Part shown: positions 1 through 64,000 of the stretch, piece after piece
Position numbering within the stretch: the stretch's first letter is position 1
Layout: each line of letters begins with the position of its first letter
Assembly (NCBI GenBank): GCA_963738155.1
Contig: CAVTVG010000007.1
Location: 249,834-313,833, forward strand
Source: an uncultured Alphaproteobacteria bacterium
Lineage (GTDB): Bacteria > Pseudomonadota > Alphaproteobacteria > Rhizobiales > Xanthobacteraceae
Reading direction: 5' to 3'
DNA length: 64,000 nt
Notes under the pieces: model-generated
Seen by the model: the letters and a program-made list of their open reading frames with translations, nothing else
The model's database searches: none
Told to the model about the DNA's origin: nothing
Position numbers and translations under genes: made by a program

Positions 1-248
1 GAGGCAAGCTCCCAGGCCGCGCTCGAGTTGCTGGCGTAGTGCTGCTGCAGGAACAGATAGAGCGAAAGGCGGAAGCGGCCGTTGGTCAGGCCCTTGGCAC
101 GGTGATGGCAGGTCACGCAGCTATCGGCAAACAGCCGTGCGCCCGATTTGCCTTCGTCGAGGTTTTGCGCTCGCGCCGGTGCCAGAAACAGCAACGCAGC
201 AGAACCAAGGGCGAGCAGGATGCCCCCGCACCAAATCGTTCTCACCAT
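1..248 (-). CDS. Periplasmic c-type cytochrome-like protein, 5' part (runs off window start)
   Basis: Manual translation: MVRTIWCGGILLALGSAALLFLAPARAQNLDEGKSGARLFADSCVTCHH...; signal peptide followed by CxxCH heme motif. Not in the ORF track because it is open at the edge. Confidence 0.75.
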   Translation of the reverse strand, partial: MVRTIWCGGILLALGSAALLFLAPARAQNLDEGKSGARLFADSCVTCHHRAKGLTNGRFRLSLYLFLQQHYASNSSAAWELA

Positions 249-321
249 GTTGTGTAAAATCCGCTTCCCCGACTACCGGCTCACCTTCTCTCGGACAAGC
301 CTGTCAAAAAGAGGGCGCGCC

Positions 322-1101
322 TCACAAATCCGGAGGATCGAACCAGTTGGTCAGCGCAAGCCCGCCATCGATCGTGATCGCGGCTCCCGTGACATATCCC
401 GAGACCTTGTTGGAGAGAACCGCGAGTGCCATCGGTGCAAGGTCGTTGGCCTCGCCGAGGCGGCCGAGCGGAATGTGCTTCGCCAGCGCGGGATTGGCGA
501 CGAAGCCGCCGGCCGCGATTGCGCCGGGCACCAGCGCGTTGACGCGGATGGAGTGCTGTCCCAGCGACTTCGCGAGCTCCTTCACCAGCATCGCCATCGC
601 TGCTTTCGCCGACGAATAATGCGGCAAGTTGCGCGGCGTACCGGCATGAAGCGAGGTCAGAAACAGGAACGAGCCCGGCGTTTTCGCCGCGATCAGCTTC
701 TTCGCCAACTCGCGCGCGAGATGAAAACCGGCGTCGATATTGACCGCATGCATCTGCCGCCAAGTCTCGTCGCTGACGGCGAGAATGTGATCTGCCTCGC
801 GTCGCGGCGGCGAGGCGCTGTGGACGAAGTGGGTGATGCGTCCGATTTTCCCTTCGGCGTGCGCAAGCAGCGCATCGCGTGCTGCGGGCTGTCCGAGATC
901 GCCGACAAAGGGCACCGCAAGCTCGGGCCGCGAGGCAGCCTTGATCGCAGCATCCACCCTCTCCTCGCTGATGTCAGCAAACAGCGTTTTCACGCCCTCG
1001 CCGACCAGCGCCAGCGCAATCGCACGGCCGATGCCGTTGCCCGCGCCGGTCACCAGCGCCGCCTCGCGTGCGGGATCGAACGGCTCGCTCAACATACTCA
1101 T
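322..1101 (-). CDS. SDR family oxidoreductase
   Basis: TGAGNGIG Rossmann motif, YSSAK catalytic motif, IRVNALVPG. Confidence 0.92.
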   Translation of the reverse strand: MSMLSEPFDPAREAALVTGAGNGIGRAIALALVGEGVKTLFADISEERVDAAIKAASRPELAVPFVGDLGQPAARDALLAHAEGKIGRITHFVHSASPPRREADHILAVSDETWRQMHAVNIDAGFHLARELAKKLIAAKTPGSFLFLTSLHAGTPRNLPHYSSAKAAMAMLVKELAKSLGQHSIRVNALVPGAIAAGGFVANPALAKHIPLGRLGEANDLAPMALAVLSNKVSGYVTGAAITIDGGLALTNWFDPPDL

Positions 1102-1196
1102 GGCTCACGGCTCCTGCAGTTTTGGAGCCGGGCCATGAACCCTTGCCCGGCCTTCCGCGTCAAACGCATTAACTCGTCATTTCACACGCAACGACC

Positions 1197-2309
1197 ATGT
1201 TCACAAGCCATTCGCGTCGCATTGCTGCCGCCCTGATCGCCCTCTTCACCGTTTCAGCACCCGCCGTCGCCGCGCCGGCCGGCAAGCCCGTCGCCGGCCA
1301 GCAGGTACGCTTCCCCAGCGGCACCTGGAGCGCGTTGCCGCAGGTCGGCCCCGACGGCAAGGTGCAGCAATGCGTGTTGGTCGCGCTGCGTCAGCGCACC
1401 GGCAGCCATGGTCCCGTCGACACCCGCTTCTCCATCAACATCAGCCGCGGTACCGGGCTCGCGCTCATGATCCAGGACGACGGCCTGCCGAGCGAACAGG
1501 TGCTGGACGACCAGGCCGAGTTGTCGATCGAGGGCCGCGCGCTCCCAGCCGTGTTTTTCCCGATCGGGACTGCACTCGTCTTCCATCCTGGCGACGCCGA
1601 GGGCGCGCTTGCCGCGCTCGGCAAGGCGACGCAGGTCAGGCTGCGCTCCGACGGCGGCGGCATCGATTCCGGCGCGATCAGAATCGACCTCGCGCCGGAG
1701 GCGCTGAACTGGCTCAAGCAGTGCGGCAAGACCTTCGATATAGCGATCGACAAACCAACCGATCCGAACGCCCCGGATATGCCGACACCGCGGCCGCGCT
1801 CGCCGACGATCGCCTTCATTCCGGCAACGCCGGCTGGCCCGCCTGGCATGGCCGACAAGCAAAAGATCGAAGGCTGGGACGCTTCCGAGCTCCGCAACAA
1901 CGATGGCAGCATCGTCGTTTGCATGATCCGCCGCCACTACATGACGGGCTCGGAGCCGAACGCGCGCAGGCTCGCGACTTTCTTCATGGCGAGCCGCGCC
2001 AAGGGGCTCACGATGATGCTGAAGGACTCCATTCGGCACGCGACCGAGGGCGAAGCAGTCGAAGCATCGCTGAAGATGGACGACAAGTCGTTTCCACCCT
2101 TCACCGCCGCGGTGCTTGGACCCGACGAAATCGGCATCACGCCTCAGCATGGCGCGGCACTCGCCGCCGCGATCGAGAACGGCGGTCGCGCCACTTTCAA
2201 GATTGGTACCGACTACCAACTCGAATTTCCGATCCAGGCCGGTGTGATCCCGTGGCTGCGCGCCTGTGCCCGCCGCAACGGCATTCCGATCGAGCACGGC
2301 GGACAATGA
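1197..2309 (+). CDS. Secreted hypothetical protein with two internally repeated domains joined by a Pro-rich linker
   Basis: Signal peptide; both halves begin W-x(10-12)-C (GTWSALPQVGPDGKVQQC / EGWDASELRNNDGSIVVC) and end LNWLKQC / IPWLRAC. Confidence 0.7.
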   Translation: MFTSHSRRIAAALIALFTVSAPAVAAPAGKPVAGQQVRFPSGTWSALPQVGPDGKVQQCVLVALRQRTGSHGPVDTRFSINISRGTGLALMIQDDGLPSEQVLDDQAELSIEGRALPAVFFPIGTALVFHPGDAEGALAALGKATQVRLRSDGGGIDSGAIRIDLAPEALNWLKQCGKTFDIAIDKPTDPNAPDMPTPRPRSPTIAFIPATPAGPPGMADKQKIEGWDASELRNNDGSIVVCMIRRHYMTGSEPNARRLATFFMASRAKGLTMMLKDSIRHATEGEAVEASLKMDDKSFPPFTAAVLGPDEIGITPQHGAALAAAIENGGRATFKIGTDYQLEFPIQAGVIPWLRACARRNGIPIEHGGQ

Positions 2310-2413
2310 CGGGAACCGGGCGGTCACTTTGGCACCCGCCCGCTGCCGCATTTGGACTCTCTTGCCGCCGTATTGCCGCGTTAACCCCGCAAGAAGAATC
2401 GAGGGGACCCGGC

Positions 2414-2779
2414 ATGAAGTGGAAAATCGCGTTCTCGGTTTTGGCGCTGTCGCTCGCCGCTCAGGCGTCTGCGGACGAGCACCGCGGCGGCGACGCCGCG
2501 CTTGGCGCGCTGTCGGGCGCGGTCGTGCTCGGACCGATCGGCGCGGTCGCCGGCGCCGTCGTTGGCTACACCGCCGGGCCGTCGATCGCACACGCCTGGG
2601 GATTCCGCCGCGGCAGCACGGCACACCAGCGCGCGCACCCGGTCAGGCAGGAAGCGCAGGTGTCGCCGGCTCAAGTCACGCCAAGCGCCGCCACCGTCCC
2701 GGCCACGTCGCAAACGCGCCCGGCGGCCACCGCCAGAACCGCTTCCTCGAAACCGCCGCCGGTACAGACGCTGGAGTAG
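2414..2779 (+). CDS. Small secreted glycine-zipper protein
   Basis: ATG at 2414 after GAGGGG; signal peptide; GALSGAVVLGPIGAVAGAVVG; Pro/Ala-rich tail. Confidence 0.7.
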   Translation: MKWKIAFSVLALSLAAQASADEHRGGDAALGALSGAVVLGPIGAVAGAVVGYTAGPSIAHAWGFRRGSTAHQRAHPVRQEAQVSPAQVTPSAATVPATSQTRPAATARTASSKPPPVQTLE

Positions 2780-2787
2780 GTGCTTCG

Positions 2788-4365
2788 CTATTGCAGGCCG
2801 GCGAGGCGAAAACCCTCGACATAAGCTTCGCGCTCGGCCTCGTGCTTGAACGGCATCTCCTTGGCGATCCATTCGAGCGAGAGTTCAGGCTGCACGCGCT
2901 TCAATTCCTTTAGCGCCTCCTCCGCGATCTCTTCGAAGCCGCCGCACGCCGCTGCAGCCGTGAGCACGCGATGCCCGCCGACGAAATCGGCACGCAGCCG
3001 CACCGATTGCCGCGCCAGCCGCACCGCTTCCTCATAATTGCGGCCGACGAACTGGCAATAGGAGGCGACGCCGCAATAGATCGCAGCGAAGGGATCGCGT
3101 GGGCTGAGACGTAGCGCGTGACGGGCATGGCGATCGCCCTCCTCCCAGCGCCCGCAATAGGCCAGCGCCACGCCGTAATAGCCGCGTGCCAGCGAGAAAT
3201 TCGGATTGAGGCGCAGCGCCAGCTCGAACTCGGCAAGGCTGTCGTCGAAGCGGCGGTTGAACAGATAGACGCAGGCGAGCGCCAGATGCGCCCACGGGTC
3301 CTCGCTGTCGCCGTAAATCGCCGAAAGCGCCGCGCGCTCGGCGACCGGCATCGCCTGCGCCATCGTCTCCCATCCCATGTGGGCGCCGAAGCTGTGGCTC
3401 GTCGCCAGCACGCCGAGCGCCTGGCCGTAGGTCGGATCGATCTTGATCGCCTTCTCCAGCAGCGCCTGCGCCACCACATTGTCCTGCCGCGTCACGCGCC
3501 AGTAATGCGACAGCCCGCGCATCACGAGATCCCAGGCGTCCATGCTGTCGGGAGCCTTGCGCTGGGCGCGGAAATTTTCGGCGGCGTAGAGCTGCGGCTC
3601 GATCGCGGCGACAATCGACTGCGTGATCTCGTCCTGCACCGCGAACACGTCGGCGATGCTGCGGTCGTAGCGCTCGGCCCAGATGTGGCTGCCGGTCACG
3701 ACGTCGTTGAGCTGCGCCGTAATCCGCACGCGGTCGCCGTCCTTGCGCACGCTGCCCTCGACGACATAGCCGACGCCGAGTTCCTCGCCGATCTGCTTCA
3801 GATGCACCGGCTTGTCCTTGTAGACAAAGGACGAGTTGCGCGCGATCACGTAGAACCAGCGCAGCTTCGACAATGCGGTGATGATGTCTTCGCTGATGCC
3901 GTCGGAGAAATATTCCTGCTCGGCCTCGCCGCTCATGTTGACGAAGGGCAGCACCGCGATCGCGGTGCGGTCGAGCACCGGCAGCGCGAGCCGCGGATGA
4001 TCGGCTTGGTGCGCAGCCGGCTGTGAGAGGCTGAGCACCGGCTTCGCTTCGGCCGATTGCGCCTGCACCTCGCCGATGAAGCGGAAGCCCTTGCGCGCGA
4101 CCGTGCGCACCAGCTGCTGGTCGCGGCCATTGTCGTTGACCGCCTTGCGCACCGCGTTGATTCGGCTGGTCAGGGTCAATTCGGAGACGATGCGGCCGTC
4201 CCACACCTTGTCGAACAACTCGTCCTTGCTGACCACACGTTCGCTGTTCTGCACGAGATAGAGCAGAACATCGAACACCTGCGGCTCGAGCGCGACGCGC
4301 TGGCCACCGCAGCTCAGCTCCCGCCTATCGATGTCAAGCACATGATTTGTAAAGAGAAATTTCAC
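2788..4365 (-). CDS. Winged-helix (OmpR/CadC-type) transcriptional regulator with TolB-N/adenylate-cyclase-like and TPR domains
   Basis: LEPQVFDVLLYLVQNSERVVSKDEL...TVARKGFRF wHTH; IAVLPFVNMSG..QEYFSDGISEDII; TPR helices. GTG start at 4365 chosen. Confidence 0.88.
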   Translation of the reverse strand: MKFLFTNHVLDIDRRELSCGGQRVALEPQVFDVLLYLVQNSERVVSKDELFDKVWDGRIVSELTLTSRINAVRKAVNDNGRDQQLVRTVARKGFRFIGEVQAQSAEAKPVLSLSQPAAHQADHPRLALPVLDRTAIAVLPFVNMSGEAEQEYFSDGISEDIITALSKLRWFYVIARNSSFVYKDKPVHLKQIGEELGVGYVVEGSVRKDGDRVRITAQLNDVVTGSHIWAERYDRSIADVFAVQDEITQSIVAAIEPQLYAAENFRAQRKAPDSMDAWDLVMRGLSHYWRVTRQDNVVAQALLEKAIKIDPTYGQALGVLATSHSFGAHMGWETMAQAMPVAERAALSAIYGDSEDPWAHLALACVYLFNRRFDDSLAEFELALRLNPNFSLARGYYGVALAYCGRWEEGDRHARHALRLSPRDPFAAIYCGVASYCQFVGRNYEEAVRLARQSVRLRADFVGGHRVLTAAAACGGFEEIAEEALKELKRVQPELSLEWIAKEMPFKHEAEREAYVEGFRLAGLQ

Positions 4366-4393
4366 AATTCGAAGTCCCGGCCGTGGTTCGTCC

Positions 4394-4441
4394 TCAAGAA
4401 AAATCAAGCCCGCCTGAAGGCAAAATCAAGCTGGCCTCAGA
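4394..4441. promoter_or_regulatory. Five helically phased T(C/G)AAG direct repeats, likely operator of the adjacent wHTH regulator
   Basis: TCAAG 4394, TCAAG 4404, TGAAG 4415, TCAAG 4426, TCAGA 4437 (10-11 bp period) in the divergent promoter region. Confidence 0.6.
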
Positions 4442-4515
4442 GTTTTTGAGTCCTCGCCGGGGCACGTTCGGTTCACTGCGGCATAACCGCGATGCAATCG
4501 GGACAGGAGACACCC

Positions 4516-5361
4516 ATGGCGAGCACCACGACGGCAAGACAGACTTCCACGAGTACCGTGTCCCCCGATCTTTCGGCGTTGAAGATCAGGCAGCAAGCGG
4601 CGTGGTCGTCCGGCAATTACGCCGTCGTCGGCACCACCTTGCAGATCGTCGGCGAGCAACTCTGCGAGACGCTGGACCTGCGTCCGGGCTCCAAGGTGCT
4701 GGACGTCGCGGCCGGCAACGGCATGGTGACGCTTGCCGCCGCGCGGCGCTGGTGCGACGTCACCTCGACCGACTATGTGCCCGCCTTGCTCGAACAGGGC
4801 CGTGCCCGCGCCGCGGCGGAGGGGCTGCCGGTCGATTTCATGGAGGCCGACGCCGAAAGCCTCCCGTTCGACAATGCCTCGTTTGACGTGATCGTCTCCA
4901 CTTTCGGTGTGATGTTCACGCCGAACCAGCCGCAGGCGGCAAGCGAGTTGCTGCGGGTCTGCAAGAGCGGCGGCAAAATCGGCCTCGCCAACTGGACGCC
5001 CGAAGGATTCATCGGCCAGATCTTCAAGACGCTCGGCAAATATCTGCCGCCGCCATCAGGCGCGAAATCGCCCGCGCTGTGGGGCACGCGGACCCGCCTC
5101 GACGAGCTGTTCGGCAACCAGGCCACGATCAGGGCGGAGGCGCGGATGTTCAACTTCCGCTACCGCTCGCCCGATCATTTCCTCGACGTCTTCAAGACAT
5201 TTTACGGACCCGTGCTGAAGGCGTTTGCGGCGCTGGACGCGCCGACCCGGGAAAACCTACGCAACGACCTGCATGCGCTGATCGTGCGCATGAACAAGTC
5301 CCGCGACGCCACCATGGTGGTGCCGAGCGAATACCTCGAGATCGTCATCACCCGGCGGTGA
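4516..5361 (+). CDS. Class I SAM-dependent methyltransferase (UbiE-like fold)
   Basis: VLDVAAGNG motif I, DAESLPFDNASFDVIVSTFGVMF; RBS AGGAGA before ATG 4516. Confidence 0.9.
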   Translation: MASTTTARQTSTSTVSPDLSALKIRQQAAWSSGNYAVVGTTLQIVGEQLCETLDLRPGSKVLDVAAGNGMVTLAAARRWCDVTSTDYVPALLEQGRARAAAEGLPVDFMEADAESLPFDNASFDVIVSTFGVMFTPNQPQAASELLRVCKSGGKIGLANWTPEGFIGQIFKTLGKYLPPPSGAKSPALWGTRTRLDELFGNQATIRAEARMFNFRYRSPDHFLDVFKTFYGPVLKAFAALDAPTRENLRNDLHALIVRMNKSRDATMVVPSEYLEIVITRR

Positions 5362-5396
5362 CAGCCGCAAAGATCTTTCAAACCAGGAGTACTTCC

Positions 5397-6128
5397 ATGA
5401 GCAGATTGATTGCACTTGTGTATGGAATGGTGTGCTACGCGTTCTTCTTCGTCACGTTCCTCTACACGATCGCCTTCGTCGACGACTTCCCCGTGCCGCG
5501 CACAATCGATGTAGGGCTGCGCGCGCCGATGACGGAAGCGTTGATCATCAACATGGTGCTGATGGCATTGTTTGCGATCCAGCACAGCGTGATGGCGCGG
5601 CCGCAATTCAAGGCGTGGTGGACGCAATTCGTGCCGAAGCCCGTCGAGCGATCGACCTACGTGTTGTTTGCAACGCTTCTGCTGGCGCTGCTGTGCTGGC
5701 AGTGGCGGCCGATCCCGGCCGTGCTCTGGCATGTCAGCGATCCCCTGGCTGCGGCCATGCTGACCGGGCTGTCGCTGCTTGGCTTCCTCATCGTGCTGTC
5801 CAGCTCCTTCCTGATCAATCACTTCGAGCTGTTCGGGGTGCACCAGGTGGTGAACAACCTGACCGACCGTCAGATGCCGGCGCCGCGATTCTACACGCCG
5901 CTGTTCTACAAGTTCGTGCGGCATCCGCTCTATCTCGGCTTCATCATCGCATTCTGGGTGGCGCCGACGATGACCGCCGGTCATCTGCTGTTTGCCACGG
6001 TCACCACCGCCTACATCTTCATCGGGATGCTGCTCGAGGAGCGCGACCTGGTCGACCTCTTCGGCGACGATTACCGCCGCTACCGTCAACGCGTGGCAAT
6101 GATCGTGCCCTGGCGTCGAGCGTCATAA
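5397..6128 (+). CDS. mddA: Methanethiol S-methyltransferase MddA (isoprenylcysteine carboxyl methyltransferase-like membrane protein)
   Basis: QHSVMARPQFKAWW, ERSTYVL, LINHFELFG, YKFVRHPLYLGF, LEERDL motifs typical of MddA; multiple TM helices; RBS AGGAG. Confidence 0.8.
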   Translation: MSRLIALVYGMVCYAFFFVTFLYTIAFVDDFPVPRTIDVGLRAPMTEALIINMVLMALFAIQHSVMARPQFKAWWTQFVPKPVERSTYVLFATLLLALLCWQWRPIPAVLWHVSDPLAAAMLTGLSLLGFLIVLSSSFLINHFELFGVHQVVNNLTDRQMPAPRFYTPLFYKFVRHPLYLGFIIAFWVAPTMTAGHLLFATVTTAYIFIGMLLEERDLVDLFGDDYRRYRQRVAMIVPWRRAS

Positions 6129-6204
6129 CCGCGTCTCAAGCCACGACCAAAACGCGATCCGGGCTCATGCCCGGGTCGCACCATCAATCAGCAGAGTTGG
6201 TGCG

Positions 6205-7083
6205 ATGACAATTTCAGACATTTCATTTGCGCGAGAGCAGAAGAGTTGCGTGATCGCGTTGCACTGCTCGCTCGGGTCGGGCCGGCAGTGGACCAAATTG
6301 ACCGAAGCACTCGGCCCCACCTGTCACGTCATCGCGCCCGATATTGCCGGCTATGGCGACAATGGGGGCGCCCTGGATCTGCCGCTGACGCTCGCAGACG
6401 AAGTCGCGTTCCTGCTCGACCGCGTCGATGCGGCAGGACCGATTCATCTTGTCGGCCACTCCTATGGCGGCGCGATCGCCTTCAAGATGGCGACGGCTTC
6501 GCCTTTCGCGGGCCGGGTGCGCAGCCTGACGTTGATCGAGCCGGTGCTGCCGACCCTGTTGAAGGAGAACGCCGCGGATCGCCGGCTGCACGACCTTTTC
6601 GCGCAACTGGCGCGCAGTGTCTCCGCCGACCTGTGGCGAGGCATGTCGATCGAAGCCATCGACCGCTTCCTGACATACTGGAACGGCTCCGCCGCGGCCG
6701 AGCCCTTGCCGATCGAGGCCAAGCTGCGGATGATCGCGCACATCGACAAGCTCGCCTATGATTTCGCCGCCGCGCTGTCGGAGGACAACGTGACTGTTGC
6801 CGCCGCCGGCATCAAGGTGCCGACCCTGCTGTTCTCCGGCGGCCTGTCGCCCTACATGACCCAGCGCATCGTCGGACGGCTTGGCTCGATCATCGAGGGC
6901 GCCGAGACGCATCATCTTCCAGCGGCGGGCCACATGCTGCCGCTCACCCATGCCCGGCAGATCAACCCGCAGATATCAGCGCACATCGCGCGCGCCGACG
7001 ATCTCGCCAAGGTCTCGCTGGTCACAGGTCTCGGGCCGGACAGCTGGGCTGCCGGCAGGGAACTCGGGCCCGCGCCGAAATAG
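6205..7083 (+). CDS. Alpha/beta fold hydrolase
   Basis: GHSYGG nucleophile elbow, AGHM catalytic His. Confidence 0.88.
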   Translation: MTISDISFAREQKSCVIALHCSLGSGRQWTKLTEALGPTCHVIAPDIAGYGDNGGALDLPLTLADEVAFLLDRVDAAGPIHLVGHSYGGAIAFKMATASPFAGRVRSLTLIEPVLPTLLKENAADRRLHDLFAQLARSVSADLWRGMSIEAIDRFLTYWNGSAAAEPLPIEAKLRMIAHIDKLAYDFAAALSEDNVTVAAAGIKVPTLLFSGGLSPYMTQRIVGRLGSIIEGAETHHLPAAGHMLPLTHARQINPQISAHIARADDLAKVSLVTGLGPDSWAAGRELGPAPK

Positions 7084-7105
7084 CGGTGCGCGACGTAACG
7101 TCGGC

Positions 7106-7363
7106 TTAAAGCAGCTTTGCCCTTGCGAATAGCGAGCGCACGGCATTGGTCGCAGGCACGGCTATCATGGCGTTGCCGGCGGCGCGTTCAAGCAGATCGA
7201 TGGCGTCATCGTGCAGGCTGCGAAACTCCATCCATTCGATCGAACTGAGATTGGTGAGAAACTGATAGGCCTGTCCGACGGTGGCGATGCATATGTTCTT
7301 GCCGTCCAGGCGAATCCGAAACGTCGCCCGCAACGGCGTCTCGGAGGCGGAAGCGGCACTCAT
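7106..7363 (-). CDS. Small hypothetical protein (DUF982-like)
   Basis: MSAASASETPLRATFRIRLDGKNICIATVGQAYQFL...; good codon usage; family assignment from memory only. Confidence 0.55.
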   Translation of the reverse strand: MSAASASETPLRATFRIRLDGKNICIATVGQAYQFLTNLSSIEWMEFRSLHDDAIDLLERAAGNAMIAVPATNAVRSLFARAKLL

Positions 7364-7380
7364 GTCCGGTGAAAAGAACG

Positions 7381-8406
7381 TCACGATTGCGAGGTAGAAC
7401 GCGCCGCAGTCGACGGGGCCGCGGTCATGTTTGGCACCACGACGAGGCGGTTGATCTCGCCGTCGTCATAGGCTTTGCGGAAGCGGACATAGTCCCGGAT
7501 CGACACGCAGCCGTTCGAATCGCCGTCGGGGCCAAGCATGAAGCTGTGCACGAGCAGTCCGGCGCGCCCGAGCGTGTCGCTGCCATCGGCGGGAATCATG
7601 CGCAGCGCACGCACGCCATGAAACAGTTTTTCACGCGGCCGCAGATCGTAGACTGCGGGCGGCGTCGCACCGGCGTTGCGCGCCTGAACGGTTTCCGGAT
7701 TGTCCTTCAGCATGCCGAGGCCGGAATGTGCCTCGAGCGTCAGGCCGTTCGGCAAATAGACCGAATGCGCGGCGATGTCATAGACGGCGGTCTGGCTGTC
7801 ATAACCGAGCGCCTGCAAATCGGGATGCGAGCGGAACAGGCCATCGCCCGGCGTCAGCGAAGCGAGCGTGAGGCGGCCGGGCAGAAGATCCGAGAGCTTC
7901 TGCATCCATGTGCGATCTGGCTTGGCAGCCACGTCCGGCCGCGGCGGCGTATCAACCGCCGCAACAGCGATGTCGGCAGCGGCGGGCCGCGATCTTGGCA
8001 GCGGCACATCCGCTGCGCTTGCCTGTTGCGGCACCTCGCCCGCGCTCGGCTGCGAAGGCGCATAGAGCAAGGCAGTGCGCCATTCGCCGAGCTGCAGCTT
8101 CTGCGCAAGCAAACCCTTCGCGTCCTGCACCTTGGATTCGAGCGCTGCCAATGCGGAGCGATCCATCGGCTGCAAGGTGCTGCCGCGCAGGGATTGCGGC
8201 ACCGCCATCTGCGCGAAGCGCTCCTCGAAAGAGAGCAACTGCTGCCCGACCGGAGAATCGACTGAAGACGAGAACTGGGACTCGTTGATCCAGGCGGCCG
8301 CGCCACACGCGCAGGCCAGCACGCCGCACAGCAACGCAGCCTTGTCCGACAATCCGATGCGGCGACGCGGCGGCAAGCGACCAGCCATCGCAGTTTCGAA
8401 CGTCAT
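7381..8406 (-). CDS. Membrane-anchored Tlde1/DUF2778 (L,D-transpeptidase fold) protein
   Basis: N-terminal TM; C-terminal EAHSGLG...GATPPAVY...LLVHSFMLGPDGDSNGCVS (His...SxGCVS). Confidence 0.8.
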   Translation of the reverse strand: MTFETAMAGRLPPRRRIGLSDKAALLCGVLACACGAAAWINESQFSSSVDSPVGQQLLSFEERFAQMAVPQSLRGSTLQPMDRSALAALESKVQDAKGLLAQKLQLGEWRTALLYAPSQPSAGEVPQQASAADVPLPRSRPAAADIAVAAVDTPPRPDVAAKPDRTWMQKLSDLLPGRLTLASLTPGDGLFRSHPDLQALGYDSQTAVYDIAAHSVYLPNGLTLEAHSGLGMLKDNPETVQARNAGATPPAVYDLRPREKLFHGVRALRMIPADGSDTLGRAGLLVHSFMLGPDGDSNGCVSIRDYVRFRKAYDDGEINRLVVVPNMTAAPSTAARSTSQS

Positions 8407-8551
8407 TGCATCCCCAATTCCACCGTCTCCGGGGTACCCATCCCTGAGGAGGTCTCTTCGACCAGCCAAAGCGTATACCAGCGCCGAACTGCGGCATATT
8501 CTAGACGCTTTGCCAGGTCCCTCACAGGGGATAATCGACTTTGGTAGGAGC

Positions 8552-8719
8552 CTAGTGCCCACTTTTCGAAGTTCGTGCTCCGTTGCATGCTACCGTTCAC
8601 GAACTTCGGAAAGTTATGGGTTACTAGCAAATCTATGATTCTAGTGCCGCTTTCGATCTGAAGTCCCTGAACCCGATTTCGCCGCGCGCGAGTCAGGGAC
8701 TTCAGATCGGCGGCACTAG
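8552..8719. repeat. CTAG-bounded double-hairpin element, copy 1 (subfamily I)
   Basis: Hairpin A 8552-8627, linker CAAATCTATGATT, hairpin B 8641-8719; near-identical to 32520-32686 and to the reverse complement of 39082-39245. Confidence 0.95.
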
Positions 8720-8829
8720 GGCCGTTGTTTTTACCACGTTAAGCAAGCCGCATTAGGTATTGGCCGCTTTCAAGTTTTCACCACAATTGGTGGTCGGAAA
8801 TGGTCCCGCTTTCATCGGCGGAGATTCTC

Positions 8830-9060
8830 ATGCGAATCGCAAAATTCACGATGATCGGTTCCATCTCGGCTTTGGCCCTTGCCACGGCGCCTGCACTTGC
8901 CAAGAACGCCGCGCCACCTCAGAGGCCCGACGACCAGTCCGCCTCCTGCCATTCCTACCGGATGGGCGCGGACGGATCGTGGACGGTCCTGCCTTGCCAT
9001 GAGGCCGGGCAGACCGAGCACAAGCCGCCTCCGAAGGCTGGCGAACAAGAGCCGCGCTGA
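8830..9060 (+). CDS. Small secreted protein with a Cys pair
   Basis: RBS GGAG, signal peptide, SCHSY...LPCHE. Confidence 0.65.
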   Translation: MRIAKFTMIGSISALALATAPALAKNAAPPQRPDDQSASCHSYRMGADGSWTVLPCHEAGQTEHKPPPKAGEQEPR

Positions 9061-9083
9061 GGCGTACGGCCCCGGGGAGAGCG

Positions 9084-9761
9084 CTACTCCGCGAAACCGA
9101 CATAACGCACGAACTCTTCGTGCTGCTTGCGGTCCGAGCGCACGCCGTTGGCGGGGAATGAGTCGTCGGGATATCCCATGGCGACGCAAGTCATGATCAC
9201 CTGGTCTTCGGGAATCTTCGCCACCTCGCGCACGATGTCCGAACGCATGATGCCTTGCCCGTTGATCACGCTGCCGAGCCCGCGATCCCATGCGGCGAGC
9301 ACGATGCCGTAGCAGAGCGCACCGAGATCGAAATGACAGACCGCGCCGGGATCGAGGGCGCGATCATAGGTCAGGACCAGCGACACCGGCGCGTCGAACT
9401 GCCGGAAGCCGCGCAGCACCCAGTCCTGCCGCATCGGCTTGTCGTCGCGCGCGATCCCCATCGCACCGAACAGTTTCTTGGCGATGTCGACCTGACGCTG
9501 GCGATGCACGCCCTGATATTCGCCATGGCTGACGATGTCGCGCTTCGGCCTCGCGCCCGCCACCATCTCTTCCATGTTACGGCGGCGAACCTCCTCGAGG
9601 GCCTCGCCGGCCAGGGCATGGATATGCCATGGCTGCGTATTCATCGACGACGGCGCGCGCTTGGCGACCTCGATGATTTCGGCGATGACCGCGCGGGCGA
9701 CCGGCTCTTTCTTAAATCCGCGCACGCTGCGGCGCGATTGGACCAGCTCCTCGAAATCCAT
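9084..9761 (-). CDS. Nitroreductase family protein
   Basis: SRRSVRGF, APSSMNTQPW, GLGSVING, CVAMGYP. Confidence 0.92.
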   Translation of the reverse strand: MDFEELVQSRRSVRGFKKEPVARAVIAEIIEVAKRAPSSMNTQPWHIHALAGEALEEVRRRNMEEMVAGARPKRDIVSHGEYQGVHRQRQVDIAKKLFGAMGIARDDKPMRQDWVLRGFRQFDAPVSLVLTYDRALDPGAVCHFDLGALCYGIVLAAWDRGLGSVINGQGIMRSDIVREVAKIPEDQVIMTCVAMGYPDDSFPANGVRSDRKQHEEFVRYVGFAE

Positions 9762-9852
9762 TTCCCCCTCTTCCCCGCCTGCAATTGTCGGACCGATGGC
9801 TATTACTTATGCTGAAGCCATTCCAGAAGAAAAGACACCCAAGGAAGCCTCA

Positions 9853-10809
9853 ATGCCCGCCCCTCTCGACCCCGTCGTCGCCCAGATCATCCCGCTGCTG
9901 CCGCTGCGCGATCCCACGACCATGACGCCGCAAAGCGCCCGCGACGCGCTGCGTGCGCTGGCCGCCTCCCGCGCGGGGGTGCCGCCGCCTCCGGTCGCCG
10001 AGGTCAAGGACATCACGGTCAAGGGCGGAGCCGGACCACTTGCGGCGAGGGTTTATCGCCCCGCCCCTGGCAAATCGCCGACAGTCGTATTCTTCCATGG
10101 CGGCGGCTGGGTTGCGGGCGATCTGGAGACCCACGACCGGCAGGCGCGATGGCTCGCGATCGAGACCGGCGCGGTGGTGGTCTCCGTCGATTACCGCCGC
10201 CCGCCCGAGACGCCCTTCCCCGGCGCCTTCGAAGACGCCTTTGCCGCGGTGAAAGACGTGGCAAACCGTATCGCGGAATTTGGCGGAGACGCCGATCGTC
10301 TCGGTGTCGCCGGCGACAGCGCGGGCGGCAACCTCGCCGCGACCACAGCGATTGCCTGCCGCGATGCCGGCATCAAGCTCGCCGCGCAGCTGCTGGTCTA
10401 TCCCGTCACCGATGCGCACGGCAGTTATGCCGATGCGACCGAAAACGCGCGTTACCCGTCACGCGCCGCCAATGCGGACGGCTATTTCCTGTCGCGGGCG
10501 GTGATGGAATGGTTTTGCGGCCATTATCTTGCCGACAAGTCGCATGGCGCCGACTGGCGCGTCTCGCCGCTGCGGGCCAAGGACCATGCCGGGCTCGCGC
10601 CCGCCATCGTCTGCACCGCCTGGTACGATCCGTTGCGCGACGAGGGCATTGCCTACGCCGCCGCGCTCGAAACCGCCGATGTCCCGACCCGGCATTACAG
10701 CGGCGAAGGCCTGATCCACGGCTATTTCGGGCTGGGCGAGGCCTCCGAGGTTGCGCGCGCGGAGGCGCAGCGGGCGCGCGCCGATTTCAAGGCGCTGCTG
10801 CAGCGCTGA
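9853..10809 (+). CDS. HSL-family esterase/lipase (alpha/beta hydrolase_3)
   Basis: HGGGW oxyanion motif, GDSAGG, YDPLRDEG, IHGY. Confidence 0.92.
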   Translation: MPAPLDPVVAQIIPLLPLRDPTTMTPQSARDALRALAASRAGVPPPPVAEVKDITVKGGAGPLAARVYRPAPGKSPTVVFFHGGGWVAGDLETHDRQARWLAIETGAVVVSVDYRRPPETPFPGAFEDAFAAVKDVANRIAEFGGDADRLGVAGDSAGGNLAATTAIACRDAGIKLAAQLLVYPVTDAHGSYADATENARYPSRAANADGYFLSRAVMEWFCGHYLADKSHGADWRVSPLRAKDHAGLAPAIVCTAWYDPLRDEGIAYAAALETADVPTRHYSGEGLIHGYFGLGEASEVARAEAQRARADFKALLQR

Positions 10810-10941
10810 TCCTGACTGGAAGATGAACGCGCCAAGCCGTCTGGCCGAATATATTCCATCGGTCTGGCCTGCGGGAGCTTGATCGCGGCCGGATTCCAAG
10901 TTCCAATCGCAGCACTTTTCTTCGTCCAGGGAGACATCACG

Positions 10942-11190
10942 ATGAAGCGGATTTTATTGGCTGCCGTTATCGCCACTTTCGCGGCCGGCTCGGCCTTCGC
11001 ACAGGACGCGTCCTGCGACGCCAAGGCAGTCGGCAAGGACGGCAAGCCGCTCGCGGGCGCGGCCAAAACCTCGTTCATGAAGAAGTGCACCCACGATGCC
11101 TGCGAGGCCAAGGCTGTCAGCGCTGACGGCAAGAAGCTTTCTGGCGCCGCAAAGACCGCCTCCATGAAGAAGTGCGAAGCCGGCGGCTAG
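10942..11190 (+). CDS. Small secreted PsiF-like repeat protein
   Basis: Signal peptide; two C-x-AKAV..DGK.L.GAAKT..MKKC repeats; RBS GGGAG. Confidence 0.8.
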   Translation: MKRILLAAVIATFAAGSAFAQDASCDAKAVGKDGKPLAGAAKTSFMKKCTHDACEAKAVSADGKKLSGAAKTASMKKCEAGG

Positions 11191-11208
11191 TCCTTACAGA
11201 CTTCAAGC

Positions 11209-11240
11209 AAAAGGGCGGCCACGAGGCCGCCCTTTTTTCG
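11209..11240. terminator. Bidirectional intrinsic terminator
   Basis: AAAAGGGCGGCC-ACGA-GGCCGCCCTTTTTT between convergent genes. Confidence 0.85.
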
Positions 11241-11254
11241 TTTGCCTGGGATTA

Positions 11255-11716
11255 TCAGGCCCGGCCGGTGTGGCCCCAGGTCTCGTCCCAGTCCTGACCA
11301 TTGGCATCGATCACGCGGCCATCGGCCTCGAAGAACTTGTTCGGGACCTGGAAGATCGCAAGCATCAGGCCGCCTTCCGGACACCAAGCCACATGGCGGC
11401 TGTGCGCCTCGCGCCAGATGAACTCACCGGCCTTGCATACGATCCCCTTGGCCGGGCCTTCCTTGTCGACGAGAGAGCCCTCCAGCACATAGGTCTGCTC
11501 GATATTGACGTGCTCGTGGTCGGGCAGCACCGCGCCGGGCGCGAAGCGCATCAGCGCCGTCATCAATCCGGTCGTTCGATCGAACAGCAGCGTCTTGGCC
11601 TCGCAGCCGGGAAAGCGCGTCTTCTGCCACTCCATGTGCTGCGGCTGAACCAGATGAGAATGAGTGTCGGCGGTATCGTGGCCCTTGTCATGACCCTTGG
11701 GCGTCACGGCATCCAT
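11255..11716 (-). CDS. Cupin domain protein (ChrR-like / Cupin_7)
   Basis: RFAPGAVLPDHEHVNIEQTYVLEG...SRH cupin metal motif. Confidence 0.85.
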   Translation of the reverse strand: MDAVTPKGHDKGHDTADTHSHLVQPQHMEWQKTRFPGCEAKTLLFDRTTGLMTALMRFAPGAVLPDHEHVNIEQTYVLEGSLVDKEGPAKGIVCKAGEFIWREAHSRHVAWCPEGGLMLAIFQVPNKFFEADGRVIDANGQDWDETWGHTGRA

Positions 11717-11768
11717 GGCGGCTCTCCCGTTATGTTTGACGCGACGATAGCAGGTTTGCCGGTACGCG

Positions 11769-12581
11769 TCAGGTGCCCACCCGCAACGGCGCATTGAGCT
11801 TGCGCAGGCAGGCAATCACGCTCAGGGCGGTGATCAGCCCGGTTTTGGGGTTTTCCGACGGGATATTCTCGATGGTCATCGAGAACCGCGCGGAATCCGA
11901 ATCGACCTCGATCCGGTGGGTGTTGCGCGTCACGGTCGGGTCGGCCCAGATTTCGACTCTGGTGCGGTCGGCGCCGATCCCCGCCAGCGACAGCGCGACA
12001 GCGACATTGAGATTGGCGGGAAAGCCTTTGGCCGCTTCCCGCGCGGTGCCGTCGAAGATCTTTAGCGGCGCCTTGATGTCGGCAATGTCGATCTTGTGCT
12101 CGATCAGGTACGGCGCGCCTTCCAACCCCTTCAACGGCTTGCGGGTGACCATCTGCACCGAGTGGATGGTGCCGACCGCTGCCGCTGTCATGGCATCGAG
12201 CCCGATCAGCGCACCCGTCGGCACCACGATCTGGCCGCCCTTCGCTTTCGCCAGCGCGATCAGGTCCTCGTTCTCCAGCAGCGCGCCTACGCTGAGCACG
12301 ACCGCGATCTTGCCGCGCGACACCACGGGGGCGACGATGGCGCGGACCAGTTTGCTCGGCGCGCATTCGACGACGATATCGGCGGCATCGGCGAGCGCTT
12401 CGATTGGCAGCGCCGCAGGTTGTTTCTTGAGCCTGTCGAGCCAGTGGCGATGCTTCTCGATGTTCGCGGCGGAGACCGCCGCAAGCTCCATGCCATCAAT
12501 CCCATCATCGAGAGCTTTGGCGAGCCTCGTTCCGATCGGACCGAGACCGGCGATCGCCACGCGTGAGACGGTCGCGTTCAC
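11769..12581 (-). CDS. nadX: L-aspartate dehydrogenase homologue
   Basis: GLGPIG, VVECAP, SVGAL, GALIGLD, AREAAKGFPANLNVA, NTHRIEV, NPKTG. Confidence 0.85.
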   Translation of the reverse strand: MNATVSRVAIAGLGPIGTRLAKALDDGIDGMELAAVSAANIEKHRHWLDRLKKQPAALPIEALADAADIVVECAPSKLVRAIVAPVVSRGKIAVVLSVGALLENEDLIALAKAKGGQIVVPTGALIGLDAMTAAAVGTIHSVQMVTRKPLKGLEGAPYLIEHKIDIADIKAPLKIFDGTAREAAKGFPANLNVAVALSLAGIGADRTRVEIWADPTVTRNTHRIEVDSDSARFSMTIENIPSENPKTGLITALSVIACLRKLNAPLRVGT

Positions 12582-12584
12582 ACG

Positions 12585-13460
12585 CTAATCCCGCTTGAAG
12601 CGATAGTCGAAACGGTTGCCGTCCGCCTTCAGCAAGCCCACCGTCGGACGCGGAAAATGGATCGGGAGGATCAGCGTGTCGGTATCGGCGACGGAGGCAA
12701 AGAATTTCCGCCGCGACACTGCCGATAGTTTTGGATCCCAGTCCGGCCGCGCCGACCAGTCCGGCTCGCGGCACTGGATGGCGTGATGCATGAGGTCGCC
12801 GGCAACCACCGCGCGCTTACCCCTGGAGAAGATATTGACGCAGCAATGGCAGGGCGAATGCCCCGGCGTCGGCGTCAGCGTGACGGTGTCGTCGAGCGCA
12901 TAGTCGTCATCGACCAGGAGCGCCTGGCCGGCTTCCATGATCGGCAGGCAGTTGTCGCGAAACACCGTGCCGGGCGGATTGCTACCCTTCTTGTTCTCCT
13001 GCTCCCACGCGGCGTATTCGCGCTTGTGGAAGACGTATTTCGCATTCGGGAAGGTCGGTACCCAGCGGCCGTCACGCAACGTCGTGTTCCAGCCGGTGTG
13101 ATCGATGTGGAGGTGCGTGCAGAAGACGTAATCGATCTTGTCGAAGGAGATGCCGAGCGCGAACAGCTCGTTGCGCCAGCGCTCCTTGCCGGGAAAATCG
13201 AATGGCGGCGGATGGCCCTTGTCCTCGCCGGTGCAGGTATCGACCAGGATGGTGTATTTCGGCGTGCGCACCACGAAGGTCTGGTAGGTGATGTTCATCA
13301 GCCCGAGCGCGGCGTCGTAGAACTCCGGCGCCATGCTCGGCAGATGATGCTCGAAGACGGCATCGTCGTAGGCGGGAAAGAAATCCTGCGGCCGCCGCCA
13401 CGGCCCCTCGCGCTCGATCACCGCATCGATGGTGATGTCCCCGATCCGAAGCTGCTTCAT
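12585..13460 (-). CDS. MBL-fold metallo-hydrolase (lactonase-like)
   Basis: THLHIDHTG (HxHxDH), TPGHSPCH, AGDLMH, PIHF. Confidence 0.9.
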   Translation of the reverse strand: MKQLRIGDITIDAVIEREGPWRRPQDFFPAYDDAVFEHHLPSMAPEFYDAALGLMNITYQTFVVRTPKYTILVDTCTGEDKGHPPPFDFPGKERWRNELFALGISFDKIDYVFCTHLHIDHTGWNTTLRDGRWVPTFPNAKYVFHKREYAAWEQENKKGSNPPGTVFRDNCLPIMEAGQALLVDDDYALDDTVTLTPTPGHSPCHCCVNIFSRGKRAVVAGDLMHHAIQCREPDWSARPDWDPKLSAVSRRKFFASVADTDTLILPIHFPRPTVGLLKADGNRFDYRFKRD

Positions 13461-13547
13461 CGTTCTCTCCCCATTTTTCGGGAGAGCGTAGCGGGCAGCC
13501 CGCAATCGTTCAAGCGGTGGGCTGATATGCAGGGCGTGCCGACCGTC

Positions 13548-15170
13548 TCAGCTTCTGAGCCCCGGCGCCTCGTGGCCGGTGCGCGCGACATATTCGGTGT
13601 AGCCGCCGCCATATTGATGCACGCCCTCCGGCGTCAGCTCCAGCACGCGATTTGAAAGCGCCGCCAGGAAGTGCCGGTCGTGCGACACGAACAGCATGGT
13701 GCCTTCGAATTCCGACAGCGCACCGATCAGCATTTCCTTGGTCGCGAGATCGAGATGGTTGGTCGGCTCGTCCAGAACAAGGAAATTCGGCGGATCGAAC
13801 AGCATCTTCGCCATCACCAGCCGCGCTTTCTCGCCGCCCGACAGCACCCGACATCGTTTCTCGATGTCGTCGCCGGAAAAGCCGAAGCAACCGGCAAGCG
13901 TGCGTAACGACCCCTGCCCGGCCTGCGGAAACGAATCCTCCAGCAACTCGAAGACGGTCTGTTCGCCGTCGAGCAGATCCATGGCGTGCTGGGCGAAATA
14001 GCCCATCTTGACGCTGGCGCCGACCGCCACGCTGCCGTCGTCCGGTTCGGTCGCGCCGGCGACCAGCCTGAGCAAGGTCGACTTGCCGGCGCCGTTGACG
14101 CCCATCACGCACCAGCGCTCCCGGCGGCGAATGGTGAAATCGAACCCGTCATAGATGCTGCGCTTGCCATAGCTCTTGTGAACGTTCTTCAGGCTGGCGA
14201 CGTCCTCGCCCGAGCGCGGCGCCGGCAGAAAGTCGAATGCCACCGTCTGGCGCCGGCGCGGTGGCTCGACCCGCTCGATCTTCTCCAGCTTCTTCACCCG
14301 ACTCTGTACCTGCGCAGCGTGCGAGGCACGCGCCTTGAAGCGCTCGATGAACTTGATCTCCTTGGCGAGCATCGCCTGCTGGCGCTCGAATTGGGCTTGC
14401 TGCTGCCTTTCATTCAGCGCGCGCTGCTGTTCATAGAACTCGTAATCGCCGGAATAGGTCGTCAGTGTGCCGCCGTCGATCTCGACGATCTTGTTGACGA
14501 TGCGGTTGATGAATTCGCGGTCGTGCGAGGTCATCATCAGCGCGCCTTCATAGCCCTTCAGGAACTGTTCCAGCCAGATCAGGCTTTCGAGATCGAGATG
14601 GTTGCTCGGCTCGTCCAGCAGCATCACGTCGGGGCGCATCAGGAGGATGCGCGCCAGCGCCACCCGCATCTTCCAGCCGCCTGACAGCGCGCCGACGTCG
14701 CCGTCCATCATCTCCTGGCTGAAGCTCAGGCCGGCGAGCACTTCGCGTGCGCGGGTCTCCAGCGCATAGCCATCGAGCTCTTCGAAGCGCGCCTGCACCT
14801 CGCCATAGCGCGCGATGATCTCGTCCATCTCGTCGGCGCGATCGGGATCGGCCATCGCGACTTCCAGATCTTTCAGCTCGGCCGCAACACCGCTGACCGC
14901 GCCTGCACCGTCCATCACTTCGGCAACGGCACTGCGGCCCGACATCTCGCCGACATCCTGGCTGAAATAGCCGATGGTGACGCCACGATCGACCGAGACC
15001 TGCCCCTCATCGGGTTGCTCCTGTCCCGTCATCATCCGAAACAGCGTGGTCTTGCCGGCGCCATTGGGGCCGACCAGGCCGGCTTTCTCACCCTTCTGGA
15101 GCGCCGCCGAGGCTTCGATGAAGAGGATCTGGTGACCTTGCTGCTTGCTGATGTTGTCGAGGCGGATCAT
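13548..15170 (-). CDS. ABC-F family ATPase
   Basis: Two ABC domains (GPNGAGKT / GVNGAGKS, LSGG, LDEPSNHLD / LDEPTNHLD), no TM segments. Confidence 0.93.
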   Translation of the reverse strand: MIRLDNISKQQGHQILFIEASAALQKGEKAGLVGPNGAGKTTLFRMMTGQEQPDEGQVSVDRGVTIGYFSQDVGEMSGRSAVAEVMDGAGAVSGVAAELKDLEVAMADPDRADEMDEIIARYGEVQARFEELDGYALETRAREVLAGLSFSQEMMDGDVGALSGGWKMRVALARILLMRPDVMLLDEPSNHLDLESLIWLEQFLKGYEGALMMTSHDREFINRIVNKIVEIDGGTLTTYSGDYEFYEQQRALNERQQQAQFERQQAMLAKEIKFIERFKARASHAAQVQSRVKKLEKIERVEPPRRRQTVAFDFLPAPRSGEDVASLKNVHKSYGKRSIYDGFDFTIRRRERWCVMGVNGAGKSTLLRLVAGATEPDDGSVAVGASVKMGYFAQHAMDLLDGEQTVFELLEDSFPQAGQGSLRTLAGCFGFSGDDIEKRCRVLSGGEKARLVMAKMLFDPPNFLVLDEPTNHLDLATKEMLIGALSEFEGTMLFVSHDRHFLAALSNRVLELTPEGVHQYGGGYTEYVARTGHEAPGLRS

Positions 15171-15259
15171 GGCACGCGAAAAGAGAGGAATCGTCGCGGC
15201 CGCTCTTAGGCCATCTCGGTTGTCAACGGAAGCAGGTTCCGCACACGGTTCGCGCCATC

Positions 15260-15577
15260 TCAATTGGCCGCGCCGTCGGGCGACCCGTAATGGCGCACAA
15301 TCGCAATGCATTCGTCGATATCGGCCCGGATCTTCAATGCGGTCGGCAGATCGAAATTGATGTAGCTGGTCGGCGAGCCCTCAGGTCCGATGGAGCCGTC
15401 GGCTTTCATCTTGACGCAGACGTAGTAGGATTTTTCATCCACGCCGCGCTTGACCTGCCACTGGAATTGCGAGCTCGCGGCCTGTCCGCGGACGATCTCC
15501 GATTCGAATACGACATCGCCGAACGGCGCCTTGAAACTCTTCGATGGCGCAAGAAGCCTCCGCAACGGACCCCACAT
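15260..15577 (-). CDS. Hypothetical protein
   Basis: Globular-looking 105-aa ORF filling the gap; start uncertain. Confidence 0.45.
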   Translation of the reverse strand: MWGPLRRLLAPSKSFKAPFGDVVFESEIVRGQAASSQFQWQVKRGVDEKSYYVCVKMKADGSIGPEGSPTSYINFDLPTALKIRADIDECIAIVRHYGSPDGAAN

Positions 15578-15653
15578 TCACCTCTCCCAGCCTTCCGGGG
15601 ACCAATATGCACCGCTTGCCGCGGAGCGAACATGCAACCTATGGGCAATGCCG

Positions 15654-15803
15654 TCAGTGCCGCTTGAAATATTGCACGGCGCGCTCGTGCTTCTCCGCGG
15701 CCGCGCGCGATTTGAAGGTTCCGAGATTGCGGCGCCTGCCGGTCTTCGGATCGACCTTGCGGGAATAGAGCCGGTACTCCCCGGACTGCAATTTGCGGAT
15801 CAT
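15654..15803 (-). CDS. Small basic protein (49 aa), absent from the ORF track
   Basis: MIRKLQSGEYRLYSRKVDPKTGRRRNLGTFKSRAAAEKHERAVQYFKRH; RBS-like GGAGAG upstream; resembles a conserved small hypothetical family. Confidence 0.75.
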   Translation of the reverse strand: MIRKLQSGEYRLYSRKVDPKTGRRRNLGTFKSRAAAEKHERAVQYFKRH

Positions 15804-15888
15804 CGAAACGCTCTCCTGGGCATTTCATAAACACCGATCACGGCGGTGTGTTCCTCACCTGCCGGCACTCGCCTGCGACAGGGAGTGC

Positions 15889-16713
15889 TTAAAAGCAGAG
15901 ATCGGTCACCAGCTTGCCGCGCTTGTCCTTGATCGCGATCGGGCAGTCGAGCTTCTTCAGCGCAGACTTGGCCTGCTCATCGCCGAGATCGGCGGCACGC
16001 TTGTAATAGGCCTTCGCCGCATCGCGGTCCTTCGGACCGCCGCGCCCCTCTTGCGCGAAGGCACCCATCTGCAGCAGCGCGCCCGGATGGTTCTGCGCCG
16101 CCGCCTTCTCGAACAGCGCACGTGCGCCGGCGTCGTCCTTCGGGCCCCCGGTGCCGTCAGCCAGCATCAGGCCGAGCTGGTATTGCGCTTCGGCATTGGT
16201 CTCGGCCGCCTTTGCCAGCAGCTCGCGCGCACGCGCGGGGTCCTGCGCGGATGCCGCGCCCCCAAGCGCTGCGAGATTGGTGACGCCTCGCGGATTGCCG
16301 GCATTCGCCGCGCGCTCGAACAATTGCCGCGCCTGCTCCTCGTCCTTGGCGATGCCGGCGCCGGTGCCGTAGAGCACGCCAAGCTCGACCATCGCCGCAC
16401 TCGACCCCTTGTCCGCGGCCTTGCGCCAGGCGGCAACCGCCTCGGCCGTCTGCCGATTGGCCGCATAGGCGCGGCCGAGCTGATACATCGCCCGGCGCGA
16501 ACTGCCAGCCATCTTCTTGCAGAACTTGATGGCAGTCGCGATGTCGGCGGGCGCGACATCGACGACACCCTTGATGTCGGCGGGCTTGTCCGGATCGGTC
16601 GGATCGGCCGCGATGCGGTCACACAGCACGAGATCGGCGGATTGCGCATGCGCCAACGTGGGCGTAAAAATGGCCAAGACCGCCGCACAGGCGAATGCGT
16701 GAAATGACTTCAT
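15889..16713 (-). CDS. Secreted Sel1-like repeat protein
   Basis: Signal peptide; repeated A.Y.LG..Y..G.G...D...A..LFEKAA..G units. Confidence 0.9.
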   Translation of the reverse strand: MKSFHAFACAAVLAIFTPTLAHAQSADLVLCDRIAADPTDPDKPADIKGVVDVAPADIATAIKFCKKMAGSSRRAMYQLGRAYAANRQTAEAVAAWRKAADKGSSAAMVELGVLYGTGAGIAKDEEQARQLFERAANAGNPRGVTNLAALGGAASAQDPARARELLAKAAETNAEAQYQLGLMLADGTGGPKDDAGARALFEKAAAQNHPGALLQMGAFAQEGRGGPKDRDAAKAYYKRAADLGDEQAKSALKKLDCPIAIKDKRGKLVTDLCF

Positions 16714-16745
16714 CGATGCGAGGTTGCGTCGCCGCGCCGGCAAAT

Positions 16746-17429
16746 TCAAGGCCGCTCCAATCCGGTTTCTAGCAGCACCGGGGCAACCTCGGGCGAAGCA
16801 AGATAGCGGAGCAATGCATCGGCCCGCGCAGCCTGCTGCGAAGCCGCCATCCGTCCGGCCGAGAACACCGCCGGCGTCTGCAGGGAAAGCGGGATCGGTC
16901 CGACGATTTCGATGCCATCGACCTGCTTGAGCTCGCTGATCTGCTGCACGGCGAGGTCAGCCTCGCCGGTGATGAGCCGTTCGGCTGTGAATCCAGAGGT
17001 CACGGTGGCGCGGGCATTGATTTCATCCGCAATACCGAGCCGCGCGATCAACTCGGCGAAATAGATGCCGCTGGCACCGATCTTCGAGTAGGCAATCGAA
17101 CGCGCCGCAAGAAGACTCACGCGGAACGCGGCCTCGGTCGCCATATCCGGATGCGGCGCGCCGGCTTTCACGGCGATCCCAACCCAGGACCGCGCGAGAT
17201 CGACGACGCTTGCCGCAACTATCGTGCCTTCGGCGGCGAGCTTATCCAGCCCTTCGCGGGTCAGGATCACGATGTCGGCTTTCTCGCCGCCGCGTAGCCG
17301 CGGCAATAGCCCGACCGTCGGCGCGAACTCGGCATCGATCCGCACGCCGCTTACCGCCTCGTGTTGTCCGGCAAGGCGCACCACCGCGCCCTTCAGGGCC
17401 AGCGTCGAGAGCAGGCGAACCGTGTGCAT
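16746..17429 (-). CDS. ModA-like (SBP_bac_11) substrate-binding-fold protein without signal peptide
   Basis: LSTLALKG, GASGIYF, GEADLAVQQISEL, VGPIP motifs. Confidence 0.8.
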   Translation of the reverse strand: MHTVRLLSTLALKGAVVRLAGQHEAVSGVRIDAEFAPTVGLLPRLRGGEKADIVILTREGLDKLAAEGTIVAASVVDLARSWVGIAVKAGAPHPDMATEAAFRVSLLAARSIAYSKIGASGIYFAELIARLGIADEINARATVTSGFTAERLITGEADLAVQQISELKQVDGIEIVGPIPLSLQTPAVFSAGRMAASQQAARADALLRYLASPEVAPVLLETGLERP

Positions 17430-17435
17430 CTCTTG

Positions 17436-18140
17436 CTACGCCCGCCGCATCAATTTCAGCACTGCAGCCAATCGCAGGCTGCGCTTGCCCGCCAGCGCCG
17501 TGGCCTCGATCGAGGCGCCCTCTTCGTTGCAGGTGCCGGAGAAACCGATGCCGACCTCATGGCCGCCGAACACCGGGTTTTCGCCCTTGGAGGGGGTATG
17601 CTCCTGGTTGAGGATCTGGCCCTTCCAGCGTCCGTTCGCGCTGGTGTAGGTGCCGAGATAGTAGAAGAAGGCGTCGCCGCCCAGGATGCGGCCGTCATTG
17701 AGCAGCATCACGCCGTTCAGCCCACCGTCGACGCCATCGAGCGCGCGCAGGTGGATCGAATAGAGGCCGTTGACGACGCCATCCTCGCCAACGCCGCCGG
17801 CGATCGGCAGCGGCTGTTCCTCGACCGGCGTCATCACCGACCTGAAGACCGCGCCCGGCAATTCCTTCAACGCGCCTTCGAAGCGAAAGACGTTTCCGTC
17901 GGGCCTGCCGCGCGCGATCAGGGTCGCGTCATCGGTGCCGGCGAGCGCCCGGTAATTCGGATCGGGATTGTGACGGACCGTCTTGATCTCGGTCGCGACC
18001 TCGCCGCCCGTCTCTTCATAGGTGCCGATATGGGCAAAGGCCGAATTGCCGCCGAGCATCTTGCCGTCGCGCGCGTACATCACGCTGCGGCCGCCCGCCT
18101 CGTTGACCTGAAACCTGACGGTGTAGAAACCCCCGAACAC
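17436..18140 (-). CDS. Tandem GrlR-like domain protein, paralogue 1
   Basis: Two repeats of G.Y...F/L...G......DG...GG(N/D)..F...G.Y; similar to 24008-24730. Confidence 0.7.
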   Translation of the reverse strand: MFGGFYTVRFQVNEAGGRSVMYARDGKMLGGNSAFAHIGTYEETGGEVATEIKTVRHNPDPNYRALAGTDDATLIARGRPDGNVFRFEGALKELPGAVFRSVMTPVEEQPLPIAGGVGEDGVVNGLYSIHLRALDGVDGGLNGVMLLNDGRILGGDAFFYYLGTYTSANGRWKGQILNQEHTPSKGENPVFGGHEVGIGFSGTCNEEGASIEATALAGKRSLRLAAVLKLMRRA

Positions 18141-18221
18141 GGCGCGTCCCCGGCCTGCGCTTCCTTATTAGCGCGCTTGGTCATACAGGGAAAAGCGCTC
18201 GAATTGCATGTCATAAAACAA

Positions 18222-18255
18222 TGATCCGCCGAAGCGGCAACGCTCCGGCGGATCA
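18222..18255 (-). terminator. Likely glnII terminator
   Basis: TGATCCGCCG...CGGCGGATCA 10-bp stem followed by TTGTTTT on the minus strand. Confidence 0.65.
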
Positions 18256-18289
18256 CTGGAGTTCCGGGAGTCCCATCCCGGTCTTGGAG

Positions 18290-19327
18290 TCAGGCAGCCG
18301 CCGACTTGGCTGCGGTCGGGACCTCGGAGATCGTTTTCAGGATCTGCGAAGCGATCTGGTAGGGGTCGCCTTGCGAGTTCGGGCGGCGGTCTTCCAGGTA
18401 GCCCTTGTAGCCATTGTTCATGAAGCTGTGGGGTACACGAACGGAAGCCCCACGATCGGCCAGGCCATAGCTGAACTTGTTCCACGGCGCGGTCTCGTGC
18501 TTGCCGGTCAGGCGCTTGTCGTTGTCCGGCCCGTAGACGGCGATGTGGTCCATGAGGTTCTTCTCAAAGGCCGCCATCAGATTCTCGAAATACTCCTTGC
18601 CGCCGACTTCGCGCATGTACTTGGTCGAGAAGTTGGCGTGCATGCCCGAACCGTTCCAGTCGGTATCGCCGAGCGGCTTGCAATGGAACTCGATATCGAC
18701 GCCGTGCTTCTCGCACAGCCGGAGCATCAGATAGCGCGCCATCCACATCTGGTCGGCGGCGGTTTTGGAGCCCTTGCCGAAGATCTGGAATTCCCACTGG
18801 CCTTTCGCGACTTCGGCGTTGATGCCTTCGTGGTTGATGCCGGCCGCGAGGCAGAGATCGAGATGCTCTTCCACCAGCTTGCGGGCGACGTCGCCGACGT
18901 TCGAGTAACCCACGCCGGTGTAGTACGGACCCTGCGGCGCCGGATAACCCGACGTCGGGAAGCCGAGCGGACGGCCGTCCTTGAAGAAGAAATACTCCTG
19001 TTCGAAACCGAACCACGCGTCAGGATCGTCGAGGATGGTGGCGCGCTTGTTGGACGCATGCGGGGTCTTGCCGTCGGGCATCATGACTTCGCACATCACC
19101 AGCACGCCGTTAGTGCGCGCGGCGTCCGGAAACACCGCGACCGGCTTCAGCACGCAATCGGAACTATGGCCTTCGGCCTGCATGGTCGAGGAGCCGTCGA
19201 AGCCCCACAGCGGCAGCTGCTCCAGCGTCGGGAACGACGGGAATTCCTTGATCTGGGTTTTGCCGCGCAGGTTCGGGGTCGGCGTGTACCCGTCGAGCCA
19301 AATATACTCGAGCCTGTACTTCGTCAT
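18290..19327 (-). CDS. glnII: Glutamine synthetase II
   Basis: MTKYRLEYIWLDG, WGFDGSST, GINAEVAKGQWEFQ, DWNGSGMH, RLTGKHETA, YLEDRRPNS. True start at 19327. Confidence 0.97.
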   Translation of the reverse strand: MTKYRLEYIWLDGYTPTPNLRGKTQIKEFPSFPTLEQLPLWGFDGSSTMQAEGHSSDCVLKPVAVFPDAARTNGVLVMCEVMMPDGKTPHASNKRATILDDPDAWFGFEQEYFFFKDGRPLGFPTSGYPAPQGPYYTGVGYSNVGDVARKLVEEHLDLCLAAGINHEGINAEVAKGQWEFQIFGKGSKTAADQMWMARYLMLRLCEKHGVDIEFHCKPLGDTDWNGSGMHANFSTKYMREVGGKEYFENLMAAFEKNLMDHIAVYGPDNDKRLTGKHETAPWNKFSYGLADRGASVRVPHSFMNNGYKGYLEDRRPNSQGDPYQIASQILKTISEVPTAAKSAAA

Positions 19328-19420
19328 TGAGCCTCTCTGTTGATCGTTTTTGAAAGGGCGAACCGCAAAAATGCGGATCACCCCTGTAGTTACCCGGCCA
19401 AAATCAGCCGCCCATTGCGA

Positions 19421-19437
19421 AGCATTTAGCGTGCCAA
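19421..19437 (-). promoter_or_regulatory. Sigma-54 (-24/-12) promoter of glnII
   Basis: Minus strand TTGGCACGCTAAATGCT (GG-N10-GC) about 95 bp upstream of the start; rhizobial glnII is known to be RpoN/NtrC dependent. Confidence 0.85.
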
Positions 19438-19878
19438 ATCGCCGCAGTGCGGGACGATTTGCACAGGCTCGCGACACGTGGGACCGCCGAACGACCCACC
19501 TATTTCGGCTGCGACAAACCAGCGCACCCTCTCGCGGGCGATGGCAGGGAAATGACAGCGCTATTGTCGGAATATCGCTCCCTTTCGCGCCAGCCGACAA
19601 TTGCAGCGGCTCATCCGCCCAAAGCCGCGCCAGCCCTACATCGGTCTGTCCGGAACCCCGGACAGTGAGCCGCAACCTTGCGGCCCGCCCACGCGTTGAC
19701 CAGCCAGGAGTTGCCTCACCGAAGGCAATGCCACGTATGCCTATGAAATAGACAGCGAATGACGTTCCTTTGATCAATTTGCATTGGCACGAGCACGACC
19801 GATATCGGTTTTCGTAACGACTAGAGAACGAGTTGGGCGCAGCATGAAGCAAAGCGCGTCGGCATCAGGAGAAGATCG

Positions 19879-20076
19879 ATGAGTGCAAATCTGGATCAAG
19901 GATCCGCCAGGATCTATCAATTCCCGGCCGGGGGCCGCGCGGCTCTCGGCGGCCGAAGCTACGGCGAGACCAAATCCGTGGCTGAGAGGCCCCGGGTCAA
20001 CGAAGCGATGTGCAGCGGCAGCTGGTACCACGAGGAAGCCATCCGCGACTCCCAGCCCAAGCCGTGGGAGCGCTGA
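19879..20076 (+). CDS. DUF2735-type small protein
   Basis: SARIYQFPAGGR...SGSWYHEEAI; RBS AGGAG. Confidence 0.75.
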   Translation: MSANLDQGSARIYQFPAGGRAALGGRSYGETKSVAERPRVNEAMCSGSWYHEEAIRDSQPKPWER

Positions 20077-20182
20077 TGCCAAGCCTCCATAGGCAGACAC
20101 ATCGCGCTCGGCAGACAGCCGGGACCACGAACTGAGAAAAGGTCGAAACGAAATCGTTTCGGCCTTTTTTGATTCCTTCATC

Positions 20183-20497
20183 TCAAATCGCGTTGCAGGC
20201 CGTGATCGGCTTTTTGGCGTGCTTCACCGTGATAGTGCCGGCCTTGTCGATCCTCAACGTCACGCCGTGGCCGGCATAGCGCGTTCCCGAGAGTGACAAT
20301 CGCTTGAGCAGGGTGACCTCGCCGCCGTCGATCTGCAGATGCGCGCGCCTGTCATAGGGGAAAAAGCCGACGATGAAATTGGTGCCGTCGGCGCAATGAT
20401 AGCTCTGGACCGTGGTGCCCTGCGCGAAAACCGGCGGCGGACCGGCTAGGGTTCCAGCAATCGCTGTCCCCAGAACAATCATTCGATAGTATTGCAT
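20183..20497 (-). CDS. MliC-like (lysozyme-inhibitor fold) secreted protein
   Basis: Signal peptide; YHCADG...LSLSGTRYAG...C. Confidence 0.7.
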   Translation of the reverse strand: MQYYRMIVLGTAIAGTLAGPPPVFAQGTTVQSYHCADGTNFIVGFFPYDRRAHLQIDGGEVTLLKRLSLSGTRYAGHGVTLRIDKAGTITVKHAKKPITACNAI

Positions 20498-20610
20498 GCG
20501 GCTTTGCCCCTTGGAACCCACAGTATAAATCACAGGGTCGGCGCGGACAGTGCCGCGATACCTCAATCAACGCCATTTCTATGCCGCACGGCTTGGCTTA
20601 AACTCCCGAC

Positions 20611-21354
20611 ATGCAAGACACCCCCATCCGACACTTCAATCTCCAGGGTGCGAGCAATTTCCGCGACCTCGGCGGCTATGCGGCTGCCGACGGCCACAGC
20701 GTCCGCTGGCGGCAGATCTTCCGCTCCAATCATCTGGGCCACCTGACCGAGACTGATGTCGGCGTCGTGCGCGAACTCGGCGTCAAGCATGCCTTCGATT
20801 TTCGCGGCAGCGATGAACGCAGGGCGGCCGTTTGCGCGGTCAAGGAAATCGCGGTGCACTCGCTGCCGATCGAGCCGACCGTGGTCGCCACGCTGCGGGC
20901 GCGGCTACAGGCGCGCGCACTATCGTCGGCGGACGCGCTCGATATCATGCGCGAGTCCTATCGCGGCTATGTCCGGCTCAACACCCACAGTTTCCGCGAA
21001 TTGTTCGCCCATCTGGTCAATGACGAGGTGCCGGTCGTGATTCACTGCACCGCGGGCAAGGACCGCACCGGCTTTGCCTGCGCGCTGATCCTGCATGCGC
21101 TCGGTGTGCCCGAGAAGACAATCTCGGAAGATTATCTCCTGACCAACCGCTTCTACCGCCGCGATCCGGCCTCCGCCCCGGATCTGCCTGATGAGGTCCG
21201 GCAGGCGATCGGCTCGGTGAACGCGTCGTTCCTGGCCGCAGGCTTCGAGACCATCAGCGAACGCTACGGCGATCTCGAAGGCTATTTCAGGGATGGCCTC
21301 GGGTTGGGTGCGCGGGAGCGCTCGGAATTGAAGAAGCGCTACCTGCAGTCCTGA
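20611..21354 (+). CDS. Protein tyrosine phosphatase-like protein (Y_phosphatase3)
   Basis: NFRDLGG, HCTAGKDRTG P-loop, DYLLTN. Confidence 0.92.
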   Translation: MQDTPIRHFNLQGASNFRDLGGYAAADGHSVRWRQIFRSNHLGHLTETDVGVVRELGVKHAFDFRGSDERRAAVCAVKEIAVHSLPIEPTVVATLRARLQARALSSADALDIMRESYRGYVRLNTHSFRELFAHLVNDEVPVVIHCTAGKDRTGFACALILHALGVPEKTISEDYLLTNRFYRRDPASAPDLPDEVRQAIGSVNASFLAAGFETISERYGDLEGYFRDGLGLGARERSELKKRYLQS

Positions 21355-21370
21355 GGGCGAAATCGATGGG

Positions 21371-21577
21371 TCAGGCCGCCGCGTCCATCTCGGCTTCAGC
21401 ATCGAGGTCGGCGATTACCTCCTCGAAGGCAGAGATCGCCTGCTGAACGGCCGCGATTTGCATCAACTCCCAGCTATTGATCGGCCCGTTGCGATTTTGC
21501 AGGGCGACGACGAGATCGCGGCGCTGCTCCTTCAGCGCAATCAACGGCAGGCCGTGATCCGGCAAATACTTCATCAT
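21371..21577 (-). CDS. Small hypothetical protein
   Basis: 68-aa helical ORF with RBS-like GGGGA upstream. Confidence 0.6.
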   Translation of the reverse strand: MMKYLPDHGLPLIALKEQRRDLVVALQNRNGPINSWELMQIAAVQQAISAFEEVIADLDAEAEMDAAA

Positions 21578-21654
21578 GGAATAAGTCCCCGTTCTGGTCG
21601 GGGTGCACCATAGCGGGTCAACTCTGCCATCGGCTTACAAAGAAGCGGAAAATT

Positions 21655-22398
21655 TTAAGAACCGTGCGAAATGGACGAGTCCATCTTCGTAAACAGATCC
21701 TTGATAGCGCCAAACAGGGCTTTCGACACCTGCATCATGCTCCAGTCGTTTTGATGGAGCTGGTCCGGATCGATTGGGTCGACCATGTCGGCCAGCTGGA
21801 CATTGTTGTGGATGTGCCAATGCCGCATCAACGCCCAGCGCCGGAACAGGTTGATCTCGAACTTTTCGCCGGCGGCCGCGATCAAGGACATCATCTGCTC
21901 CGATGCATCAGCCTTGTCGTCTTTCAACATCGCGGTGCTGTACTGTGAATCCATCAGCATGACATCGAAATCCTGCCCGCTCAGTTGGCCCAGTCCTTTG
22001 TCGATCTCTTCGGCCACATCCTTGATAATGTAGTTGTGGAAGACGGCATTGGTGCCGACCTGCCATATCACCAGCGCGGGCTTCAGATCGAAGATGTCTG
22101 TCTGGAACCGCTTGCGCTCCTCTGGCGCTTCCTGACCGCCATGCCCCCGGTTGAGGACGTCGAGCCGCATGTCGGGAAATCGGGCCTGGTACTCCCATCG
22201 CAGATACATTTCGAGTCGAGCCGGGTAAGGCACCACGTCGTCACCTCTGCCCGCGGTCGACGACGAACCCATCGCCACGACGCGGACGGGCCCATTGGCA
22301 CGAAGCGCTTTGAAAAAATTCGGAAGTCCGTATTTGAAGGCAACAATGCTCGGGGGAAAATCGACTGCGGGCGGAGCGTCGCTCATGTCGTACACCAT
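21655..22398 (-). CDS. SGNH/GDSL hydrolase
   Basis: GSSSTAG (block I), NRGHGG, QVGTN, DQLH; appears lower in GC than its flanks; start uncertain. Confidence 0.82.
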   Translation of the reverse strand: MVYDMSDAPPAVDFPPSIVAFKYGLPNFFKALRANGPVRVVAMGSSSTAGRGDDVVPYPARLEMYLRWEYQARFPDMRLDVLNRGHGGQEAPEERKRFQTDIFDLKPALVIWQVGTNAVFHNYIIKDVAEEIDKGLGQLSGQDFDVMLMDSQYSTAMLKDDKADASEQMMSLIAAAGEKFEINLFRRWALMRHWHIHNNVQLADMVDPIDPDQLHQNDWSMMQVSKALFGAIKDLFTKMDSSISHGS

Positions 22399-22499
22399 CT
22401 GACGTTGTGCGCCCATTCCGCCGCGAAACTCGGCGCCATTGCAAGTCATTTTCGTATGGATAGTCTGCGTCTCGTGCTGCAGTCGCGGAGGTGCCTCAC

Positions 22500-23180
22500 A
22501 TGAACGGGAAAGTGATCGTCATCACCGGCGCGCTCGGCGCGCTCGGCCGGGTGGTCGTGGAATCGGCGATCACGCGCGGCGCGCGCGTGGCGGGCATCGA
22601 TCATGCGGCCTCGCACGCGGCCGCCACGGCTGAGCGGATCGAGCTCGGCGGAGTGGACCTGTCCGACAGCGGCCAGGCCAAAAAGGCCATCGATGCGGCC
22701 GCGGCGCATTTCGGCAGGCTCGATGCGCTGGTGAATATTGCCGGCGGCTTCACCTACGAGATGGTGGCCGACGGCGACGTCAAGAGTTGGCAGCGCATGC
22801 ATGCGCTCAATCTTCTGACCGCGCTCAACGCCTCGCATGCCGCGATCCCGCATCTTGCCAGGTCGCAAGCGGCACGCATCGTCAATATCGGCGCGATGGG
22901 CGCGCTGCAGGCGGGCGCCGGCATGGGTCCCTACGCGGCCTCGAAAGCGGGCGTGCACCGCCTCACCGAGGCGCTCGCCGCCGAGCACAAGGGCAAGATC
23001 ACGGTCAATGCGGTTTTGCCCTCGACCATCGACACCGCGGCCAACCGCGCCGATATGCCCAATTCCGATTTCTCGAAATGGGTGAGGCCGCAGGAGCTCG
23101 CCGAGGTGATCCTGTTTTTGGTCAGCGACGCCGCGAGCGCCGTGACGGGAGCGCTGATCCCGGTCGCCGGACGGGTTTAG
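22500..23180 (+). CDS. SDR family oxidoreductase
   Basis: TGALGALG, YAASK, VNAVLPSTIDT. Confidence 0.92.
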   Translation: MNGKVIVITGALGALGRVVVESAITRGARVAGIDHAASHAAATAERIELGGVDLSDSGQAKKAIDAAAAHFGRLDALVNIAGGFTYEMVADGDVKSWQRMHALNLLTALNASHAAIPHLARSQAARIVNIGAMGALQAGAGMGPYAASKAGVHRLTEALAAEHKGKITVNAVLPSTIDTAANRADMPNSDFSKWVRPQELAEVILFLVSDAASAVTGALIPVAGRV

Positions 23181-23189
23181 GTTCGGCCC

Positions 23190-24002
23190 GTGAATATCCC
23201 GAACCAGTACGTCAGACAGGACGCCTTCACCGATCCGGGCGCCTCCGTGGATCTCTACTGCAACCTTTCGTCTCCTGCGGAACTAAGGGATATCGTCTCG
23301 CGCTTGATCGTTCACGTGGCCCGCGCCGCCGAATACGGGGTCACTCCCGACGTTCCAATGTCACGCGAGACGCTTCCAGCGAGCGTGCGCCTCAAACTGA
23401 TCGGCTCGCTGGGAGGTGATCGCAAGGAACGGCATTCCTTCGGGACCTGCCGCGACTATGCGCTCATGCTCACCAGCATGCTGCGGCACCGATCGATCCC
23501 CGCCCGGATTCGCTGCGGATTCGCTACATATTTCGCACCTGGGCCGTTCGAGGACCATTGGATCTGCGAATATTGGTCGGCAAACGACAATCGCTGGGTT
23601 CGTGTCGATGCTCAGCTCGACCAGCTCCATCGCGAACAACTCGAAATCCTCTTCGATCCCGCGGACTTGCCGGCCGGCGTTTTCCTGACCGCGGGACAAG
23701 CCTGGCAATGGGCGCGGAACGGTCGGGTGGATGGCGCGGCGTTCGGGCAAGGCAACGCCAGAGGACTTTGGTTCCTCCGCGTCAATGTTTACCGGGACCT
23801 GCTTGCTTTGACGAACCAATATACATCCGCTTGGGACACGTGGCGAAGCGTCACGGACGATAGCAAGGTCCTTGCCGCCGCAGCGCTTGCCGCCGCCGAT
23901 GCCGTGGCGACGATGATCGGGAATTTCGAGGCGGGAACGGCACCTCTTGCTGCGCTCACGGAGATCGCGGCAAGACATCGGCTCTCACCCTGGCAAAGCT
24001 GA
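23190..24002 (+). CDS. Transglutaminase-like domain protein
   Basis: GTCRD (Cys), PARIRCGFATY, EDHWICEYW (His), VRVDAQ (Asp). Confidence 0.85.
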   Translation: MNIPNQYVRQDAFTDPGASVDLYCNLSSPAELRDIVSRLIVHVARAAEYGVTPDVPMSRETLPASVRLKLIGSLGGDRKERHSFGTCRDYALMLTSMLRHRSIPARIRCGFATYFAPGPFEDHWICEYWSANDNRWVRVDAQLDQLHREQLEILFDPADLPAGVFLTAGQAWQWARNGRVDGAAFGQGNARGLWFLRVNVYRDLLALTNQYTSAWDTWRSVTDDSKVLAAAALAAADAVATMIGNFEAGTAPLAALTEIAARHRLSPWQS

Positions 24003-24007
24003 CTGGA

Positions 24008-24730
24008 TCAGGCTTCGATCAGTTTCTTGAGAACCGCCTTGAAACGGATGCTGCGCTTGCCGGCGAGCGCCGTGGCTTCGCCTTCGGCTCCCTCACGGTT
24101 ATAGGTGCCGGAAAAACCGATCCCGACCTCATGCCCGCCGAACAGCGGGCGCTCGCCGCGGCTTGGGGTGTGCTCGCGGTTGACGATCTCGCCCTTCCAT
24201 TTGCCGTTCTCGGCACTGTAGGCGCCGAGATAGTCGAAATAGGCGTCGCCGCCGCGGATACGGCCATCCTGCAGCATCATGACGCCGGTGGCGCCGCCGT
24301 CGATGCCGTCGAGCATGCGGATGTGAATGGAATAGAGCCCGTTGCGGATGCCGTTGGCGCCGACGCGGCCGGCCGGCGGCGCGTCGGTATCGTTGATCGG
24401 CGTCAGCACGCTCTCGAAGACGACACCGGGCAATGCCGCGGTGCCGCCTTCCGAGTGCAGTTCATCGCCCTTCCAGTGGCTGCGGAAGGTCATGACGACA
24501 TTGTCGACGGGATACAGCGGCGCATAGGCGGGATCGTGGTTGTGGCGGGACATCATCATCTCGGAGACGATCTCCTCGCCCTCCACCGTGTAGCTGCCGA
24601 TGAAGGACGAGCCGGAATTGCCGCCATAGAGCTTGCCGTCCTCGGTCGCGAACATGACGCCGCAGCCGGTGCCGCGCGCCGTCTTGAATGCGAATTTGTA
24701 AAGACCTTTCAGCAACACGCCGCTGTCCAC
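24008..24730 (-). CDS. Tandem GrlR-like domain protein, paralogue 2
   Basis: Same two-domain pattern as 17436-18140; C-domain strongly similar (NGLYSIH...FGGHEVGIGFSGT...ATALAGKRS). Confidence 0.7.
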   Translation of the reverse strand: MDSGVLLKGLYKFAFKTARGTGCGVMFATEDGKLYGGNSGSSFIGSYTVEGEEIVSEMMMSRHNHDPAYAPLYPVDNVVMTFRSHWKGDELHSEGGTAALPGVVFESVLTPINDTDAPPAGRVGANGIRNGLYSIHIRMLDGIDGGATGVMMLQDGRIRGGDAYFDYLGAYSAENGKWKGEIVNREHTPSRGERPLFGGHEVGIGFSGTYNREGAEGEATALAGKRSIRFKAVLKKLIEA

Positions 24731-24907
24731 CCCTGAAAAGCACGACGCACCCGCCGGATCGCCTCCGGCGGGTTTCTCCTCGCAATGACTTTTGCCTTTG
24801 TCCCGGCGGGAAGATTACGCCCCGGGCTGGGCTCGATCAAACGCTTTGACCGAATTCAGCTAGACTCCGGACATTGAGTCGCGGCCTTGCCGCAAAGGGG
24901 CTTCAAC

Positions 24908-25597
24908 TTGGAAACCGCGCTTTACCTGCCCGTCAAACGTTTCCTGGAAAAGCTCGGTTTTGCCGTCAAGGGCGAGATCGGCGGCTGCGACTTGGTCGCG
25001 CTGTCCGGCGGCGACCCGCCCGTGGTCGTGATCGGCGAACTGAAGCTGTCGTTCAACCTCGAACTGGTGCTGCAGGCGGTCGATCGCGCTGCTGCGGCCG
25101 ACGAAGTCTGGCTCGCCGCCAAAATGTCGGCGCAGGGCAAGGGCCGCGAGAGCGATGCGCGTTACCGCAATCTCTGCCGCCGGCTCGGCTTCGGCATGCT
25201 CGGAGTCACAAGCCGCGGCGAGGTCGAGGTGCTGGTCAAGCCGCCGACCACGGCGCCGCGGCGTAATCCCAAAAAACGCTCGCGGCTGGTCACCGAGCAC
25301 CAGCGGCGCATCGGGGATCCCGCGATGGGCGGCTCGACACGGGCGCCGATCATGACGGCCTACCGGCAGCAGGCGCTCGCCTGCGCCTCCGCGCTGTCAG
25401 CTGGACCGCAACGCGTAAAGGATCTGCGCAAGAACACCCCAGACGCCGGCAAGATCCTGCTGCACAATGTCTATGGCTGGTTCGATCGCGCCGAACGCGG
25501 TGTCTACATACTGACCGATGCGGGGCGCGCGGCGCTCAAGCGGTGGCCACAGCACGTCGTGGAAGTGGCGGGCGCGCCGGAAGCGGCTTCCGGCTAA
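24908..25597 (+). CDS. DUF2161 family putative PD-(D/E)XK protein
   Basis: ETALYLPVKRFLE..GF.VKGEIGGCD, GELKLSFNL, IMTAYRQQAL, NVYGWFDR.ERG.Y; TTG start. Confidence 0.85.
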   Translation: METALYLPVKRFLEKLGFAVKGEIGGCDLVALSGGDPPVVVIGELKLSFNLELVLQAVDRAAAADEVWLAAKMSAQGKGRESDARYRNLCRRLGFGMLGVTSRGEVEVLVKPPTTAPRRNPKKRSRLVTEHQRRIGDPAMGGSTRAPIMTAYRQQALACASALSAGPQRVKDLRKNTPDAGKILLHNVYGWFDRAERGVYILTDAGRAALKRWPQHVVEVAGAPEAASG

Positions 25598-25614
25598 AGC
25601 TGAGGGGAACGAGC

Positions 25615-25914
25615 ATGATCGTTGTGACCGGTAGCGTAACCACGCGGCACGACTCGTTCGAAGAGGCGCGCCGGCTTAGCCTCGAGCATGTGCAGCGCTC
25701 GCGCACCGAGCCCGGATGCATCTCCCATTCCGTGCATGTCGATTGCGAGAACCCGCTGCGGCTCGTCTTTATCGAGCAATGGGCCGATCGCGCCGCGCTG
25801 GGAGTGCATTTCGCGGTGCCTGCATCGCGCAACTTCGTCCGCGCGCTCGGGGCGCTCGCGGCCGGGGCACCAACGATCGAGATTTACGACGCAACAAGGC
25901 TCGAAAAGCTTTGA
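25615..25914 (+). CDS. Antibiotic biosynthesis monooxygenase (ABM) family protein
   Basis: SRTEPGCISH...FIEQWAD..AL..HF. Confidence 0.85.
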   Translation: MIVVTGSVTTRHDSFEEARRLSLEHVQRSRTEPGCISHSVHVDCENPLRLVFIEQWADRAALGVHFAVPASRNFVRALGALAAGAPTIEIYDATRLEKL

Positions 25915-26010
25915 AAATTCGCTGGTGCATAGCTGGATTGCCACACCAAATTCATATTGCAATGCAACATCACACTCCCTAGGTATCCCGGATCAGAAGC
26001 GAGGCCTCCG

Positions 26011-26313
26011 ATGAGCCAGGACTGGAATACCAAGTATGGACCGCGGCGCGTGCGGCGTGACCCGCCGACGCTGGAGGAGGCCATTTTTGCCGCTGTCGGC
26101 ATCACCGACGATCAGGAGCAGCAGGCCGAGATCGCATCCGCGCTGATGGGACTGCCCTATGACGAGGTTCTCGTCGAAGTGAAGAAGCAGGGCCGCGCCT
26201 TGGCGCGCACCGCGACCCGCGTGATCGCCGGCGAACAGGGCGCACAGCGCTCTGTCGTGGTCGAGCGACGCGTCGTCAGGCGCTTCGGCAACGACAAGCG
26301 CACCGGCACCTGA
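26011..26313 (+). CDS. Conserved hypothetical protein
   Basis: WNTKYGPRRVRRDPPTLEEAIFAA..ITDD; RBS GAGG. Confidence 0.7.
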   Translation: MSQDWNTKYGPRRVRRDPPTLEEAIFAAVGITDDQEQQAEIASALMGLPYDEVLVEVKKQGRALARTATRVIAGEQGAQRSVVVERRVVRRFGNDKRTGT

Positions 26314-26383
26314 GCGTTTCCGCGCATTTTTTTGTAAATCGGCTCCACGAGCTAGCGGCGGTCGCAGCGAACCGCGGCGCGTT

Positions 26384-27007
26384 TCAGGCCGCGCGCCCGC
26401 CTCCGACCATTTTCGCAACCAGTTTCCACCAGCTACGATTGAAATTCACCACCGCGCGTGCCGCGTCGAGCGGCGCGTCGATCGCGAGCTTTGCAAGTTC
26501 TGCCTGCGGCGCTTGACCGACTTCGATCGTGCCGGTCGACTCGCCGTGGCTGAACACGAGGCGCGCACCGAATTTGCTGGCAAGTGCCCGCATGGCCTTG
26601 TTGCCGGCGCCGGTCGTGACCCGCAACCGGCGATAGCCCTTCCAACGCGCTTCCGACAGCAATCGCTTGAACAGAATGCTGCCGACACCTTGCCGGCGCA
26701 CGCAAGCCTCCACGCTGAAGGCGATCTCCGGCACGCCGTCGTCGGACTGCCCCGGCGGATGCAGCTCAGCTGCACCGCGCACGATGCCGTTTTCCATATA
26801 GGCGATGATAACAGTGCCATCGTCCGCGCATCTGGCGGCATAGCGCTCGACGAATTCGTCTTCCAGGTAGCCGTTGAAGCGGTCGTGGCGGCTTTCGCCG
26901 TCGAGCCGCAGCAGGTGATCGCGCAACAGCGGCAGCTCTTCCTGCTGGCTCAGGGTCCGCACATAGCCAAAGCCCGGCCGCGCGCGGTGCATGGTGTCGT
27001 CTGACAT
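26384..27007 (-). CDS. GNAT family N-acetyltransferase
   Basis: EIAFSVEACVRRQGVGSILF (RxxGxG) and NKAMRALASKFG. Confidence 0.85.
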   Translation of the reverse strand: MSDDTMHRARPGFGYVRTLSQQEELPLLRDHLLRLDGESRHDRFNGYLEDEFVERYAARCADDGTVIIAYMENGIVRGAAELHPPGQSDDGVPEIAFSVEACVRRQGVGSILFKRLLSEARWKGYRRLRVTTGAGNKAMRALASKFGARLVFSHGESTGTIEVGQAPQAELAKLAIDAPLDAARAVVNFNRSWWKLVAKMVGGGRAA

Positions 27008-27066
27008 CGCAAAACTCCTCTCAGTGTCCCTCGAGGAGGCGTCGAATCCCTAGCACCCTGATATTG

Positions 27067-27078
27067 TGCATTGCAGCA
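27067..27078. promoter_or_regulatory. Putative PhaR-type operator upstream of the GNAT gene
   Basis: TGCATTGCAGCA (TGC-N3-GCA) in AT-rich context; consensus recalled from bradyrhizobial phasin promoters. Confidence 0.45.
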
Positions 27079-27147
27079 CAAATTTCAAGAGTGCTTTAGG
27101 ATTGAAATATCGATGGAATTCGTAAACGGCCGTTAACGAATGCGGTC

Positions 27148-27310
27148 CTAGTGGAGCGGATTTGACGTTCGCTACCCACCACGAGCACTCGTAAGCGAAC
27201 GTCAAATCCAAAGCTCCACTAGAATCAATATTTTCTAGTCGTCCTTTGATTCCAACATTCGCAAGCGTGCCCGCTGCAACGGGGTGCGAATGTTGGAATC
27301 AGACCGCTAG
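27148..27310. repeat. CTAG-bounded double-hairpin element, subfamily II, full copy
   Basis: Hairpin 27148-27222 (perfect 26 bp plus AAA bulge, 20-nt loop), linker AATCAATATTTT, hairpin 27235-27310 (21-nt loop). Confidence 0.92.
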
Positions 27311-27705
27311 AGGACCATTTGGGTCTGGGTGACGATCGCGACCAACTTGCCCTCTTCGGTCTCAAGCCGCGTGGTCCAGACCTGGGTGCGGCGGCCGCGA
27401 TGCACCGGGGTGGCGGTCGCAATCAGCGTGATCCCCTCCTTCGCGCCGCCGATGAAGTTGGTCTTGCTCTCAAGCGTCGTCGTGCCCTTGGCGTCCTCGG
27501 GCAGATTGATGACGGTCGCGGCGGCGCCGACGGAGTCGGCAAAGGCCATGACCGCACCGCCATGAATGGTGTTGTTGGCGGTGCAGAGGTCCGGCCGCAC
27601 CGTCATGCGCGCCACCACACGATCCCTATCGGCTTCGACGAACGTCACGCCCTTCAAATCTGCGAACGGAATTTTCATCGAACGGATTTTCTCAAGCGGC
27701 GTCAT
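27307..27705 (-). CDS. PaaI family thioesterase (hotdog fold)
   Basis: IHGGAVMAFADSVG, TTTLESKTNF, HRGRRTQVW. Confidence 0.92.
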   Translation of the reverse strand: MTPLEKIRSMKIPFADLKGVTFVEADRDRVVARMTVRPDLCTANNTIHGGAVMAFADSVGAAATVINLPEDAKGTTTLESKTNFIGGAKEGITLIATATPVHRGRRTQVWTTRLETEEGKLVAIVTQTQMVL

Positions 27706-27824
27706 GGGCGCTCCCGGCTTCCTTCAAGCGATTTCTGAAACAGGATGGAACGTCCCGGTAAATGACGCAATGACCTCCAAGGTAATGGTCCCACGCTGTG
27801 CGCGGCCCGGGATATGCTGAGGCC

Positions 27825-28601
27825 ATGCAGCACTTCCCTCCCCGCCGCATCGTCTGCCTCACCGAGGAAACCGTGGAGACGCTGTACCTGCTCGCCGAGC
27901 AGGACCGCATCGTCGGCGTCTCCGGCTATGCGGTGCGGCCGCCACAGGTCCGGCGCGAGAAGAAACGGGTTTCGGCATTCATCACGGCAGACATTCCGAA
28001 GATCTTTGCGCTCGCGCCGGACCTGGTGCTCGCGTTCTCCGATCTGCAGGCCGACATCGCGGCTGAACTGGTGCGCGCGGGCATCGCGGTGCATGTCTTC
28101 AACCAGCGCGATGTCGCGGGCATTCTCGCGATGATCCGCACGCTCGGCGCCATGGTCGGCGCCGCCGACCGTGCCGAGAGCTTGGCAGCCGGCTACGAGA
28201 CGCGTCTCGCCGCCATTGCTTCCATCGTGCGCGCTCCTCACCCACGAGTTTATTTCGAGGAATGGGACGATCCCCTGATCAGCGGCATCGGCTGGGTGTC
28301 CGAGCTGATCGAGATCGCAGGCGGCATCGATATCTTCCCTGAACTGCGCTCGCGCAAATCAGCCAAAGAGCGGATCGTCGCGCCCGACACGGTGCGCGAG
28401 CTTGCGCCGGATGTGATCCTCGCCTCCTGGTGCGGCAAGAAGGTCAATATCGAGAGGATTAGAGGCAGACCGGGCTGGGACGCGATCCCCGCCGTGCGCA
28501 ACAATCGCATTGTCGAGATCAAGTCGCCGCTGATCCTGCAGCCCGGGCCGGCGGCGCTCACCGATGGGCTGGACGCGATTGTCGCGGCGCTGTGGCCTTA
28601 G
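27825..28601 (+). CDS. BtuF-like / helical-backbone substrate-binding protein
   Basis: RIVCLTEETVETLY, PDLVLAFSDLQ, YFEEWDDP, ILQPGPAA. Confidence 0.82.
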   Translation: MQHFPPRRIVCLTEETVETLYLLAEQDRIVGVSGYAVRPPQVRREKKRVSAFITADIPKIFALAPDLVLAFSDLQADIAAELVRAGIAVHVFNQRDVAGILAMIRTLGAMVGAADRAESLAAGYETRLAAIASIVRAPHPRVYFEEWDDPLISGIGWVSELIEIAGGIDIFPELRSRKSAKERIVAPDTVRELAPDVILASWCGKKVNIERIRGRPGWDAIPAVRNNRIVEIKSPLILQPGPAALTDGLDAIVAALWP

Positions 28602-29878
28602 GCCTTCTCCACCCCGCACCACTCTGCAATGAACAGCGCGGTGGCCTTGGTCGACTTCCGCAGCAACTCCAGATCGACATATTCGTTGAAGCCGTGCATC
28701 GCCGCACCGGTGGCACCGAAGCATAGGCTCGGGATGTTGTAGTTCAATCCGTAGAAGCGCGTATCCGTCAGCGCGGTGAACACGAGATCCTGCACCTCGC
28801 CGCCATGGACAGCAGTGAAGCCCTTGCCGAACGCCGCCTCGGCTTCCGCAGAATTTGTCAGCTCATACCCCTCCGACAGAAAGCCCGACCATTCCACGTC
28901 GGGCGGATTGTTGGAGAGGAAGCGGTGATCGCGCGCCGCGCCGGAGACGCAGGCGAGAATCTCCTTCTGGCAATCGGCGATCGACCAGCCCGGCAGCACC
29001 GCGATCCGGCAATCGACGTCGCACCAGGCCGGCACGCTGGAAGCCCAGTCGCCGCCCTTGATGATGCCCGGGTTGAAGTTGATGGGATGGACCAGCGCCT
29101 TGAAATGGCGATCCGCTTTGGCGCGTTCGTTCCATTCGGCTTCCAGCTTCTGCAACGCGTGGATCAGATGATAGGCCGCCATGATCGCATTGGCGCCGGC
29201 GCCCGCCTCGAATACATGCACGGGAAAGCCACGCACCTTCAGCCGGAACCAGATCACGCCGACCTGCGAGCGCACCATCTTGCCGCCGGTCGGCTCCGGG
29301 ATGAAGCAGGCATCGGCGCGATAGCCGCGCTGCAGGGTCGAGAGCGCACCGACCCCGGTGCTCTCTTCCTCGATCACGGACTGAAAATGGATGCGGCCGG
29401 TCGGCTTGAGGCCGGCGGCCTTGATCGCATCCAACGCGTAGAGCGCGCCGATCGTGCCCGACTTCATATCGCAGGCGCCGCGACCGTACATCTTCCCATC
29501 CTTGACGGTGGGCGAAAATGGCGGCGTCTCCCACATGTCGAGCGGACCCGCCGGCACGACATCGCAATGGCCCTGCAGGATCAACGACTTTCCCGCGTTG
29601 TTGGATGGCCGGTAGGTGCCGACCACGGTGCGCGCTTTGGAAAAGTCGTGCTCGATCGGACCGTAGCCGCGCAGACCCTTGAGATCGTCGAGATCGATAT
29701 GCCAGTCATCGACCTCGTAACCGCGCGCGCGCAGGAGGTCCGCGATCATGTCCTGGCATGGACCTTCGGCGCCGCGGGTCGAGGGGATCGCGACAAAGTC
29801 GCGCGTGGTGGCGAGCTGCGCGTCGAAGCCGGCATCGACAGCGTCGAGGATTTTTTGTCTGGTATCGGCGGTTATCAT
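28598..29878 (-). CDS. ArgE/DapE family deacylase (M20)
   Basis: QGHCDVVP, GRGACDMKSG, EEESTG. Confidence 0.9.
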   Translation of the reverse strand: MITADTRQKILDAVDAGFDAQLATTRDFVAIPSTRGAEGPCQDMIADLLRARGYEVDDWHIDLDDLKGLRGYGPIEHDFSKARTVVGTYRPSNNAGKSLILQGHCDVVPAGPLDMWETPPFSPTVKDGKMYGRGACDMKSGTIGALYALDAIKAAGLKPTGRIHFQSVIEEESTGVGALSTLQRGYRADACFIPEPTGGKMVRSQVGVIWFRLKVRGFPVHVFEAGAGANAIMAAYHLIHALQKLEAEWNERAKADRHFKALVHPINFNPGIIKGGDWASSVPAWCDVDCRIAVLPGWSIADCQKEILACVSGAARDHRFLSNNPPDVEWSGFLSEGYELTNSAEAEAAFGKGFTAVHGGEVQDLVFTALTDTRFYGLNYNIPSLCFGATGAAMHGFNEYVDLELLRKSTKATALFIAEWCGVEKA

Positions 29879-29983
29879 TTGCGTTGTTGTCCTTGTTTCC
29901 GCCGATCAAACCATACTTCGCCCGCGATGGGCAGGCGCTTTGCCCGCCTTTCAGAATCGGCAGCGCGTCTCTACATTCGAGCC

Positions 29984-30232
29984 ATGACAGCTTCGCGCAT
30001 CATCCTCGCTTTCGTTTTGTTGGCAGCTACGGCCGCTTCGGCGTTTGCACAGACGCAGCATGTCGCTCGCGAGCAGGACATCGTGGGCTTGCGGCTCGGT
30101 CAGCGCGTGATGGTCGATGACGGAACCTGCCCAAGCGGGCAAATCAAGGAAGTTTCGGGCGCCAAGATGACGCCGTCAGGCGTGACGCCCGTGCGCACCT
30201 GCGTTCCGCGCCTTGCAGCGAAGAAGAAATAG
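29984..30232 (+). CDS. Small secreted protein (DUF6719-like)
   Basis: Signal peptide; LRLGQRVMVDDGTCPSGQIKEV...RTCVPR. Confidence 0.7.
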   Translation: MTASRIILAFVLLAATAASAFAQTQHVAREQDIVGLRLGQRVMVDDGTCPSGQIKEVSGAKMTPSGVTPVRTCVPRLAAKKK

Positions 30233-30289
30233 CTAGTGCCGAGATGAGTGCGAAGCGCCCGGACCGCTTATCAACGAGGGAGACTGTCC

Positions 30290-30691
30290 ATGGGCGAGAA
30301 GCACGGAACCGGCCGGATGAAAAGCTCAGCGCCCTACTTTCTGGTCGATGACGTCGTTGCGACCGCGGAATATTACCGCGATGTTCTCGGCTTTTCCTTC
30401 GACGAGTTCTTCGGCGTCCCACCGAGCTTCACCATCGTGAGCCGCGACAATATCCGTATCCTGCTCCGTCAGGTCCGGCCCGCCCGGCCGCCGGTGGCGC
30501 GGCCGAACCGCAGCGTGATGGATGAGACCTTCGATGCCTATGTCTGGGTCGACAACGTCGATGCGCTCACGGCCGAGCTGCGCGCAAGGAGAGCGGACAT
30601 TATCGAGGGGCCGACCGACCGCATCTACCGGATGCGCGAACTATTGATTCGCGACCTCAACGGCTATGTGCTGGCCTTCGGTGAGGGATAA
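30290..30691 (+). CDS. VOC/glyoxalase family protein
   Basis: VVATAEYYRDVLGF, YRMRELLIRDLNGYVLAFG. Confidence 0.88.
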   Translation: MGEKHGTGRMKSSAPYFLVDDVVATAEYYRDVLGFSFDEFFGVPPSFTIVSRDNIRILLRQVRPARPPVARPNRSVMDETFDAYVWVDNVDALTAELRARRADIIEGPTDRIYRMRELLIRDLNGYVLAFGEG

Positions 30692-30705
30692 CTTGCGCCT
30701 GCGGA

Positions 30706-31089
30706 TCAGTTCGTCGCCTGCGTCGCCGGATCGAACATGCACTGCAGGGTCGGCTTGGCGATCTTGGTGAAGGTCGGGCCGATCTCGGCCTGCTTCGACG
30801 CCGGCACCCATTCGGATTCGATGGTGGGCACGCCGGTCTCGCCGATACCGCGCAGCAACGCCTCGCGCAGGTCGGCATCGTCGACCATGGCGGCGGCATG
30901 GTCATGCAGGCAGCCGCAGACTTCTTCAGGATGCGCCCAGCGGCCGAGCATGTGCGGCGCGCATTGACGGACAAAATCGGCCCGGGGATCGGCCATCCGC
31001 ATCGACGCGCGAATTTGCTGCTGCGCCTGTACCGGATGATTGAGGAGGAGAGTTGCGACGAATGCGAGCGCGCAAATACGAAGGAGCAT
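30706..31089 (-). CDS. Secreted Cys-containing hypothetical protein
   Basis: Signal peptide; FVRQCAP...VCGCLHD...LQCMF. Confidence 0.7.
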   Translation of the reverse strand: MLLRICALAFVATLLLNHPVQAQQQIRASMRMADPRADFVRQCAPHMLGRWAHPEEVCGCLHDHAAAMVDDADLREALLRGIGETGVPTIESEWVPASKQAEIGPTFTKIAKPTLQCMFDPATQATN

Positions 31090-31133
31090 GATGGCCTTTT
31101 CGGCGAATTGCCTGGGTGTGTCTACTTCAGCCG

Positions 31134-31289
31134 TCAGCGTGCGGCAACGACGAGGCTCTGGGACGGCGCAACCGGCGTGCCGTTGTAGGAGAAGGTGCCG
31201 ACGCCCGGCAGTCCGCTTTCCACCGAACCGGCCATTGAGGAGCCGGCCACCACGAAGACGAAGGCGAGGATGAAGCTGACGGTCCGCAT
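31134..31289 (-). CDS. Small secreted peptide (51 aa)
   Basis: MRTVSFILAFVFVVAGSSMAGSVESGLPGVGTFSYNGTP; RBS GGAGAG. Confidence 0.7.
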   Translation of the reverse strand: MRTVSFILAFVFVVAGSSMAGSVESGLPGVGTFSYNGTPVAPSQSLVVAAR

Positions 31290-31408
31290 TGACTTCTCTC
31301 CGGATTTTCCTGCTCGGCGCTGTCCGCCGGTATTTGTTGGTCGCTTGATAACCATCGCGGGTTTCCGGAATTCTGCGCCAAAAGCTGAAAATGGTTTCGT
31401 GAACGGGA

Positions 31409-31445
31409 GAATTGTTTCGTCGGCTCGTCAGCGACGAAACAATTC
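31409..31445. repeat. Perfect 14-bp inverted repeat in a divergent intergenic region
   Basis: GAATTGTTTCGTCG-gctcgtcag-CGACGAAACAATTC. Confidence 0.85.
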
Positions 31446-31671
31446 GGAACTGAATCCCTGAAATTCCAATCACTTGGCCGTCGGCCATTGGACCAGGGGC
31501 TCGGCCATCAGCCGACCTGCCGCCAGACCCCGGGGCGCCTGCTACGAGGCTCTATCCACGCTTTCCACCGGTCGAGACGTGAACCCACATCCCGGAGCAG
31601 TCGACTGACGAGAATCGCGCAACTCAAAGCGCCGTTCCGCGTTGTCTTCCTCTCGACAAGGGGTGGCAGTC

Positions 31672-31908
31672 ATGAGCAGTGGCGACATCGTTGTTGGCAA
31701 TCCAGCTCCCAAGTCCACTCAACCGACACTGAAAGACCCAACCGAAAGGGCAGATGCCCCGCGGGCGCCACGACCACGCCAGCAACAAATGTGCGGGGCG
31801 ATGACCCAGCAGGGCGACCACAACCACGCCCCCTCCCAACCGCAGGAACTTGTCCGGCTGGTCGGCTATCGCGATCCCAAGGTCAGGCCACCCCGCGCAC
31901 CCGGCTGA
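31672..31908 (+). CDS. Small hypothetical protein
   Basis: 78-aa ORF; preceded by GCAAC-N16-CGTT (31619-31643, EcfG-like with one mismatch). Confidence 0.5.
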   Translation: MSSGDIVVGNPAPKSTQPTLKDPTERADAPRAPRPRQQQMCGAMTQQGDHNHAPSQPQELVRLVGYRDPKVRPPRAPG

Positions 31909-31909
31909 C

Positions 31910-32458
31910 TTACTGGATGAAATCGCCGCATTTCTGCACGGCGCTGTCGGCCCCGCCCCAGGGCATGACCGGCACGGTAGAAGTCGAATTCTTCGGCGAG
32001 CCGTCGATCAGCTTGTCCGAATAGACCATGTAGACCAGCGTGTTGCGCTTGGCGTCGCAGCCCCGCACGATCTGCATTCTCTTGAAAAACATCGAGCGGC
32101 GCTGGCGAAACATGTCCTCGCCCTGCTCCAGTTTGCCCTTGAAGTGGATCGGTCCGATCTGGCGGCAGGCGAGCGAGATGTCGGAGACTTGCTCAGAGAG
32201 CCCGAGCCAGCCGGCATAACCGCCCTTCTCCGGCACCGTGAAATGGCAGGCGACGCCTTCGACCTGGGGGTCGTCGACGCCGTAGGTCGCGAGTTTGTCG
32301 TTCGGGCTCAGCAACTTGAACACCGTCGAGCGGCGGAAGATCAAGTCCGGCTCGTCGGCCGCCAAAGACGATGAAACCGGCCATGCCAGCCACGCGACAA
32401 ACAACAGGCACAGTATATTCAGCCGCGTATCACACGGCCTTGAGGCGGGAGATGTCAT
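31910..32458 (-). CDS. creA: CreA family protein
   Basis: VDDPQVEGVACH, SDISLACRQIGPI, RGCDAKRNTLVYMVYSDKLIDGSPKNSTS. Confidence 0.88.
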   Translation of the reverse strand: MTSPASRPCDTRLNILCLLFVAWLAWPVSSSLAADEPDLIFRRSTVFKLLSPNDKLATYGVDDPQVEGVACHFTVPEKGGYAGWLGLSEQVSDISLACRQIGPIHFKGKLEQGEDMFRQRRSMFFKRMQIVRGCDAKRNTLVYMVYSDKLIDGSPKNSTSTVPVMPWGGADSAVQKCGDFIQ

Positions 32459-32519
32459 GGAGAGCTCCGAATGGGCAGGCGAGCGGATGTAGGGAGGCAA
32501 ACTTGCCTCCGAAAGGTCA

Positions 32520-32686
32520 CTAGTGCTCACTTTCCGAAGCTCGTGTTCCCTCGCCGCACGCACTATCACGAACTTCGGAAAGTCATGGGCACTAGCAAAC
32601 TTATGATTCTAGTGCCGCTTTTCGATCTGAAGTCCCTGGGAGAACTCGCGGCCTGCGGTGCAGGGACTTCAGATCGGCGGCACTAG
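32520..32686. repeat. CTAG-bounded double-hairpin element, copy 2 (subfamily I)
   Basis: Hairpin A 32520-32595, linker CAAACTTATGATT, hairpin B 32609-32686. Confidence 0.95.
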
Positions 32687-32807
32687 GTAGCCCGCTGCCT
32701 TTAACGTAATGTGAGGCTTTTTTGCTACGCTTGGGCCGAAAACTGCAGGAATTAGAGGCGCTACGCTGGTTAACGCCTCTCGCGTCTGCGAAAATGACCG
32801 AAACCGG

Positions 32808-34652
32808 ATGACCGAGGATTCGAAAATGAACCGCGAACGCGCGCTGCGCGCCTCCGTTTCGACCGGAGCGCTGTTCCGCGCTGCCTTGTTGACGGCCGCC
32901 GGCATCATTGCTGCCGCCGCGCCTGCCGATGCCGCGCTCTATTACTATCGGGACTCCGACCCCGCGCTGACCCGCTCCTCCGAGCCGCCGCAGCGGGTGC
33001 GGCAACCACAACGCGCGCACCGCGCAGCGAAGAAGCAGGAGACCAAGGTCAAGGAGACCACGGTCCATCCGCAAATGCCGTTGGTCATCGCGGTTTCGAT
33101 CGGCAGCCAGCGCGTGAAGATTTACGACGCGAACGGACTGTTCGCCGAAGCGCCGGTGTCGACGGGCATGGCCGGACACCCAACCCCGCAGGGCGTGTTC
33201 AGCGTGATCGAGAAGGATCGCTACCACCACTCCAACATCTACAGTGGCGCGCCGATGCCGTTCATGCAGCGCATCACCTGGGGCGGCGTCGCCATGCATG
33301 CCGGCGTATTGCCCGGCTATCCGGCGTCGCACGGCTGCATCCGTATGCCCAATGAGTTCGCCACCAAGATGTGGGGCTGGACCAAGATGGGCGCGCGGGT
33401 GTTCGTCACGCCCGGCGAGGTGCCGGCGCCGGCGCCATTCTCGCATCCGTTCCTTGCCGCCTACAAGGTTGCACCACAACCGGTCGTCGCCGAGCCGCCG
33501 GCAGATCCTGACGTGAAAGTCGGGCCGAAGGCTGATCTGGGCGCGCCTGAGCTCAAGTCGATCGAGACCAAACTCGATCTGCGGCCGTCTGTCGGACACG
33601 ACAAGCCTGCCGACGCCCCCACAACGCGCACCGCCGACGCCGGTAGCAAGACTTCTGTCACGATGACCGATGCGGGCGGAGCCGCGCCGCGCTCGGAAGC
33701 CAAGATCGAGACGGCTGACGCGGCCGGCAACGTTCCGGCGAAAGCCAGCGAGACGACCGGTGAAGCCAAGCCCGATGTCGCCGAAGCTGCGAAGCAGGCC
33801 GCTCCCGGGGAGAACGGTGCGGAGGTCAAACCTGGCAACGCGCCGGCGCTAGCTCCCGAAACCGGCGCGACGCCGGTGGCCGCGGCCAAGGCCGAGGGTG
33901 ATGACGCCAAACCGGAGCGCACCGCCAGCACCGATGTGAAAGCCGACGAGAAGCCCGAGGCCAAGGCCGAAGCCAAATCCGACGAGGCTCCGAAGGCAGT
34001 CGAGCCAGCCAAGCCGGTCGAAGCCAGGACCGAACCGAAGGTCGACGCGCCGAAGGCCGCGGAGACGCCGAAGGCCGAAGTCAAGCCGGATGCCGTCAAG
34101 GCCGACATGGCCAAGCCCGACGACGCAAAGCCTGCGAAGAAGGACGAGACCCGTATCACGCCCCCGGCCAAGGTGGTGAAGGAGTCGCCGAGGCGCACCG
34201 GCCAGATCGCGGTCTTCATCAGCGGCAAGGATTCCAAGCTCTACGTCCGGCAGAATTTCGCGCCACTGTTCGACGTGCCCGTGACGATCTCCTCGAGCGG
34301 CCGTCCGCTCGGCACGCATGTGTTCACGGCGCAGGTCGACAAGGACGACACCAACGTCCTGCACTGGTCGGTCGTGACGGTGCCGATGTCACGCACCGTG
34401 CGCGGCGAAGACAAACGCGAGCGCGTTGCTGCACGCGGCAAGCACAAGGGCGCGCCGCCTCCGCCGGTCGAGGTCAAGCAGATCGTGTCCGACAGCCCGG
34501 CCGAGGCGCTGGACCGCATCACGGTTCCGCCGGAAGCGATGGCGCGCATCGCCGAGGCGCTGACCAGCGGCGGCTCGATCATCGTGGCGGACCAGAGCAT
34601 CAAGCAGGGCGAGACCGGCGAATACACCGACTTCATCCTGTCGCTGCGCTAG
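32808..34652 (+). CDS. L,D-transpeptidase (YkuD) with long K/E/P/A-rich linker and a degenerate second domain
   Basis: APVSTG..GHPTPQGVF, MHAGVLPGYPASHGCIRM; C-terminal IAVFIS...PLGTHVFTA. Confidence 0.92.
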   Translation: MTEDSKMNRERALRASVSTGALFRAALLTAAGIIAAAAPADAALYYYRDSDPALTRSSEPPQRVRQPQRAHRAAKKQETKVKETTVHPQMPLVIAVSIGSQRVKIYDANGLFAEAPVSTGMAGHPTPQGVFSVIEKDRYHHSNIYSGAPMPFMQRITWGGVAMHAGVLPGYPASHGCIRMPNEFATKMWGWTKMGARVFVTPGEVPAPAPFSHPFLAAYKVAPQPVVAEPPADPDVKVGPKADLGAPELKSIETKLDLRPSVGHDKPADAPTTRTADAGSKTSVTMTDAGGAAPRSEAKIETADAAGNVPAKASETTGEAKPDVAEAAKQAAPGENGAEVKPGNAPALAPETGATPVAAAKAEGDDAKPERTASTDVKADEKPEAKAEAKSDEAPKAVEPAKPVEARTEPKVDAPKAAETPKAEVKPDAVKADMAKPDDAKPAKKDETRITPPAKVVKESPRRTGQIAVFISGKDSKLYVRQNFAPLFDVPVTISSSGRPLGTHVFTAQVDKDDTNVLHWSVVTVPMSRTVRGEDKRERVAARGKHKGAPPPPVEVKQIVSDSPAEALDRITVPPEAMARIAEALTSGGSIIVADQSIKQGETGEYTDFILSLR

Positions 34653-34687
34653 CGCCTCCCGATGCCGGCGGCTAAAACACCGCCGGC

Positions 34688-36301
34688 ATGGACCAGGCCT
34701 CGCATCACCCGGCACATTCGGACGCATTTGACCGGCTGACCTTTCTCGGCTGGCGGGGCAGCCTCGCCGCTGTCGTCGCGGGGCTTGCCGTCTCCTTCCT
34801 GCTGTTCGGCTATTTCGTCGTCTACTGGCGCAATGCCGACATGGATTTCATGGTGGTCTACAGCGCGCTCGCCATGAATGCCGGAAAGCCGCAGCAATAT
34901 CTCGACCATCCCGCCTATCTGACCATCCTGTCGGTGAAATCCTGGTTCGCGCTGCTGCATCAGCTTAGCCTGCTCGATGCCTGGACGCTGCCGGCGATCC
35001 CGAAAGCCACGGATGCTGCAGCCTTCGATGCCGCGATGACGCATGCGGTCCGCGCTGGGCGCGTGCTCGTCTTCGCGATCGCCATGGGCTGCATCGCGAT
35101 CTTCGCCGCGCTGTCACGGCTGATCGTGCGCGACTGGCGCGTTGCGCTGCTCGCCACCCTTGCCTTTGCATTGTCCGGCGGGATTGCCGTGCATTTGCGT
35201 ATCCTGCGCAGCGAGCTCGTCGCCGCTTGCCCGGTAATCTTCGCGCTGATGCTGCTGATCGCGATCGGCCGCCGCGCCCATGCGGCGCGCCCGTTCGCGC
35301 TCGCCCTGGCAGCGGCGCTCTGCATGCTCGGGCTCGAGAACAAGGTGCAGGCAATCCTGTTGATCGGCGTGCTCCCGGTGCTGATCCTGCCGTTCGGCGG
35401 CCCTAGCAGTGCCAGCGTCGCCTTCTGGAGGACGGGCGTCGCCTGGATCGTGGTTCTCTTCGCCGCGATCGTTGCGAGCGTTGCGGCATGGATGGCGTGG
35501 CCGCTGATCTCCGTCGGCCTCGACCGCAGCCTGCTCGTTTCAGCGCAATTCCATCCGCTGCTGTTCAATCGCTACGGCGTCTATCAGTTGGCACTGCTCG
35601 TCCTGATCGCCGGCTGCATGATCGCCTATGCCGCGACCTGGCGGATCAGCGTTGCCGAAACTCTGGCGTCGATCTCCGCGGTGATCGCCGGCGCGGCGCT
35701 GACGCTGCTGCTGCTTGACCTCGATTACAATGCCGCCAACGCGATCGCCGTCGTTAATCCGCTGGAGAAGATGCTGACCTTTGCCGATCCGAACACGGCG
35801 AACGCTGCCGATAGCGCAAGTCCTGTCGCCGCGGTCCTGCTGTTGCTGCGAGGGCTCGGCTCGGTGCTTGCGCGCTACACCTTCGTGCTGCATTCGTCTC
35901 CCCGCCCGACCGTGTTCCTGATCTGGCTGATCATCCCCGGCATCATCTGCGCGTGGCGGCGCGGCGAACGGCAGGCGGCGCTGCAGGCGGCCATTCTGAT
36001 GCTCGCCGTGCTTGCCACCGATACGCTGGGTGTCCAGCGCGGCTTGAAAGCCGAATATTTCATCTTCAGCGATCCCTTGATCATCATTGCAGGCGCGATC
36101 CTGCTCGACGCGCTGCGCGATCTGCGCTTCCACAAATGGGCGTTTCCGATCGCGGCGACGCTGCTCGGCCTGCATATTGCGTTCAGCCAGGCCGAGCCGG
36201 TGAAATATGCCTTCAAGAAGACAGGGCCGGAATCGACCTGCGAATGGAATGGCTACTACATGCCGCTGATGCCCCTGCCGTGGTGCGTGGGGCGGTCGTA
36301 A
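34688..36301 (+). CDS. Polytopic membrane protein (possibly a GT-C-like cell-envelope modifier)
   Basis: More than 10 hydrophobic segments; DHPAYLT loop; function uncertain. Confidence 0.7.
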   Translation: MDQASHHPAHSDAFDRLTFLGWRGSLAAVVAGLAVSFLLFGYFVVYWRNADMDFMVVYSALAMNAGKPQQYLDHPAYLTILSVKSWFALLHQLSLLDAWTLPAIPKATDAAAFDAAMTHAVRAGRVLVFAIAMGCIAIFAALSRLIVRDWRVALLATLAFALSGGIAVHLRILRSELVAACPVIFALMLLIAIGRRAHAARPFALALAAALCMLGLENKVQAILLIGVLPVLILPFGGPSSASVAFWRTGVAWIVVLFAAIVASVAAWMAWPLISVGLDRSLLVSAQFHPLLFNRYGVYQLALLVLIAGCMIAYAATWRISVAETLASISAVIAGAALTLLLLDLDYNAANAIAVVNPLEKMLTFADPNTANAADSASPVAAVLLLLRGLGSVLARYTFVLHSSPRPTVFLIWLIIPGIICAWRRGERQAALQAAILMLAVLATDTLGVQRGLKAEYFIFSDPLIIIAGAILLDALRDLRFHKWAFPIAATLLGLHIAFSQAEPVKYAFKKTGPESTCEWNGYYMPLMPLPWCVGRS

Positions 36302-36366
36302 CGGCCTGTTGAGCGGAGGCGCTTCGCTGCCGTGCTATTCTCGACTGCACCGAGCAGAGAGGCCCC

Positions 36367-36927
36367 ATGATCGACCGCAGGACCATGATCGCAGGCGCGT
36401 TGGCAGCAGCGACCGTACCGCTCGCCGCGCGCGGACAGGTGAGCCGCGTCACCGCTTACGCATTCTCATTCCCGGCGCTTGAGTCCGGCGACATCCGCCT
36501 CGCCGAATACACCGGCCATCCCTTCCTCGTCGTCAACACCGCCTCGCAATGCGGCTACACCCCGCAATATGCGGGCTTGCAGCAATTGTGGAGCGAGTTT
36601 CACGGCCGTGGACTGACCATCATTGGCGTCCCCTCCAACGATTTCGGCGGCCAGGAGCCGGGCGGGCCCAAGGAGATCGCGCAGACTGCGCAACACGACT
36701 ATGCCGTTACCTTCCCGATCGCGGCCAAGGCCGCCGTAATCGGCCCTAGCGCCCATCCCTTCTACAAATGGGCCGCGCAGGCGCGGCCGACGGATGTGCC
36801 GAAATGGAACTTCCATAAGTATCTGATCGGGCGCGACGGCTATATCGCCGACGTCTTCGCCTCCGCCGTGGAGCCGAGCGATACGCGCGTGAAAACCGCG
36901 ATCGCAAAGGCGTTCGCGGATACGTAA
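36367..36927 (+). CDS. Glutathione peroxidase-like protein with Tat-type signal
   Basis: NTASQCGYTPQY, GVPSNDFGGQEPG, WNFHKYLI; N-terminal DRRTMI. Confidence 0.92.
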   Translation: MIDRRTMIAGALAAATVPLAARGQVSRVTAYAFSFPALESGDIRLAEYTGHPFLVVNTASQCGYTPQYAGLQQLWSEFHGRGLTIIGVPSNDFGGQEPGGPKEIAQTAQHDYAVTFPIAAKAAVIGPSAHPFYKWAAQARPTDVPKWNFHKYLIGRDGYIADVFASAVEPSDTRVKTAIAKAFADT

Positions 36928-37083
36928 GGCACAGTTCCCGAAATTAACCGCTCCCGCGACATTACGGGTCGCATTGTCGCGCCTTGGCGCAGCCGCCCGG
37001 ACTAGGCTATACGGGGTCAGGCAGGAACGCCCGGATGACGGCTCACGATAGCCGCACGGGCCATAAAATCTGGGATCATCAAA

Positions 37084-38028
37084 ATGCGTGTTGCGGCAGG
37101 ATTGTTGGTTGCGGTTTCCCTTTGCGTGCCCGGGATGGCGTGGTCGCAGACCGCGGCGCCTCAGGCGGCTCCTGCCCCGGCGGCGCCCGCTCCCGCAGCA
37201 GCGCCCGCTGCCGCCCAACCGCCCCAGCCGGCACGCGCTGCCTGCACCAATCCGGATGCTCTGGGCGTCGCCCGCACTCTCGAGATTGATACGACGGGTG
37301 GCCCGGGCTTCGGCTTCGAGCATTTCAAGGAGTTGGACTTCCTGAAGGACAAGGAAGTCGTGCTCACCTTCGACGACGGCCCGTGGGAGAAGAACACCGA
37401 AATGGTGCTCAAGGCGCTGGCGGACCAGTGCACCACCGGCATCTTCTTCGAGATCGGGAAGCACGCGACCTACTACCCCGAGATCGCCAAGAAGGTCTAT
37501 GCGGCCGGCCATACCATCGGCACCCACACCTGGTCGCATGAAACCTTGGTCAACAAGAAGCTCAGCGAGGACCAGCGCAAGGAAGAGATCGAGAAAGGCA
37601 TCAGCGCCGTGAAGTGGGCGCTGGGCGGCATCTCGCCGTCGTCATTCTTCCGCTTCCCGGCGCTGCAGCATCCGCCGGAGATGGTCACTTATCTCGGCGA
37701 GCGCAACATCGCGATCTTCTCCTGCGACGTCAACTCCTTCGACTTCAAGTATCACGATCCGAAGAAGGTCATGAACCTGATCTTCCACGGGCTGGAAAAG
37801 AAGGGCAAGGGCATCATCCTGATGCACGACTTCCACAAGGAAACCGCCGCGCTGCTGCCCGACATCCTGAAGCGGCTGAAGGCCGAAGGCTACAAGGTCG
37901 TTGCCATGCGCTCCAAGGCGCCGGTGAAGTCGCTGCCGCAATACGACGAAGCGCTGATGAAGGAAGCCAAGCTGCCGACGGTGAGCAACCGGCCGCTGTC
38001 GAGCGTCGTCACCGAGGTCTCGCAGTAG
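37084..38028 (+). CDS. Secreted polysaccharide deacetylase (NodB/CE4)
   Basis: TFDDGP, HTWSH, FRFP, LMHD; signal peptide and Pro/Ala linker. Confidence 0.92.
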   Translation: MRVAAGLLVAVSLCVPGMAWSQTAAPQAAPAPAAPAPAAAPAAAQPPQPARAACTNPDALGVARTLEIDTTGGPGFGFEHFKELDFLKDKEVVLTFDDGPWEKNTEMVLKALADQCTTGIFFEIGKHATYYPEIAKKVYAAGHTIGTHTWSHETLVNKKLSEDQRKEEIEKGISAVKWALGGISPSSFFRFPALQHPPEMVTYLGERNIAIFSCDVNSFDFKYHDPKKVMNLIFHGLEKKGKGIILMHDFHKETAALLPDILKRLKAEGYKVVAMRSKAPVKSLPQYDEALMKEAKLPTVSNRPLSSVVTEVSQ

Positions 38029-38045
38029 AGCGGTCGCGCCAAATC

Positions 38046-38600
38046 GTGGCGTTCCGGATCGAGGGCTACGTCATCGTCTCGGCCGACGGCATGCTCGCCA
38101 ATGCCGCGCATGTCATGCCGGATGAATTGCGGATCGAGGGCGACAAGACCTTCTTCACCGCCGCCCTCGACCGCGCCGATCTCGTCGTGCACGGCCGCAA
38201 TTCCGGCGAAGCGCAGCCCAATTCGCCCAAACGAACGCGGCTTGTCCTGACGCGCAGCGTGGCCACGCTCGCGCCCGATCCCGAAAATCCCAAGGCGACC
38301 TTGTGGAATCCAGCCGGCGCGTCGTTCGAGCAGGCGGCTGAAAAGGCCGGCGTGCGCTCGGGCACCATCAGCATCATTGGCGGGCCGGCCGTGTTCGGCC
38401 TGTTCATGGACCGCTACGAGACGTTCTGGCTGTCGGAGGCACCCGAGGTGAAAATCCCCGGCGGCGAAGGCTGTTTTCCCGGCGTGCCCGAGCTTACCCC
38501 GCACCAGATCCTCAGCTCGCATGGACTGAAACCCGGCACGCCTCAACTGCTCGATGCGGCCGAGAATGTCACCGTCACGCCGTGGCGGCGTAACGGCTGA
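38046..38600 (+). CDS. Dihydrofolate reductase-like (RibD C-terminal fold) protein
   Basis: YVIVSADGMLA, HGRNS, IIGGPAVF; GTG start. Confidence 0.75.
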   Translation: MAFRIEGYVIVSADGMLANAAHVMPDELRIEGDKTFFTAALDRADLVVHGRNSGEAQPNSPKRTRLVLTRSVATLAPDPENPKATLWNPAGASFEQAAEKAGVRSGTISIIGGPAVFGLFMDRYETFWLSEAPEVKIPGGEGCFPGVPELTPHQILSSHGLKPGTPQLLDAAENVTVTPWRRNG

Positions 38601-38612
38601 GGCGTTGAGCGA

Positions 38613-39062
38613 CTAAACATCTCCGTAGGCCGGCTCGGCGGCGCGCCGTCCGCGTCCGTAGCCCGCGATCATGAATAGCGCGCCGATGATCGACAAGTTC
38701 TTGAGAGCATCGACAATCATCGTCGCGTCCCCCGGCGCCGGTTGAGCCCAGAAATTATAGAAATAGAAGGTAGAGACGGCGACAAGGACGATGAGGAGAA
38801 CTGCAAAGAACCGCACACCAAAATTGATCGCCAGCATCAACCCTGCAAGGACTTCAAACCCACCAACCAAAATGGCAAGCAACGTAAATGGCTCCATTTG
38901 GCTCAAGTTTTTGAGGTTGTCGACATAGGGCATCAGGAGCGAGGGGATCACGACCTTGTCGCTCATCAGCTTGGCCGTGGTCTGAACATCGAAAAGTTTC
39001 TCTGCCCCGAGGTAGATGAAGAGCACGGCGAACAGGACTCGCCCGAAGGTTATGAATGGCAT
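38613..39062 (-). CDS. DoxX family membrane protein
   Basis: GRVLFAVLFIYLG, FEVLAGLML, KNLSIIGAL; ATG at 39062. Confidence 0.85.
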   Translation of the reverse strand: MPFITFGRVLFAVLFIYLGAEKLFDVQTTAKLMSDKVVIPSLLMPYVDNLKNLSQMEPFTLLAILVGGFEVLAGLMLAINFGVRFFAVLLIVLVAVSTFYFYNFWAQPAPGDATMIVDALKNLSIIGALFMIAGYGRGRRAAEPAYGDV

Positions 39063-39081
39063 TGTCGGCCTCTTGAAAGCT

Positions 39082-39245
39082 CTCGTACCGCCGATCTGAA
39101 GTCCCTGCACCATCCGCCGTGAATTGTTATCAGGGACTTCAGATCGGCGGTACTAAAATCATAAGTTTGCTAGTGCCCATAACTTTCCGAAGTTCGTGAA
39201 AGTGCGTGCGGCGATGGATCACGAACTTCGGAAAGTGGGCACTAG
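39082..39245. repeat. CTAG-bounded double-hairpin element, copy 3 (subfamily I, inverted)
   Basis: Hairpin B 39082-39156, linker, hairpin A 39170-39245 (perfect 26 bp plus ATA bulge). Confidence 0.95.
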
Positions 39246-39356
39246 TGCGAGGAAATCGAACGGCTGCGCAATTATGGAGGTTCCGCCGGCGCTTTTCAAA
39301 CGATTCAACTCAGGCCCGCGCGAGGAACCGAGCCGGTCCAAATCATACCCCCACGC

Positions 39357-41663
39357 TCACGTGAACAGGCTCGGCTGCTGCTTCCCCGCACGCTCCTGGG
39401 CCTCGACGGCGGCGACCGCCGTCATGTTGAGGATGCCGCGGGCAGTCACAGAGGGCGTTAGAATGTGCGCCGGACGCGCCGGCCCGATCAGGATCGGCCC
39501 GACCGGAATGGCATCTGTGAGGACCTTGACCATCTGGTGGGCAATGTTGGCGGCATCCAGCGTCGGCATCATCAGGATGTTCGCCTCGCCCTGCAGTCCG
39601 GAATCCGGCAGAACCAGTTTTCGCGTCGCTTCCGACAGCGCCGTGTCACCCTGCATTTCGCCGTCGGCTTCGAGCTGTGGATGATGCAGCTTCAGCAGCG
39701 CGGTCGCATTGCGCATCTTGCGCGCGGTCTCGGTGTCGTAGCTGCCGAAATCGGAATGCGACAGGAAGGCGATCCTCGGCACCAGGTTGAAACGCCGGAC
39801 GTGATTGGCCGCCAGTGCCGCCACCTCGCAAAGCTCGTCCGCGCTCGGATTGGGCCGCACCTCGGTGTCCGCAATGAAATAGGCGCCCTTGGTCGTGATC
39901 AGCATGCCCAGCGCCGCGAAGTCGCTGACCTCGGGCGCATGGCCGATGATGTCACGGACGTGGCGCAGGTGCCGCATATAGCGGCCTTCGAGGCCGCAGA
40001 TCATCGCGTCGGCCTCGCCGCGGGCGACCGCGAGCGCAGCGATAACAGTGTTGTTGGTGCGCACCAGCGTGCGCGCCGCATCCGGCGTGACGCCGCGGCG
40101 GCCGGCGACCTCGATATAGGTCTGCACATAAGAGCGATAACGCGGATCGTCCTCGGGATTGACCAGGTCGAAATCGCGACCCGCCTTGATCGACAGACCG
40201 AAGCGCTCAATCCGCGCCTCCACCACAGACGGACGGCCGACCAGAATCAGCTTGGCGAGGCCTTCCTCGAGCACCTGTTGGGTGGCGCGCAGCACGCGCT
40301 CGTCCTCGCCTTCGGCGTAGATCACCCGCACCGGCTGGCTCCTCGCCTTGGCGAAGAGTGGCCGCATGATGAGGCCGGAGCGGAACGCGAAGCGTTCCAG
40401 CAGCCCGGTATATTCGTCGAAATTCTTGATCGGCCGTGTCGCGACGCCGGACTCCATCGCAGCCTTGGCGACCGCCGGCGCGATGCGTTGAATCAATCGG
40501 GGATCAAACGGACTCGGGATCAGCGAGCCCGGACCGAACCCTTGCGATTCGGCGCCGGCCAAACCACGCACCACCACGTCGGACGGCGGATCGCGCGCCA
40601 GCTGCGCAATGGCATCGACCGCGGCGTGCTTCATCTCCTCGTTGATGGCGGTGGCGCCGACATCGAGCGCGCCGCGGAAGATGAAGGGGAAGCACAGGAC
40701 ATTGTTGACCTGGTTCGGGAAGTCGGAGCGGCCGGTGCAGATCATCGCATCGGGCCGCGCCGCGCGCGCCTCGTCCGGCATGATCTCGGGATCAGGATTG
40801 GCGAGCGCCATCACCAGCGGTCCCTTGCCCATCTGCTTGACCATGTCGGGAGTCAGGACCCGCGGGGCCGAGAGCCCGAGGAAGATGTCGGCGCCGCCGA
40901 TGACGTCGGCGAGCTTCCGCTTGTCGGTCTTCTGCGCATAGACCCCCTTCCACCGGTCCATCAGGGTCGGGCGGCCTTCATAGACCACGCCCTCGATGTC
41001 GCAGACCCAGATGTTCTCGCGCCTGGCGCCGAGCGAGACCAGCAGATTGAGGCAGGCGATCGCGGCAGCCCCTGCCCCGGAACAGACGATCTTGACGTCC
41101 GGCAGCTTCTTGCCGTTGAGAAGCAGCGCGTTGGTGATCGCCGCGCCGACGATGATGGCGGTGCCATGCTGGTCGTCGTGGAACACCGGGATCTTCATGC
41201 GCTCCTTCAGCTGCGCCTCGATCTCGAAGCATTCGGGTCCCTTGATGTCTTCGAGATTGATGCCGCCGAAGGTCGGCTCCAGCGCCGCCACCGTCTCAAC
41301 CACGCGCTCGATGGTGTCGGCCGCGATTTCGATGTCGAAGACGTCGATCCCGGCGAATTTCTTGAACAGCACCGCCTTGCCTTCCATGACGGGCTTGGAG
41401 GCGAGCGGGCCGATATTGCCGAGCCCGAGCACCGCGGTACCGTTGGAGACGACCGCGACCAGATTCGCGCGCGCGGTCAGCGAGGCGGCCTCTCCGGGGT
41501 TCTGGGCAATCTCGGTACAGGCGGCGGCGACGCCGGGGGAATAGGCGAGAGCGAGGTCGCGCTGGTTGGCGAGCGGCTTGGTGGCGTGAATTTCGAGTTT
41601 TCCCGGCTGCGGCAGGCGGTGATAGGCCAATGCTGCGGCATGCAGGTCTTCGGAATAGGACAT
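39357..41663 (-). CDS. maeB: NAD(P)-dependent malic enzyme with C-terminal phosphotransacetylase-like domain
   Basis: [56 protein letters not shown]-like C-domain. Position relative to glnII recalls the DME-type locus of B. diazoefficiens (from memory). Confidence 0.95.
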
Positions 41664-41758
41664 TCGCTCCCCCGAGGCTCATTCGACCCCACCGACGCTC
41701 AGTTCCGGTGTTGTCTCCGATCCGTTTTGCGGCAGATTGAACCGGATGTGAAGCCCGC

Positions 41759-41840
41759 CTGATGGTCCGATTTCAACATTCGCAGCCCATTCTAACAGGT
41801 ACTTTTGCGAATGTTGAAATCAAAGGACCGCTGGCAAATA
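41759..41840. repeat. Truncated double-hairpin element (subfamily II, hairpin A plus half of the linker)
   Basis: GGTCCGATTTCAACATTCGCA-N21-TGCGAATGTTGAAATC[AAA]GGACC then CAAATA; aligns with the reverse complement of 27235-27310. Confidence 0.88.
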
Positions 41841-41930
41841 AGGTCGCAGCCTGGGCCTTTACCGACAGCCGACACTGCGGCGTGTGCTTCGTTTCCTGCA
41901 GGCGCCCAGGACACCGCGCACGACAAAAGA

Positions 41931-41955
41931 AAAGCTCCGAGGTTTTCGGAGCTTT
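41931..41955. terminator. Intrinsic terminator
   Basis: AAAGCTCCGA-GGTTT-TCGGAGCTTT flanked by A and T tracts, downstream of the 23-aa ORF. Confidence 0.75.
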
Positions 41956-41967
41956 CCCTGTTTTTGC

Positions 41968-42039
41968 CTAGTGGTGCAGAAGCATGATCAGGATGATCAA
42001 TGGAATCGGTATTCCCAGTAGCCAGAGAAGGATGGGCAT
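41968..42039 (-). CDS. 23-aa hydrophobic small protein
   Basis: MPILLWLLGIPIPLIILIMLLHH; strong RBS AAGGAG 8 nt upstream; followed by a terminator. Confidence 0.75.
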   Translation of the reverse strand: MPILLWLLGIPIPLIILIMLLHH

Positions 42040-42066
42040 TTCAAATTCTCCTTTGCTCGAGTGGTG

Positions 42067-42924
42067 TCAGACGGAACGGGCCGGTGCAGTTTGACGGATC
42101 GGTAATGTCCCCCACGTGCCATCGCGGGTGCCGCCGCCCTCCAGGGCCGCAAGCGCGGCACAAAATGCGCCGACGAAGAGCGAGAGTGTCAGCCAGATCG
42201 CCGTGTGCATCGCGGTCTTCCGCGCCCTGTCCAGGTCGGCCTTGGCCTGGGTGATGACATCGTTGACACGTTTATCGGCATCCGCCTGACTGAGGCCGGT
42301 GCGCGATGAAACAAGTTTCACAAGGTAGTCGCGATCGCCCGCGTTGACGTCGTTTCTCTCGCGGAAGCTTGTGGTAAGCAGTCGAACGACCTCGCCGCGT
42401 GTATCCTGGAGTGACTGCTGGTCGGTCCGATTATCGGAACGAAGGAGCGCGTCGGCGTAGACATTCATCGGCGAGGTCTGTGCGGAGTTGGCAGCCGCCT
42501 GCGTGGCGCCCGATAATGCCCCTCCGATAAGCGAGGTGGCCGGAGTGGCGAGCAGCAGAGCACCTATGACCGAGGCGATCGCCCAGGCGAGAAAGCCGTG
42601 AGCCGTATCGCGAAACTGGACCTCAGTGGTGTGCAGGCCGACCCATTTGCTGCGGAGACGCCCGGCAAGATATCCGCCCAATGCGGACGAAATCATCGCC
42701 ATGACGATGAAGTACAGACCGGTACCGATTTCGAAAGTGCTCGAGGAGACGCCTCGGCCTCCCCAGGGGGAAACAACGGCGAAGCCCATTCCGGCACCGA
42801 ATGAAAGCAGGAGAAGGGTCAGCGCACAGGAAGCAGCGGCACCCGCCAGAATGGCAGCCCAACTAACTCCTGAAGCATTTGATTCTGCTGATGCTCCAGC
42901 AGCAACGACGGCGCTCTGTTCCAT
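42067..42924 (-). CDS. Membrane protein, general-stress associated type
   Basis: VSWAAILAGAA, RDTAHGFLAWA, several TM helices; EcfG-like promoter upstream. Confidence 0.82.
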   Translation of the reverse strand: MEQSAVVAAGASAESNASGVSWAAILAGAAASCALTLLLLSFGAGMGFAVVSPWGGRGVSSSTFEIGTGLYFIVMAMISSALGGYLAGRLRSKWVGLHTTEVQFRDTAHGFLAWAIASVIGALLLATPATSLIGGALSGATQAAANSAQTSPMNVYADALLRSDNRTDQQSLQDTRGEVVRLLTTSFRERNDVNAGDRDYLVKLVSSRTGLSQADADKRVNDVITQAKADLDRARKTAMHTAIWLTLSLFVGAFCAALAALEGGGTRDGTWGTLPIRQTAPARSV

Positions 42925-42951
42925 GGTGTCCTCCAGTTTCGCTTTGATCGA

Positions 42952-42977
42952 AATGCGAGAAGGAACCGATAGGTTCC
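42952..42977 (-). promoter_or_regulatory. Sigma-EcfG-like promoter
   Basis: Minus strand GGAAC-N17-CATT. Confidence 0.6.
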
Positions 42978-43079
42978 AAACTGATGAAATATTTCGCACC
43001 CCGACCCACAGACCGTCGTCCGCACTTTACAAGACGGTTGGTTGGCCATGTCATCACGCGTGGCGCGATCCTCGACCAG

Positions 43080-43162
43080 GATTTACTTCTGTCGATCACG
43101 AAGACGAACTCGGCTTTCAGCACCCATCCGTTCGCGTCCCGCACCTGGATCGCCATCCGCTG
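43080..43162 (-). pseudogene. 3' remnant of a DUF6894-like small gene
   Basis: RMAIQVRDANGWVLKAEFVFVIDRSK resembles the C-terminus of that family (from memory); N-terminal part absent. Confidence 0.35.
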
Positions 43163-43164
43163 AG

Positions 43165-43353
43165 TTATGCCGCACCTTCCCCTACCGCCAATTCCTTGCG
43201 CACCGCGGCGGCCGAATTGCCAACCGTATCGACCGCCTTCTGCAGTTGCTCCTTCGATATACCCAGGGCGTGGGTCCAGTACTTGACCTCAAAAGCCTCG
43301 TGCATGTTGATCTTCGAGCGGTCGGGCTGCACTCGCTTTGTGAGATGATTCAT
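43165..43353 (-). CDS. DUF3606 family small protein
   Basis: DRSKINMHEAFEVKYWTHALGISKEQLQKAVDTVGNS; RBS GAGGAGGA. Confidence 0.88.
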   Translation of the reverse strand: MNHLTKRVQPDRSKINMHEAFEVKYWTHALGISKEQLQKAVDTVGNSAAAVRKELAVGEGAA

Positions 43354-43371
43354 GACGTCCTCCTCGTGGAG

Positions 43372-43396
43372 AACGCTATCAAGCATCGGCCGTTCC
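43372..43396 (-). promoter_or_regulatory. Sigma-EcfG promoter (perfect match)
   Basis: Minus strand GGAAC-GGCCGATGCTTGATAG-CGTT (N16). Confidence 0.85.
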
Positions 43397-43529
43397 TAAG
43401 CGGAAGTGTAAACCCCCGGCGCGCGGACATCCGTGTTGCGCTAGCTCTGTTGAGAGGTTTACTCAATTCACTCTTCCGCCTCACAACGGCGCTGGCCGCT
43501 AGAGCGCTCGACAATTTCAAGACTGAAAG

Positions 43530-43554
43530 GGAGCAAAACCGCTGTTCGCGCGTT
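43530..43554 (+). promoter_or_regulatory. Sigma-EcfG-like promoter
   Basis: GGAGC-N16-CGTT, one mismatch, 50 bp upstream of 43605. Confidence 0.55.
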
Positions 43555-43604
43555 TCTTTCATGACGTGTTGAACTCACGGCAAACCGCCAACAAGGAGAC
43601 GGAT

Positions 43605-43790
43605 ATGAGCGTCAAGGGTGAAATCAAGGAAGGCGCAGGCTTTCTCAAGGAGGAGATGAACGAGCACGGCAAGTCGCCGGAGAGCCAACGGAAGGCGCAG
43701 GAAGGCCGTGATTTGCGCAACGAAGGCAGGGTCGAAGACGGCAAGGCGCCGAAAACGACCAAGCCCGGCACCGGCCATCCGGAAAAATAG
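43605..43790 (+). CDS. Small hydrophilic stress-type protein
   Basis: MSVKGEIKEGAGFLKEEMNEHG...; RBS AAGGAG; terminator follows. Confidence 0.8.
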   Translation: MSVKGEIKEGAGFLKEEMNEHGKSPESQRKAQEGRDLRNEGRVEDGKAPKTTKPGTGHPEK

Positions 43791-43799
43791 ACCATGAAG

Positions 43800-43831
43800 A
43801 AAAAGCCCCGGCACAAGTCCGGGGCTTTTTT
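43800..43831. terminator. Bidirectional intrinsic terminator
   Basis: AAAAAGCCCCGG-CACAAGT-CCGGGGCTTTTTT. Confidence 0.85.
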
Positions 43832-45064
43832 TCAAGCACTGCCGATCGGCGCATCGCGGGCAATGGCAAAGTCGTCGAGAAGCGGTGAGGTCGCGCCGGC
43901 GAGATAAGCCGCGATCAGATGGGCGGCGAGATAGCTGAACGTGATGCCGTTGCCGCCATATCCATAGGCCGCGCAAATGCCGGGCGCGCCATCCACCGGA
44001 CCAATGAGCGGCAGACCGTCACGCGTGCTGTCGAAGGTGCCGGCCCAGCTGTAATCGAGCCGTGTCTCGGCCGCCGGCCATAACGCCTTCAGCTTTGCAG
44101 TGAGCGTCCGCGCCTTGGCGGGAATGGCCTCATCGCGCCGCTGCGGCTCGATCAGCGTGCGATCATCCTCTCCGCCGAAGATGATGCGGCCATCCGCCGT
44201 CGTTCGGGCATAGCTGTAGTTTTCCGTCGCTTCCCAGATCAGCGCGCCTCCGGGCCAGAGCTTTGTCGGTTGTGGCGCCGTGGCAATCGCCCAGCTCGAT
44301 GAAACCTCCTGCACGGTGGCGCGCACGATTTTCGGCATGACATAGCCGGTCGCGAGCACAACGTGATGCGCTTCGGCCTCGAAGCCGTCGCTGAACGCGA
44401 CCGTCACCCGCGATGCATGGTGATCGAACGCGACGGCCTCGCCTTTGCGCAACCGTGCTCCGCGTCGGACGGCGACGTCCAGCAATCCGGCGGCGAGAGC
44501 TGCGGGATCGGCGTCGGCAGCCTCCGGCGACAGGATGGCGCCGGCGCGCGCGATCCCGAACCGCTCCTTGAGCGCGCGAAAGTCCAGAAAGGCGCCCGGA
44601 AGGCCCGCCCGCCCGCGCAGCGCCGATTCGGCGATCAAATCATCGGCTCGGTCGCCGACGGCGAGATAGAGCGCGTCGCGGCGGTGCATCTCACAAGGCA
44701 GTCGCAACTGGGTGGCGAGAGCCACCAGCCCGCGCGCGGCGGCGAGGCTCGCTTGATAGGCGCGTGCCGCGCGGTCAAAGCCGTAGAAGGCGGTCAGGCG
44801 GCTCAACGAGTGGTCGACCTCCCAAAGCAGCATGGCCGTGCTGGCAAGCGTACTGCCCTGGGTGGGATCTTCACGATCGACAATGACGACTTTGCGCCCC
44901 TCCCGCGTGAGACGCTCGGCGACAAGCGCGCCGGTGATTCCGGCGCCGACGATGAGGACGTCGCAACGAAAGCTGGCGGTTGGATCATGGCGGCGCGGCG
45001 GCGGCGCCTTCCAGGGCGTGTGGGCACTGCGCAACTCGTCTTGACTAAGGTCCAATGCAATCAT
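43832..45064 (-). CDS. FAD-dependent oxidoreductase (DAO/PuuB-like)
   Basis: IVGAGITG, GSTLASTA, WAGTFDSTRDGLPLIG, YGYGGNGITFS; CGAAC-N16-CGTT promoter at 45095-45119 (minus). Confidence 0.9.
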   Translation of the reverse strand: MIALDLSQDELRSAHTPWKAPPPRRHDPTASFRCDVLIVGAGITGALVAERLTREGRKVVIVDREDPTQGSTLASTAMLLWEVDHSLSRLTAFYGFDRAARAYQASLAAARGLVALATQLRLPCEMHRRDALYLAVGDRADDLIAESALRGRAGLPGAFLDFRALKERFGIARAGAILSPEAADADPAALAAGLLDVAVRRGARLRKGEAVAFDHHASRVTVAFSDGFEAEAHHVVLATGYVMPKIVRATVQEVSSSWAIATAPQPTKLWPGGALIWEATENYSYARTTADGRIIFGGEDDRTLIEPQRRDEAIPAKARTLTAKLKALWPAAETRLDYSWAGTFDSTRDGLPLIGPVDGAPGICAAYGYGGNGITFSYLAAHLIAAYLAGATSPLLDDFAIARDAPIGSA

Positions 45065-45184
45065 TCACATGAAAAGGGGTAGCGTCGTGGCCTCAACGTA
45101 CGGCGCGCGGATTCGTTCGGAACGGAGACCGGATCCTCGCAACCGGCCGCAGAGCATTGATCAGTACCTCGCCGTCACCGGAGT

Positions 45185-45210
45185 GGAACAAACGAGCCGA
45201 CCCATTCGTT
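45185..45210 (+). promoter_or_regulatory. Sigma-EcfG promoter
   Basis: GGAAC-N17-CGTT, 95 bp upstream of 45305. Confidence 0.6.
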
Positions 45211-45304
45211 GCCGTGACGACGCTCCAGGAAGCGTCGAGCCGGGTCTCTGCCGCCGAGATGGATCCCCGTTCCCTCCTCGCCCCGGCGATGAAATCGATC
45301 GAAG

Positions 45305-46276
45305 ATGAGCGCGTGGTTCAAACTGTCGGCGTTGACGGTTGTCGCGGCACAGATCGTCGCCGGTTTCGGCGTCAGCGCCTTTGCCAGCCCACCCGGGGGA
45401 ACGTCGCTTTGCAGCCGGCCGCCTCCTTACGTCGGCGACATCTCGACCATCACCGAGTCCACGCCTTTTGCCGGCTCCAAACTGTTTCGCCCCGATGATG
45501 GACGCCGCCATCTCTCCCTCATTCTGTTGCATGGGAGCGAAGGCGGTTCGGACCCGGAATTCGCCTGGTATGCCCGCCTCTGGTCCAAACTCGGCTACGC
45601 GGTGCTGGCTTATTGCTATTTCGATTGCGACCGCAAAGGCGATGCGCTTCCCGCCAGCTTGAAGAATGTCGAGACCTCCAAAGTATTGGACGCCGTCGGC
45701 TGGCTGAGGCGGCAACCCTTCGCCGACGGAAAGGTTGCGGTATTCGGCTTTTCCATGGGCGCCGAGATGGCGTTGATCGTCGGCAGCCTGGAGAGCGGTC
45801 AACACGCGCCGGACGCACTGATTGCCCACTCGCCCGGTCAATTCTTCGATCCGCCTTTCAATCCCAATTGGGTGAAGCCGAGCTGCTGGACGTGCATCGG
45901 TCAATGCAAGACGAAAGCTCCCCGCGACCCCGACCCAAACTTCAAGTGGCATCCGTACTGCGGTGCCGACACGCCGGATACGCTGGATGATGCGACGAGC
46001 GGTTGGCTGACTTACGGCAAGAGCGTGCCTTCGGGAACGCGAATTCCGATCGAAAAATTCGCTGGCCCCATCTTGCTCATTCAAGGCGAGAACGACACCG
46101 CCTGGCACGGCCGCGGTCAAACCCATGACGTCGAGGAGTCGCTGGAAAAATCCGGAAAATTTCCGACGACCTACTATTTTCCCGGCGCCGGGCATGACTT
46201 TGCGGGGACTGCGGACATGGGCTGCGAGATGCGGCTGGTTCAGGCCTATTTGCAAAAACTCGATCGGGCTCCGTGA
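45305..46276 (+). CDS. Secreted alpha/beta hydrolase (BAAT C-terminal / dienelactone hydrolase-like) with Cys-rich insert
   Basis: Signal peptide; HGSEGG, GFSMG, GEND, GAGH. Confidence 0.82.
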   Translation: MSAWFKLSALTVVAAQIVAGFGVSAFASPPGGTSLCSRPPPYVGDISTITESTPFAGSKLFRPDDGRRHLSLILLHGSEGGSDPEFAWYARLWSKLGYAVLAYCYFDCDRKGDALPASLKNVETSKVLDAVGWLRRQPFADGKVAVFGFSMGAEMALIVGSLESGQHAPDALIAHSPGQFFDPPFNPNWVKPSCWTCIGQCKTKAPRDPDPNFKWHPYCGADTPDTLDDATSGWLTYGKSVPSGTRIPIEKFAGPILLIQGENDTAWHGRGQTHDVEESLEKSGKFPTTYYFPGAGHDFAGTADMGCEMRLVQAYLQKLDRAP

Positions 46277-46402
46277 CATCATTGACGCGCCGGCCGCGGG
46301 TGGAGTCTTGCGATGGTCAGGGAATAAGGAACGTTTTATTGCGGACATGGTGATGCGATCCCGCGGCGCATCTGCGCCCGAGTGCTGAGAGCTAACTGAT
46401 CC

Positions 46403-46860
46403 CTCATTGATCATGAGGGCGCAGGGAATGCCGGGCGCTGGCCGCACCCGCAGGCCTCGTGGGCTGAAAAGGAAAGGTGCCCACAAGTCAGTACAGGTAG
46501 GCCGAAACGGTCCGGCACTCCCTGCGCAATGGCTTTACGGCTGCTCCGCGCTCTCCCCGGTGTATCGGGCTTTCTAGTCACCGTCGCGAATGGATCATCT
46601 CCATTCACTTGACCCCAGCATCGAGGGGACAGGACCACACGGCTTGACCGTACGCGACGCGCCGCACGTCTTGCGGCGCGACCGCGTCCATCGCAGCCCG
46701 CACCACGAATCGTGACGATCGCGAAACGCCCCTCATGCGGGCGGGATAACTTCGTTAAATCATAATTTCTGTCATTCGGAAAGAGGATTATTTTTGCGAT
46801 CCGGGCTTGACATGCGTTTCTGGAAACCCGCAGGTGTTTTGCCTGTCGTGTCGTGGAGGC
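46403..46860. repeat. ~450-bp multi-stem intergenic element (abundant Bradyrhizobiaceae-type long repeat)
   Basis: GCGCAGGGAATGCCGG (46419-34) pairs with CCGGCACTCCCTGCGC (46512-27); ends ATGAGGGCG / CGCCCCTCAT pair. I recall the sequence as multicopy in this genus; only one copy is in the window. Confidence 0.75.
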
Positions 46861-46999
46861 AACACTCGGCTGGATCCGGTCCGCCCGATCACATTTGCCG
46901 GAGGCAATGTCCGCTTTTGCCCATCGTCGGTGTTTTTCCTCAGGTCGGCTTTGTGCCCACAAGCAGACTCGTTGGCTGTGCAGCCCACTCGGCGACTCA

Positions 47000-47180
47000 T
47001 CAGCTCGCAGGATCGGCCAAAGGGTTGCTGTTTTTGTTTCCCCATCCAACCAGGCTCGAGCATCAGCCAAGCTATTTCACGCAGTGATCACGCGCCCGTG
47101 ACGCTTTCTTCGGATCACTGTCGGCGGCAGCCAGAACGACACAATTCGCCGCGTTCTTCCTCAGATCATGCTCACACCAG
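47000..47180 (-). pseudogene. Frameshifted remnant of a small rhizobial protein
   Basis: EHDLRKNAANCVVLAAADSDPKK in one frame, SLADARAWLDGE in another; family resemblance from memory. Confidence 0.3.
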
Positions 47181-47339
47181 CCGTCTTCGCGGAATAAACC
47201 GGTCGTTCAAACGCTGCATGCACAAAGCGGTTCCTGAGTTCGGCAGCCGACACAAGCGCGGTCGACCCTTTAAACACGTCCAAGATGGAACCAGCGGCCA
47301 CTGGAGGCTTTAACGGATCATCAGAGATCGTGAACGCCT

Positions 47340-48341
47340 ATGTTTTCCGCGACCTCCGTCATCGCACTCGCCTTTGCGCTCAGCCTGCTGGTGGCTATGA
47401 CCACTTTCGGTGTTGCGCAGATCGAGGCTGCGCATCCGCCAGCCGGTCAGTTTATAGAGATAGGAGACGTCAGGCTGCACGTCGCCGAGCTCGGTCTTGC
47501 GCGCGGAAGCCAAGGCGCTGAACCCGCCGTCGTTTTGATCCACGGCGCAAGCGGAAATATGGAAGACATGCGGCTCGCGCTCGGCGCAAAACTCGTGAAG
47601 TCGCATCGCGTCATACTGATCGATCGCCCGGGCCACGGTTGGAGCTCGCGGCCGGCGGGTGACGCTTATGCTTCGCCCGCGCATCAGGCGAGATTGGTCG
47701 CAGAGGCTCTTCGGCGGCTGGGGGTCAGGCGCGCAATCCTGGTGGGCCACTCTTGGGGTGGTGCGTTAGCGACCGCCTATGCCATTGCGTTCCCCGACCG
47801 CACGGCCGGTCTCGTTCTGCTGTCCGCGGTTACCCACCCCTGGGCCGCCGATCCCGGGTGGTACAACAACCTCGCCTCGTTGCGCGGCATTGGCCCGGTC
47901 TTTCTGCAGACGCTAGTTTATCCATTGGGGTTGCTCCTCATTGACGGCGTGTCACGCAGCGTGTTCGAACCCCAGATCGAGCCCCCCGACTACGTGCGGA
48001 GGGCCGCCATTCGGCTTGTGCTGCGTCCGAAGACATTCTTTGCCAACGCGCGCGACCTGGCCCTGCTCACCGATTTCATCACCGCCCAGGTGCCGAGCTA
48101 CGTCAAGTTGCGTTCGCCGACCATCATCATCACCGGCGACTGCGATCCCCTGGTGTCGCCAAAAATAAATGCATGCGCACTCGCTGCAACATTACCGCGT
48201 GCCAAGCTGGTCATTCTCAAAGGCGTTGGGCACATGCCGCACCATGCGGCTCCTGAAGCCGTGGTAGCAGCTATAGATGAACTCGCGCCGGGCATATCGA
48301 GCGAATGCGGCTCGCACTCCGAGCAACCTGTAGCGAGTTAG
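47340..48341 (+). CDS. Alpha/beta hydrolase with N-terminal anchor
   Basis: HGASG, DRPGHG, GHSWGG, VGHMPHH. Confidence 0.9.
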   Translation: MFSATSVIALAFALSLLVAMTTFGVAQIEAAHPPAGQFIEIGDVRLHVAELGLARGSQGAEPAVVLIHGASGNMEDMRLALGAKLVKSHRVILIDRPGHGWSSRPAGDAYASPAHQARLVAEALRRLGVRRAILVGHSWGGALATAYAIAFPDRTAGLVLLSAVTHPWAADPGWYNNLASLRGIGPVFLQTLVYPLGLLLIDGVSRSVFEPQIEPPDYVRRAAIRLVLRPKTFFANARDLALLTDFITAQVPSYVKLRSPTIIITGDCDPLVSPKINACALAATLPRAKLVILKGVGHMPHHAAPEAVVAAIDELAPGISSECGSHSEQPVAS

Positions 48342-48405
48342 CAATAGCTCCACCATGCCCGCTTCGGGGTCAATGGATGACATTAGACGCCAAACTGTGA
48401 TACCC

Positions 48406-48546
48406 TTACTTCTTGTCCTCCACGGCACGGTCGATTTCAATTCTAGCGAATTTGATTGCCAACGCTCGGCTTACCCGCGTGACGCCGGATTTGTTTTTGC
48501 CGTCGCCGAATTTCACTTCCCATCGCCAACTGGATGCGACCTCCAC
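48406..48546 (-). CDS. 46-aa small ORF or 5'-truncated remnant
   Basis: VEVASSWRWEVKFGDGKNKSGVTRVSRALAIKFARIEIDRAVEDKK; GTG start without a clear RBS; bracketed by two repeat motifs. Confidence 0.4.
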   Translation of the reverse strand: MEVASSWRWEVKFGDGKNKSGVTRVSRALAIKFARIEIDRAVEDKK

Positions 48547-48614
48547 TAATCAAATTCGAACGACCGCAAGAAGTCCGCTTTCTGCACCAATGTCGGGAAC
48601 GTCTGGAGGGCTTG

Positions 48615-49397
48615 ATGATCTATCTCAGGATCGCCCTGGTTGGTTTTACTTTGATGACAGCCATGCGCGCCGATGGTGCGGATGCCGCCGAAATCAGAAT
48701 TCTGTCATCCGGCTCCATGAAGGCTGCACTGTCCCAACTCCTCCCGGACTTTCAAAAGTCATCCGGTAACGCGGCAATCATCGAATATGGTCCGGCAGGC
48801 GCAATTGCGGTCCGGATTGACAAGGGTGATGCCGCGGATGTGGTCATCGTATCCAGATCGCAGCTTCAAAGGCTTGAGAGCAATGGCAAGGTCGTGCAGG
48901 GGAGTCTCGTCAACATTGCGGGTATTTCGCTTGGCGTGGCCGTGCGCAAGGGAGCGCCCAAACCGGACATCAGCAATGTCGAGGCATTCAAACGGGCCCT
49001 GCTCTCGGCCCGGTCGATCGGCTATCGCGATCCGATAACGGGTTCGACGTCCGGGACCTATGCGGCGAGCTTGCTCGACCGGCTCGGCCTCGCACAGGAC
49101 TTGAAGCCGAAGCTTATTCTGGACAGATCGGAGGGCGATGCTCCCGAGAACGTGTTCCTCGGAGTTGCGAACGGCGAAATTGAAATGCAAATCGGCCAAA
49201 TCACGGAGATTGCCATCGCGCCCGGCGTCGATCTTGCAGGTCCCCTCCCCGGCGAAATTCAGAACACCACCTTGATGGCAGCCGGAATTATGACGACCAG
49301 TAAGGCGCCGGACGCCGCCAAGGCGTTCATTGGCTTCATATCATCGCCCTCCGCCGTCGCCGTCTTGAAGGCGAGCGGATTCCAGCCGGTCGAGTGA
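48615..49397 (+). CDS. ModA-like (SBP_bac_11) periplasmic substrate-binding protein, orphan
   Basis: Signal peptide; LSSGSMKAAL, KPDIS..EAFKRALL.ARSI, GSTSG, QITEI..PGV..AGPLP. Confidence 0.85.
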   Translation: MIYLRIALVGFTLMTAMRADGADAAEIRILSSGSMKAALSQLLPDFQKSSGNAAIIEYGPAGAIAVRIDKGDAADVVIVSRSQLQRLESNGKVVQGSLVNIAGISLGVAVRKGAPKPDISNVEAFKRALLSARSIGYRDPITGSTSGTYAASLLDRLGLAQDLKPKLILDRSEGDAPENVFLGVANGEIEMQIGQITEIAIAPGVDLAGPLPGEIQNTTLMAAGIMTTSKAPDAAKAFIGFISSPSAVAVLKASGFQPVE

Positions 49398-49441
49398 CGC
49401 ATCCGGCGGAGGGAGGGAGGCTGAGCGCCTCGGCAGCCGTC

Positions 49442-50008
49442 TCAGCACCCTTTGCAGATGCTGTGCAGTCTGTTGTTCAACAAGCGGTCGTAGTCCTGCA
49501 CGTTCGGCTGGAAGGCTTTTGCATCGAAGCGCGCGCCGCGTCCTCCTCGCCCGCCGTGTTCGACCGGCATGGGCAGACCTTGGACAACCTGAATGTTGGG
49601 CGATGCGCTTTGATGGAGTGCGTCATCGAAGCTTTTGAACGCGTCGGAGTTCTTCCAGGCCTCCGCCTGATCCGAAGTGTCGAACCGGATCATCAGAAGG
49701 TGCTCAGGGGGAGAAGAACCTTCCCAGGACACCGGTTTGTCCGCGTCCACGACCACGCGGCCGGTGAACGATGCCAGCGTCGCAACCAATTTATCCCGCG
49801 TTGACTTGAACGCGTCCGCATTGGTGATCGAAGAAACCGTGACCATCACATAGGCCGGCATCTCCAATGCGTCGTGCTCCGTTGCGGCGCCTCCGTGGAT
49901 CCGAAATCCGCCCCCACCATGCATGAAGCCGCCCCGAGCCGCCGCCAGAGCGGTTCCCGCCAACGAGCTGGACAGTGTCACTAGTGCGAAGATCGCCACG
50001 CGCATCAT
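49442..50008 (-). CDS. Secreted DUF1330-like protein with Gly-rich N-terminus and ICKGC tail
   Basis: Signal peptide; AYVMV...FTGR...LLMIRFDTSDQAEAWKNS; C-terminal LHSICKGC. Confidence 0.7.
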   Translation of the reverse strand: MMRVAIFALVTLSSSLAGTALAAARGGFMHGGGGFRIHGGAATEHDALEMPAYVMVTVSSITNADAFKSTRDKLVATLASFTGRVVVDADKPVSWEGSSPPEHLLMIRFDTSDQAEAWKNSDAFKSFDDALHQSASPNIQVVQGLPMPVEHGGRGGRGARFDAKAFQPNVQDYDRLLNNRLHSICKGC

Positions 50009-50228
50009 TCGTGAAAGATTGCTGGTTCCAGAATTGAGCGGCATCACTTCCCTCGCGTCGATACTTTCTTACATCGCATTGCTCGCCACCACGACCTTGT
50101 GCAGGCCTCACAACAAGAGTTCTTGCATCAACTCGTTTCACACCGGGGTGAACGCTTCATCGGAACAGGAACGTTGCCGGATGGTCAGAGCTTATGGGGC
50201 CGATGATAACAAAAGATCGGAGGAACTC

Positions 50229-50714
50229 ATGAGAAGACTATCAATCATTGGTGCGGTCGCAATTGCTGCATCGCTCGCCGCTATCCCGTCGATGGCGCAA
50301 GCCGCGGGCTGCGCGCTGTACGATCCGAATTGCGCGACCTATCCGACGCCCAAGAATGAGGCTGGCGCCGATCGCGCTGCCGTCAGGGCGGATGTCGGGG
50401 AACAACGGACCTATCGTTCCGCCCCTCGCAACATGCGCGTTGAACGCCACGCCGCCGTGAGAGACCGCGATTACGCCGACCGTTCTAACGATCGAGGCCC
50501 CGGGCCGGGCGCCGTGGTTGGCGGAGCGGTAGGAGCCGCGGTCGGCACCGCCGGCGCGATCGCAACGGCGCCGTTCCGGGCGGCCAATTCGTACGCCTAC
50601 TATGACGAAGGGTATGGCTGGCCGCAGCAAAGCTATGCCGAGCGCAACGGGTTTGTTTGTACGCCCGGAACCTACTTCACAGGGTTCGACGGCCAGCGGC
50701 ACATCTGCCAGTGA
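50229..50714 (+). CDS. Secreted glycine-zipper hypothetical protein
   Basis: RBS GGAGGA; GAVVGGAVGAAVGTAGAIATAPF; NGFVCTPGT...RHICQ. Confidence 0.8.
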   Translation: MRRLSIIGAVAIAASLAAIPSMAQAAGCALYDPNCATYPTPKNEAGADRAAVRADVGEQRTYRSAPRNMRVERHAAVRDRDYADRSNDRGPGPGAVVGGAVGAAVGTAGAIATAPFRAANSYAYYDEGYGWPQQSYAERNGFVCTPGTYFTGFDGQRHICQ

Positions 50715-50736
50715 TCGACCAAGTTCAATCGGCATG

Positions 50737-50794
50737 AAAGAGGCGGCTGCAGCCGCCTCTTTCTCTTTCAAATCTTGTTCTCTTTCAAATCTTG
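50737..50794. terminator. Palindromic terminator followed by a 17-bp tandem duplication
   Basis: AAAGAGGCGGCTGCAGCCGCCTCTTT (perfect 26-bp palindrome); TTCTCTTTCAAATCTTG twice (50761-77, 50778-94). Confidence 0.8.
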
Positions 50795-50828
50795 CAGCCG
50801 ACCAGCCCGGACACGTCCCTCGCCTCGC

Positions 50829-51341
50829 CTAGCAGTTGCCGCCCCCGAAAACATCCGCTGATCCAGTATTGCCGGCCGTCGATGGCATGGCGCCCTGACA
50901 GCGCGAGCCTGAAGACGTGCCGCTCGCACTGCCAGTCCCCGACGCGGCGGTTTGTGCATTGACGCCGGTGCCTGCTTCCGGTGCCCTTATCGTGGCCGTC
51001 GACCCTGCTTCCGCAGGAATCTGGTAGGTGAGGCCGCCGAGCGGATCGGAGGCGCAGCCGAACGCCGTAAGATCGGCACTCAGCGACACCCCAAAGGGAC
51101 AGGGAACCGCTACGGGCCCGACACCACCGAAACCTCCATTTGTTGCGCCGGTCGCTCCCTGGCCGGACGGCACGATTGCGCCTGTCACCGTGCTTGCCGA
51201 GTTCGCCGGCGCATTGGCCAGAGTGCCGGTTTGGGCGCTGATTTGAGCGGCCTGTTGCGTGTTTGCAGACGAGCCAGTCTGCGCGCGAACCCCACATGTG
51301 CCAAGCAGGAGACTGAGGGCGAGGATAAGCGTTCGTCTCAT
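50829..51341 (-). CDS. Secreted low-complexity Gly/Ser/Thr/Ala-rich protein with Cys pairs
   Basis: MRRTLILALSLLLG signal; VPCPF..FGCAS; SRCQG..GGNC. Confidence 0.6.
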   Translation of the reverse strand: MRRTLILALSLLLGTCGVRAQTGSSANTQQAAQISAQTGTLANAPANSASTVTGAIVPSGQGATGATNGGFGGVGPVAVPCPFGVSLSADLTAFGCASDPLGGLTYQIPAEAGSTATIRAPEAGTGVNAQTAASGTGSASGTSSGSRCQGAMPSTAGNTGSADVFGGGNC

Positions 51342-51571
51342 TGAGATGTCCACTTGCGTCGAGCGGTCAAAGTCAGTGATCGCTCCGGATGCCCGTTGTC
51401 CAAACTCATGAGATGGCGCAGCCGTTCCGGAGTGCGACCGGCTTCGAGGACGGCAACTCGTCCGACTCGGGTCTGCCCTGCCCTCCAGGCCGGACACTCC
51501 GGTTTCGACTGCCTCCGTCTTGACGGCACCACCTCCATTGGCCAGCGTCTATCCTCGCGAAAGGAACGCTG

Positions 51572-52663
51572 ATGCCCGTCAAAATCATCGGAATGATCGG
51601 CGTGGCGCCGCCGAGCGGCGAAGCCACCCTGCACGTGATCGAGGGCGGCCTGTCGCCGTCCTATCTCACCGAATTTGCCCGCGCCCATGACCGGGCCGGC
51701 TTCGACATGGTGCTGGTCGGCTATTCGTCTTCGTCGGCGGAAGGATTTTTGGTCGCACTCTATGCGGCCATGCAGACGGATCGGCTCGGCTATCTCGTCG
51801 CGCATCGTCCCGGATTCGTGTCGCCGACCTTGCTGGCGCGCAAGATCGCCACCTTCGATCATCTGACGGGCGGCAGGCTCGCAATTCACATCATCACCGG
51901 CAAGTCGGATGACGAACAGCATGGCGACGGCGATTTCACCCCAAAGGACGAGCGCTATCGGCGGGCGGCGGAATATCTGGAATTGATGAAGCTCGCCTGG
52001 TCGAGCGACAAACCGTTCGATTTCGCGGGTGACTTCTATCGGGTGGAGGGTGCACACTCCGATGTGCGCCCGCTGCAACAGCCGCATCCTCCGCTGTTCT
52101 TCGGCGGCGCTTCGCCCGGCGCGCTCGAGATGGGCGCGAGACTATGCGACGTCTACGCGATCTATGCCGAGCCGCTGGCCTCGACGCGCGACCGCATCGC
52201 GCAGTTCCGCAAGCAGGCGGCGGCGTTCGGACGGGTGATAGGGTTCAACGTCTCGGTTCGTCCCATCATCGCCGACACCGAGGCAGCCGCGTGGGACAAG
52301 GCCAAACGCATTCTGGGGGCGATGAACGCGGCGAAGGGATGGAGGCGGCAGGAAGAGGCAACCGGCCCGATCGACAATGCCGGCAAGCGGCTGATGGGGT
52401 TCGCTCTGGAGAGCGATATCCACGACGAGCGTCTGTGGATGCCGATTGCGAAGGCGACCGGCGCGCTCGGCAACACCTCCTGTCTCGTCGGCACGCCGGA
52501 ACAGGTCGCCGAGTCGATCCTCAAATATTACCGGCTGGGGATCGGCTCGTTCCTGATCCGCGGCTTCGATCCGATGAACGATGCGCTCGAATTCGGCAGA
52601 GAACTCATCCCGCGCATCAAGGCGGGCGCCGCCGCGATCGACGGCCTGAAGGCAGCCGAATGA
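51572..52663 (+). CDS. LLM-class flavin-dependent monooxygenase (SsuD-like)
   Basis: LVAHRPGF, ATFDHLTGGRL, DFAGDFY, PLFFGGAS, LVGTPEQVA. Confidence 0.92.
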   Translation: MPVKIIGMIGVAPPSGEATLHVIEGGLSPSYLTEFARAHDRAGFDMVLVGYSSSSAEGFLVALYAAMQTDRLGYLVAHRPGFVSPTLLARKIATFDHLTGGRLAIHIITGKSDDEQHGDGDFTPKDERYRRAAEYLELMKLAWSSDKPFDFAGDFYRVEGAHSDVRPLQQPHPPLFFGGASPGALEMGARLCDVYAIYAEPLASTRDRIAQFRKQAAAFGRVIGFNVSVRPIIADTEAAAWDKAKRILGAMNAAKGWRRQEEATGPIDNAGKRLMGFALESDIHDERLWMPIAKATGALGNTSCLVGTPEQVAESILKYYRLGIGSFLIRGFDPMNDALEFGRELIPRIKAGAAAIDGLKAAE

Positions 52664-52723
52664 TTTCGTCCATTGGCAGTTCGACACGGATGCCCGTTAA
52701 GGGTCAGGCATGACGAAGACCGC

Positions 52724-53254
52724 TCAGATCGCAGCTCTCGTCAAACCCACCCTCATGTCCTTCGCCAGATAGACACAGGTTTCATCGGCGAGCACGCGGC
52801 CGTCGGCAATTCCAAGAACAAGCCTGCCCCGTCTTGCCTGGCGCATATTGACCTCGTAGCGCACCAGACGTGTCTCCGGCGTCACCTGCCCGCTGAACTC
52901 CACTTCGCCAACTCCGATCGCGCGACCTTTGCCCGGCGAGCCGGACCAGCCAAGCCAGTAGCCGATCATCTGCCACATAGCGTCCAAACCCAGGCTCGCC
53001 GGCATCATCTCATCGCCGGAAAAGTGGCAATTGAAAAACCAGAGTGACGGCGAAATGTCCAGTTCGCCGACGACGTGACCCTTTCCGTACCGACCGCCGT
53101 CCACGCTGATCTCTGTAATGCGGTCCATCATCAGCATGGGAGGTGCCGGCAACTGCGCATTGCCAGCGCCGAAATAACCTCCTTCGCTCGACTTCAGCAG
53201 TTCCTGCTTCGTGTATGACGATTGCGGAATGTGAAAATCATGGGGATCGGTCAA
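52724..53254 (-). CDS. fabA: FabA-type 3-hydroxyacyl-ACP dehydratase/isomerase, orphan copy
   Basis: NAQLPAPPMLMMDRI, WFFNCHF (His), LGLDAMWQ (Asp), GKGRAIGVGEVEFSGQV. Confidence 0.9.
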   Translation of the reverse strand: MTDPHDFHIPQSSYTKQELLKSSEGGYFGAGNAQLPAPPMLMMDRITEISVDGGRYGKGHVVGELDISPSLWFFNCHFSGDEMMPASLGLDAMWQMIGYWLGWSGSPGKGRAIGVGEVEFSGQVTPETRLVRYEVNMRQARRGRLVLGIADGRVLADETCVYLAKDMRVGLTRAAI

Positions 53255-53347
53255 CGGAATATCCCTTGTGATGAACGCGCGTCAGCGGCCGAGTGAGTTG
53301 CCGCATCCTCATTACTCGCTGCCAAAGCGAAGCGGATGCCGCAAAAT

Positions 53348-54667
53348 CTATGCCGCCATCAGCACGTGGATGTCGTGATCCTCGTCCAGTCCCGCGATGT
53401 TGCGCTGGAGCGTGGCGGCGCGTTCGACACCGATGACTGGATCGGCGAGACTGTGAAACTTGGCGGCAAGGCGCTCGCCCTGGCGGGCCAGATCCTGGTC
53501 GGGAATCGCGACATCGAATGTCGCTTCGGCAGTTTGGCCGCCACTGGTCCTGATCATGACCTGGGCATCGCGGCCGGCGGTGCGATCGCCGTGCACGGTC
53601 ACTCGCTCGCGAACCGCAACGAGCGTCGCATCGCGGGCGTTCTCGTCCGAATAGGTCCCGATCGCGGCCGTATCCTTGCCGCACGCCGCGAGCGCCGCGG
53701 TATGGCGCAGGCTGAACTTGGTTTCGAGGCCGCTCCGGGGCGAAGGGATGTTGCACACCGATAGATGTCCCGGCGCGACGTGCAGGTCGATACCAGCCAC
53801 GTCGGGACCGTCGAAAGCCAGCTGCCGGCGCAACAGCTTGATCGCCTCGATGCTGGAATGGGTGAGATAGCAGGCGGCGTGATATTTGAAGAGCGTCCCG
53901 ACAACGAGGCTGCCCGGCCGCGGCAACGGCTGATCTGCCGATGGATCGGCATCGCTCTGCGTTGCAATGAAACCCTGCGCCACCTCAAGCACGCTCGTAT
54001 TGGCGGTAAATCCTCGCGCAGCAAGGCGTGCGGCCAGCACACCGTTGGCCGCGGCACGACCGGCATGGAACGGTTTTGCCATGGTGCCGAACATCGATTT
54101 CAGGCCGGCCGCCTGGGTGCCGGCAAGACCAAGCGCGACAGCCATCTGCGCCTCATCGAGATCGAGCAGTAGCCCGGCCGCCGCGGCCGCCCCGAACGAG
54201 CCAAGGGTGGCGGTCCCGTGAAAGCCGCGCTCATAGTGCGAGCGCATCACGAGCGAACCGACGAAGCCGGCCGCCTCATGGCCGGCGATGAAAGCACGCA
54301 GCACGTCGGTTCCCGAACGGCCGGTCGCCTCGGCGATCGCCAGCACCGCCGGCAATATTGCGGCGGTGGGGTGACCTATCAGCGGATGAACGTCGTCGTA
54401 GTCCAGCGCGTGCGAGGTCGCGCCGTTGATCAAGGCGGCATCGACCGGCGAGCAGCGGAGATTGAAGCCGACGATCGACGCCGGTCCCTGCGAAGAAGCC
54501 GCCAGTTCCTCGCGCAGGATGCGGGCGACCGGCTCGTTTGAACCCGCCAGCGTCACGCCATACCAATCCAGAATGCATTGTTTGGCGACCGTCAGCGCTG
54601 CGGAATCGAGCTCGGCGGTCCGATAGCCGACGATATGACGGGCAAGCTTCGCAGTCAGGTCAGGCAT
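53348..54667 (-). CDS. MmgE/PrpD family protein
   Basis: AALINGATSHALDYDD, GHPTA, GFHGTAT, KPFHAG, FKYHAAC..THS, KFSL. Confidence 0.92.
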   Translation of the reverse strand: MPDLTAKLARHIVGYRTAELDSAALTVAKQCILDWYGVTLAGSNEPVARILREELAASSQGPASIVGFNLRCSPVDAALINGATSHALDYDDVHPLIGHPTAAILPAVLAIAEATGRSGTDVLRAFIAGHEAAGFVGSLVMRSHYERGFHGTATLGSFGAAAAAGLLLDLDEAQMAVALGLAGTQAAGLKSMFGTMAKPFHAGRAAANGVLAARLAARGFTANTSVLEVAQGFIATQSDADPSADQPLPRPGSLVVGTLFKYHAACYLTHSSIEAIKLLRRQLAFDGPDVAGIDLHVAPGHLSVCNIPSPRSGLETKFSLRHTAALAACGKDTAAIGTYSDENARDATLVAVRERVTVHGDRTAGRDAQVMIRTSGGQTAEATFDVAIPDQDLARQGERLAAKFHSLADPVIGVERAATLQRNIAGLDEDHDIHVLMAA

Positions 54668-54789
54668 GTTTCGCTCCCGTGTCTCACTTTGTAGTTGAGC
54701 TAGCTTTGAATGGAGACCTGGGTCAAAATAGGCCTGCCGGCAGTCCGGAGCAAGGATGCTCGCAAGCGCCGTTCATCAAAGGGCAAGAC

Positions 54790-55995
54790 ATGTCAGTCGA
54801 TACGCAAGCCGCCACCGACCGTCTCATGCGTTTCCTCGGCATCGAGGGCGTGACCGGAAAGGAGGCCGCGATCGGGCGCGAGCTCACCGCGGCGCTGCAG
54901 GAGAGCGGCGTGCCGCGGGAAGCGATCCGTCTCGACGATGCCAATACGCGCATTCCCCTGCCGACCGAGACCGGCAACCTGATCGTCGATCTGCCCGGCC
55001 GCGGCGCGATGCACAACCAGCCGCGGATCATGTTCATGACCCACATGGACACCGTGCCGCTATGCGCCGGCGCGAAGCCGAAGCTCGCCGGCCGCAAAAT
55101 CGTCAATCAGGCGAAAACCGCGCTCGGCGGCGACAACCGTTGCGGCTGCGGCGTTCTCGTGACGCTTGCGGCCGAGCTCGCGAAACAAAAGCTCGATCAT
55201 CCGCCGATCACGCTGCTGTTCTGTGTACGGGAGGAGAGCGGGCTGTGGGGCGCGCGCAAGGTCAAGACCGAGGACCTCGGCTCGCCAATCCTGGCTTTCA
55301 ACTATGACGGCGGTTCCGCCTCCAATGTCACGATCGGCGCCGTCGGTGCGGATCGCTGGCAGGTCGAGATTTTCGGTCGTGCCTCGCATGCCGGCGTCGC
55401 GCCGGAGCGCGGGATCAGTTCGACCATGATCCTCGCACTTGCGCTCGCCGACCTGAAGGCCGGCGGCTGGTTCGGCAAGGTGGTGAAGGGCAAGCGGCAA
55501 GACAGGATGGAAGGCACCAGCAATGTCGGTCCCGTCACCGGTGGCGACGGCCGGCCGGCAGGGGACGCCACCAATGTCGTCACCGATTACGTGCATGTGC
55601 GCGGCGAAAGCCGCAGCCATGATGCGAAGTTCTTCAAGGAAATCACCAAAGCCTACAAGGCGGCGTTCGAGAAGGCCGCCAAGCGCGTCAAGAACAGCGA
55701 GGGCAAGTCAGGCCGCATCAAGTTCAAGGCCGAGACCGACTATTATCCGTTCCGCATGAAAGACAGCCTGCCGATCGTCAAGCGCGCGGCCGCGGCCGTC
55801 TCCGCCGTCGGTGGAGCGCCGGCGATCCGCGCCGCGAATGGCGGCCTCGACGCGAACTGGATGGTCCGCCACGGTGTTCCGACCGTGACGTTCGGCGCGG
55901 GGCAGAACGAGCCGCATACGATCGACGAATGGATCAATCTCGACGAATACGAGCGGGCATGTGCGCTCGCCGTGCAGCTTGCGACCACGCGGTGA
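54790..55995 (+). CDS. M20 family peptidase (peptidase T-like)
   Basis: THMDTVP, LGGDNRCG, VREESG, ASHAG..PERG, NEPHTIDE. Confidence 0.88.
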   Translation: MSVDTQAATDRLMRFLGIEGVTGKEAAIGRELTAALQESGVPREAIRLDDANTRIPLPTETGNLIVDLPGRGAMHNQPRIMFMTHMDTVPLCAGAKPKLAGRKIVNQAKTALGGDNRCGCGVLVTLAAELAKQKLDHPPITLLFCVREESGLWGARKVKTEDLGSPILAFNYDGGSASNVTIGAVGADRWQVEIFGRASHAGVAPERGISSTMILALALADLKAGGWFGKVVKGKRQDRMEGTSNVGPVTGGDGRPAGDATNVVTDYVHVRGESRSHDAKFFKEITKAYKAAFEKAAKRVKNSEGKSGRIKFKAETDYYPFRMKDSLPIVKRAAAAVSAVGGAPAIRAANGGLDANWMVRHGVPTVTFGAGQNEPHTIDEWINLDEYERACALAVQLATTR

Positions 55996-55999
55996 TGAC

Positions 56000-57595
56000 C
56001 TAGTTCACCCCGCGATTTCGACCCTGCCAATAGGGATCGCGAAGGCTGCGCTTCAGAATTTTACCGGCACCCGATTTAGGCAACGGTTCTTTCCGGATCA
56101 CCACCGATCGGGGCACCTTGTATCCGCCGATATGCTCACGGCATACGGCCACGATTTCGTCGACCGTGATGGAGGTACCCGGTTTTGCGACAATTTCGGC
56201 ATGGACGATCTCTCCGAAGCTCTCATGGGGAATCCCGAACACCGCCACCTCCAGCACGGCGGAATGGTGAAAGACGGCGTTTTCGACTTCCGTCGTGTAG
56301 ACGTTCTCGCCCCCTGAAATGATCATGTCTTTGGCGCGGTCTACGACGAACAGGTAGCCTTCCTCATCCGCCCAGGCCACGTCCCCGCTCTTGTACCAAC
56401 CATCACCGACAAGGGCGCTGGCCGTCTCCTCCGGCCGCTTCCAATAGCCCAGCATGATGTTCGGTCCGCGCACGTAGACCTCGCCGGTCTCGCGCGGCTT
56501 GCAAACCGAACCGTCAGGACGGCGGACTTCGACTTCGACGCCGACGACCGGTTGTCCGCAACTCGCGAGCCGGCCCTTCGCCGGTTCGATCCCGCGCGCG
56601 CCCTCGCGATTGTCGGTGCGCTGTGTCGAGGTTACCAAGGGCGAGGCCTCGGTCATCCCATAGAGCTGGACGATATCGCACGGCAACAAGTTGCAGACCC
56701 GGAGCAGCAGATCCACCGGCATCGGCGAAGCTCCGTACATGAGCAAACGCCATGCAGAAAAGTCCCGGTTCACTGTCGCCGGGTGATTGAGCAACATGTT
56801 GATCATCGTCGGGACGATCAGAGCCACAGTGACTCGTTCCGTTTCGACGACGTTCCCGAATAACTCCGGCTCGTAGCCGCGGATGCAGACATGGGCGCCG
56901 CCCATGAATGTCAGCGCGAACGTCGTTGCTGCATCGGCGGCGTGAAACATCGGTGCGGCATGGATAAAGCGATCCGTCGGCAACAACGGGTTGGCAAGCA
57001 GCATGTGCTTGGCATTGGCCAGCAGGTTGCCATGGCTCTGCATCACGCCCTTGGGCAGGCCTGTCGTGCCCCCGGTGTAGGAAATGGCTGCAAGCGTGTC
57101 CGCGGCGATCGCGCGGAGTTCGGAATGGTTCTCGTTGAGGGGCGTTGCCGAGCACACATCGTCCCAATGGACCCACCCGTCCGGAGCGGACTCCGTCCCG
57201 GAGTAAAGCAGGTAATCGAGACAGGGGCATCGCTGCTTCAAATGCAGCGCTATCTCAAGGTAGGCACCATCGGCGACGATGGCGCGCGCTCCACAATCGT
57301 TGATGATGAATTCCAGTTCCGGGATGGCAAGCCGGTAGTTGAGATCATTGAGCACCATCCCCGCGGCGGGAATGCCGACCCAACACTCCAGGTGCCGAAA
57401 ACTGTTCTGGCCGATTGAGGCGACGACCTCGCCTGTGCGCAGCCCGAGGTCGCGCAGGCCGGCGGCGAGGCCGCGCACTCTGCGGCTCCATTGCGCGTAA
57501 CTGAGGCGTGTTTCTCCGTCGACAATCGCCTCAGCGTTCGGACGCGTCGCCACCGCACGCGCCATCGGCCACGCCAGGGTTCCTTGGTTCGCCAT
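56000..57595 (-). CDS. Long-chain acyl-CoA synthetase (ANL superfamily)
   Basis: YTGGTTGLPKG, YGMTE, WYKSGD, RAKDMIISGGEN, PKSGAGKILK. Confidence 0.92.
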   Translation of the reverse strand: MANQGTLAWPMARAVATRPNAEAIVDGETRLSYAQWSRRVRGLAAGLRDLGLRTGEVVASIGQNSFRHLECWVGIPAAGMVLNDLNYRLAIPELEFIINDCGARAIVADGAYLEIALHLKQRCPCLDYLLYSGTESAPDGWVHWDDVCSATPLNENHSELRAIAADTLAAISYTGGTTGLPKGVMQSHGNLLANAKHMLLANPLLPTDRFIHAAPMFHAADAATTFALTFMGGAHVCIRGYEPELFGNVVETERVTVALIVPTMINMLLNHPATVNRDFSAWRLLMYGASPMPVDLLLRVCNLLPCDIVQLYGMTEASPLVTSTQRTDNREGARGIEPAKGRLASCGQPVVGVEVEVRRPDGSVCKPRETGEVYVRGPNIMLGYWKRPEETASALVGDGWYKSGDVAWADEEGYLFVVDRAKDMIISGGENVYTTEVENAVFHHSAVLEVAVFGIPHESFGEIVHAEIVAKPGTSITVDEIVAVCREHIGGYKVPRSVVIRKEPLPKSGAGKILKRSLRDPYWQGRNRGVN

Positions 57596-57801
57596 TGCCC
57601 CCTCCCCACAAGCTCGAGCGCGCCAAGGCTAGCATCTTGCGTTTCCGCGGCAACGGGAGAAGGGCGCAATGGTGCTGTGACGCGATATCCGCCAGGGACT
57701 GGAGCCCTCGCCCGCCTCACCTGAAAGCCAACTCCGCGATCACGGGCGGAGCCTGACTGGTTCCGTGATCTTCATTCGGCGATCAAGGCACCCCCGAAAT
57801 C

Positions 57802-57840
57802 TTGACACGACGCCTGGGTAACGCCATATTTGTAACTACA
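57802..57840 (+). promoter_or_regulatory. Sigma-70 promoter and palindromic operator of brnTA
   Basis: TTGACA-N17-CATATT followed immediately by palindrome TGTAACTACA. Confidence 0.7.
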
Positions 57841-57857
57841 GCAATGAAGGATAGCGG

Positions 57858-58145
57858 GTGCGCTGGACGTGGGACCCGGACAAGGCGGTGACAAACCGCC
57901 TCAAACACGGGCTGTCGTTCGAAACCGCGGTGTTGGTGTTTGACGACCCTCTCCAGGTATCGAGACCGGACGCACATCCGGACGGCGATCGTTGGCACAC
58001 CATCGGACTCGTCAGGCCAGTATTGCTGCTGGTGGTTCATACTTGTACGGAAGACTCTGAAGACGACGAGCAAGTCGGCCGCATCATCAGCGCCCGCAAG
58101 GCCACGGCAGGCGAAAGGAAAGCCTATGAAGAAGGAAGCTTCTAA
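57858..58145 (+). CDS. brnT: BrnT family toxin
   Basis: WTWDPDKAVTNRLKHGLSFETAVLVFDDP...LLVVHT...RIISARKAT.GER..Y. Confidence 0.93.
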   Translation: MRWTWDPDKAVTNRLKHGLSFETAVLVFDDPLQVSRPDAHPDGDRWHTIGLVRPVLLLVVHTCTEDSEDDEQVGRIISARKATAGERKAYEEGSF

Positions 58146-58431
58146 GCGGTTGACGCCCGCGCAGCGAGCGGAACTGAAGTCGCTCGCGGCGCTCCCTGAG
58201 GATGCCATCGACACATCAGACGCGCCAGAACTCCTTGACTGGTCCGGCGCCAAGCGCGGCCTTTTCTATCGACCCGTCAAGCAGCAACTCACTCTACGGC
58301 TCGATGCCGATGTCGTCGCCTGGTTCAAGGGCCACACGACGTCCGATGAAGGCTATCAGACTCGGATCAATCGAGCGTTACGCGAGTACGTGCAGCGACA
58401 GATAGGCCGACCGCGACGATCCAGAGCCTGA
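58126..58431 (+). CDS. brnA: BrnA family antitoxin
   Basis: RPVKQQLTLRLDADVVAWFK...GYQTRINRALR RHH motif; overlaps the brnT 3' end. Confidence 0.93.
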   Translation: MKKEASKRLTPAQRAELKSLAALPEDAIDTSDAPELLDWSGAKRGLFYRPVKQQLTLRLDADVVAWFKGHTTSDEGYQTRINRALREYVQRQIGRPRRSRA

Positions 58432-58462
58432 TCGGCACTGTCGCCCCGGTTGGCATCCCCGC

Positions 58463-60235
58463 TCAGCTCTGCGGCAAGTTCAGCCGGATGTGCAACTCGC
58501 GCAGCTGCTTCTGCGCCACCTCGCTTGGCGCGCCCATCAAGAGGTCGACCGCCTGCTGGTTCATCGGGAACAGCGAGATTTCACGCAGGTTTGTGGTGCC
58601 GCACAGGAGCATGACGATGCGGTCGACGCCGGCCGCCATGCCGCCATGCGGCGGCGCGCCGTACTGGAACGCGCGGTACATGCCGCCGAAACGCTCGACG
58701 ACTTCCTTCTCGCCATAGCCCGCGATCTCGAACGCCTTCACCATCGCCTCCGGGCGATGATTGCGGATGCCGCCGGAGGCGATCTCGTAGCCGTTGCAGG
58801 TGATGTCGTACTGGAACGCCTTGATCGACAGCGGGTCCTGCGATGTCAGCGCCTCCAGCCCGCCCTGCGGCATCGAGAACGGGTTATGCGAGAAGTCAAT
58901 CTTCTTGTTCTCTTCGTCGTACTCATACATCGGAAAGTCGACGATCCAGGCGAGCTCGAAGCGCTCCCTGTCGATCAGGTTCAACTCCTCGCCGAGCTTG
59001 GTGCGCGCAAGGCCGGAAAACTTCCAGAATTTGTCGGGATCGCCGGCGACGAAGAAGGCGGCATCGCCCTCCTTCAGGCCAAGCTGGGCGCGAATCGCTG
59101 CAGTCCGCTCCGGGCCGATGTTGTTGGCGAGCGGACCCGCGCCCTCATTGCCCTCGCGCCACATGATGTAGCCGAGTCCGGGCTGGCCCTCGCCCTGCGC
59201 CCACGAATTCATGCGGTCGCAGAAGGCGCGGCTGCCGCCGCCCTTGCCCGGGATCGCCCACACCTGGTTCTTCTTGTCTTCCAGCAGGCGTGCGAACACC
59301 TTGAAGCCCGAGCCGCGGAAATGCTCGGAGACATCCTGCATCACGATCGGGTTGCGCAGGTCCGGCTTGTCGCTGCCGTATTTGCGCAAGGCTTCGGCAA
59401 AGGGAATCCGCGGCCAGCCCTTGGTGACGTGCTTGCCGTTGGCGAACTCCTCGAACACGCCGGTGACAACAGGCTCCAGCACCGCGAACACGTCGTCCTG
59501 CTCGACAAAGCTCATCTCGACGTCGAGCTGGTAGAACTCGCCCGGCAGGCGGTCGGCGCGCGGGTCCTCATCGCGGAAACACGGCGCGATCTGGAAGTAG
59601 CGGTCGAAGCCCGACATCATCAACAGCTGCTTGTACTGCTGCGGCGCCTGCGGCAACGCGTAGAACTTGCCGGGATGAATCCGCGACGGCACCAGGAAGT
59701 CGCGCGCGCCTTCGGGCGACGACGCGGTCAGGATCGGCGTCTGGAATTCGAAGAAGCCTTGCTCCTTCATGCGGCGGCGCATGGAATCAATGATCTTGCC
59801 GCGCGTCATGATGTTCTGGTGCAGCTTCTCGCGGCGCAGGTCGAGGAAGCGATATTTCAGCCGGATGTCTTCAGGATATTCCTGCTCGCCGAAAACAGGC
59901 ATCGGCAGCTCGTCGGCCGCGCCCAGCACCTCGATGTCGGCGACGTAGAGCTCAACGTGGCCGGTCGGCAGTTCCGGGTTGTCGGTACCCTCGGGACGGC
60001 GGCGCACCTTGCCCTCCATCCGCACCACCCATTCCGAGCGCAGCTTCTCGGCGAGCTTGAACGCCGGCGAATCCGGATCGACCACGCATTGCGTCAGCCC
60101 GTAATGGTCACGCAAATCGATGAACAGCACGCCGCCATGGTCGCGGATGCGGTGACACCAGCCCGAGAGGCGAGCGGTCTCGCCGATATGACTCTCGCGG
60201 AGCGCGCCGCAGGTATGGGTCCGGTAACGATGCAT
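58463..60235 (-). CDS. aspS: Aspartate--tRNA ligase, probably non-discriminating (Asp/Asn)
   Basis: YRTHTCG, RDHGG..FIDLRD, ALPQAPQ.YKQLLM, CFRDED.RADR, PPHGG.A.G.DR; His in RDHGG and Gly in RPEG match ND-AspRS determinants. Confidence 0.97.
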
Positions 60236-60392
60236 GGATGTCTCAAACAAATGTCGGAGGTTCGAATCGGACGGCCTTGGGACCGGGTCCAAAACGCGGG
60301 AGGGGTTTAGCCGAGGCGTTCCCGCACGGCAACCGAATGCAAGGGGAAGTTTGGGCCTCGAAAAAGGCCTCCAGCAGGCTTATCTTGGGGCC

Positions 60393-61862
60393 ATGACGGT
60401 GCATTTCCCCTTCCAGAACACTTACGCCGCCCTGCCGGCGAACTTTTTCGCCCGGGTGGCGCCGACCCCGGTGGCCGCGCCCCGGCTGATCAAGCTGAAC
60501 CGGCCGCTGGCGATCCAGCTCGGCCTCGATCCGGAGCTGCTGGAGACGCCGGAAGGCGCGGAAATCCTGGCCGGCAAGACGCTGCCCGCCGGCGCCGATC
60601 CGATCGCGATGGCCTATGCCGGCCATCAGTTCGGGCACTTTGTTCCCCAACTCGGCGACGGCCGCGCCATCCTGCTCGGCGAGGTCATCGACAAGGACGG
60701 CGTCCGCCGCGATATCCAACTCAAGGGCTCGGGCCCCACGCCATTCTCCCGCCGGGGCGATGGCCGCGCCGCGCTTGGGCCGGTGCTGCGCGAATACATC
60801 GTCAGCGAGGCGATGTTCGCGCTGGGCATTCCGACCACGCGTTCGCTGGCAGCCGTGATCACGGGCGAGAATGTGGTCCGCGAGACCATGCTGCCGGGCG
60901 CGGTGCTCACGCGCGTCGCGTCGAGCCACATCCGCGTCGGCACCTTTCAGTATTTCGCCGCGCGCCAGGATACTGATGCGCTGCGCCGGCTCGCCGATCA
61001 TGTGATCGCGCGCCACTATCCGGATCTGGCAGGAACCGATCGTCCCTATCATGCCCTGCTATCAGGCGTCGTGGCGCGGCAAGCCGAGCTGGTGGCGCGC
61101 TGGCTGCATATCGGCTTCATCCATGGCGTGATGAACACCGACAACACTTCCATCTCCGGCGAGACGATCGATTACGGCCCCTGCGCCTTCATGGATCACT
61201 ACGATCCGGGCCAGGTGTTCTCATCGATCGACGAGCTCGGCCGCTACGCCTATGCCAACCAGCCGCGGATCGCGCTGTGGAATCTGACGCGGCTTGCCGA
61301 ATGCGTGCTGCCGCTGATGTCCGACGACCAGGACAAGGCAATCGCGGAAGCGCAGGAGATTCTCGGCGCATTCCCGGAGAAGTTTGCGGCCGCCTATCAG
61401 GCCGGCTTGCGCAGGAAGATCGGCCTGTTCACGGCGCGTGACGGCGACGAGGCGCTGGTGCAGGACCTGCTCGACGCGATGGCGCAGGGCAAGGCGGACT
61501 TCACCCTCACCTTCCGCCGCCTTAGCGATGCCGCGGCCGGCGACACAAGCGAGGTCCGCGCGCTGTTCGCCGAGCCCGCGGCGTTCGATGAATGGGTCGC
61601 GCGCTGGCGGCAACGCATCACTGAGGAGCCGCAATCGGCTGCCGAGCGGCAGGCCGCGATGCGCGCGGTCAATCCCGCCTTCATCCCGCGCAACCACCGC
61701 ATCGAAGCGGTGATTGTGGCGGCGATCAACGAGGATTACGCGCCGTTCGAGGAGCTTCTGAAGGTCTTGACGAAGCCCTATCAAGATCAACCGGAATTCG
61801 CCGGCTATGCCGACCCGCCGAGACCTGAAGAGCGGGTGTGCCAGACTTTTTGCGGGACGTGA
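60393..61862 (+). CDS. selO: Protein adenylyltransferase SelO (YdiU)
   Basis: [47 protein letters not shown]-terminal TFCGT. Confidence 0.95.
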
Positions 61863-61895
61863 TGTTACGGCCCTCAACGACGCGAGGGCTCTGTC

Positions 61896-62144
61896 TCATT
61901 GACCTTCCCGGCCACGAGGCGGCTTGAAGGTCTTTTCGGCGCCATTCGCCGTCACCTTGATGAGATCACTCATGATCTCGACGCAAACCGCGCCGTCTTT
62001 CCTGACGGCAAAACCGCATTCGCCGGGTTCCTCATATTCAAAGTCAGCTCGACTTTTGGGAGCCAACACCTCCAAATCCGCCCAAGGTTCGATCGCGACC
62101 TTCAAAGGCCTATCGGTCAAATTCTCGACGAAGAATTTTGGCAT
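61896..62144 (-). CDS. Small hypothetical protein
   Basis: MPKFFVENLTDRPLKVAIEPWAD...; 82 aa, beta-rich. Confidence 0.6.
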   Translation of the reverse strand: MPKFFVENLTDRPLKVAIEPWADLEVLAPKSRADFEYEEPGECGFAVRKDGAVCVEIMSDLIKVTANGAEKTFKPPRGREGQ

Positions 62145-62254
62145 TTCGCGCGCTCCATTCCCGCCGCTCCATCCCACGCGGCCGCCCCATTAACCCAAAT
62201 CTTTAAGCCCCTGCACACCATCCGCGGACGCGCCTCCTTCCCCGACCCCTCCAA

Positions 62255-62269
62255 TTAAGATTCGGTCAA
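62255..62269. promoter_or_regulatory. Near-consensus CtrA box containing a GANTC site
   Basis: TTAA-GATTCGG-TCAA. Confidence 0.4.
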
Positions 62270-62311
62270 TCCGCCCCGGCAAAGCTGATCACTTTGCTGG
62301 GGGATATTGTC

Positions 62312-62422
62312 GTGGACGCACTGATGTTCGAGTTCATGGGGCTGGCGATGCTGGGCCTTTGCGTCATCGTTCTGGCGGTCCCATCGGGACGGCAGTCCTC
62401 CCGTCGGGTCCGGTCCAACTGA
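62312..62422 (+). CDS. 36-aa single-pass membrane small protein
   Basis: (GTG)DALMFEFMGLAMLGLCVIVLAVPSGRQSSRRVRSN; RBS GGGGGA. Confidence 0.45.
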   Translation: MDALMFEFMGLAMLGLCVIVLAVPSGRQSSRRVRSN

Positions 62423-62579
62423 TTCCTCGCACCTGATCCACAGCCGGGCCCGGCCGCCGTCACAGCAGTGCCTTGAATTTCCACTCTATTGCTGGACTGC
62501 AGGGCCTGAATTCGCCTCAAGACCCTTGACAGAACAGCGCTTTCAGACGAACGCCTGTTGAACGCGTCATAGGTCGTTC

Positions 62580-63731
62580 ATGGATCTCGTCACTACCACT
62601 TCGGAACTCGCGGCTGTCTGTGCGCGCCTGGAACGGCACCCCGTCATCACCGTCGACACCGAGTTTCTGCGGGAAACCACCTACTATCCGCTGCTCTGCG
62701 TCGTGCAGATGGCAAGCCCGGAGGAAGCCGTCGTGGTCGACGCGCTGGCGCCCGGCATCGACCTGAAAGCCTTCTTCGAGCTGATGGGCAACGAGAAGGT
62801 CCTGAAGGTCTTCCACGCCGCCCGCCAGGACATCGAGATCATCTGGCATCGCGCCAACATGTTGCCGCATCCGATCTTCGACACCCAGGTCGCGGCGATG
62901 GTGCTCGGCTATGGCGACTCCATCGCCTACGACCAGCTGGTCCAGCGCATCACCGGCCATCGCCCGGACAAGACCCACCGCTTTACCGACTGGTCGCGGC
63001 GCCCACTCAGCAGTGAGCAGATTCACTACGCGGTCTCCGACGTCACCCATCTGCGCGACGTCTTCATCGCGCTCGATGCCGATCTGAAGAAGCGCGACCG
63101 CAACAACTGGGTCAGCGAGGAGATGGAGGTTCTGACCTCGCCGCGCACCTACGATTTCCATCCCGAGCGCGCCTGGGAGCGGCTGAAGACGCGCGTGCGC
63201 AAGCCGCGCGAGCTCGCGGTGCTGATGGAGGTCGCGGCCTGGCGCGAGCAGGAGGCGCAGAGCCGCGACGTGCCGCGCGGCCGCGTGCTGAAGGACGACG
63301 CGGTCGGCGATATCGCCACGCATGCGCCGACGACGCTGGAGAAGCTCGCCAATCTGCGCTCGCTGCCGCGGGGGTTCGACCGCTCGAAATGGGGCAGCGA
63401 CATCGTCGCCGCCGTGCAGCGCGGGCTTGCGCGCGATCAGGCGACGCTGCCGAAACTGGAGAAGCCGCGCAACAATTCCAACGGCGCCGCCACGGTGGAG
63501 CTGCTGAAAGTGTTGCTGCGCATGACCTCCGAGCGTCATGCGGTCGCAAGCAAGGTGATCGCCACCGTCGACGACCTCGAGCAGATCGCCAATGACGATC
63601 AGGCCGATGTCGCCGCCCTGCATGGCTGGCGGCGCGAATTGTTCGGCGAGGCCGCGCTGGCGCTGAAACACGGAAAGCTGGCGCTGGCGATCGAAAAGGG
63701 CCGCGTGATCAGGGTCGACCGCGGCGAGTAG
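62580..63731 (+). CDS. rnd: Ribonuclease D
   Basis: [44 protein letters not shown] domain. Confidence 0.96.
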
Positions 63732-63735
63732 TAGT

Positions 63736-63832
63736 CCCTCATGGTGAGGAGGCGCTTAGCGCCGTCTCGAACCATGAGGCCTGACCGTGGCCTCATCCTT
63801 CGAGACGCGCTTCGCGCTCCTCAGGATGAGGG
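63736..63832. repeat. Inverted REP doublet (REPIN-like) between convergent genes
   Basis: CCCTCATGGTGAGGAGGCGCTTAGCGCCGTCTCGAACCATGAGGC and inverted GCCTCATCCTTCGAGACGCGCTTCGCGCTCCTCAGGATGAGGG. Confidence 0.85.
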
Positions 63833-63848
63833 GATAAAGCCACTTCCG

Positions 63849-64000
63849 TCACCACTTCACCTCCAGCCCCAGCGTGCCTTGGTGCGACTGCAGATTGGCG
63901 CGCAGCTTGGCATCGTAATTGAGATAGATCCGCGCCGTGTTGCCGATGAACAGCGAGGCCGAGGCGCCGGCATCCGCGCCGTATTGACTTTCGCCGATGC
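63849..64000 (-). CDS. C-terminus of an autotransporter / outer-membrane beta-barrel protein (partial)
   Basis: ...GADAGASASLFIGNTARIYLNYDAKLRANLQSHQGTLGLEVKW*; alternating beta strands, terminal Trp. Confidence 0.75.
   Translation of the reverse strand, partial: IGESQYGADAGASASLFIGNTARIYLNYDAKLRANLQSHQGTLGLEVKW

Follow-up and report, generated by a model that had tools for sequence, protein, structure and literature searches.

The double hairpins scattered through this DNA are real miniature mobile elements, and their arms are, by sequence comparison, homologous to the terminal inverted repeats (TIRs) of insertion sequences (ISs) of the IS630 family, which is Tc1/mariner-like. It seems likely that each is a non-autonomous MITE composed of both ends of such an IS, each end backed by an inward, out-of-register repeat, and that it is moved in trans by an IS630-family transposase. 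Miniature elements with IS630-type ends and proposed mobilization in trans are already known; what is new is the paired-foldback architecture, with its out-of-register inner repeats.

In the window (the whole 64-kb stretch of DNA analysed), the copies fall into two subfamilies (Table 1), which a profile-HMM scan showed to be homologous over their full length in inverted orientation (E = 6e-12 to 7e-14). An earlier note on this DNA had listed copies A, B, C and D and a half copy, E, all of which were located as described, except that E, whose start stood, ends at 41834 and not at 41840; both of its CTAGs have decayed (to CTGA and CTGG). The scan revealed no further copies in the window, where nine of the 11 long hairpins belong to these elements. 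CTAG is about fivefold rarer in the window than expected (40 sites, against 217 from base composition), and 14 of the 40 are element boundaries. One of them, the terminal CTAG of copy B, supplies the TAG stop codon of a gene for a PaaI-type thioesterase (27307-27705, minus strand), an example of how the elements create and carry stop codons for adjoining genes. The elements also break metagenome assemblies exactly at their ends: the source window was found only in soil and mine metagenomes (at most 0.39 of sampled words being present), and contigs from metagenomes part into unrelated flanks exactly at the 8552 end of copy A, diverging also at its other end, 8719.

Table 1. Double-hairpin elements in the window and their parts
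Feature	Position	Strand	Description
Copy A, subfamily 1	8552-8719	+	two hairpins and linker
Copy A hairpin 1, core CCGAAGTTCG	8552-8627	+	outer 26-nt arm, 20-nt loop, inner arm with 3-nt bulge TAT
Copy A AT-rich linker CAAATCTATGATT	8628-8640	+	
Copy A hairpin 2, core CTGAAGTCCC	8641-8719	+	inner arm with TTT bulge, 22-24-nt loop, outer arm
Copy B, subfamily 2	27148-27310	+	hairpin 27148-27222, linker 27223-27234, hairpin 27235-27310
Copy C, subfamily 1	32520-32686	+	hairpin 32520-32595, linker 32596-32608, hairpin 32609-32686
Copy D, subfamily 1, inverted	39082-39245	-	linker 39157-39169, intact hairpin 39170-39245
Copy E, solo subfamily-2 hairpin (GATTTCAACATTCGCA type)	41759-41834	-	nhmmer E = 2e-19

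A full copy is 163-172 nt long and has the plan that the earlier note had perceived: CTAG, a 26-bp stem, a loop of 20-24 nt, a bulged arm, CTAG, an AT-rich linker of 12-14 nt, and then a mirror hairpin. This plan is kept in 155 CTAG-bounded hairpins from related genomes, which are 74-80 nt long, with an outer arm of 26 nt and an inner arm of 29-30 nt. The insertion in the inner arm is of 3-4 nt, mostly T-rich and 9-10 nt from CTAG, so placed that the extra bases separate a conserved core (T..GA..TTC) from the tip. Of 48 adjacent pairs, 45 have both bulged arms turned towards the linker. The bulge had been thought to be kept in every copy, and this holds for most, but the second hairpin of copy D (39082-39156), which is decayed and has the termini CTCG and CTAA, has lost it. 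Likewise, the loops do vary more than the stems, but they do not vary freely, being homologous within a family (consensus fraction about 0.6-0.9, against 0.9 or more for stems and 0.3 for flanks), and nearly all contain a central GCNGC. Each full copy folds as two hairpins, with a minimum free energy as RNA of -83 to -96 kcal/mol; copy C folded as DNA gave -54.3 kcal/mol, compared with -22.5 +/- 2.9 for shuffled sequences (z = -11).

Outside the window, elements are abundant. They are high-copy in Bradyrhizobium and other Hyphomicrobiales, with at least eight sequence families in related MAGs; carriers include MAGs of Bradyrhizobium and Afipia and replicons of Martelella, Rhizobium, Agrobacterium, Ochrobactrum (in which a full double-hairpin copy is present) and Aminobacter. 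Loci totalling 0.9 Mb contained 111 full copies, and the depth of the elements in metagenomes was 10-300 times that of their flanks. Evidence of movement takes several forms. Family-2 copies are inserted, in both orientations, at the internal CTAG of family-1 copies (loci L045 and L097), and family-1 copies are also nested within family 2 and other families; a lone CTAG stands at these points in copies that are not interrupted, and tandem copies have one CTAG in common (L012). A copy in Martelella splits a reverse-transcriptase ORF, and its excision to one CTAG restores ..LLYIERWLEAPVQMPDG.. (RVT_1, E = 8e-26). Copy B is precisely absent from eight orthologous loci (L123-L130), in which there are 4 nt instead (TCAG in L124), and copy C is absent from the orthologous locus L124 (CCCG instead), while L125 has a copy at the same site (3662-3827). 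Wherever comparison was possible, the unoccupied site was one tetranucleotide, just as the earlier note had predicted, and the sequence beyond the boundary CTAG was random; at a CTAG target, duplications of 2 bp (TA) and 4 bp (CTAG) look identical. Small, non-coding, multicopy and polymorphic for presence or absence, the elements thus have the attributes of MITEs. Their presence or absence differs between genomes that are about 85-90% identical in flanking DNA, so they are useful strain markers, and they matter for annotation and for sRNA prediction.

The idea of a non-autonomous element served by an enzyme encoded elsewhere is also supported, since no transposase adjoined any copy in about 1.2 Mb of related loci. 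Nor was any HUH or recombinase gene found near copies in these loci. ORF clustering across 118 loci gave no recurrent neighbour gene, Pfam searches of recurrent ORFs near copies gave no transposase, and there was none among 10 ORFs scanned in the lower-GC region of the window at 42-52 kb. ORFs flanked by unpaired generic arms were set aside, being only an ordinary M16 peptidase and an ABC permease.

The earlier note could put no name to the mobilizing enzyme, but the arms now offer one. The Martelella plasmid NZ_CP054860.1 contains an IS of 1155 bp, bounded CTAG..CTAG and annotated as having an IS630-family transposase (WP_180899062.1; DDE_3 and HTH domains). Its right end is identical to the outer arm of the Martelella element at 23 of 25 positions, the similarity running about 10 nt into the loop, and its left end agrees with the element over the terminal 12 nt and in the first bases of the loop; only in Martelella was an element seen to share a replicon with a matching IS. 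More generally, when element arms are compared over positions 7-26 with the TIRs of IS630-family ISs (from Martelella, Sinorhizobium, Nitrobacter and Bradyrhizobium), 12-17 of the 20 positions match (12-14 for copy B and other subfamily-2 arms), whereas shuffled arms average 5.1 +/- 2.0 matches of 20 (p = 1e-4 for 14 or more). A subfamily-1-type arm core, correctly spaced from the transposase motif WLNxVE, occurred in at least 120 metagenome loci (by our own estimate, fewer than one would be expected by chance), and 79 of these loci are complete ISs of 1118-1204 bp, again bounded CTAG..CTAG, with the TIR consensus CTAGTGTCCTGTGTCTGAAGTTCGTT. These boundaries fit the published preference of IS630, which, according to the title of a paper cited in PMC2170065, is for TA within 5'-CTAG-3' as target (Tenzen & Ohtsubo, 1991); another member of the family, ISY100, duplicates TA in vitro (PMC2170065). 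As the arms are homologous to IS630-family TIRs, the mobilizing enzyme is probably an IS630-family transposase, which provides a concrete and testable candidate for intergenic palindromes of a very abundant alphaproteobacterial class. A strict metagenome pattern search for ISs with TIRs near-identical to those of subfamily 1 (copies A, C and D) gave no matches, the best relaxed matches being at 20-21 of 26 positions, 15 of them forced by the pattern, which is agreement at clade level. It may be that subfamily 1 is an orphan, or that a relative of looser specificity moves it.

The outer arms of the elements are in register with the IS TIRs, and the inner arms are out of register. We picture a composite that would keep both IS ends; at each, the 26-nt terminal inverted repeat and a few subterminal bases would be backed by an inverted copy of that repeat, which faces inward and is 3-4 nt out of register. 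A DDE transposase of the IS630 family, encoded elsewhere, would bind the arms through its N-terminal helix-turn-helix domains and cut at the two outer tips, and the unit of about 160 bp would then enter the TA of a CTAG, with duplication of the TA. The inner copies would be bound but uncut, so that the pair would move as one unit, and they may aid synapsis, across the bendable linker, of an element otherwise too short. Conserved out-of-register inner repeats of this kind could reveal how transposases of Tc1/mariner type cope with very short substrates. On paper, each half folds as a hairpin bulged on its linker side because an IS end faces an inverted copy of itself with 3-4 extra bases, and the hairpin potential would follow from this pairing; recognition of folded single-stranded DNA or RNA, which the earlier note had supposed, is not supported as a requirement, as DDE_3 transposases act on double-stranded ends. 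The arms of one hairpin are 96-100% complementary, even though many positions vary among two to four bases from family to family, and we infer that this reflects an origin of each half by inverted duplication, or later homogenization, and not selection for an RNA or single-stranded DNA fold. A reading of the elements as direct-tandem mini-ISs (IRL-IRR) was dropped: both arms of a hairpin, read by eye, resemble the same IS end, and the inverted alignment of the two subfamilies also contradicts it.

It is possible, although on balance we doubt it, that the double-foldback plan is itself a functional design, in which the inner TIR copies serve as non-cleavable binding sites for transposase, rather as in IR/DR elements such as Sleeping Beauty, or in which the arms pair as cruciforms or hairpins. 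The IRL and IRR of real ISs agree at only 3-13 of the 20 positions from 7 to 26, and a simple origin by internal deletion does not predict the symmetry of arms within a hairpin, so some role for the fold may be entertained. Such a design, with the bendable AT-rich linker, would enable a transposase of the IS630 family to synapse and move a unit much shorter than any usual IS, and would explain the identical geometry and the arm complementarity in at least eight diverged sequence families from five Hyphomicrobiales families.

We consider it unlikely that the elements are sustained by use to the host, as RNA stabilizers or RNase III sites in UTRs or as IHF or nucleoid sites like those of BIME-1, with mobility being ancestral only. 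The family does turn up, amid many different flanks, in contigs from soil metatranscriptomes, but these contigs are directionless and may contain DNA. Copies abut a stop codon in 11 of 55 cases, compared with 24 of 219 for background CTAGs; the reverse strand of the subfamily-1 AT-rich linker, judged by eye, is one mismatch from the IHF consensus, WATCAANNNNTTR; and the lack of an exact partner IS for subfamily 1 in the strict scan points the same way. Against this, the elements show no preferred orientation relative to neighbouring genes (17 same, 27 opposite), their spread over convergent, divergent and tandem spacers resembles background, and presence or absence varies between close genomes. 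Copy C showed no promoter-like or terminator-like consensus, and Rfam gave no matches at gathering score; relaxing the threshold to E <= 10 yielded nothing but miRNA and snoRNA matches at the level of chance.

Somewhat less probable again is a single-strand enzyme (an HUH enzyme of RAYT or IS200-IS605 type, or an attC-type tyrosine recombinase) that reads the hairpin, the bulge and a loop motif. The fixed position of the bulge, the very stable fold and the maintenance of arm complementarity through many compensated differences between families would all suit such an enzyme, as would the conserved GCNGC of the loop, whose strand polarity agrees between the two hairpins of 13 out of 16 scorable pairs (this polarity is ambiguous because GCNGC is itself palindromic). 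However, IS630 TIR homology explains the arms, and the loop on the outer-arm side aligns with IS subterminal sequence; outside the stem stands neither GTAG nor another guide tetranucleotide, the cleavage-site CTAG lying inside it; insertions at the same site occur in both orientations; and the 1.2 Mb of loci described above offer no gene for such an enzyme. Slightly less probable still is movement by an IS5-family transposase (of IS427/IS711 or IS5 type), a family that also uses YTAR or CTAG targets with duplication of TA or 4 bp: IS711 has a preference for the palindromic repeat Bru-RS1, in which it uses a YTAR site, and its duplication at YTAR is of TA (PMC3163539), MITEPsy1, thought to be IS5-family-derived, duplicates CTAG or YTAA (PMC3189936), and target and duplication alone do not separate the two families, but the arms and subterminal sequence are homologous to IS630-family TIRs in a comparison made with IS630-family ends only.

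Several known repeat systems share features with the elements. BIME-1 consists of two inverted units around a central protein-binding linker. Like BIMEs and the REPINs associated with RAYTs, the elements are paired, inverted palindromic units with a spacer, intergenic, high-copy and non-autonomous. The REPs of REPIN/RAYT systems are tagged with GTAG, and their HUH tyrosine transposase acts on single strands (PMC3116915; PMC3733652); in the elements, CTAG stands on both sides of each hairpin in place of a REP-type GTAG/CGTC end tetranucleotide. The GTAG and CGTC REP families of Bradyrhizobium (PMC3733652) were rejected as relatives because their sequences and termini differ, as were Br-REP1 and Br-REP2 (PMC5082802), to whose printed consensus sequences the elements are unrelated (that of Br-REP1, CCGGAATCTCGAGATTCCGG, had no match in the window with up to three mismatches), and relatives of Coxiella QMITE2, which differ in sequence and termini. 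Searches of full-text literature with element arm sequences returned primers only, and blastn of copy A against plasmids gave no match. RIME1, RIME2 and Bru-RS1/2, to which, along with CIR, the earlier note had likened the elements, are also alphaproteobacterial intergenic repeats of large palindromes, and differ in reported length, being shorter than the 163-172 bp found here. RIMEs are said to be 108-109 bp long. The Bru-RS repeats are 103-106 bp (PMC10800456). In Pseudomonas syringae, MITEPsy1, of about 100 nt, inserts at CTAG or YTAA and has been shown to transpose (PMC3189936). Unlike the elements, it is attributed to the IS5-family ISPsy2, has 18-nt TIRs and a 4-nt duplication, and has no double hairpin.

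Two further parallels are RUP, the repeat unit of pneumococcus, and the Correia repeats. RUP, from a Gram-positive host, is reportedly a single, short, non-coding, high-copy unit of 107 bp, with termini resembling those of IS630-family ISs, that targets TA and tends to insert into other copies of itself. As cited in PMC2267715, Oggioni & Claverys (1999) proposed that IS630-Spn1 mobilizes it in trans. The elements resemble RUP in being short, non-coding, high-copy and nested, with IS630-like terminal repeats, but differ in being paired 76-nt foldbacks, each containing an inner repeat that is out of register, with strict CTAG boundaries and with hosts in Hyphomicrobiales. The Correia repeats (CREE) of Neisseria duplicate TA and have a central IHF site, and we know of no transposase identified for them. 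They are about 100-155 bp long, with 26-bp inverted repeats (PMC5039591), and have one inverted-repeat pair where the elements have two foldbacks. Their tip, TAGTGGATTAA, is near the IS630-clade tips seen here (TAGTGGATTGA), a likeness compared at the tip only, and this gives a lead on another orphan family.

We file the double-hairpin elements as an IS630-family-derived MITE superfamily of unusual double-foldback architecture (IS630-family insertion sequences, ISs, being Tc1/mariner-like, with a DDE_3 transposase). The five copies and the double-hairpin plan described in the earlier note were found in place on direct reading, the solo hairpin E ending at 41834 (table). The first half of a full copy comprises CTAG, a 26-nt outer arm, a loop of 20-24 nt, a 29-30-nt inner arm and CTAG; after an AT-rich linker (12-13 nt in the window), the second half runs CTAG, 29-30-nt arm, loop, 26-nt arm, CTAG, the 3-4 extra bases sitting in the longer arms, which face the linker. 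Both CTAGs are gone from E and from the second hairpin of copy D, which also lacks the bulge. Predicted folds are extreme (-83 to -96 kcal/mol for the copies as RNA; -54.3 kcal/mol for copy C as DNA, against -22.5 +/- 2.9 for shuffles, z = -11). Of 11 long hairpins in the window, nine belong to the elements, and element boundaries account for 14 of its 40 CTAGs (about 217 being expected from base composition). A scan of the window with profile HMMs of related copies gave no copies beyond the five places. It also aligned subfamily 2 (B, E) with subfamily 1 (A, C, D) from end to end, the one inverted relative to the other (E = 6e-12 to 7e-14); the two are therefore homologous.

Coordinates of element copies, of IS copies read for the transposase stop codon and of an acidobacterial repeat
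Feature	Locus	Position	Orientation	Basis
Copy A	window	8552-8719	+	sequence reading
Copy B	window	27148-27310	+	sequence reading
Copy C	window	32520-32686	+	sequence reading
Copy D	window	39082-39245	inverted	sequence reading
Copy E, solo hairpin	window	41759-41834		sequence reading
IS copy	L132	25440-26594		
IS copy	L133	529-1680		
IS copy	L135	529-1680		
IS copy	L141			
IS copy	L142			
IS copy	L144			
Acidobacterial repeat	L017	6118-6179		
Acidobacterial repeat	L037	1119-1180		
Acidobacterial repeat	L072	5299-5360		

Further copies, for which the earlier note had looked to relatives, are plentiful. One exact 17-mer of the arm retrieved at least 116 loci from species-representative genomes; among the matches listed were at least 111 full-length composites (91 belonging to subfamily 1, 20 to subfamily 2), and nearly all carriers among them were Bradyrhizobium, Afipia, Bradyrhizobiaceae or unnamed alphaproteobacterial MAGs. 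More distant full-length relatives occur on replicons of Martelella, Rhizobium, Ochrobactrum, Agrobacterium and Aminobacter. Composites in related loci end sharply at the outer CTAGs, with unrelated flanks; soil and mine metagenomes cover copy A 10-300x as deeply as its flanks, and their contigs diverge into unrelated flanking sequence precisely at 8552 and 8719. A de novo scan of 0.97 Mb found 304 long hairpins, 155 of them with CTAG on both sides (74-80 nt) and falling into at least eight sequence families of a single geometry; where two hairpins are adjacent, both bulged arms are turned towards a linker of 12-14 nt (45 of 48 pairs). The two arms of a hairpin agree at 96-100% at every position (103 distinct hairpins). 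Between families, arm positions 7-13, 15-16, 19-20 and 24-26 show two to four alternative bases, and CTAG, TG, T14, G17, A18, T21, T22 and C23 are near-invariant. The geometry is fixed, as proposed earlier. The loops do not vary freely: in subfamily 1 they are clearly homologous, the consensus fraction being 0.6-0.9 in loops, 0.9+ in stems and 0.3 in flanks. Nearly all loops have a central GCNGC.

Some minimal or chimeric forms (L100 3403-3462, L103 1349-1403, L089 1483-1629) were also seen, either running from the outer arm of one hairpin through a loop-sized stretch to the outer arm of the other or, in one case, joining an arm to that of another family; they look like products of deletion or recombination between hairpins. 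An unrelated repeat in the Acidobacteria MAG LL6.bin61 (three copies, reading ..GGATTTTTCCTCAAGAAAAATCCACCCT then CACGAACTTCGGAAAGT) bears the same 17-mer as the Bradyrhizobium arm and looks like a separate repeat family.

Evidence of mobility comes from nested copies and empty sites. Subfamily-2 copies are nested in subfamily-1 copies at the hairpin/linker CTAG, in either orientation (L045, L097), and subfamily-1 copies within subfamily 2 and other families; as had been expected of empty sites, every uninterrupted relative has a single CTAG at the nesting point. Adjacent copies in the tandem array of L012 have one CTAG in common. A Martelella copy splits a reverse-transcriptase ORF, which is restored (..LLYIERWLEAPVQMPDGSLVARERGTPQGGVISPLLANLFLHY.., RVT_1 E = 8e-26) when the copy is deleted and one CTAG kept. 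Copy B adjoins a PaaI-type thioesterase gene with orthologues in eight syntenic loci (L123-L130), all eight of which lack the copy, four bases replacing CTAG-element-CTAG; copy C is absent from L124 and present in L125, which holds one further element missing from the window. These empty sites hold the expected single tetranucleotide (in L124, TCAG for B and CCCG for C). The window thioesterase gene (27307-27705, minus strand) takes its TAG stop from within the terminal CTAG of copy B (27307-27310); the element-free orthologue in L124, read directly, ends in TGA (TCAG being on the plus strand), and the other three printed orthologous sequences (about 10395-10400 in L123-L130) show TCA in that position. 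A changed stop codon thus coincides with the site where copy B is inserted.

What might mobilise these elements? The earlier note placed the enzyme outside the window, and no transposase was found among 10 ORFs scanned in the lower-GC region at 42-52 kb, nor beside copies across some 1.2 Mb from related loci. An annotated IS630-family transposase (DDE_3 and four HTH domains) was found on the Martelella plasmid that bears a recent element insertion, in a 1155-bp, CTAG..CTAG-bounded IS inserted in tctB. At 23 of 25 positions its right end (..CGAGGGTTCCAAACGTTGGAATCAAACCACTAG) agrees with the outer arm of the second hairpin of the element, the match running on into the loop, and its left end has the first 12 nt and first loop bases in common with the first hairpin. 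Relatives occur on 757 plasmid records (62 from Bradyrhizobium); the copies from Nitrobacter hamburgensis, Sinorhizobium medicae, B. japonicum and metagenomes all begin and end in CTAG, and their flanks are unrelated. Over positions 7-26, element arms match the terminal inverted repeats (TIRs) of the Martelella, Sinorhizobium, Nitrobacter and Bradyrhizobium ISs at 12-17/20 (12-14/20 for the type of copy B), whereas shuffled arms average 5.1 +/- 2.0 (p(>=14) = 1e-4). IS630 is reported to favour TA within 5'-CTAG-3' (Tenzen & Ohtsubo 1991, cited in PMC2170065); for ISY100, another member of the family, TA duplication in vitro is described in PMC2170065. In the Martelella, Nitrobacter, Sinorhizobium and metagenome copies read, the transposase ORF of this IS630 clade extends across the right inverted repeat and takes its TAG stop from the terminal CTAG; therefore two of the three stop-codon bases would come from the duplicated target TA. 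In four soil assemblies (L137-L140, 1-9900), a Nitrobacter-type IS630 copy sits in a defence and toxin-antitoxin island, beside a QatB/KAP-NTPase pair and HipA-type toxin genes.

Subfamily-1 arms are far from the TIRs of the four named ISs. A strict metagenome pattern for a cognate IS gave no matches; a relaxed one (arm core YYGAAGTYC at 14 nt from CTAG, followed 155-185 nt deeper in the IS by the transposase motif WLNxVE) gave at least 120 loci, with fewer than one expected by chance on our estimate. Of these, 79 are complete CTAG..CTAG ISs of 1118-1204 bp (TIR consensus CTAGTGTCCTGTGTCTGAAGTTCGTT), so that the TIRs of a large IS630-family clade span a sequence space that includes the subfamily-1 arms, although neither search yielded an exact partner.

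The outer arms, at 26 nt, are in register with the IS TIRs and, translated in the IS frame, give ..RTSESGH*, parallel to ..RTSGAAH* of the ISs; the 3-4-nt insertion of the inner arms falls between conserved core and tip. On our reading, by eye for the inner arms, the two arms of one hairpin resemble the same IS end; outer-arm scores part the two ends clearly for the second hairpin only (17 vs 9-10 of 20). Since, in addition, subterminal IS sequence can be aligned with the loop bases adjoining the outer arm, we read the composite as IS left end, inverted copy of the left repeat (IRL), linker, inverted copy of the right repeat (IRR) and IS right end. IRL and IRR of real ISs agree at only 3-13/20, far below the arms of one hairpin, and on this reading each half must stem from an inverted duplication of one end or owe its symmetry to later homogenisation. 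We infer mobilisation in trans and duplication of TA rather than CTAG; the inner repeats may also have a role.

Mechanistically, RUP of pneumococcus, with IS630-Spn1, is the closest known case. BIME-1 and REPINs are similar in shape, but their defining GTAG tag is missing here; RIME and Bru-RS differ in their reported lengths. Br-REP1/2, GTAG/CGTC REPs and QMITE2 were rejected as different elements, and the open literature that was searched gave no description of the family. In Neisseria, the Correia repeat begins TATAGTGGATTAA... (PMC5039591), and IS630-clade tips (L132, L135) read (C)TAGTGGATTGA..., with 10 of the 11 bases after TA in common; the likeness may be fortuitous, or it may point towards the Correia transposase.

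As to functions beyond mobility, copies occupy convergent, divergent and tandem spacers at roughly background proportions, and their orientation shows no tie to neighbouring genes (17 same, 27 opposite). Stop codons abut 11 of 55 copies, compared with 24 of 219 background CTAGs, as would follow from an enrichment of CTAG targets at TAG stops. No promoter-like or terminator-like site was found in copy C. Soil metatranscriptome contigs contain the family next to many different flanks; at most, this reflects read-through transcription.

Two strong window hairpins (31409-31445 and 63763-63807) lie outside the family, one with a 14-bp stem and 9-nt loop, the other with a 19-nt imperfect stem and 7-nt loop. 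Two tandem 77-nt units (11012-11175; spaced 87 nt, 78% identical) within a small ORF (10879-11190, plus strand) suggest a small protein with internal repeats and a C..KKC motif. A 300-nt direct repeat (17455-17754 and 24027-24326; 74% identity, 6572 nt apart) falls in ORFs 17436-18140 and 24008-24730 (both minus strand), which are probably paralogous genes.

Follow-up and report, generated by a model that had tools for sequence, protein, structure and literature searches.

Covarying stems of a CTAG-inserted double palindrome in Bradyrhizobium and relatives appear to reflect mobile DNA and not a functional RNA

In 64,000 nt of DNA from an uncultured alphaproteobacterium of the Xanthobacteraceae (the window, meaning the whole stretch that was analysed), a 163-bp repeat at positions 27148-27310 raises the question of what keeps the arms of two neighbouring hairpins complementary when the arm sequences themselves differ from copy to copy. 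The first-pass annotation of this locus had distinguished two subfamilies with different stems and intact pairing, and had proposed that structure plus a few bases, not primary sequence, is under selection. While covariation is usually taken as a sign of RNA-level selection, the covariation described here, which is real, seems to belong to mobile DNA and not to a functional RNA.

Read on the minus strand, the repeat is composed of hairpin A, an A/T-rich linker of 12 nt and hairpin B, with CTAG bounding both hairpins (Table 1). Hairpin A, which starts at 27235 and not at 27236, reads CTAGCGGTC TGATTCCAACATTCGCA, loop, TGCGAATGTTGGAATCA AAG GACGACTAG from 27310 to 27235; its inner stem of 17 bp is perfect, two mismatches in the outer stem stay unpaired in the fold, GCAGC is found in the loop, and the 3-nt AAG bulge is carried by the 3', that is, the linker-proximal, arm. 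Hairpin B reads CTAGTGGAGC TTT GGATTTGACGTTCGCT, loop, AGCGAACGTCAAATCC GCTCCACTAG from 27222 to 27148, and its 26 pairs are divided into 10 and 16 bp around the 3-nt bulge. The earlier statement that each arm still pairs with its partner is thus exact for B (26/26) but only nearly true for A, where the two outer mismatches interrupt the pairing. Folded with DNA parameters, the copy forms the two hairpins on either strand, with -55.0 and -51.8 kcal/mol, and none of 200 shuffled sequences was equally stable (z = -12.3 and -10.5 for the two strands). All four arm strings quoted for the comparison of the subfamilies are present, those of II-B and II-A on the minus strand of this copy, that of I-B at 8641-8669 and that of I-A at 39220-39245, the last also occurring with one to two mismatches at 8552 and 32520.

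Besides this single subfamily II doublet, the window contains three doublets of subfamily I and one remnant, and a profile search found exactly these; the density is about one copy per 14 kb. Two of the doublets lie between divergent genes, among them the one at 8552-8719 between the genes for a Tlde1-domain protein and an esterase, and two lie between co-directional genes. The copy at 39080-39245 has a B hairpin without the TTT bulge, and its two CTAGs are found in decayed form, as TTAG and ACGAG. Between the two subfamilies, 9 of the 26 paired positions of B and 11 of the 26 of A are different, and both subfamilies fold.

Table 1. Positions of the element, its parts and its other copies in the 64-kb window.
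Feature	Position	Strand	Remarks
Hairpin A, subfamily II	27235..27310	-	CTAG...CTAG; aligned with 106 other copies
Linker	27223..27234	-	12 nt, AAAATATTGATT
Hairpin B, subfamily II	27148..27222	-	CTAGTGGAGC / TTT bulge / GGATTTGACGTTCGCT; 26/26 paired with 3' arm
TAG stop codon of PaaI-type thioesterase gene (27307-27705, -)	27307..27309	-	within terminal CTAG of the element
Subfamily I doublet	8552..8719	+	A 8552-8627, linker 8628-8640, B 8641-8719
Subfamily I doublet	32520..32686	+	between divergent creA and ykuD; missing at orthologous site of relative L125
Subfamily I doublet	39080..39245	-	downstream of malic enzyme gene
Remnant, subfamily II-like A hairpin	41763..41840	+	part of linker (CAAATAAGG); no B hairpin

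Further copies were retrieved by a genome scan, with one genome per species, using the pattern CTAGNAAAN{2,6}TGATTCTAGTGNNGC, which fixes the linker and the first bases of B and leaves the stems essentially free. At least 112 loci were obtained, all but one with a complete two-hairpin element, the exception among the loci listed (L099) being a chance match in a metagenome-assembled genome (MAG) of the Betaproteobacteria. Nearly all of the at least 112 loci are labelled Hyphomicrobiales or unclassified Alphaproteobacteria; the MAG labels of the loci listed comprise Bradyrhizobium, Xanthobacteraceae, Afipia, Pseudolabrys, Hyphomicrobium/Hyphomicrobiaceae, Filomicrobium and Hyphomicrobiales, many are merely labelled uncultured Alphaproteobacteria, and one is labelled Terricaulis.

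An element measures 163-170 bp and consists of two hairpin units of 75-79 nt, which start with CTAGTG, and an A/T-rich linker of 12-14 nt. Each hairpin module is a near-perfect inverted repeat and the two are mirror images of one another, as each has a continuous outer arm of 26 nt and an inner arm with a bulge of 3-4 nt beside the linker; among the loci listed, bulges occur without exception on the arm next to the linker and never on the distal one. The outer arms of A and B, inverted relative to each other, are identical at 19 of 26 positions in subfamily I and at 17 of 26 in subfamily II, and on either strand the element folds as two separate hairpins, not as one joint hairpin. The doublet is the unit, because 44 candidate 'solo' hairpins turned out to be almost exclusively halves of doublets in which the linker is present and the partner has merely lost a CTAG. 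More than ten subfamilies can be distinguished, within which the copies are near-identical, suggesting that they are young.

An alignment of 107 distinct copies among the matches listed, for which RNAalifold gave a consensus structure of 48 pairs, bears out the claim of different stems with extensive covariation. Of all stem cells, 97.8% pair, and 40 of the 48 pairs show compensatory, two-sided change; the covariation score of 0.443 compares with 0.141 +/- 0.004 after column shuffling, where none of 500 shuffles reached the observed value, and with 0.04-0.09 when the partners were slid by one to three columns. When kinship was taken into account by counting events on a minimum spanning tree of the copies, about 49 compensated pair changes were inferred in A and about 64 in B. 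Where an edge carries exactly two differences, these form a single compensated pair in 2/12 cases in A and 6/13 in B, with a chance expectation of about 0.7% each, and compensated changes occur also between otherwise identical copies. The outcome that the first-pass annotation had named as refuting, a lack of significant covariation in a larger alignment and hence unrelated palindromes, did not materialize. Intermediate stem types connect subfamilies I and II; together with the common architecture and linker, they support homology of the two subfamilies. Likewise supported by the aligned copies is that the complementarity of the arms, not their sequence, is maintained, with a small set of positions fixed. 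Ordinary transposon ends are imperfect inverted repeats, and covariation at nearly all 48 stem positions exceeds the needs of a protein that binds to two ends.

Strong covariation, together with the many copies located directly after stop codons and the abundance of the element in soil metatranscriptome contigs, would speak for a structured RNA, either a cis-regulatory element of 3' or 5' UTRs or a small RNA, with two stem-loops under RNA-level selection. RNA under selection would tolerate G·U on its own strand, but this pair is not favoured: non-Watson-Crick combinations make up 2% of the 4811 cells, namely 33 G·T/T·G, 22 A·C/C·A and 40 others, with neither an excess of wobble pairs nor an asymmetry between the strands. 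The orientation of the element shows no bias towards genes, as it agrees with co-directional flanking genes in 27 cases and opposes them in 24, and copies lie also between 17 convergent and 22 divergent gene pairs (loci listed). The whole window gave no Rfam match at gathering scores, and a permissive search of the locus detected only chance hairpin look-alikes. An intrinsic terminator was dismissed as well, as no T-run follows the hairpins and copies occur between divergent genes; in RNA terms, the U-tract is missing. In the metatranscriptome contigs (X29, X34, X45) the element sequence is abundant, about 130-fold over the neighbouring gene, but this excess does not exceed the top of the range of about 15-270-fold seen in DNA metagenomes and DNA may be present in such runs, so that the signal is uninformative and transcription possible. 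The presence or absence of the element between close relatives also disagrees with an RNA function. The pairing, the lack of orientation bias, the equal folding of both strands and the absence of an Rfam match all point to the DNA level, and selection on an RNA is considered very unlikely.

The element is a mobile DNA repeat, which is present in many copies and subfamilies in Bradyrhizobium, other Xanthobacteraceae and Hyphomicrobiaceae. An exact-protein query with the thioesterase of the window matched no record, but homologues of this upstream gene were traced to contigs and provided 10 loci from relatives, with gene products 87-98% identical. Without the element, the gene ends with TGA in these relatives versus TAG in the window, the spacer between the thioesterase and GNAT genes measures 130-148 nt in 10/10 loci versus 299 nt in the window, and the alignment shows that exactly 163 bp are absent as one block. 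The longer syntenic contig L125 lacks window positions 32516-32685, and a third empty site is provided by the orthologous loci L034 and L101 (about 89% identity), a pair found in a search of the loci for repeats of at least 400 bp and at least 85% identity, which yielded nothing but orthologous regions; in each of these three orthologous empty sites the entire doublet is missing. The empty site of L101, AAAGG-CTTG-ATCACC, corresponds to AAAGG-CTAG-(169 bp)-CTAG-GTCACC in the filled L034. The step from a single CTAG-like site when empty to two CTAGs when filled indicates a duplication of either 2 bp (TA) or 4 bp (CTAG). The two empty sites of the window are cross-species comparisons, which are too diverged to size the duplication.

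The element inserts as a whole at CTAG, and its ends are flanked by CTAG on both sides. Outside CTAG, 82 intact copies possess no direct repeat but a weak, symmetric R-CTAG-Y flank preference. An IS481-type duplication of 6 bp (NCTAGN) can be dismissed, since the required outer A and T are found in only 24/82 and 21/82 copies. CTAG itself is scarce, with 40 sites in the window versus 68 +/- 7 expected, 14 of these 40 within elements, and 958 sites in all DNA analysed versus about 3200 expected from base composition. At the loci listed, the terminal TAG of the element is the stop codon of 23 neighbouring genes, as is expected if C-TAG stop codons constitute a large share of the available targets. 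As each insertion adds CTAGs, units can come to abut with one common CTAG, as observed at L006, L026, L085, L106 and L111. A search for excision footprints, that is, two CTAGs a few bases apart, gave nothing convincing. In four soil DNA metagenomes, the contig depth over 27144-27310 reaches about 15-270 times the flanking value, with contig breaks at 27147/8 and 27305-10 that lead into many different continuations.

Nearly invariant features of the element are the CTAGTG feet, TTCC.A..TTCG in A, T..GA.GT.C in B and the T-rich bulge. The first-pass annotation had listed CTAG and two core motifs as invariant positions; TTCC.A..TTCG is indeed conserved at 90% or more in hairpin A, but in hairpin B only T..GA.GT.C reaches this level, and the retrieval pattern itself accounts for part of the conservation seen in the closing CTAG of A and the opening CTAGTG..GC of B. 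The loops contain GCNGC in 75/107 copies for A and 86/107 for B, as compared with 26% of random 23-nt windows. The few fixed bases probably are protein contacts. The two hairpins also covary with each other: an A core GAAGT is accompanied by GAAGT in B, an A core AACAT or GACAT by GACGT or GACAT, and A and B usually share the base at the first variable position behind CTAGTG. Base pairing cannot explain this relationship, which fits one protein that reads both hairpins, or repeated homogenisation.

On the plus strand, positions 27223-27235 read AATCAATATTTTC, which corresponds to the IHF consensus WATCAANNNNTTR with one mismatch; read on the strand opposite to that of the element, linkers take the forms AATCATAAGTTTG, AATCATAGATTTG or AATCAATATTTTC. 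All four linkers of the window match WATCAANNNNTTR with one mismatch, of which there are only 19 such matches in the 64 kb. The retrieval pattern fixed part of the linker, whereas the window copies were not selected by it; the CCAG-ended variants L041, L050 and L063, equally not selected by the pattern, carry a similar linker. Matching the consensus, the linker is a putative IHF site. The CTAG target with its duplication, the mirror arrangement, the covariation between A and B and the IHF-like linker had not been noticed in the first-pass annotation.

We regard it as probable, although by no means secure, that 27148-27310 is a copy of a non-autonomous, MITE/BIME-like 'double palindrome' of about 165 bp, which would be moved in trans and the arms of which would need complementarity. 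Pairing of the arms would be required for movement, be it as DNA hairpin, as cruciform or during copying, and a protein supplied in trans would read the fixed features, the CTAGTG ends, the TTCC.A..TTCG and GA.GT.C cores, the T-rich bulge and the GCNGC loops. A duplex of 165 bp is too stiff for its ends to meet; IHF bound at the linker would bend the short element by a central U-turn and thereby bring the two ends together. Correia elements and BIME-1/RIB reportedly have such an IHF U-turn at their centre. That the element is non-autonomous is suggested by its surroundings, since the flanking genes are ordinary metabolic ones (encoding SDR, ABC, GST, CoA-transferase and P450 proteins in the loci; a Tlde1-domain protein, esterase, GNAT, thioesterase, CreA, YkuD and malic enzyme in the window), and the clustering of 686 predicted neighbour proteins from the at least 112 loci recovered no recurrent family besides common paralogues such as SDR, ABC and GST. 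A transposase was not found in the window regions scanned, an autonomous element with the same ends was found neither in about 0.9 Mb of loci nor in the window or the plasmid collection, and the plasmid collection held no match to the element at all. A search of the 0.9 Mb of loci for long-range inverted or unpaired arms detected only decayed hairpins.

IS630 and IS870 prefer CTAG, and IS5-type elements create a 4-bp duplication of CTAG. As TA or CTAG targets with duplications of 2-4 bp are the signature of these groups, a DDE transposase of the IS630/Tc1-mariner or IS5 type acting in trans would, by analogy, most likely be the enzyme; duplication of the TA target has been described for the IS630 family (PMC2170065). 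With the near-complete covariation of the stems, a hairpin-reading enzyme of the HUH type agrees no less well than a DDE enzyme does. An element of the REP/REPIN type, moved by a RAYT or another HUH (Y1) single-strand transposase which reads the bulged hairpins in folded form and cleaves alongside them, would account for the length and perfect Watson-Crick pairing of the hairpins, for the conservation of their asymmetric T-rich bulge and loop motif, for covariation over the whole stem, for the inverted doublet, as in BIMEs and REPINs, and for the co-evolution of A and B, as with a cognate enzyme. It agrees less with two CTAGs in the filled versus one CTAG-like sequence in the empty site, as HUH elements are not known to make such target duplications, with the mirror-image hairpins, whose bulges lie on opposite arms of one strand, unlike the ends of IS200/IS605, and with the lack of a recurrent Y1 transposase-like neighbour in the at least 112 loci. 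Y1 transposases and several REP families do exist in Bradyrhizobium (PMC3733652), but a GTAG or CGTC tag is missing and the hairpins measure 76 nt versus 20-40 nt (PMC3733652). Movement by such an enzyme is judged quite unlikely, yet it has to be taken seriously as a rival.

Beyond these known classes, an undescribed transposition system can be envisaged, in which two extruded DNA hairpins (cruciforms), joined by an IHF U-turn in the 13-nt linker, would be recognised by their shape and a few bases, subfamilies and enzymes would co-evolve in the manner of REPINs and RAYTs, and CTAG would serve as both target and hairpin foot. Such a system is speculative and we think it unlikely; if it existed, each insertion would create three new targets. 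A different role again would be that of a DNA site serving the host like BIME-1/RIB of E. coli, in nucleoid organisation or supercoiling control, with mobility as nothing but its means of spread. The order of palindrome, IHF-like 13-mer and palindrome in 4/4 window copies, the high copy number and the intergenic location agree with such a site, but insertion polymorphism between close relatives does not agree with a fixed positional role, copies decay (39080-39245, 41763-41840) and the putative IHF site rests on a consensus match, so that a host-serving function appears highly improbable.

Returning to the favoured reading of an element moved in trans, three routes, which do not exclude each other, could keep its arms paired: selection for copies that fold and move, correction from arm to arm in a transient hairpin, and regeneration of the palindrome in a new master copy. 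At the tips of the tree, one-sided changes that were left uncorrected are numerous (97 in A, 56 in B), which shows that resident copies decay, and selection at the level of transposition fits best, without being proven by it, a pattern of decaying residents and of compensation where lineages multiplied. Copy-correction within the hairpin, or the mode of copying, would give the same covariation without selection on each copy. The proposal that structure plus a few bases, rather than primary sequence, is under selection stands as far as complementarity is kept and few positions are fixed, with selection as one candidate cause.

In the extreme case, the pairing would not be selected at all, the arms being kept identical by mismatch correction or regeneration and the subfamilies being new master copies. 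Subfamilies differ almost exclusively by full Watson-Crick swaps, intermediates are scarce (one-sided changes number 0-3 per pair), transversions, for which no wobble intermediate exists, make up half of the single-pair swaps seen between near-identical copies, and copies within one subfamily are near-identical, i.e. young, all as anticipated from such a mechanism. The frequent one-sided changes at the tips on the other hand imply that correction is inefficient in resident copies, and conserved bulges and loops persist beside the stems. We are inclined to doubt that pairing is maintained by the mechanism only; as hairpin formation would still be required, this would be a variant of the main explanation and not its opposite.

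Bacterial MITEs that have long inverted ends, duplicate TA and carry an IHF site at their centre are typified by the Correia elements of Neisseria. Like MITEs of this type, the element is non-coding, of about 100-170 bp, high in copy number and intergenic, with inverted ends of about 26 bp, a TA-containing target duplication, a central IHF-like site, no attached transposase gene and presence or absence between strains. Different here are that each end is a complete 76-nt hairpin, giving four copies of the arm, that the target is the full CTAG, that compensatory change extends over nearly the whole stem across more than ten subfamilies and that the sequences of the two types, compared by eye, show no relationship. 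With IS630/Tc1-mariner elements and their MITEs it shares the TA-containing palindromic target CTAG, so that it is flanked as C-TA...TA-G; here, however, neither an IS630-type transposase nor a full-length partner was found, and the flanking CTAGs fit a 4-bp duplication of the IS5 type equally well.

An inverted palindromic pair around an IHF-type site, mosaic arrays with common borders, an extragenic location often just past stop codons and several families per genome are also features of BIME-1 or RIB/RIP of E. coli, two inverted REPs that flank an IHF site, and of GTAG/CGTC REPs (PMC3733652). The latter are imperfect palindromes of 20-40 nt, one end of which is tagged by GTAG or CGTC (PMC3733652); in contrast, the units described here measure 76 nt and have CTAGTG at both ends, the target duplication is visible, and no link to a RAYT is seen among the neighbours of the at least 112 loci. 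The unit length of 75-79 nt and the CTAGTG start thus separate the element from the GTAG/CGTC class, and the separate folding of its two hairpins, which do not pair with each other, sets it apart from REPINs. Among rhizobia, RIMEs, Sm-repeats and AB/C palindromes are listed for Sinorhizobium and Rhizobium (PMC2573895), with which, as with Br-REP1 and Br-REP2, the element has in common that it is an intergenic palindromic mosaic repeat of unknown function and conserved secondary structure, RIMEs having been compared by description. The consensus of Br-REP1 of Bradyrhizobium japonicum, CCGGAATCTCGAGATTCCGG (PMC5082802), has no match in the 64-kb window with up to three mismatches, and that of Br-REP2 is visibly different (PMC5082802). 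QMITE2 of Coxiella is a different element, too.

In the recognition of integron attC sites, what counts is not the sequence but the fold, extrahelical bases and a small number of fixed bases. The logic of structure plus a few bases, as proposed by the first-pass annotation, is the same, but the element is dispersed singly, without cassette arrays, a nearby integrase or GTTRRRY core sites. A search of 8 million papers for literal sequence strings gave no relevant match to the element, which apparently has not been described in the papers, Rfam and plasmid records searched, with RIMEs compared by description only. In sum, the element resembles a MITE in its behaviour and BIME-1/RIB or a Correia element in its construction, and is not a GTAG/CGTC REP, a REPIN, Br-REP1/2 or a member of an Rfam family.

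In practical terms, the element breaks metagenome assemblies and supplies or replaces the stop codons of genes, and screens for RNA discovery would call it a 'structured RNA with covariation', a false call which its identity as mobile DNA prevents. A new principle would be at hand only if the hairpin-dependent mechanism proves new. With more than 100 inferred compensated changes and two co-evolving hairpins, the element represents a clean natural experiment on arm complementarity in palindromic mobile DNA, and it offers a testable connection between bending by IHF and the mobility of elements as short as this. Few soil bacteria are as abundant as Bradyrhizobium and its relatives, in which the repeat appears to be very common.

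CTAG, the tetranucleotide that bounds the hairpin doublet, is strongly under-represented in the window and the loci, with 40 sites in the 64-kb window against 68 ± 7 expected from dinucleotide-preserving shuffles, and 958 in the window and loci together (933 kb), where base composition predicts about 3200. The repeat itself accounts for 14 of the 40 window sites.

The element (window 27141-27310) is abundantly represented in contigs of the soil metatranscriptome runs X29, X34 and X45, where its word depth reaches up to about 2300, compared with about 16 for the neighbouring gene. This abundance is no evidence for a dedicated RNA, because the excess does not surpass the top of the range found for DNA.

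Close beside the element is a near-perfect palindrome (see the table), which is also found in L114, a relative without the element, so that ATTCGTAAACGGCCGTTAACGAAT is part of the original spacer between the thioesterase and GNAT genes; possibly it serves as an operator or terminator. In its part upstream of GNAT, the same spacer carries blocks that are invariant in all ten relatives, the first two being CTTGAA and GCACAATAT, and the third, CTAGGGATTCG.CGCCTCCTCG.GGG, lying immediately before the GNAT start codon, an arrangement suggestive of a conserved promoter or leader. The thioesterase gene on the other side (window 27307-27705) encodes 132 aa; some of its homologues (P0002, P0104, P0109 and P0112) are called as 160-177 aa, which may come from another start or from an altered 3' end. 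When the relative L124 was compared against window 28598-29878, about 3.1 kb upstream of its cobalamin-type binding-protein gene was without an aligned counterpart in the window; this segment, which encodes a LysR regulator, an unknown protein and a Peripla_BP_5 protein, is a synteny indel and has nothing to do with the repeat.

Coordinates and character of the features discussed
Feature	Locus	Position	Description
Near-perfect palindrome	window	27118-27141	24 nt, ATTCGTAAACGGCCGTTAACGAAT
Invariant spacer blocks	window	27007-27100	minus strand; 10/10 relatives
Extra segment	L124	792-3901	
Variant doublet	L041	7136-7400	linker-side ends CTGG/CCAG, not CTAG; similar linker
Variant doublet	L050	7452-7700	linker-side ends CTGG/CCAG, not CTAG; similar linker
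Variant doublet	L063	1408-1500	linker-side ends CTGG/CCAG, not CTAG; similar linker
Tandem or mixed array	L006	4100-4434	one CTAG common to adjacent units
Recombinant doublet	L111	4962-5127	A from one subfamily, B from another
Most divergent copy	L054	225-396	MAG named Terricaulis, not a Hyphomicrobiales genus
Typical copy	L077		Acidobacteriaceae MAG; 1950-bp contig
Typical copy	L025		Casimicrobiaceae MAG; 3915-bp contig

In the most divergent copy, L054, the sequence differs in both stems and the 3' arm of hairpin B has the extra bases GCAAT; judged by eye, both hairpins are still largely self-complementary. The typical copies in L077 and L025 sit on short contigs assigned to MAGs of unrelated phyla or classes, for which mis-binning seems more likely than horizontal transfer.

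Composite forms include, besides L006, tandem or mixed arrays with a shared CTAG in L026, L085, L106 and L111, and recombinant doublets such as the one in L111. The doublets of L041, L050 and L063 lie outside the reach of the retrieval pattern, and since that pattern missed such CTGG/CCAG-ended forms, the repeat family is broader than the at least 112 loci retrieved with it.

Follow-up and report, generated by a model that had tools for sequence, protein, structure and literature searches.

Intergenic repeats of the ERIC, BOX and Correia/NEMIS types are present in high copy, are modular or mosaic and non-coding, have no known dedicated enzyme and differ in copy number among related species; they are imperfect palindromes or hairpins of 100-200 bp which fold when transcribed, usually together with their neighbours. 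HEARO (later recognised as the IscB omega RNA), GOLLD, ROOL, OLE and raiA are RNAs of more than 300 nt with many covariation-supported helices, invariant unpaired positions and no ORF, and HEARO in addition occurs in multiple copies and is linked to mobile DNA. To our knowledge, few large bacterial RNAs of more than 300 nt combine many covarying helices with invariant unpaired blocks, and those large structured bacterial RNAs that we know to have been studied so far are ribozymes, nucleoprotein scaffolds or guide RNAs of mobile elements. At the other end of the size range, Br-REP1 and Br-REP2 are intergenic palindromes of 20-40 nt that have been seen in transcripts of Bradyrhizobium (Hahn et al. 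2016, PMC5082802), and REP sequences are described as targets of other IS110-family members in PMC1525189 and in the ISPpu10 preprint.

The element reported here lies at approximately 46350-46870 of the window (the whole stretch of 64,000 nucleotides that was analysed) and shares features with each of these systems. Like ERIC, BOX and Correia/NEMIS repeats it is high-copy, intergenic, mosaic and non-coding and is predicted to fold, but its unit is not palindromic, and it has a 333-nt multi-junction fold, strand-specific wobble pairs and a promoter-like module of its own. Like HEARO, GOLLD, ROOL, OLE and raiA it is large, ORF-less and rich in covarying helices and invariant unpaired positions; unlike them it has no Rfam match and no associated protein gene, is confined to one alphaproteobacterial family, and, at up to ~130 candidate matches in a genome, greatly outnumbers these classes. 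It shares its genus and intergenic location with Br-REP1 and Br-REP2, whose sequences are unlike it (PMC5082802), and six short strings from its core were absent, on both strands, from those supplementary files of PMC5082802 that are in text form. The structured-RNA discovery literature that was searched makes no mention of Bradyrhizobium, and within this incomplete coverage of the literature no description was found, so that the element is apparently undescribed.

With a probability of about 0.55, we regard the family as a dispersed, dispensable family of self-contained structured non-coding RNA genes, the product of which is a folded minus-strand RNA. Each unit would comprise an AT-rich promoter-like module, the 333-nt core and two 3′ hairpins, and the constrained product would be a folded minus-strand RNA of ~330-400 nt, extending from ~46752 to 46415 or 46350. 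Copying would place whole units at new intergenic sites in bursts, different from lineage to lineage, after which they would mostly stay put, with copies kept alike by exchange of cores (gene conversion) and acting as recombination breakpoints and as a landing site for an IS110-family element. A more far-reaching version, in which the family is a 'selfish RNA gene' without a protein and represents a new class of large structured RNA across Bradyrhizobium and related genera with tens to more than 100 self-promoted copies whose fold serves their own propagation or maintenance as a ribozyme or as a guide, template or scaffold, appears unlikely.

A dispersed intergenic unit with constant core borders

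The window copy occupies a 1.06-kb gap bounded by two plus-strand ORFs (45305-46276 and 47340-48341). The original prediction had placed a multi-stem element at 46403-46860; the element is there, and alignment of copies showed that the conserved unit is somewhat wider, at ~46350-46870, with a length of ~0.45-0.5 kb (460-530 bp) and no conservation among copies in the columns beyond ~46350 and ~46870. An outer pair thought to enclose it, GCGGACAT (46341) and ATGTCCGC (46907), is present in the window copy but is not family-wide. The proposed paired ends, ATGAGGGCG (46413-46421) and CGCCCCTCAT (46727-46736), show complementarity interrupted by one bulged base and are conserved as blocks at the core borders; their mutual pairing is not in the RNAalifold consensus, which pairs each block locally.

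Read on the minus strand, the unit consists of up to four parts. The core (46415-46747; 333 nt, RNA read from 46747 to 46415) contains a 5′ domain, in which a helix of 46741-46745 with 46697-46701 encloses GAGGGGCG..CGAUCGUCACG, a multi-branch domain in the centre, which the helix of 46688-46694 with 46526-46532 closes, and a 3′ domain closed by 46421-46431 with 46515-46525; CCGGCAUUCCCUGCGC is an invariant block. Upstream of the core lies an AT-rich module that is conserved among copies (46748-46812, a putative promoter region), preceded by an optional outer module, R (46813-46870), with a TTGCC..GGCAA hairpin and a CGUCGGGCAAAA-type motif. Downstream lies a 3′ tail, or L-module (46350-46414), with two hairpins: a CCCUC-loop-GAGGG hairpin (46402-46406 with 46415-46419; 3′ arm inside the tail) and, after a variable spacer, a bulged GC-rich hairpin (46364-46369 with 46374-46380) followed by GGGAAUGCGG. 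An 8-9-bp GAGGG(G)CG repeat occurs at the core borders, inside the unit. An extra insert of ~32 nt is present in the variable hairpin 46586-46608 (at ~46597) in about one fifth of the copies in the genome from which the window derives (hereafter the source genome).

BLAST and nhmmer searches of the 6.8-Mb source assembly identified ~55 full-length copies and 64 core matches, establishing that the element is multi-copy and not single-copy. Identity to the window copy ranges from 73 to 86%, and mean pairwise core identity is 74%. All of these copies are intergenic, as judged from crude gene calls, with no fixed orientation to their neighbours. The tail module gave 61 matches, 55 of which adjoin a core, the exceptions being five copies split by an insertion sequence (IS) and one solo tail. 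The R module was found by nhmmer at 29 places, 28 of them adjoining a core, and its presence or absence varies between copies that are otherwise 93% identical. The possibility that the outer modules are a pre-existing target invaded by the core was rejected for the source genome, where they are never found without a core save in the IS-split copies and one fragment.

The statement in the original prediction that this sequence is highly repeated in Bradyrhizobium was borne out; 22 of 24 genomes of the genus carry the family. In the other two none was detected, and copy number ranges from none detected up to 130 candidate matches, with 40-70 scored matches in the richest genomes. Among the complete or near-complete genomes, one of 9.1 Mb has 2 matches only, one of 9.2 Mb has at least 40 full cores among 130 candidates, and one of 4.3 Mb has at least 70 matches, most of which cover the equivalent of 46415-46587 alone. 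Core borders do not vary between the genomes that have copies. Diverged matches were found in 12 other genera of the same family, mostly to the RNA 5′ domain (~46654-46749) and in one case nearly full length, while searches of 16 other families of the order, of a plasmid collection and by distant BLAST returned no match. The element accounts for up to ~0.5-1% of some Bradyrhizobium genomes. Two genomes of the genus (G014 and G063) contain dozens of shorter sub-elements consisting of the RNA 3′ domain only (window 46415-46587).

Fold, strand and flanking modules of the core

In order to evaluate the fold, 124 cores from 16 genomes were aligned in RNA sense (alignment A1), giving a consensus of 68 pairs. 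The fraction of paired cells was 96.5%, compared with a mean of 88.9% in shuffled alignments and 40-48% when the partner was slid by 1-3 columns; 32 pairs were changed on both sides (shuffled mean 21.6; slid 13-21), as were 608 cells (shuffled mean 179; slid 74-146), and the covariation score was 0.311 (shuffled mean 0.167; slid at most 0.084). Not one of the observed values was reached in 500 shuffles, shuffle-based covariation statistics being inflated by sequence relatedness and the structure being derived from the same alignment. The 16-bp internal helix that had been predicted at 46419-46434 with 46512-46527 is present and, as helix 14, has the strongest support in the family, with 99.8% of the cells of its 12 pairs paired and compensatory changes at 6 of these pairs. 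The GTGGGC/GCCCAC pairing which it was said to enclose (46459-46464 with 46479-46484) likewise exists and varies with compensation, as does the short hairpin GCGCCGCA/TGCGGCGC (46659-46665 with 46673-46679).

The structured strand is the minus strand, as had been proposed. For the window copy, the minimum free energy z-score is -3.2 for the plus strand and drops to -6.5 for the minus strand, both values being better than shuffles, and the RNAalifold energy of the 55 source-genome copies is -268 kcal/mol for the minus strand versus -233 kcal/mol for the plus strand. Helices predicted without wobble pairs were used for a comparison of non-Watson-Crick cells, which makes the test strand-neutral. 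In plus orientation, A.C cells outnumber G.T cells (215 versus 77), and 55 columns lean to A.C versus 17 to G.T; A.C cells in plus orientation are G-U pairs on the minus strand. Several pair positions pass through A-U, G-U and G-C, for example 46428/46518 (AC in 30 copies, AT in 14, GC in 11). Wobble pairs are also kept across the 16 genomes, with columns 39/56 being GU in 96 of 116 distinct rows, and columns 83/310 and 184/277 conserved as wobbles in 97 and 98 of the 116, respectively. This asymmetry is not strict proof of an RNA, because folded single-stranded DNA also tolerates G.T.

No credible coding sequence was found, in agreement with the original prediction, and a coding or small-ORF reading was rejected: 27 of the 55 cores lack an open frame of at least 100 aa, core indels among the source-genome copies are small (mostly 1-2 nt), and a search across the cores revealed no conserved small ORF. 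Conservation is blocky, with ~131 columns at least 97% conserved interleaved with columns that are less than 60% conserved, and many of the 131 near-invariant columns are unpaired. Loops differ between clades. A conserved, strand-specific fold with compensatory changes, by which structured non-coding RNAs are generally recognised, is thus a property of this family, and the size of ~330 nt given in the original prediction corresponds to the core 46747-46415, the borders of which are the same in every species.

The AT-rich segment at 46745-46812 is real and conserved among copies, and the suggestion that it is a minus-strand promoter was supported in part. On the minus strand it contains a -10-like TATGAT (46764-46759), a weak -35-like TCCTCT (46787-46782) and an A-tract, GCAAAAATA (46798-46790), and its position fits a promoter from which an RNA would start at ~46752; a consensus sigma-70 scan of the window copy called no promoter. 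In the sampled other genomes the upstream motifs follow a common order in RNA sense (CGACGGGCAAATCA, TGTCCAGCCCC, GCAAAAATATTC, TTTTCCGAAA, GCAAATCA), after which comes a TTATAT/TATGAT-like box, separated by 9-13 nt from CCCGC, the first helix of the core; the CGACGGGCAAATCA motif, found upstream in other species, is related to the CGUCGGGCAAAA-type motif of the R module. The best evidence that the AT-rich module is a promoter comes from two copies of other species in which canonical promoters replace it at the same distance from the core, with TTGACA-N17-TATAGC at locus L106 and TTGACG-N17-TTCAAT at L140. Transcription of the minus strand from the AT-rich module is thus suggested by its motifs and by these replacements. 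Downstream of the core, all species have the CCCUC-loop-GAGGG hairpin, a spacer, the bulged GC-rich hairpin and then AAUGCGGA, with no U-tract after the tail hairpins in the window copy or in the sampled genomes; the RNA would end either at the core border or beyond these hairpins. Published small-RNA tables for strain USDA 110 list nothing of the size of the element, and the core was not found among published small RNAs of Bradyrhizobium.

Positional stability, core exchange and rearrangement

Comparison with a sister species (G045), whose flanking genes are 95%, 97% and 82% identical to those of the source genome at codon positions 1, 2 and 3, showed that most copies have stayed in place. 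This genome carries at least 41 copies, and 17-18 of 20 examined are at the same loci as copies in the source genome. Core identity between positional orthologues averages 85% (74-98%), versus 78% in non-orthologous pairs; in only 6 of 17 cases does a copy match its positional orthologue best. Between positional orthologues, identity is 99.6% in columns that are at least 97% conserved in the family, 95.6% in columns that are 90-97% conserved, and 59% in columns that are less than 60% conserved, so that the 131 most conserved columns lie above, and the variable columns below, the 82% of third codon positions. Positional stability together with the near-invariant blocks points to strong constraint at the level of the family.

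Within the source genome, mosaic pairs of copies were identified. The cores of C17:105835 and C16:889265 are 99% identical while their outer modules are ~80% identical, and the window copy shares 96% core identity with C21:962541, with outer modules at ~65%; in these pairs the transitions are sharp and coincide with the core borders. Other pairs are 91-99% identical over the unit with unrelated flanks. Identity that is limited to the unit, taken together with the mosaic cores, suggests that whole units are copied and that cores are exchanged by gene conversion. Conversion tracts that end where similarity ends could account for the mosaic pairs as well as for the excess divergence of the variable columns, and gene conversion can give copies the appearance of purifying selection in place.

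These observations bear on the possibility of a host-beneficial trans-acting RNA, such as a protein-binding scaffold, a sponge or a ribozyme, in which each copy would be under purifying selection and multiplicity would serve dosage or differential regulation. The conservation of position in the sister species is in keeping with such a role, as is the identity of the conserved columns in excess of that of third codon positions, and the unpaired near-invariant columns suggest tertiary or protein contacts. The RNA sense also runs with replication in 52 of the 80 listed copies of two complete genomes (by hand count 27 of 40 in G075 and 25 of 40 in G063), with the position of dnaA, at 1.87 Mb and 8.96 Mb, respectively, taken as a proxy for the origin. 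Against this stand the range of copy number within the genus, with only 2 matches in a complete 9.1-Mb genome, the frequent finding that the closest copy is not the positional orthologue, the decay or IS-splitting of some copies, and the divergence of the loops, which, not being conserved between clades, offer no evident common seed. A host-beneficial RNA is accordingly doubtful. Patchy copy number, decayed and IS-split copies and duplications of the unit alone instead argue for a dispensable selfish or accessory repeat and not an essential host RNA, as in the preferred reading of a dispersed family of RNA genes.

Synteny with the sister species often breaks at the border of an element, and the genes next to elements seem to be reshuffled. 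The left flanking gene of the window copy is accessory, and synteny of this locus with the sister species is lost. An empty-site comparison of 20 loci of the sister species and 10 of the source genome revealed rearranged or imprecise differences only, with no clean pair of filled and empty sites. Several individual loci were also recorded. The genes flanking the window copy (45305-46276 and 47340-48341) lie apart in G045, at loci L031 and L047; the orthologue of the left gene adjoins the flank that borders the C6:284748 copy in the source genome, and that of the right gene (93% identity) is in C2-like surroundings, with a further element copy ~480 bp away. At L142 (G045:C1:81800-84000, ~1120-1190, reverse strand) there is a solo tail module (..CCGCATTCTTCGCGGCGCGATTGCGTTCGGGC..) where the source genome has a full element with REP sequences (C17:440972-441436), the distance between the conserved flanks being 246 nt versus 990 nt, which corresponds to either a deletion or an insertion. 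Where L038 contains an intact element, the source genome (C16:28097-38867) has a 35-nt core-start fragment (C16:38540-38574) and then ~10.4 kb of other DNA.

Insertion of an IS110-family element and relation to mobile systems

A 1.30-kb IS110-family IS, encoding a 319-aa DEDD transposase (Pfam DEDD_Tnp_IS110 and Transposase_20), is present in exactly five copies in the source genome (C16:199940-201239, C16:723444-724743, C6:51878-53177, C7:399527-400826 and C2:169221-170520), with 99.8-100% identity across 1300 nt. All five occupy one and the same point, the core/tail border, of separate and diverged element copies and share one orientation, with the junction ..CCCTC-N7-9-xAG AG | IS | AG GGCGCAGGG and the transposase gene in the RNA-sense direction. 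In the window copy the equivalent point (46411-46418; ..AG AG|GGCGCAGGG) is empty and reads CAUGAGGG. The IS has a non-coding end of its own of ~190 nt, upstream of the transposase gene. Three of the IS-carrying copies have uninterrupted orthologues in the sister species; this, together with the near-identity of the IS copies and the divergence of the element halves, indicates that the IS is a recent invader of existing elements. The repeats targeted by ISPpu9, ISPpu10 and IS621 are comparable, in that an IS110-family IS occupies one exact position, in one orientation, of a repeated intergenic sequence; here AG lies on both sides, and the IS targets a structured element of 0.45 kb at its 3′ core border, whereas the REP target is a 35-bp palindrome. 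The element is thus an IS110-family target and not the bridge RNA of that IS.

Recognition of the core/tail junction by an IS110-family recombinase is one of several observations compatible with an element that acts at the level of DNA, that is, a non-autonomous mobile element or recombination site which folds as single-stranded DNA, in the manner of IS200/IS605 ends, integron attC sites and rolling-circle origins, and has no RNA role. Palindromic CCCTC-N-GAGGG junctions flank the core, hairpins lie near both ends of a unit that has neither terminal inverted repeats nor target duplications, cores are exchanged with sharp borders, synteny breaks and gene shuffling coincide with element borders, and orientation is mildly biased relative to replication. 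Such an element is quite unlikely, since the source genome has no Y1/HUH transposase and no TnpB, the outer modules never form an empty site there, the promoter-like module is held at a fixed distance and is replaceable by canonical promoters, and a 333-nt multi-junction fold of 68 pairs with conserved wobbles far exceeds known single-stranded DNA recombination sites in complexity. Even as untranscribed DNA, the family would stand out as a protein-less repeat of unusual complexity with a puzzling mechanism of copying. If the family supplied the guide or scaffold of an RNA-guided mobile system (compare IS110 bridge RNA, IS1111 seekRNA and the IscB/TnpB omega RNA HEARO), as an ORF-less derivative or with its enzyme in trans, it would resemble HEARO before its function emerged in being large, structured and multi-copy. 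The only detected link to a mobile enzyme is an IS110-family recombinase whose position coincides exactly with the 3′ core border and which lies on the RNA strand. This reading is very improbable given five near-identical IS in diverged, elsewhere uninterrupted element copies, an IS with its own ~190-nt non-coding end, the lack of an adjacent recombinase gene in 50 of 55 copies and the lack of a match to Rfam HEARO.

Membership of described classes was examined through sequence ends, enzymes and covariance models. The sequence is not a classical MITE, the alternative named in the original prediction: pairs that are 91-93% identical with unrelated flanks define the unit ends (left ..CGACnGCATTCCCGCGG, right ..GGCGGCGGGTTTTnG), and these ends do not form inverted repeats; the aligned pairs show no direct repeat on either side of the unit of the kind expected from target-site duplication, and no parent IS was found, the sole IS linked to the family being inserted into the element and having unrelated ends. 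Terminal hairpins, the lack of terminal repeats and the lack of duplications are traits shared with IS200/IS605-like elements. The source genome gave no match to TnpB (PF07282; found in 8 control genomes), to the Y1 transposase/RAYT (PF01797; found in 6 control genomes) or to the reverse transcriptase RVT_1 (PF00078; control genomes responded). An IS200/IS605 derivative (PATE) or TnpB omega RNA was rejected with the first two of these results, as was a REP, BIME or REPIN with the second and with the size of the unit, 460-530 bp and not palindromic. Retrotransposition or RNA-mediated conversion was rejected in the absence of RVT_1 from the source genome, as was a group II intron, for which there was also no Intron_gpII match; ORF-less group II introns are much longer than 333 nt. 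An IS110 bridge RNA or IS1111 seekRNA was rejected, 50 of 55 copies being without a recombinase and the other five representing the recent insertion with its own 190-nt end, and so was the notion that the five IS-bearing copies are full-length masters with the element as a 5′ bridge RNA, because the tail lies beyond the IS, the IS are 99.8-100% identical while the halves are diverged, and the sister species has these copies without interruption. A cmscan of 45800-47800 with E-values up to 5 returned two chance snoRNA matches outside the core only, and no Rfam or IS family matched the element. Of the earlier proposal of a folded RNA element that spreads in trans, the fold and the constraint on the minus strand held; spread in trans fared less well, with reverse transcriptase, TnpB and Y1 transposase all missing and the loci mostly shared with the sister species.

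The share of the genome that the family occupies, its marking of breakpoints and its targeting by an IS110-family element bear on the plasticity of the genomes of an agriculturally important genus. The family also provides a concrete subject for the study of large structured RNA, and its conserved blocks of 30-40 nt could serve as primers for strain typing. REP-type palindromes often abut the end of the tail, as ..GGATTGCTTCGCTTCGCTCGCAATGACGAG and the Br-REP2-like ..GCGCCCCGGAATGACGA (for example at C3:214085, C12:134016 and C2:1083), and Br-REP2-like GCCCCGGAATGA sequences adjoin the tail end of several copies.
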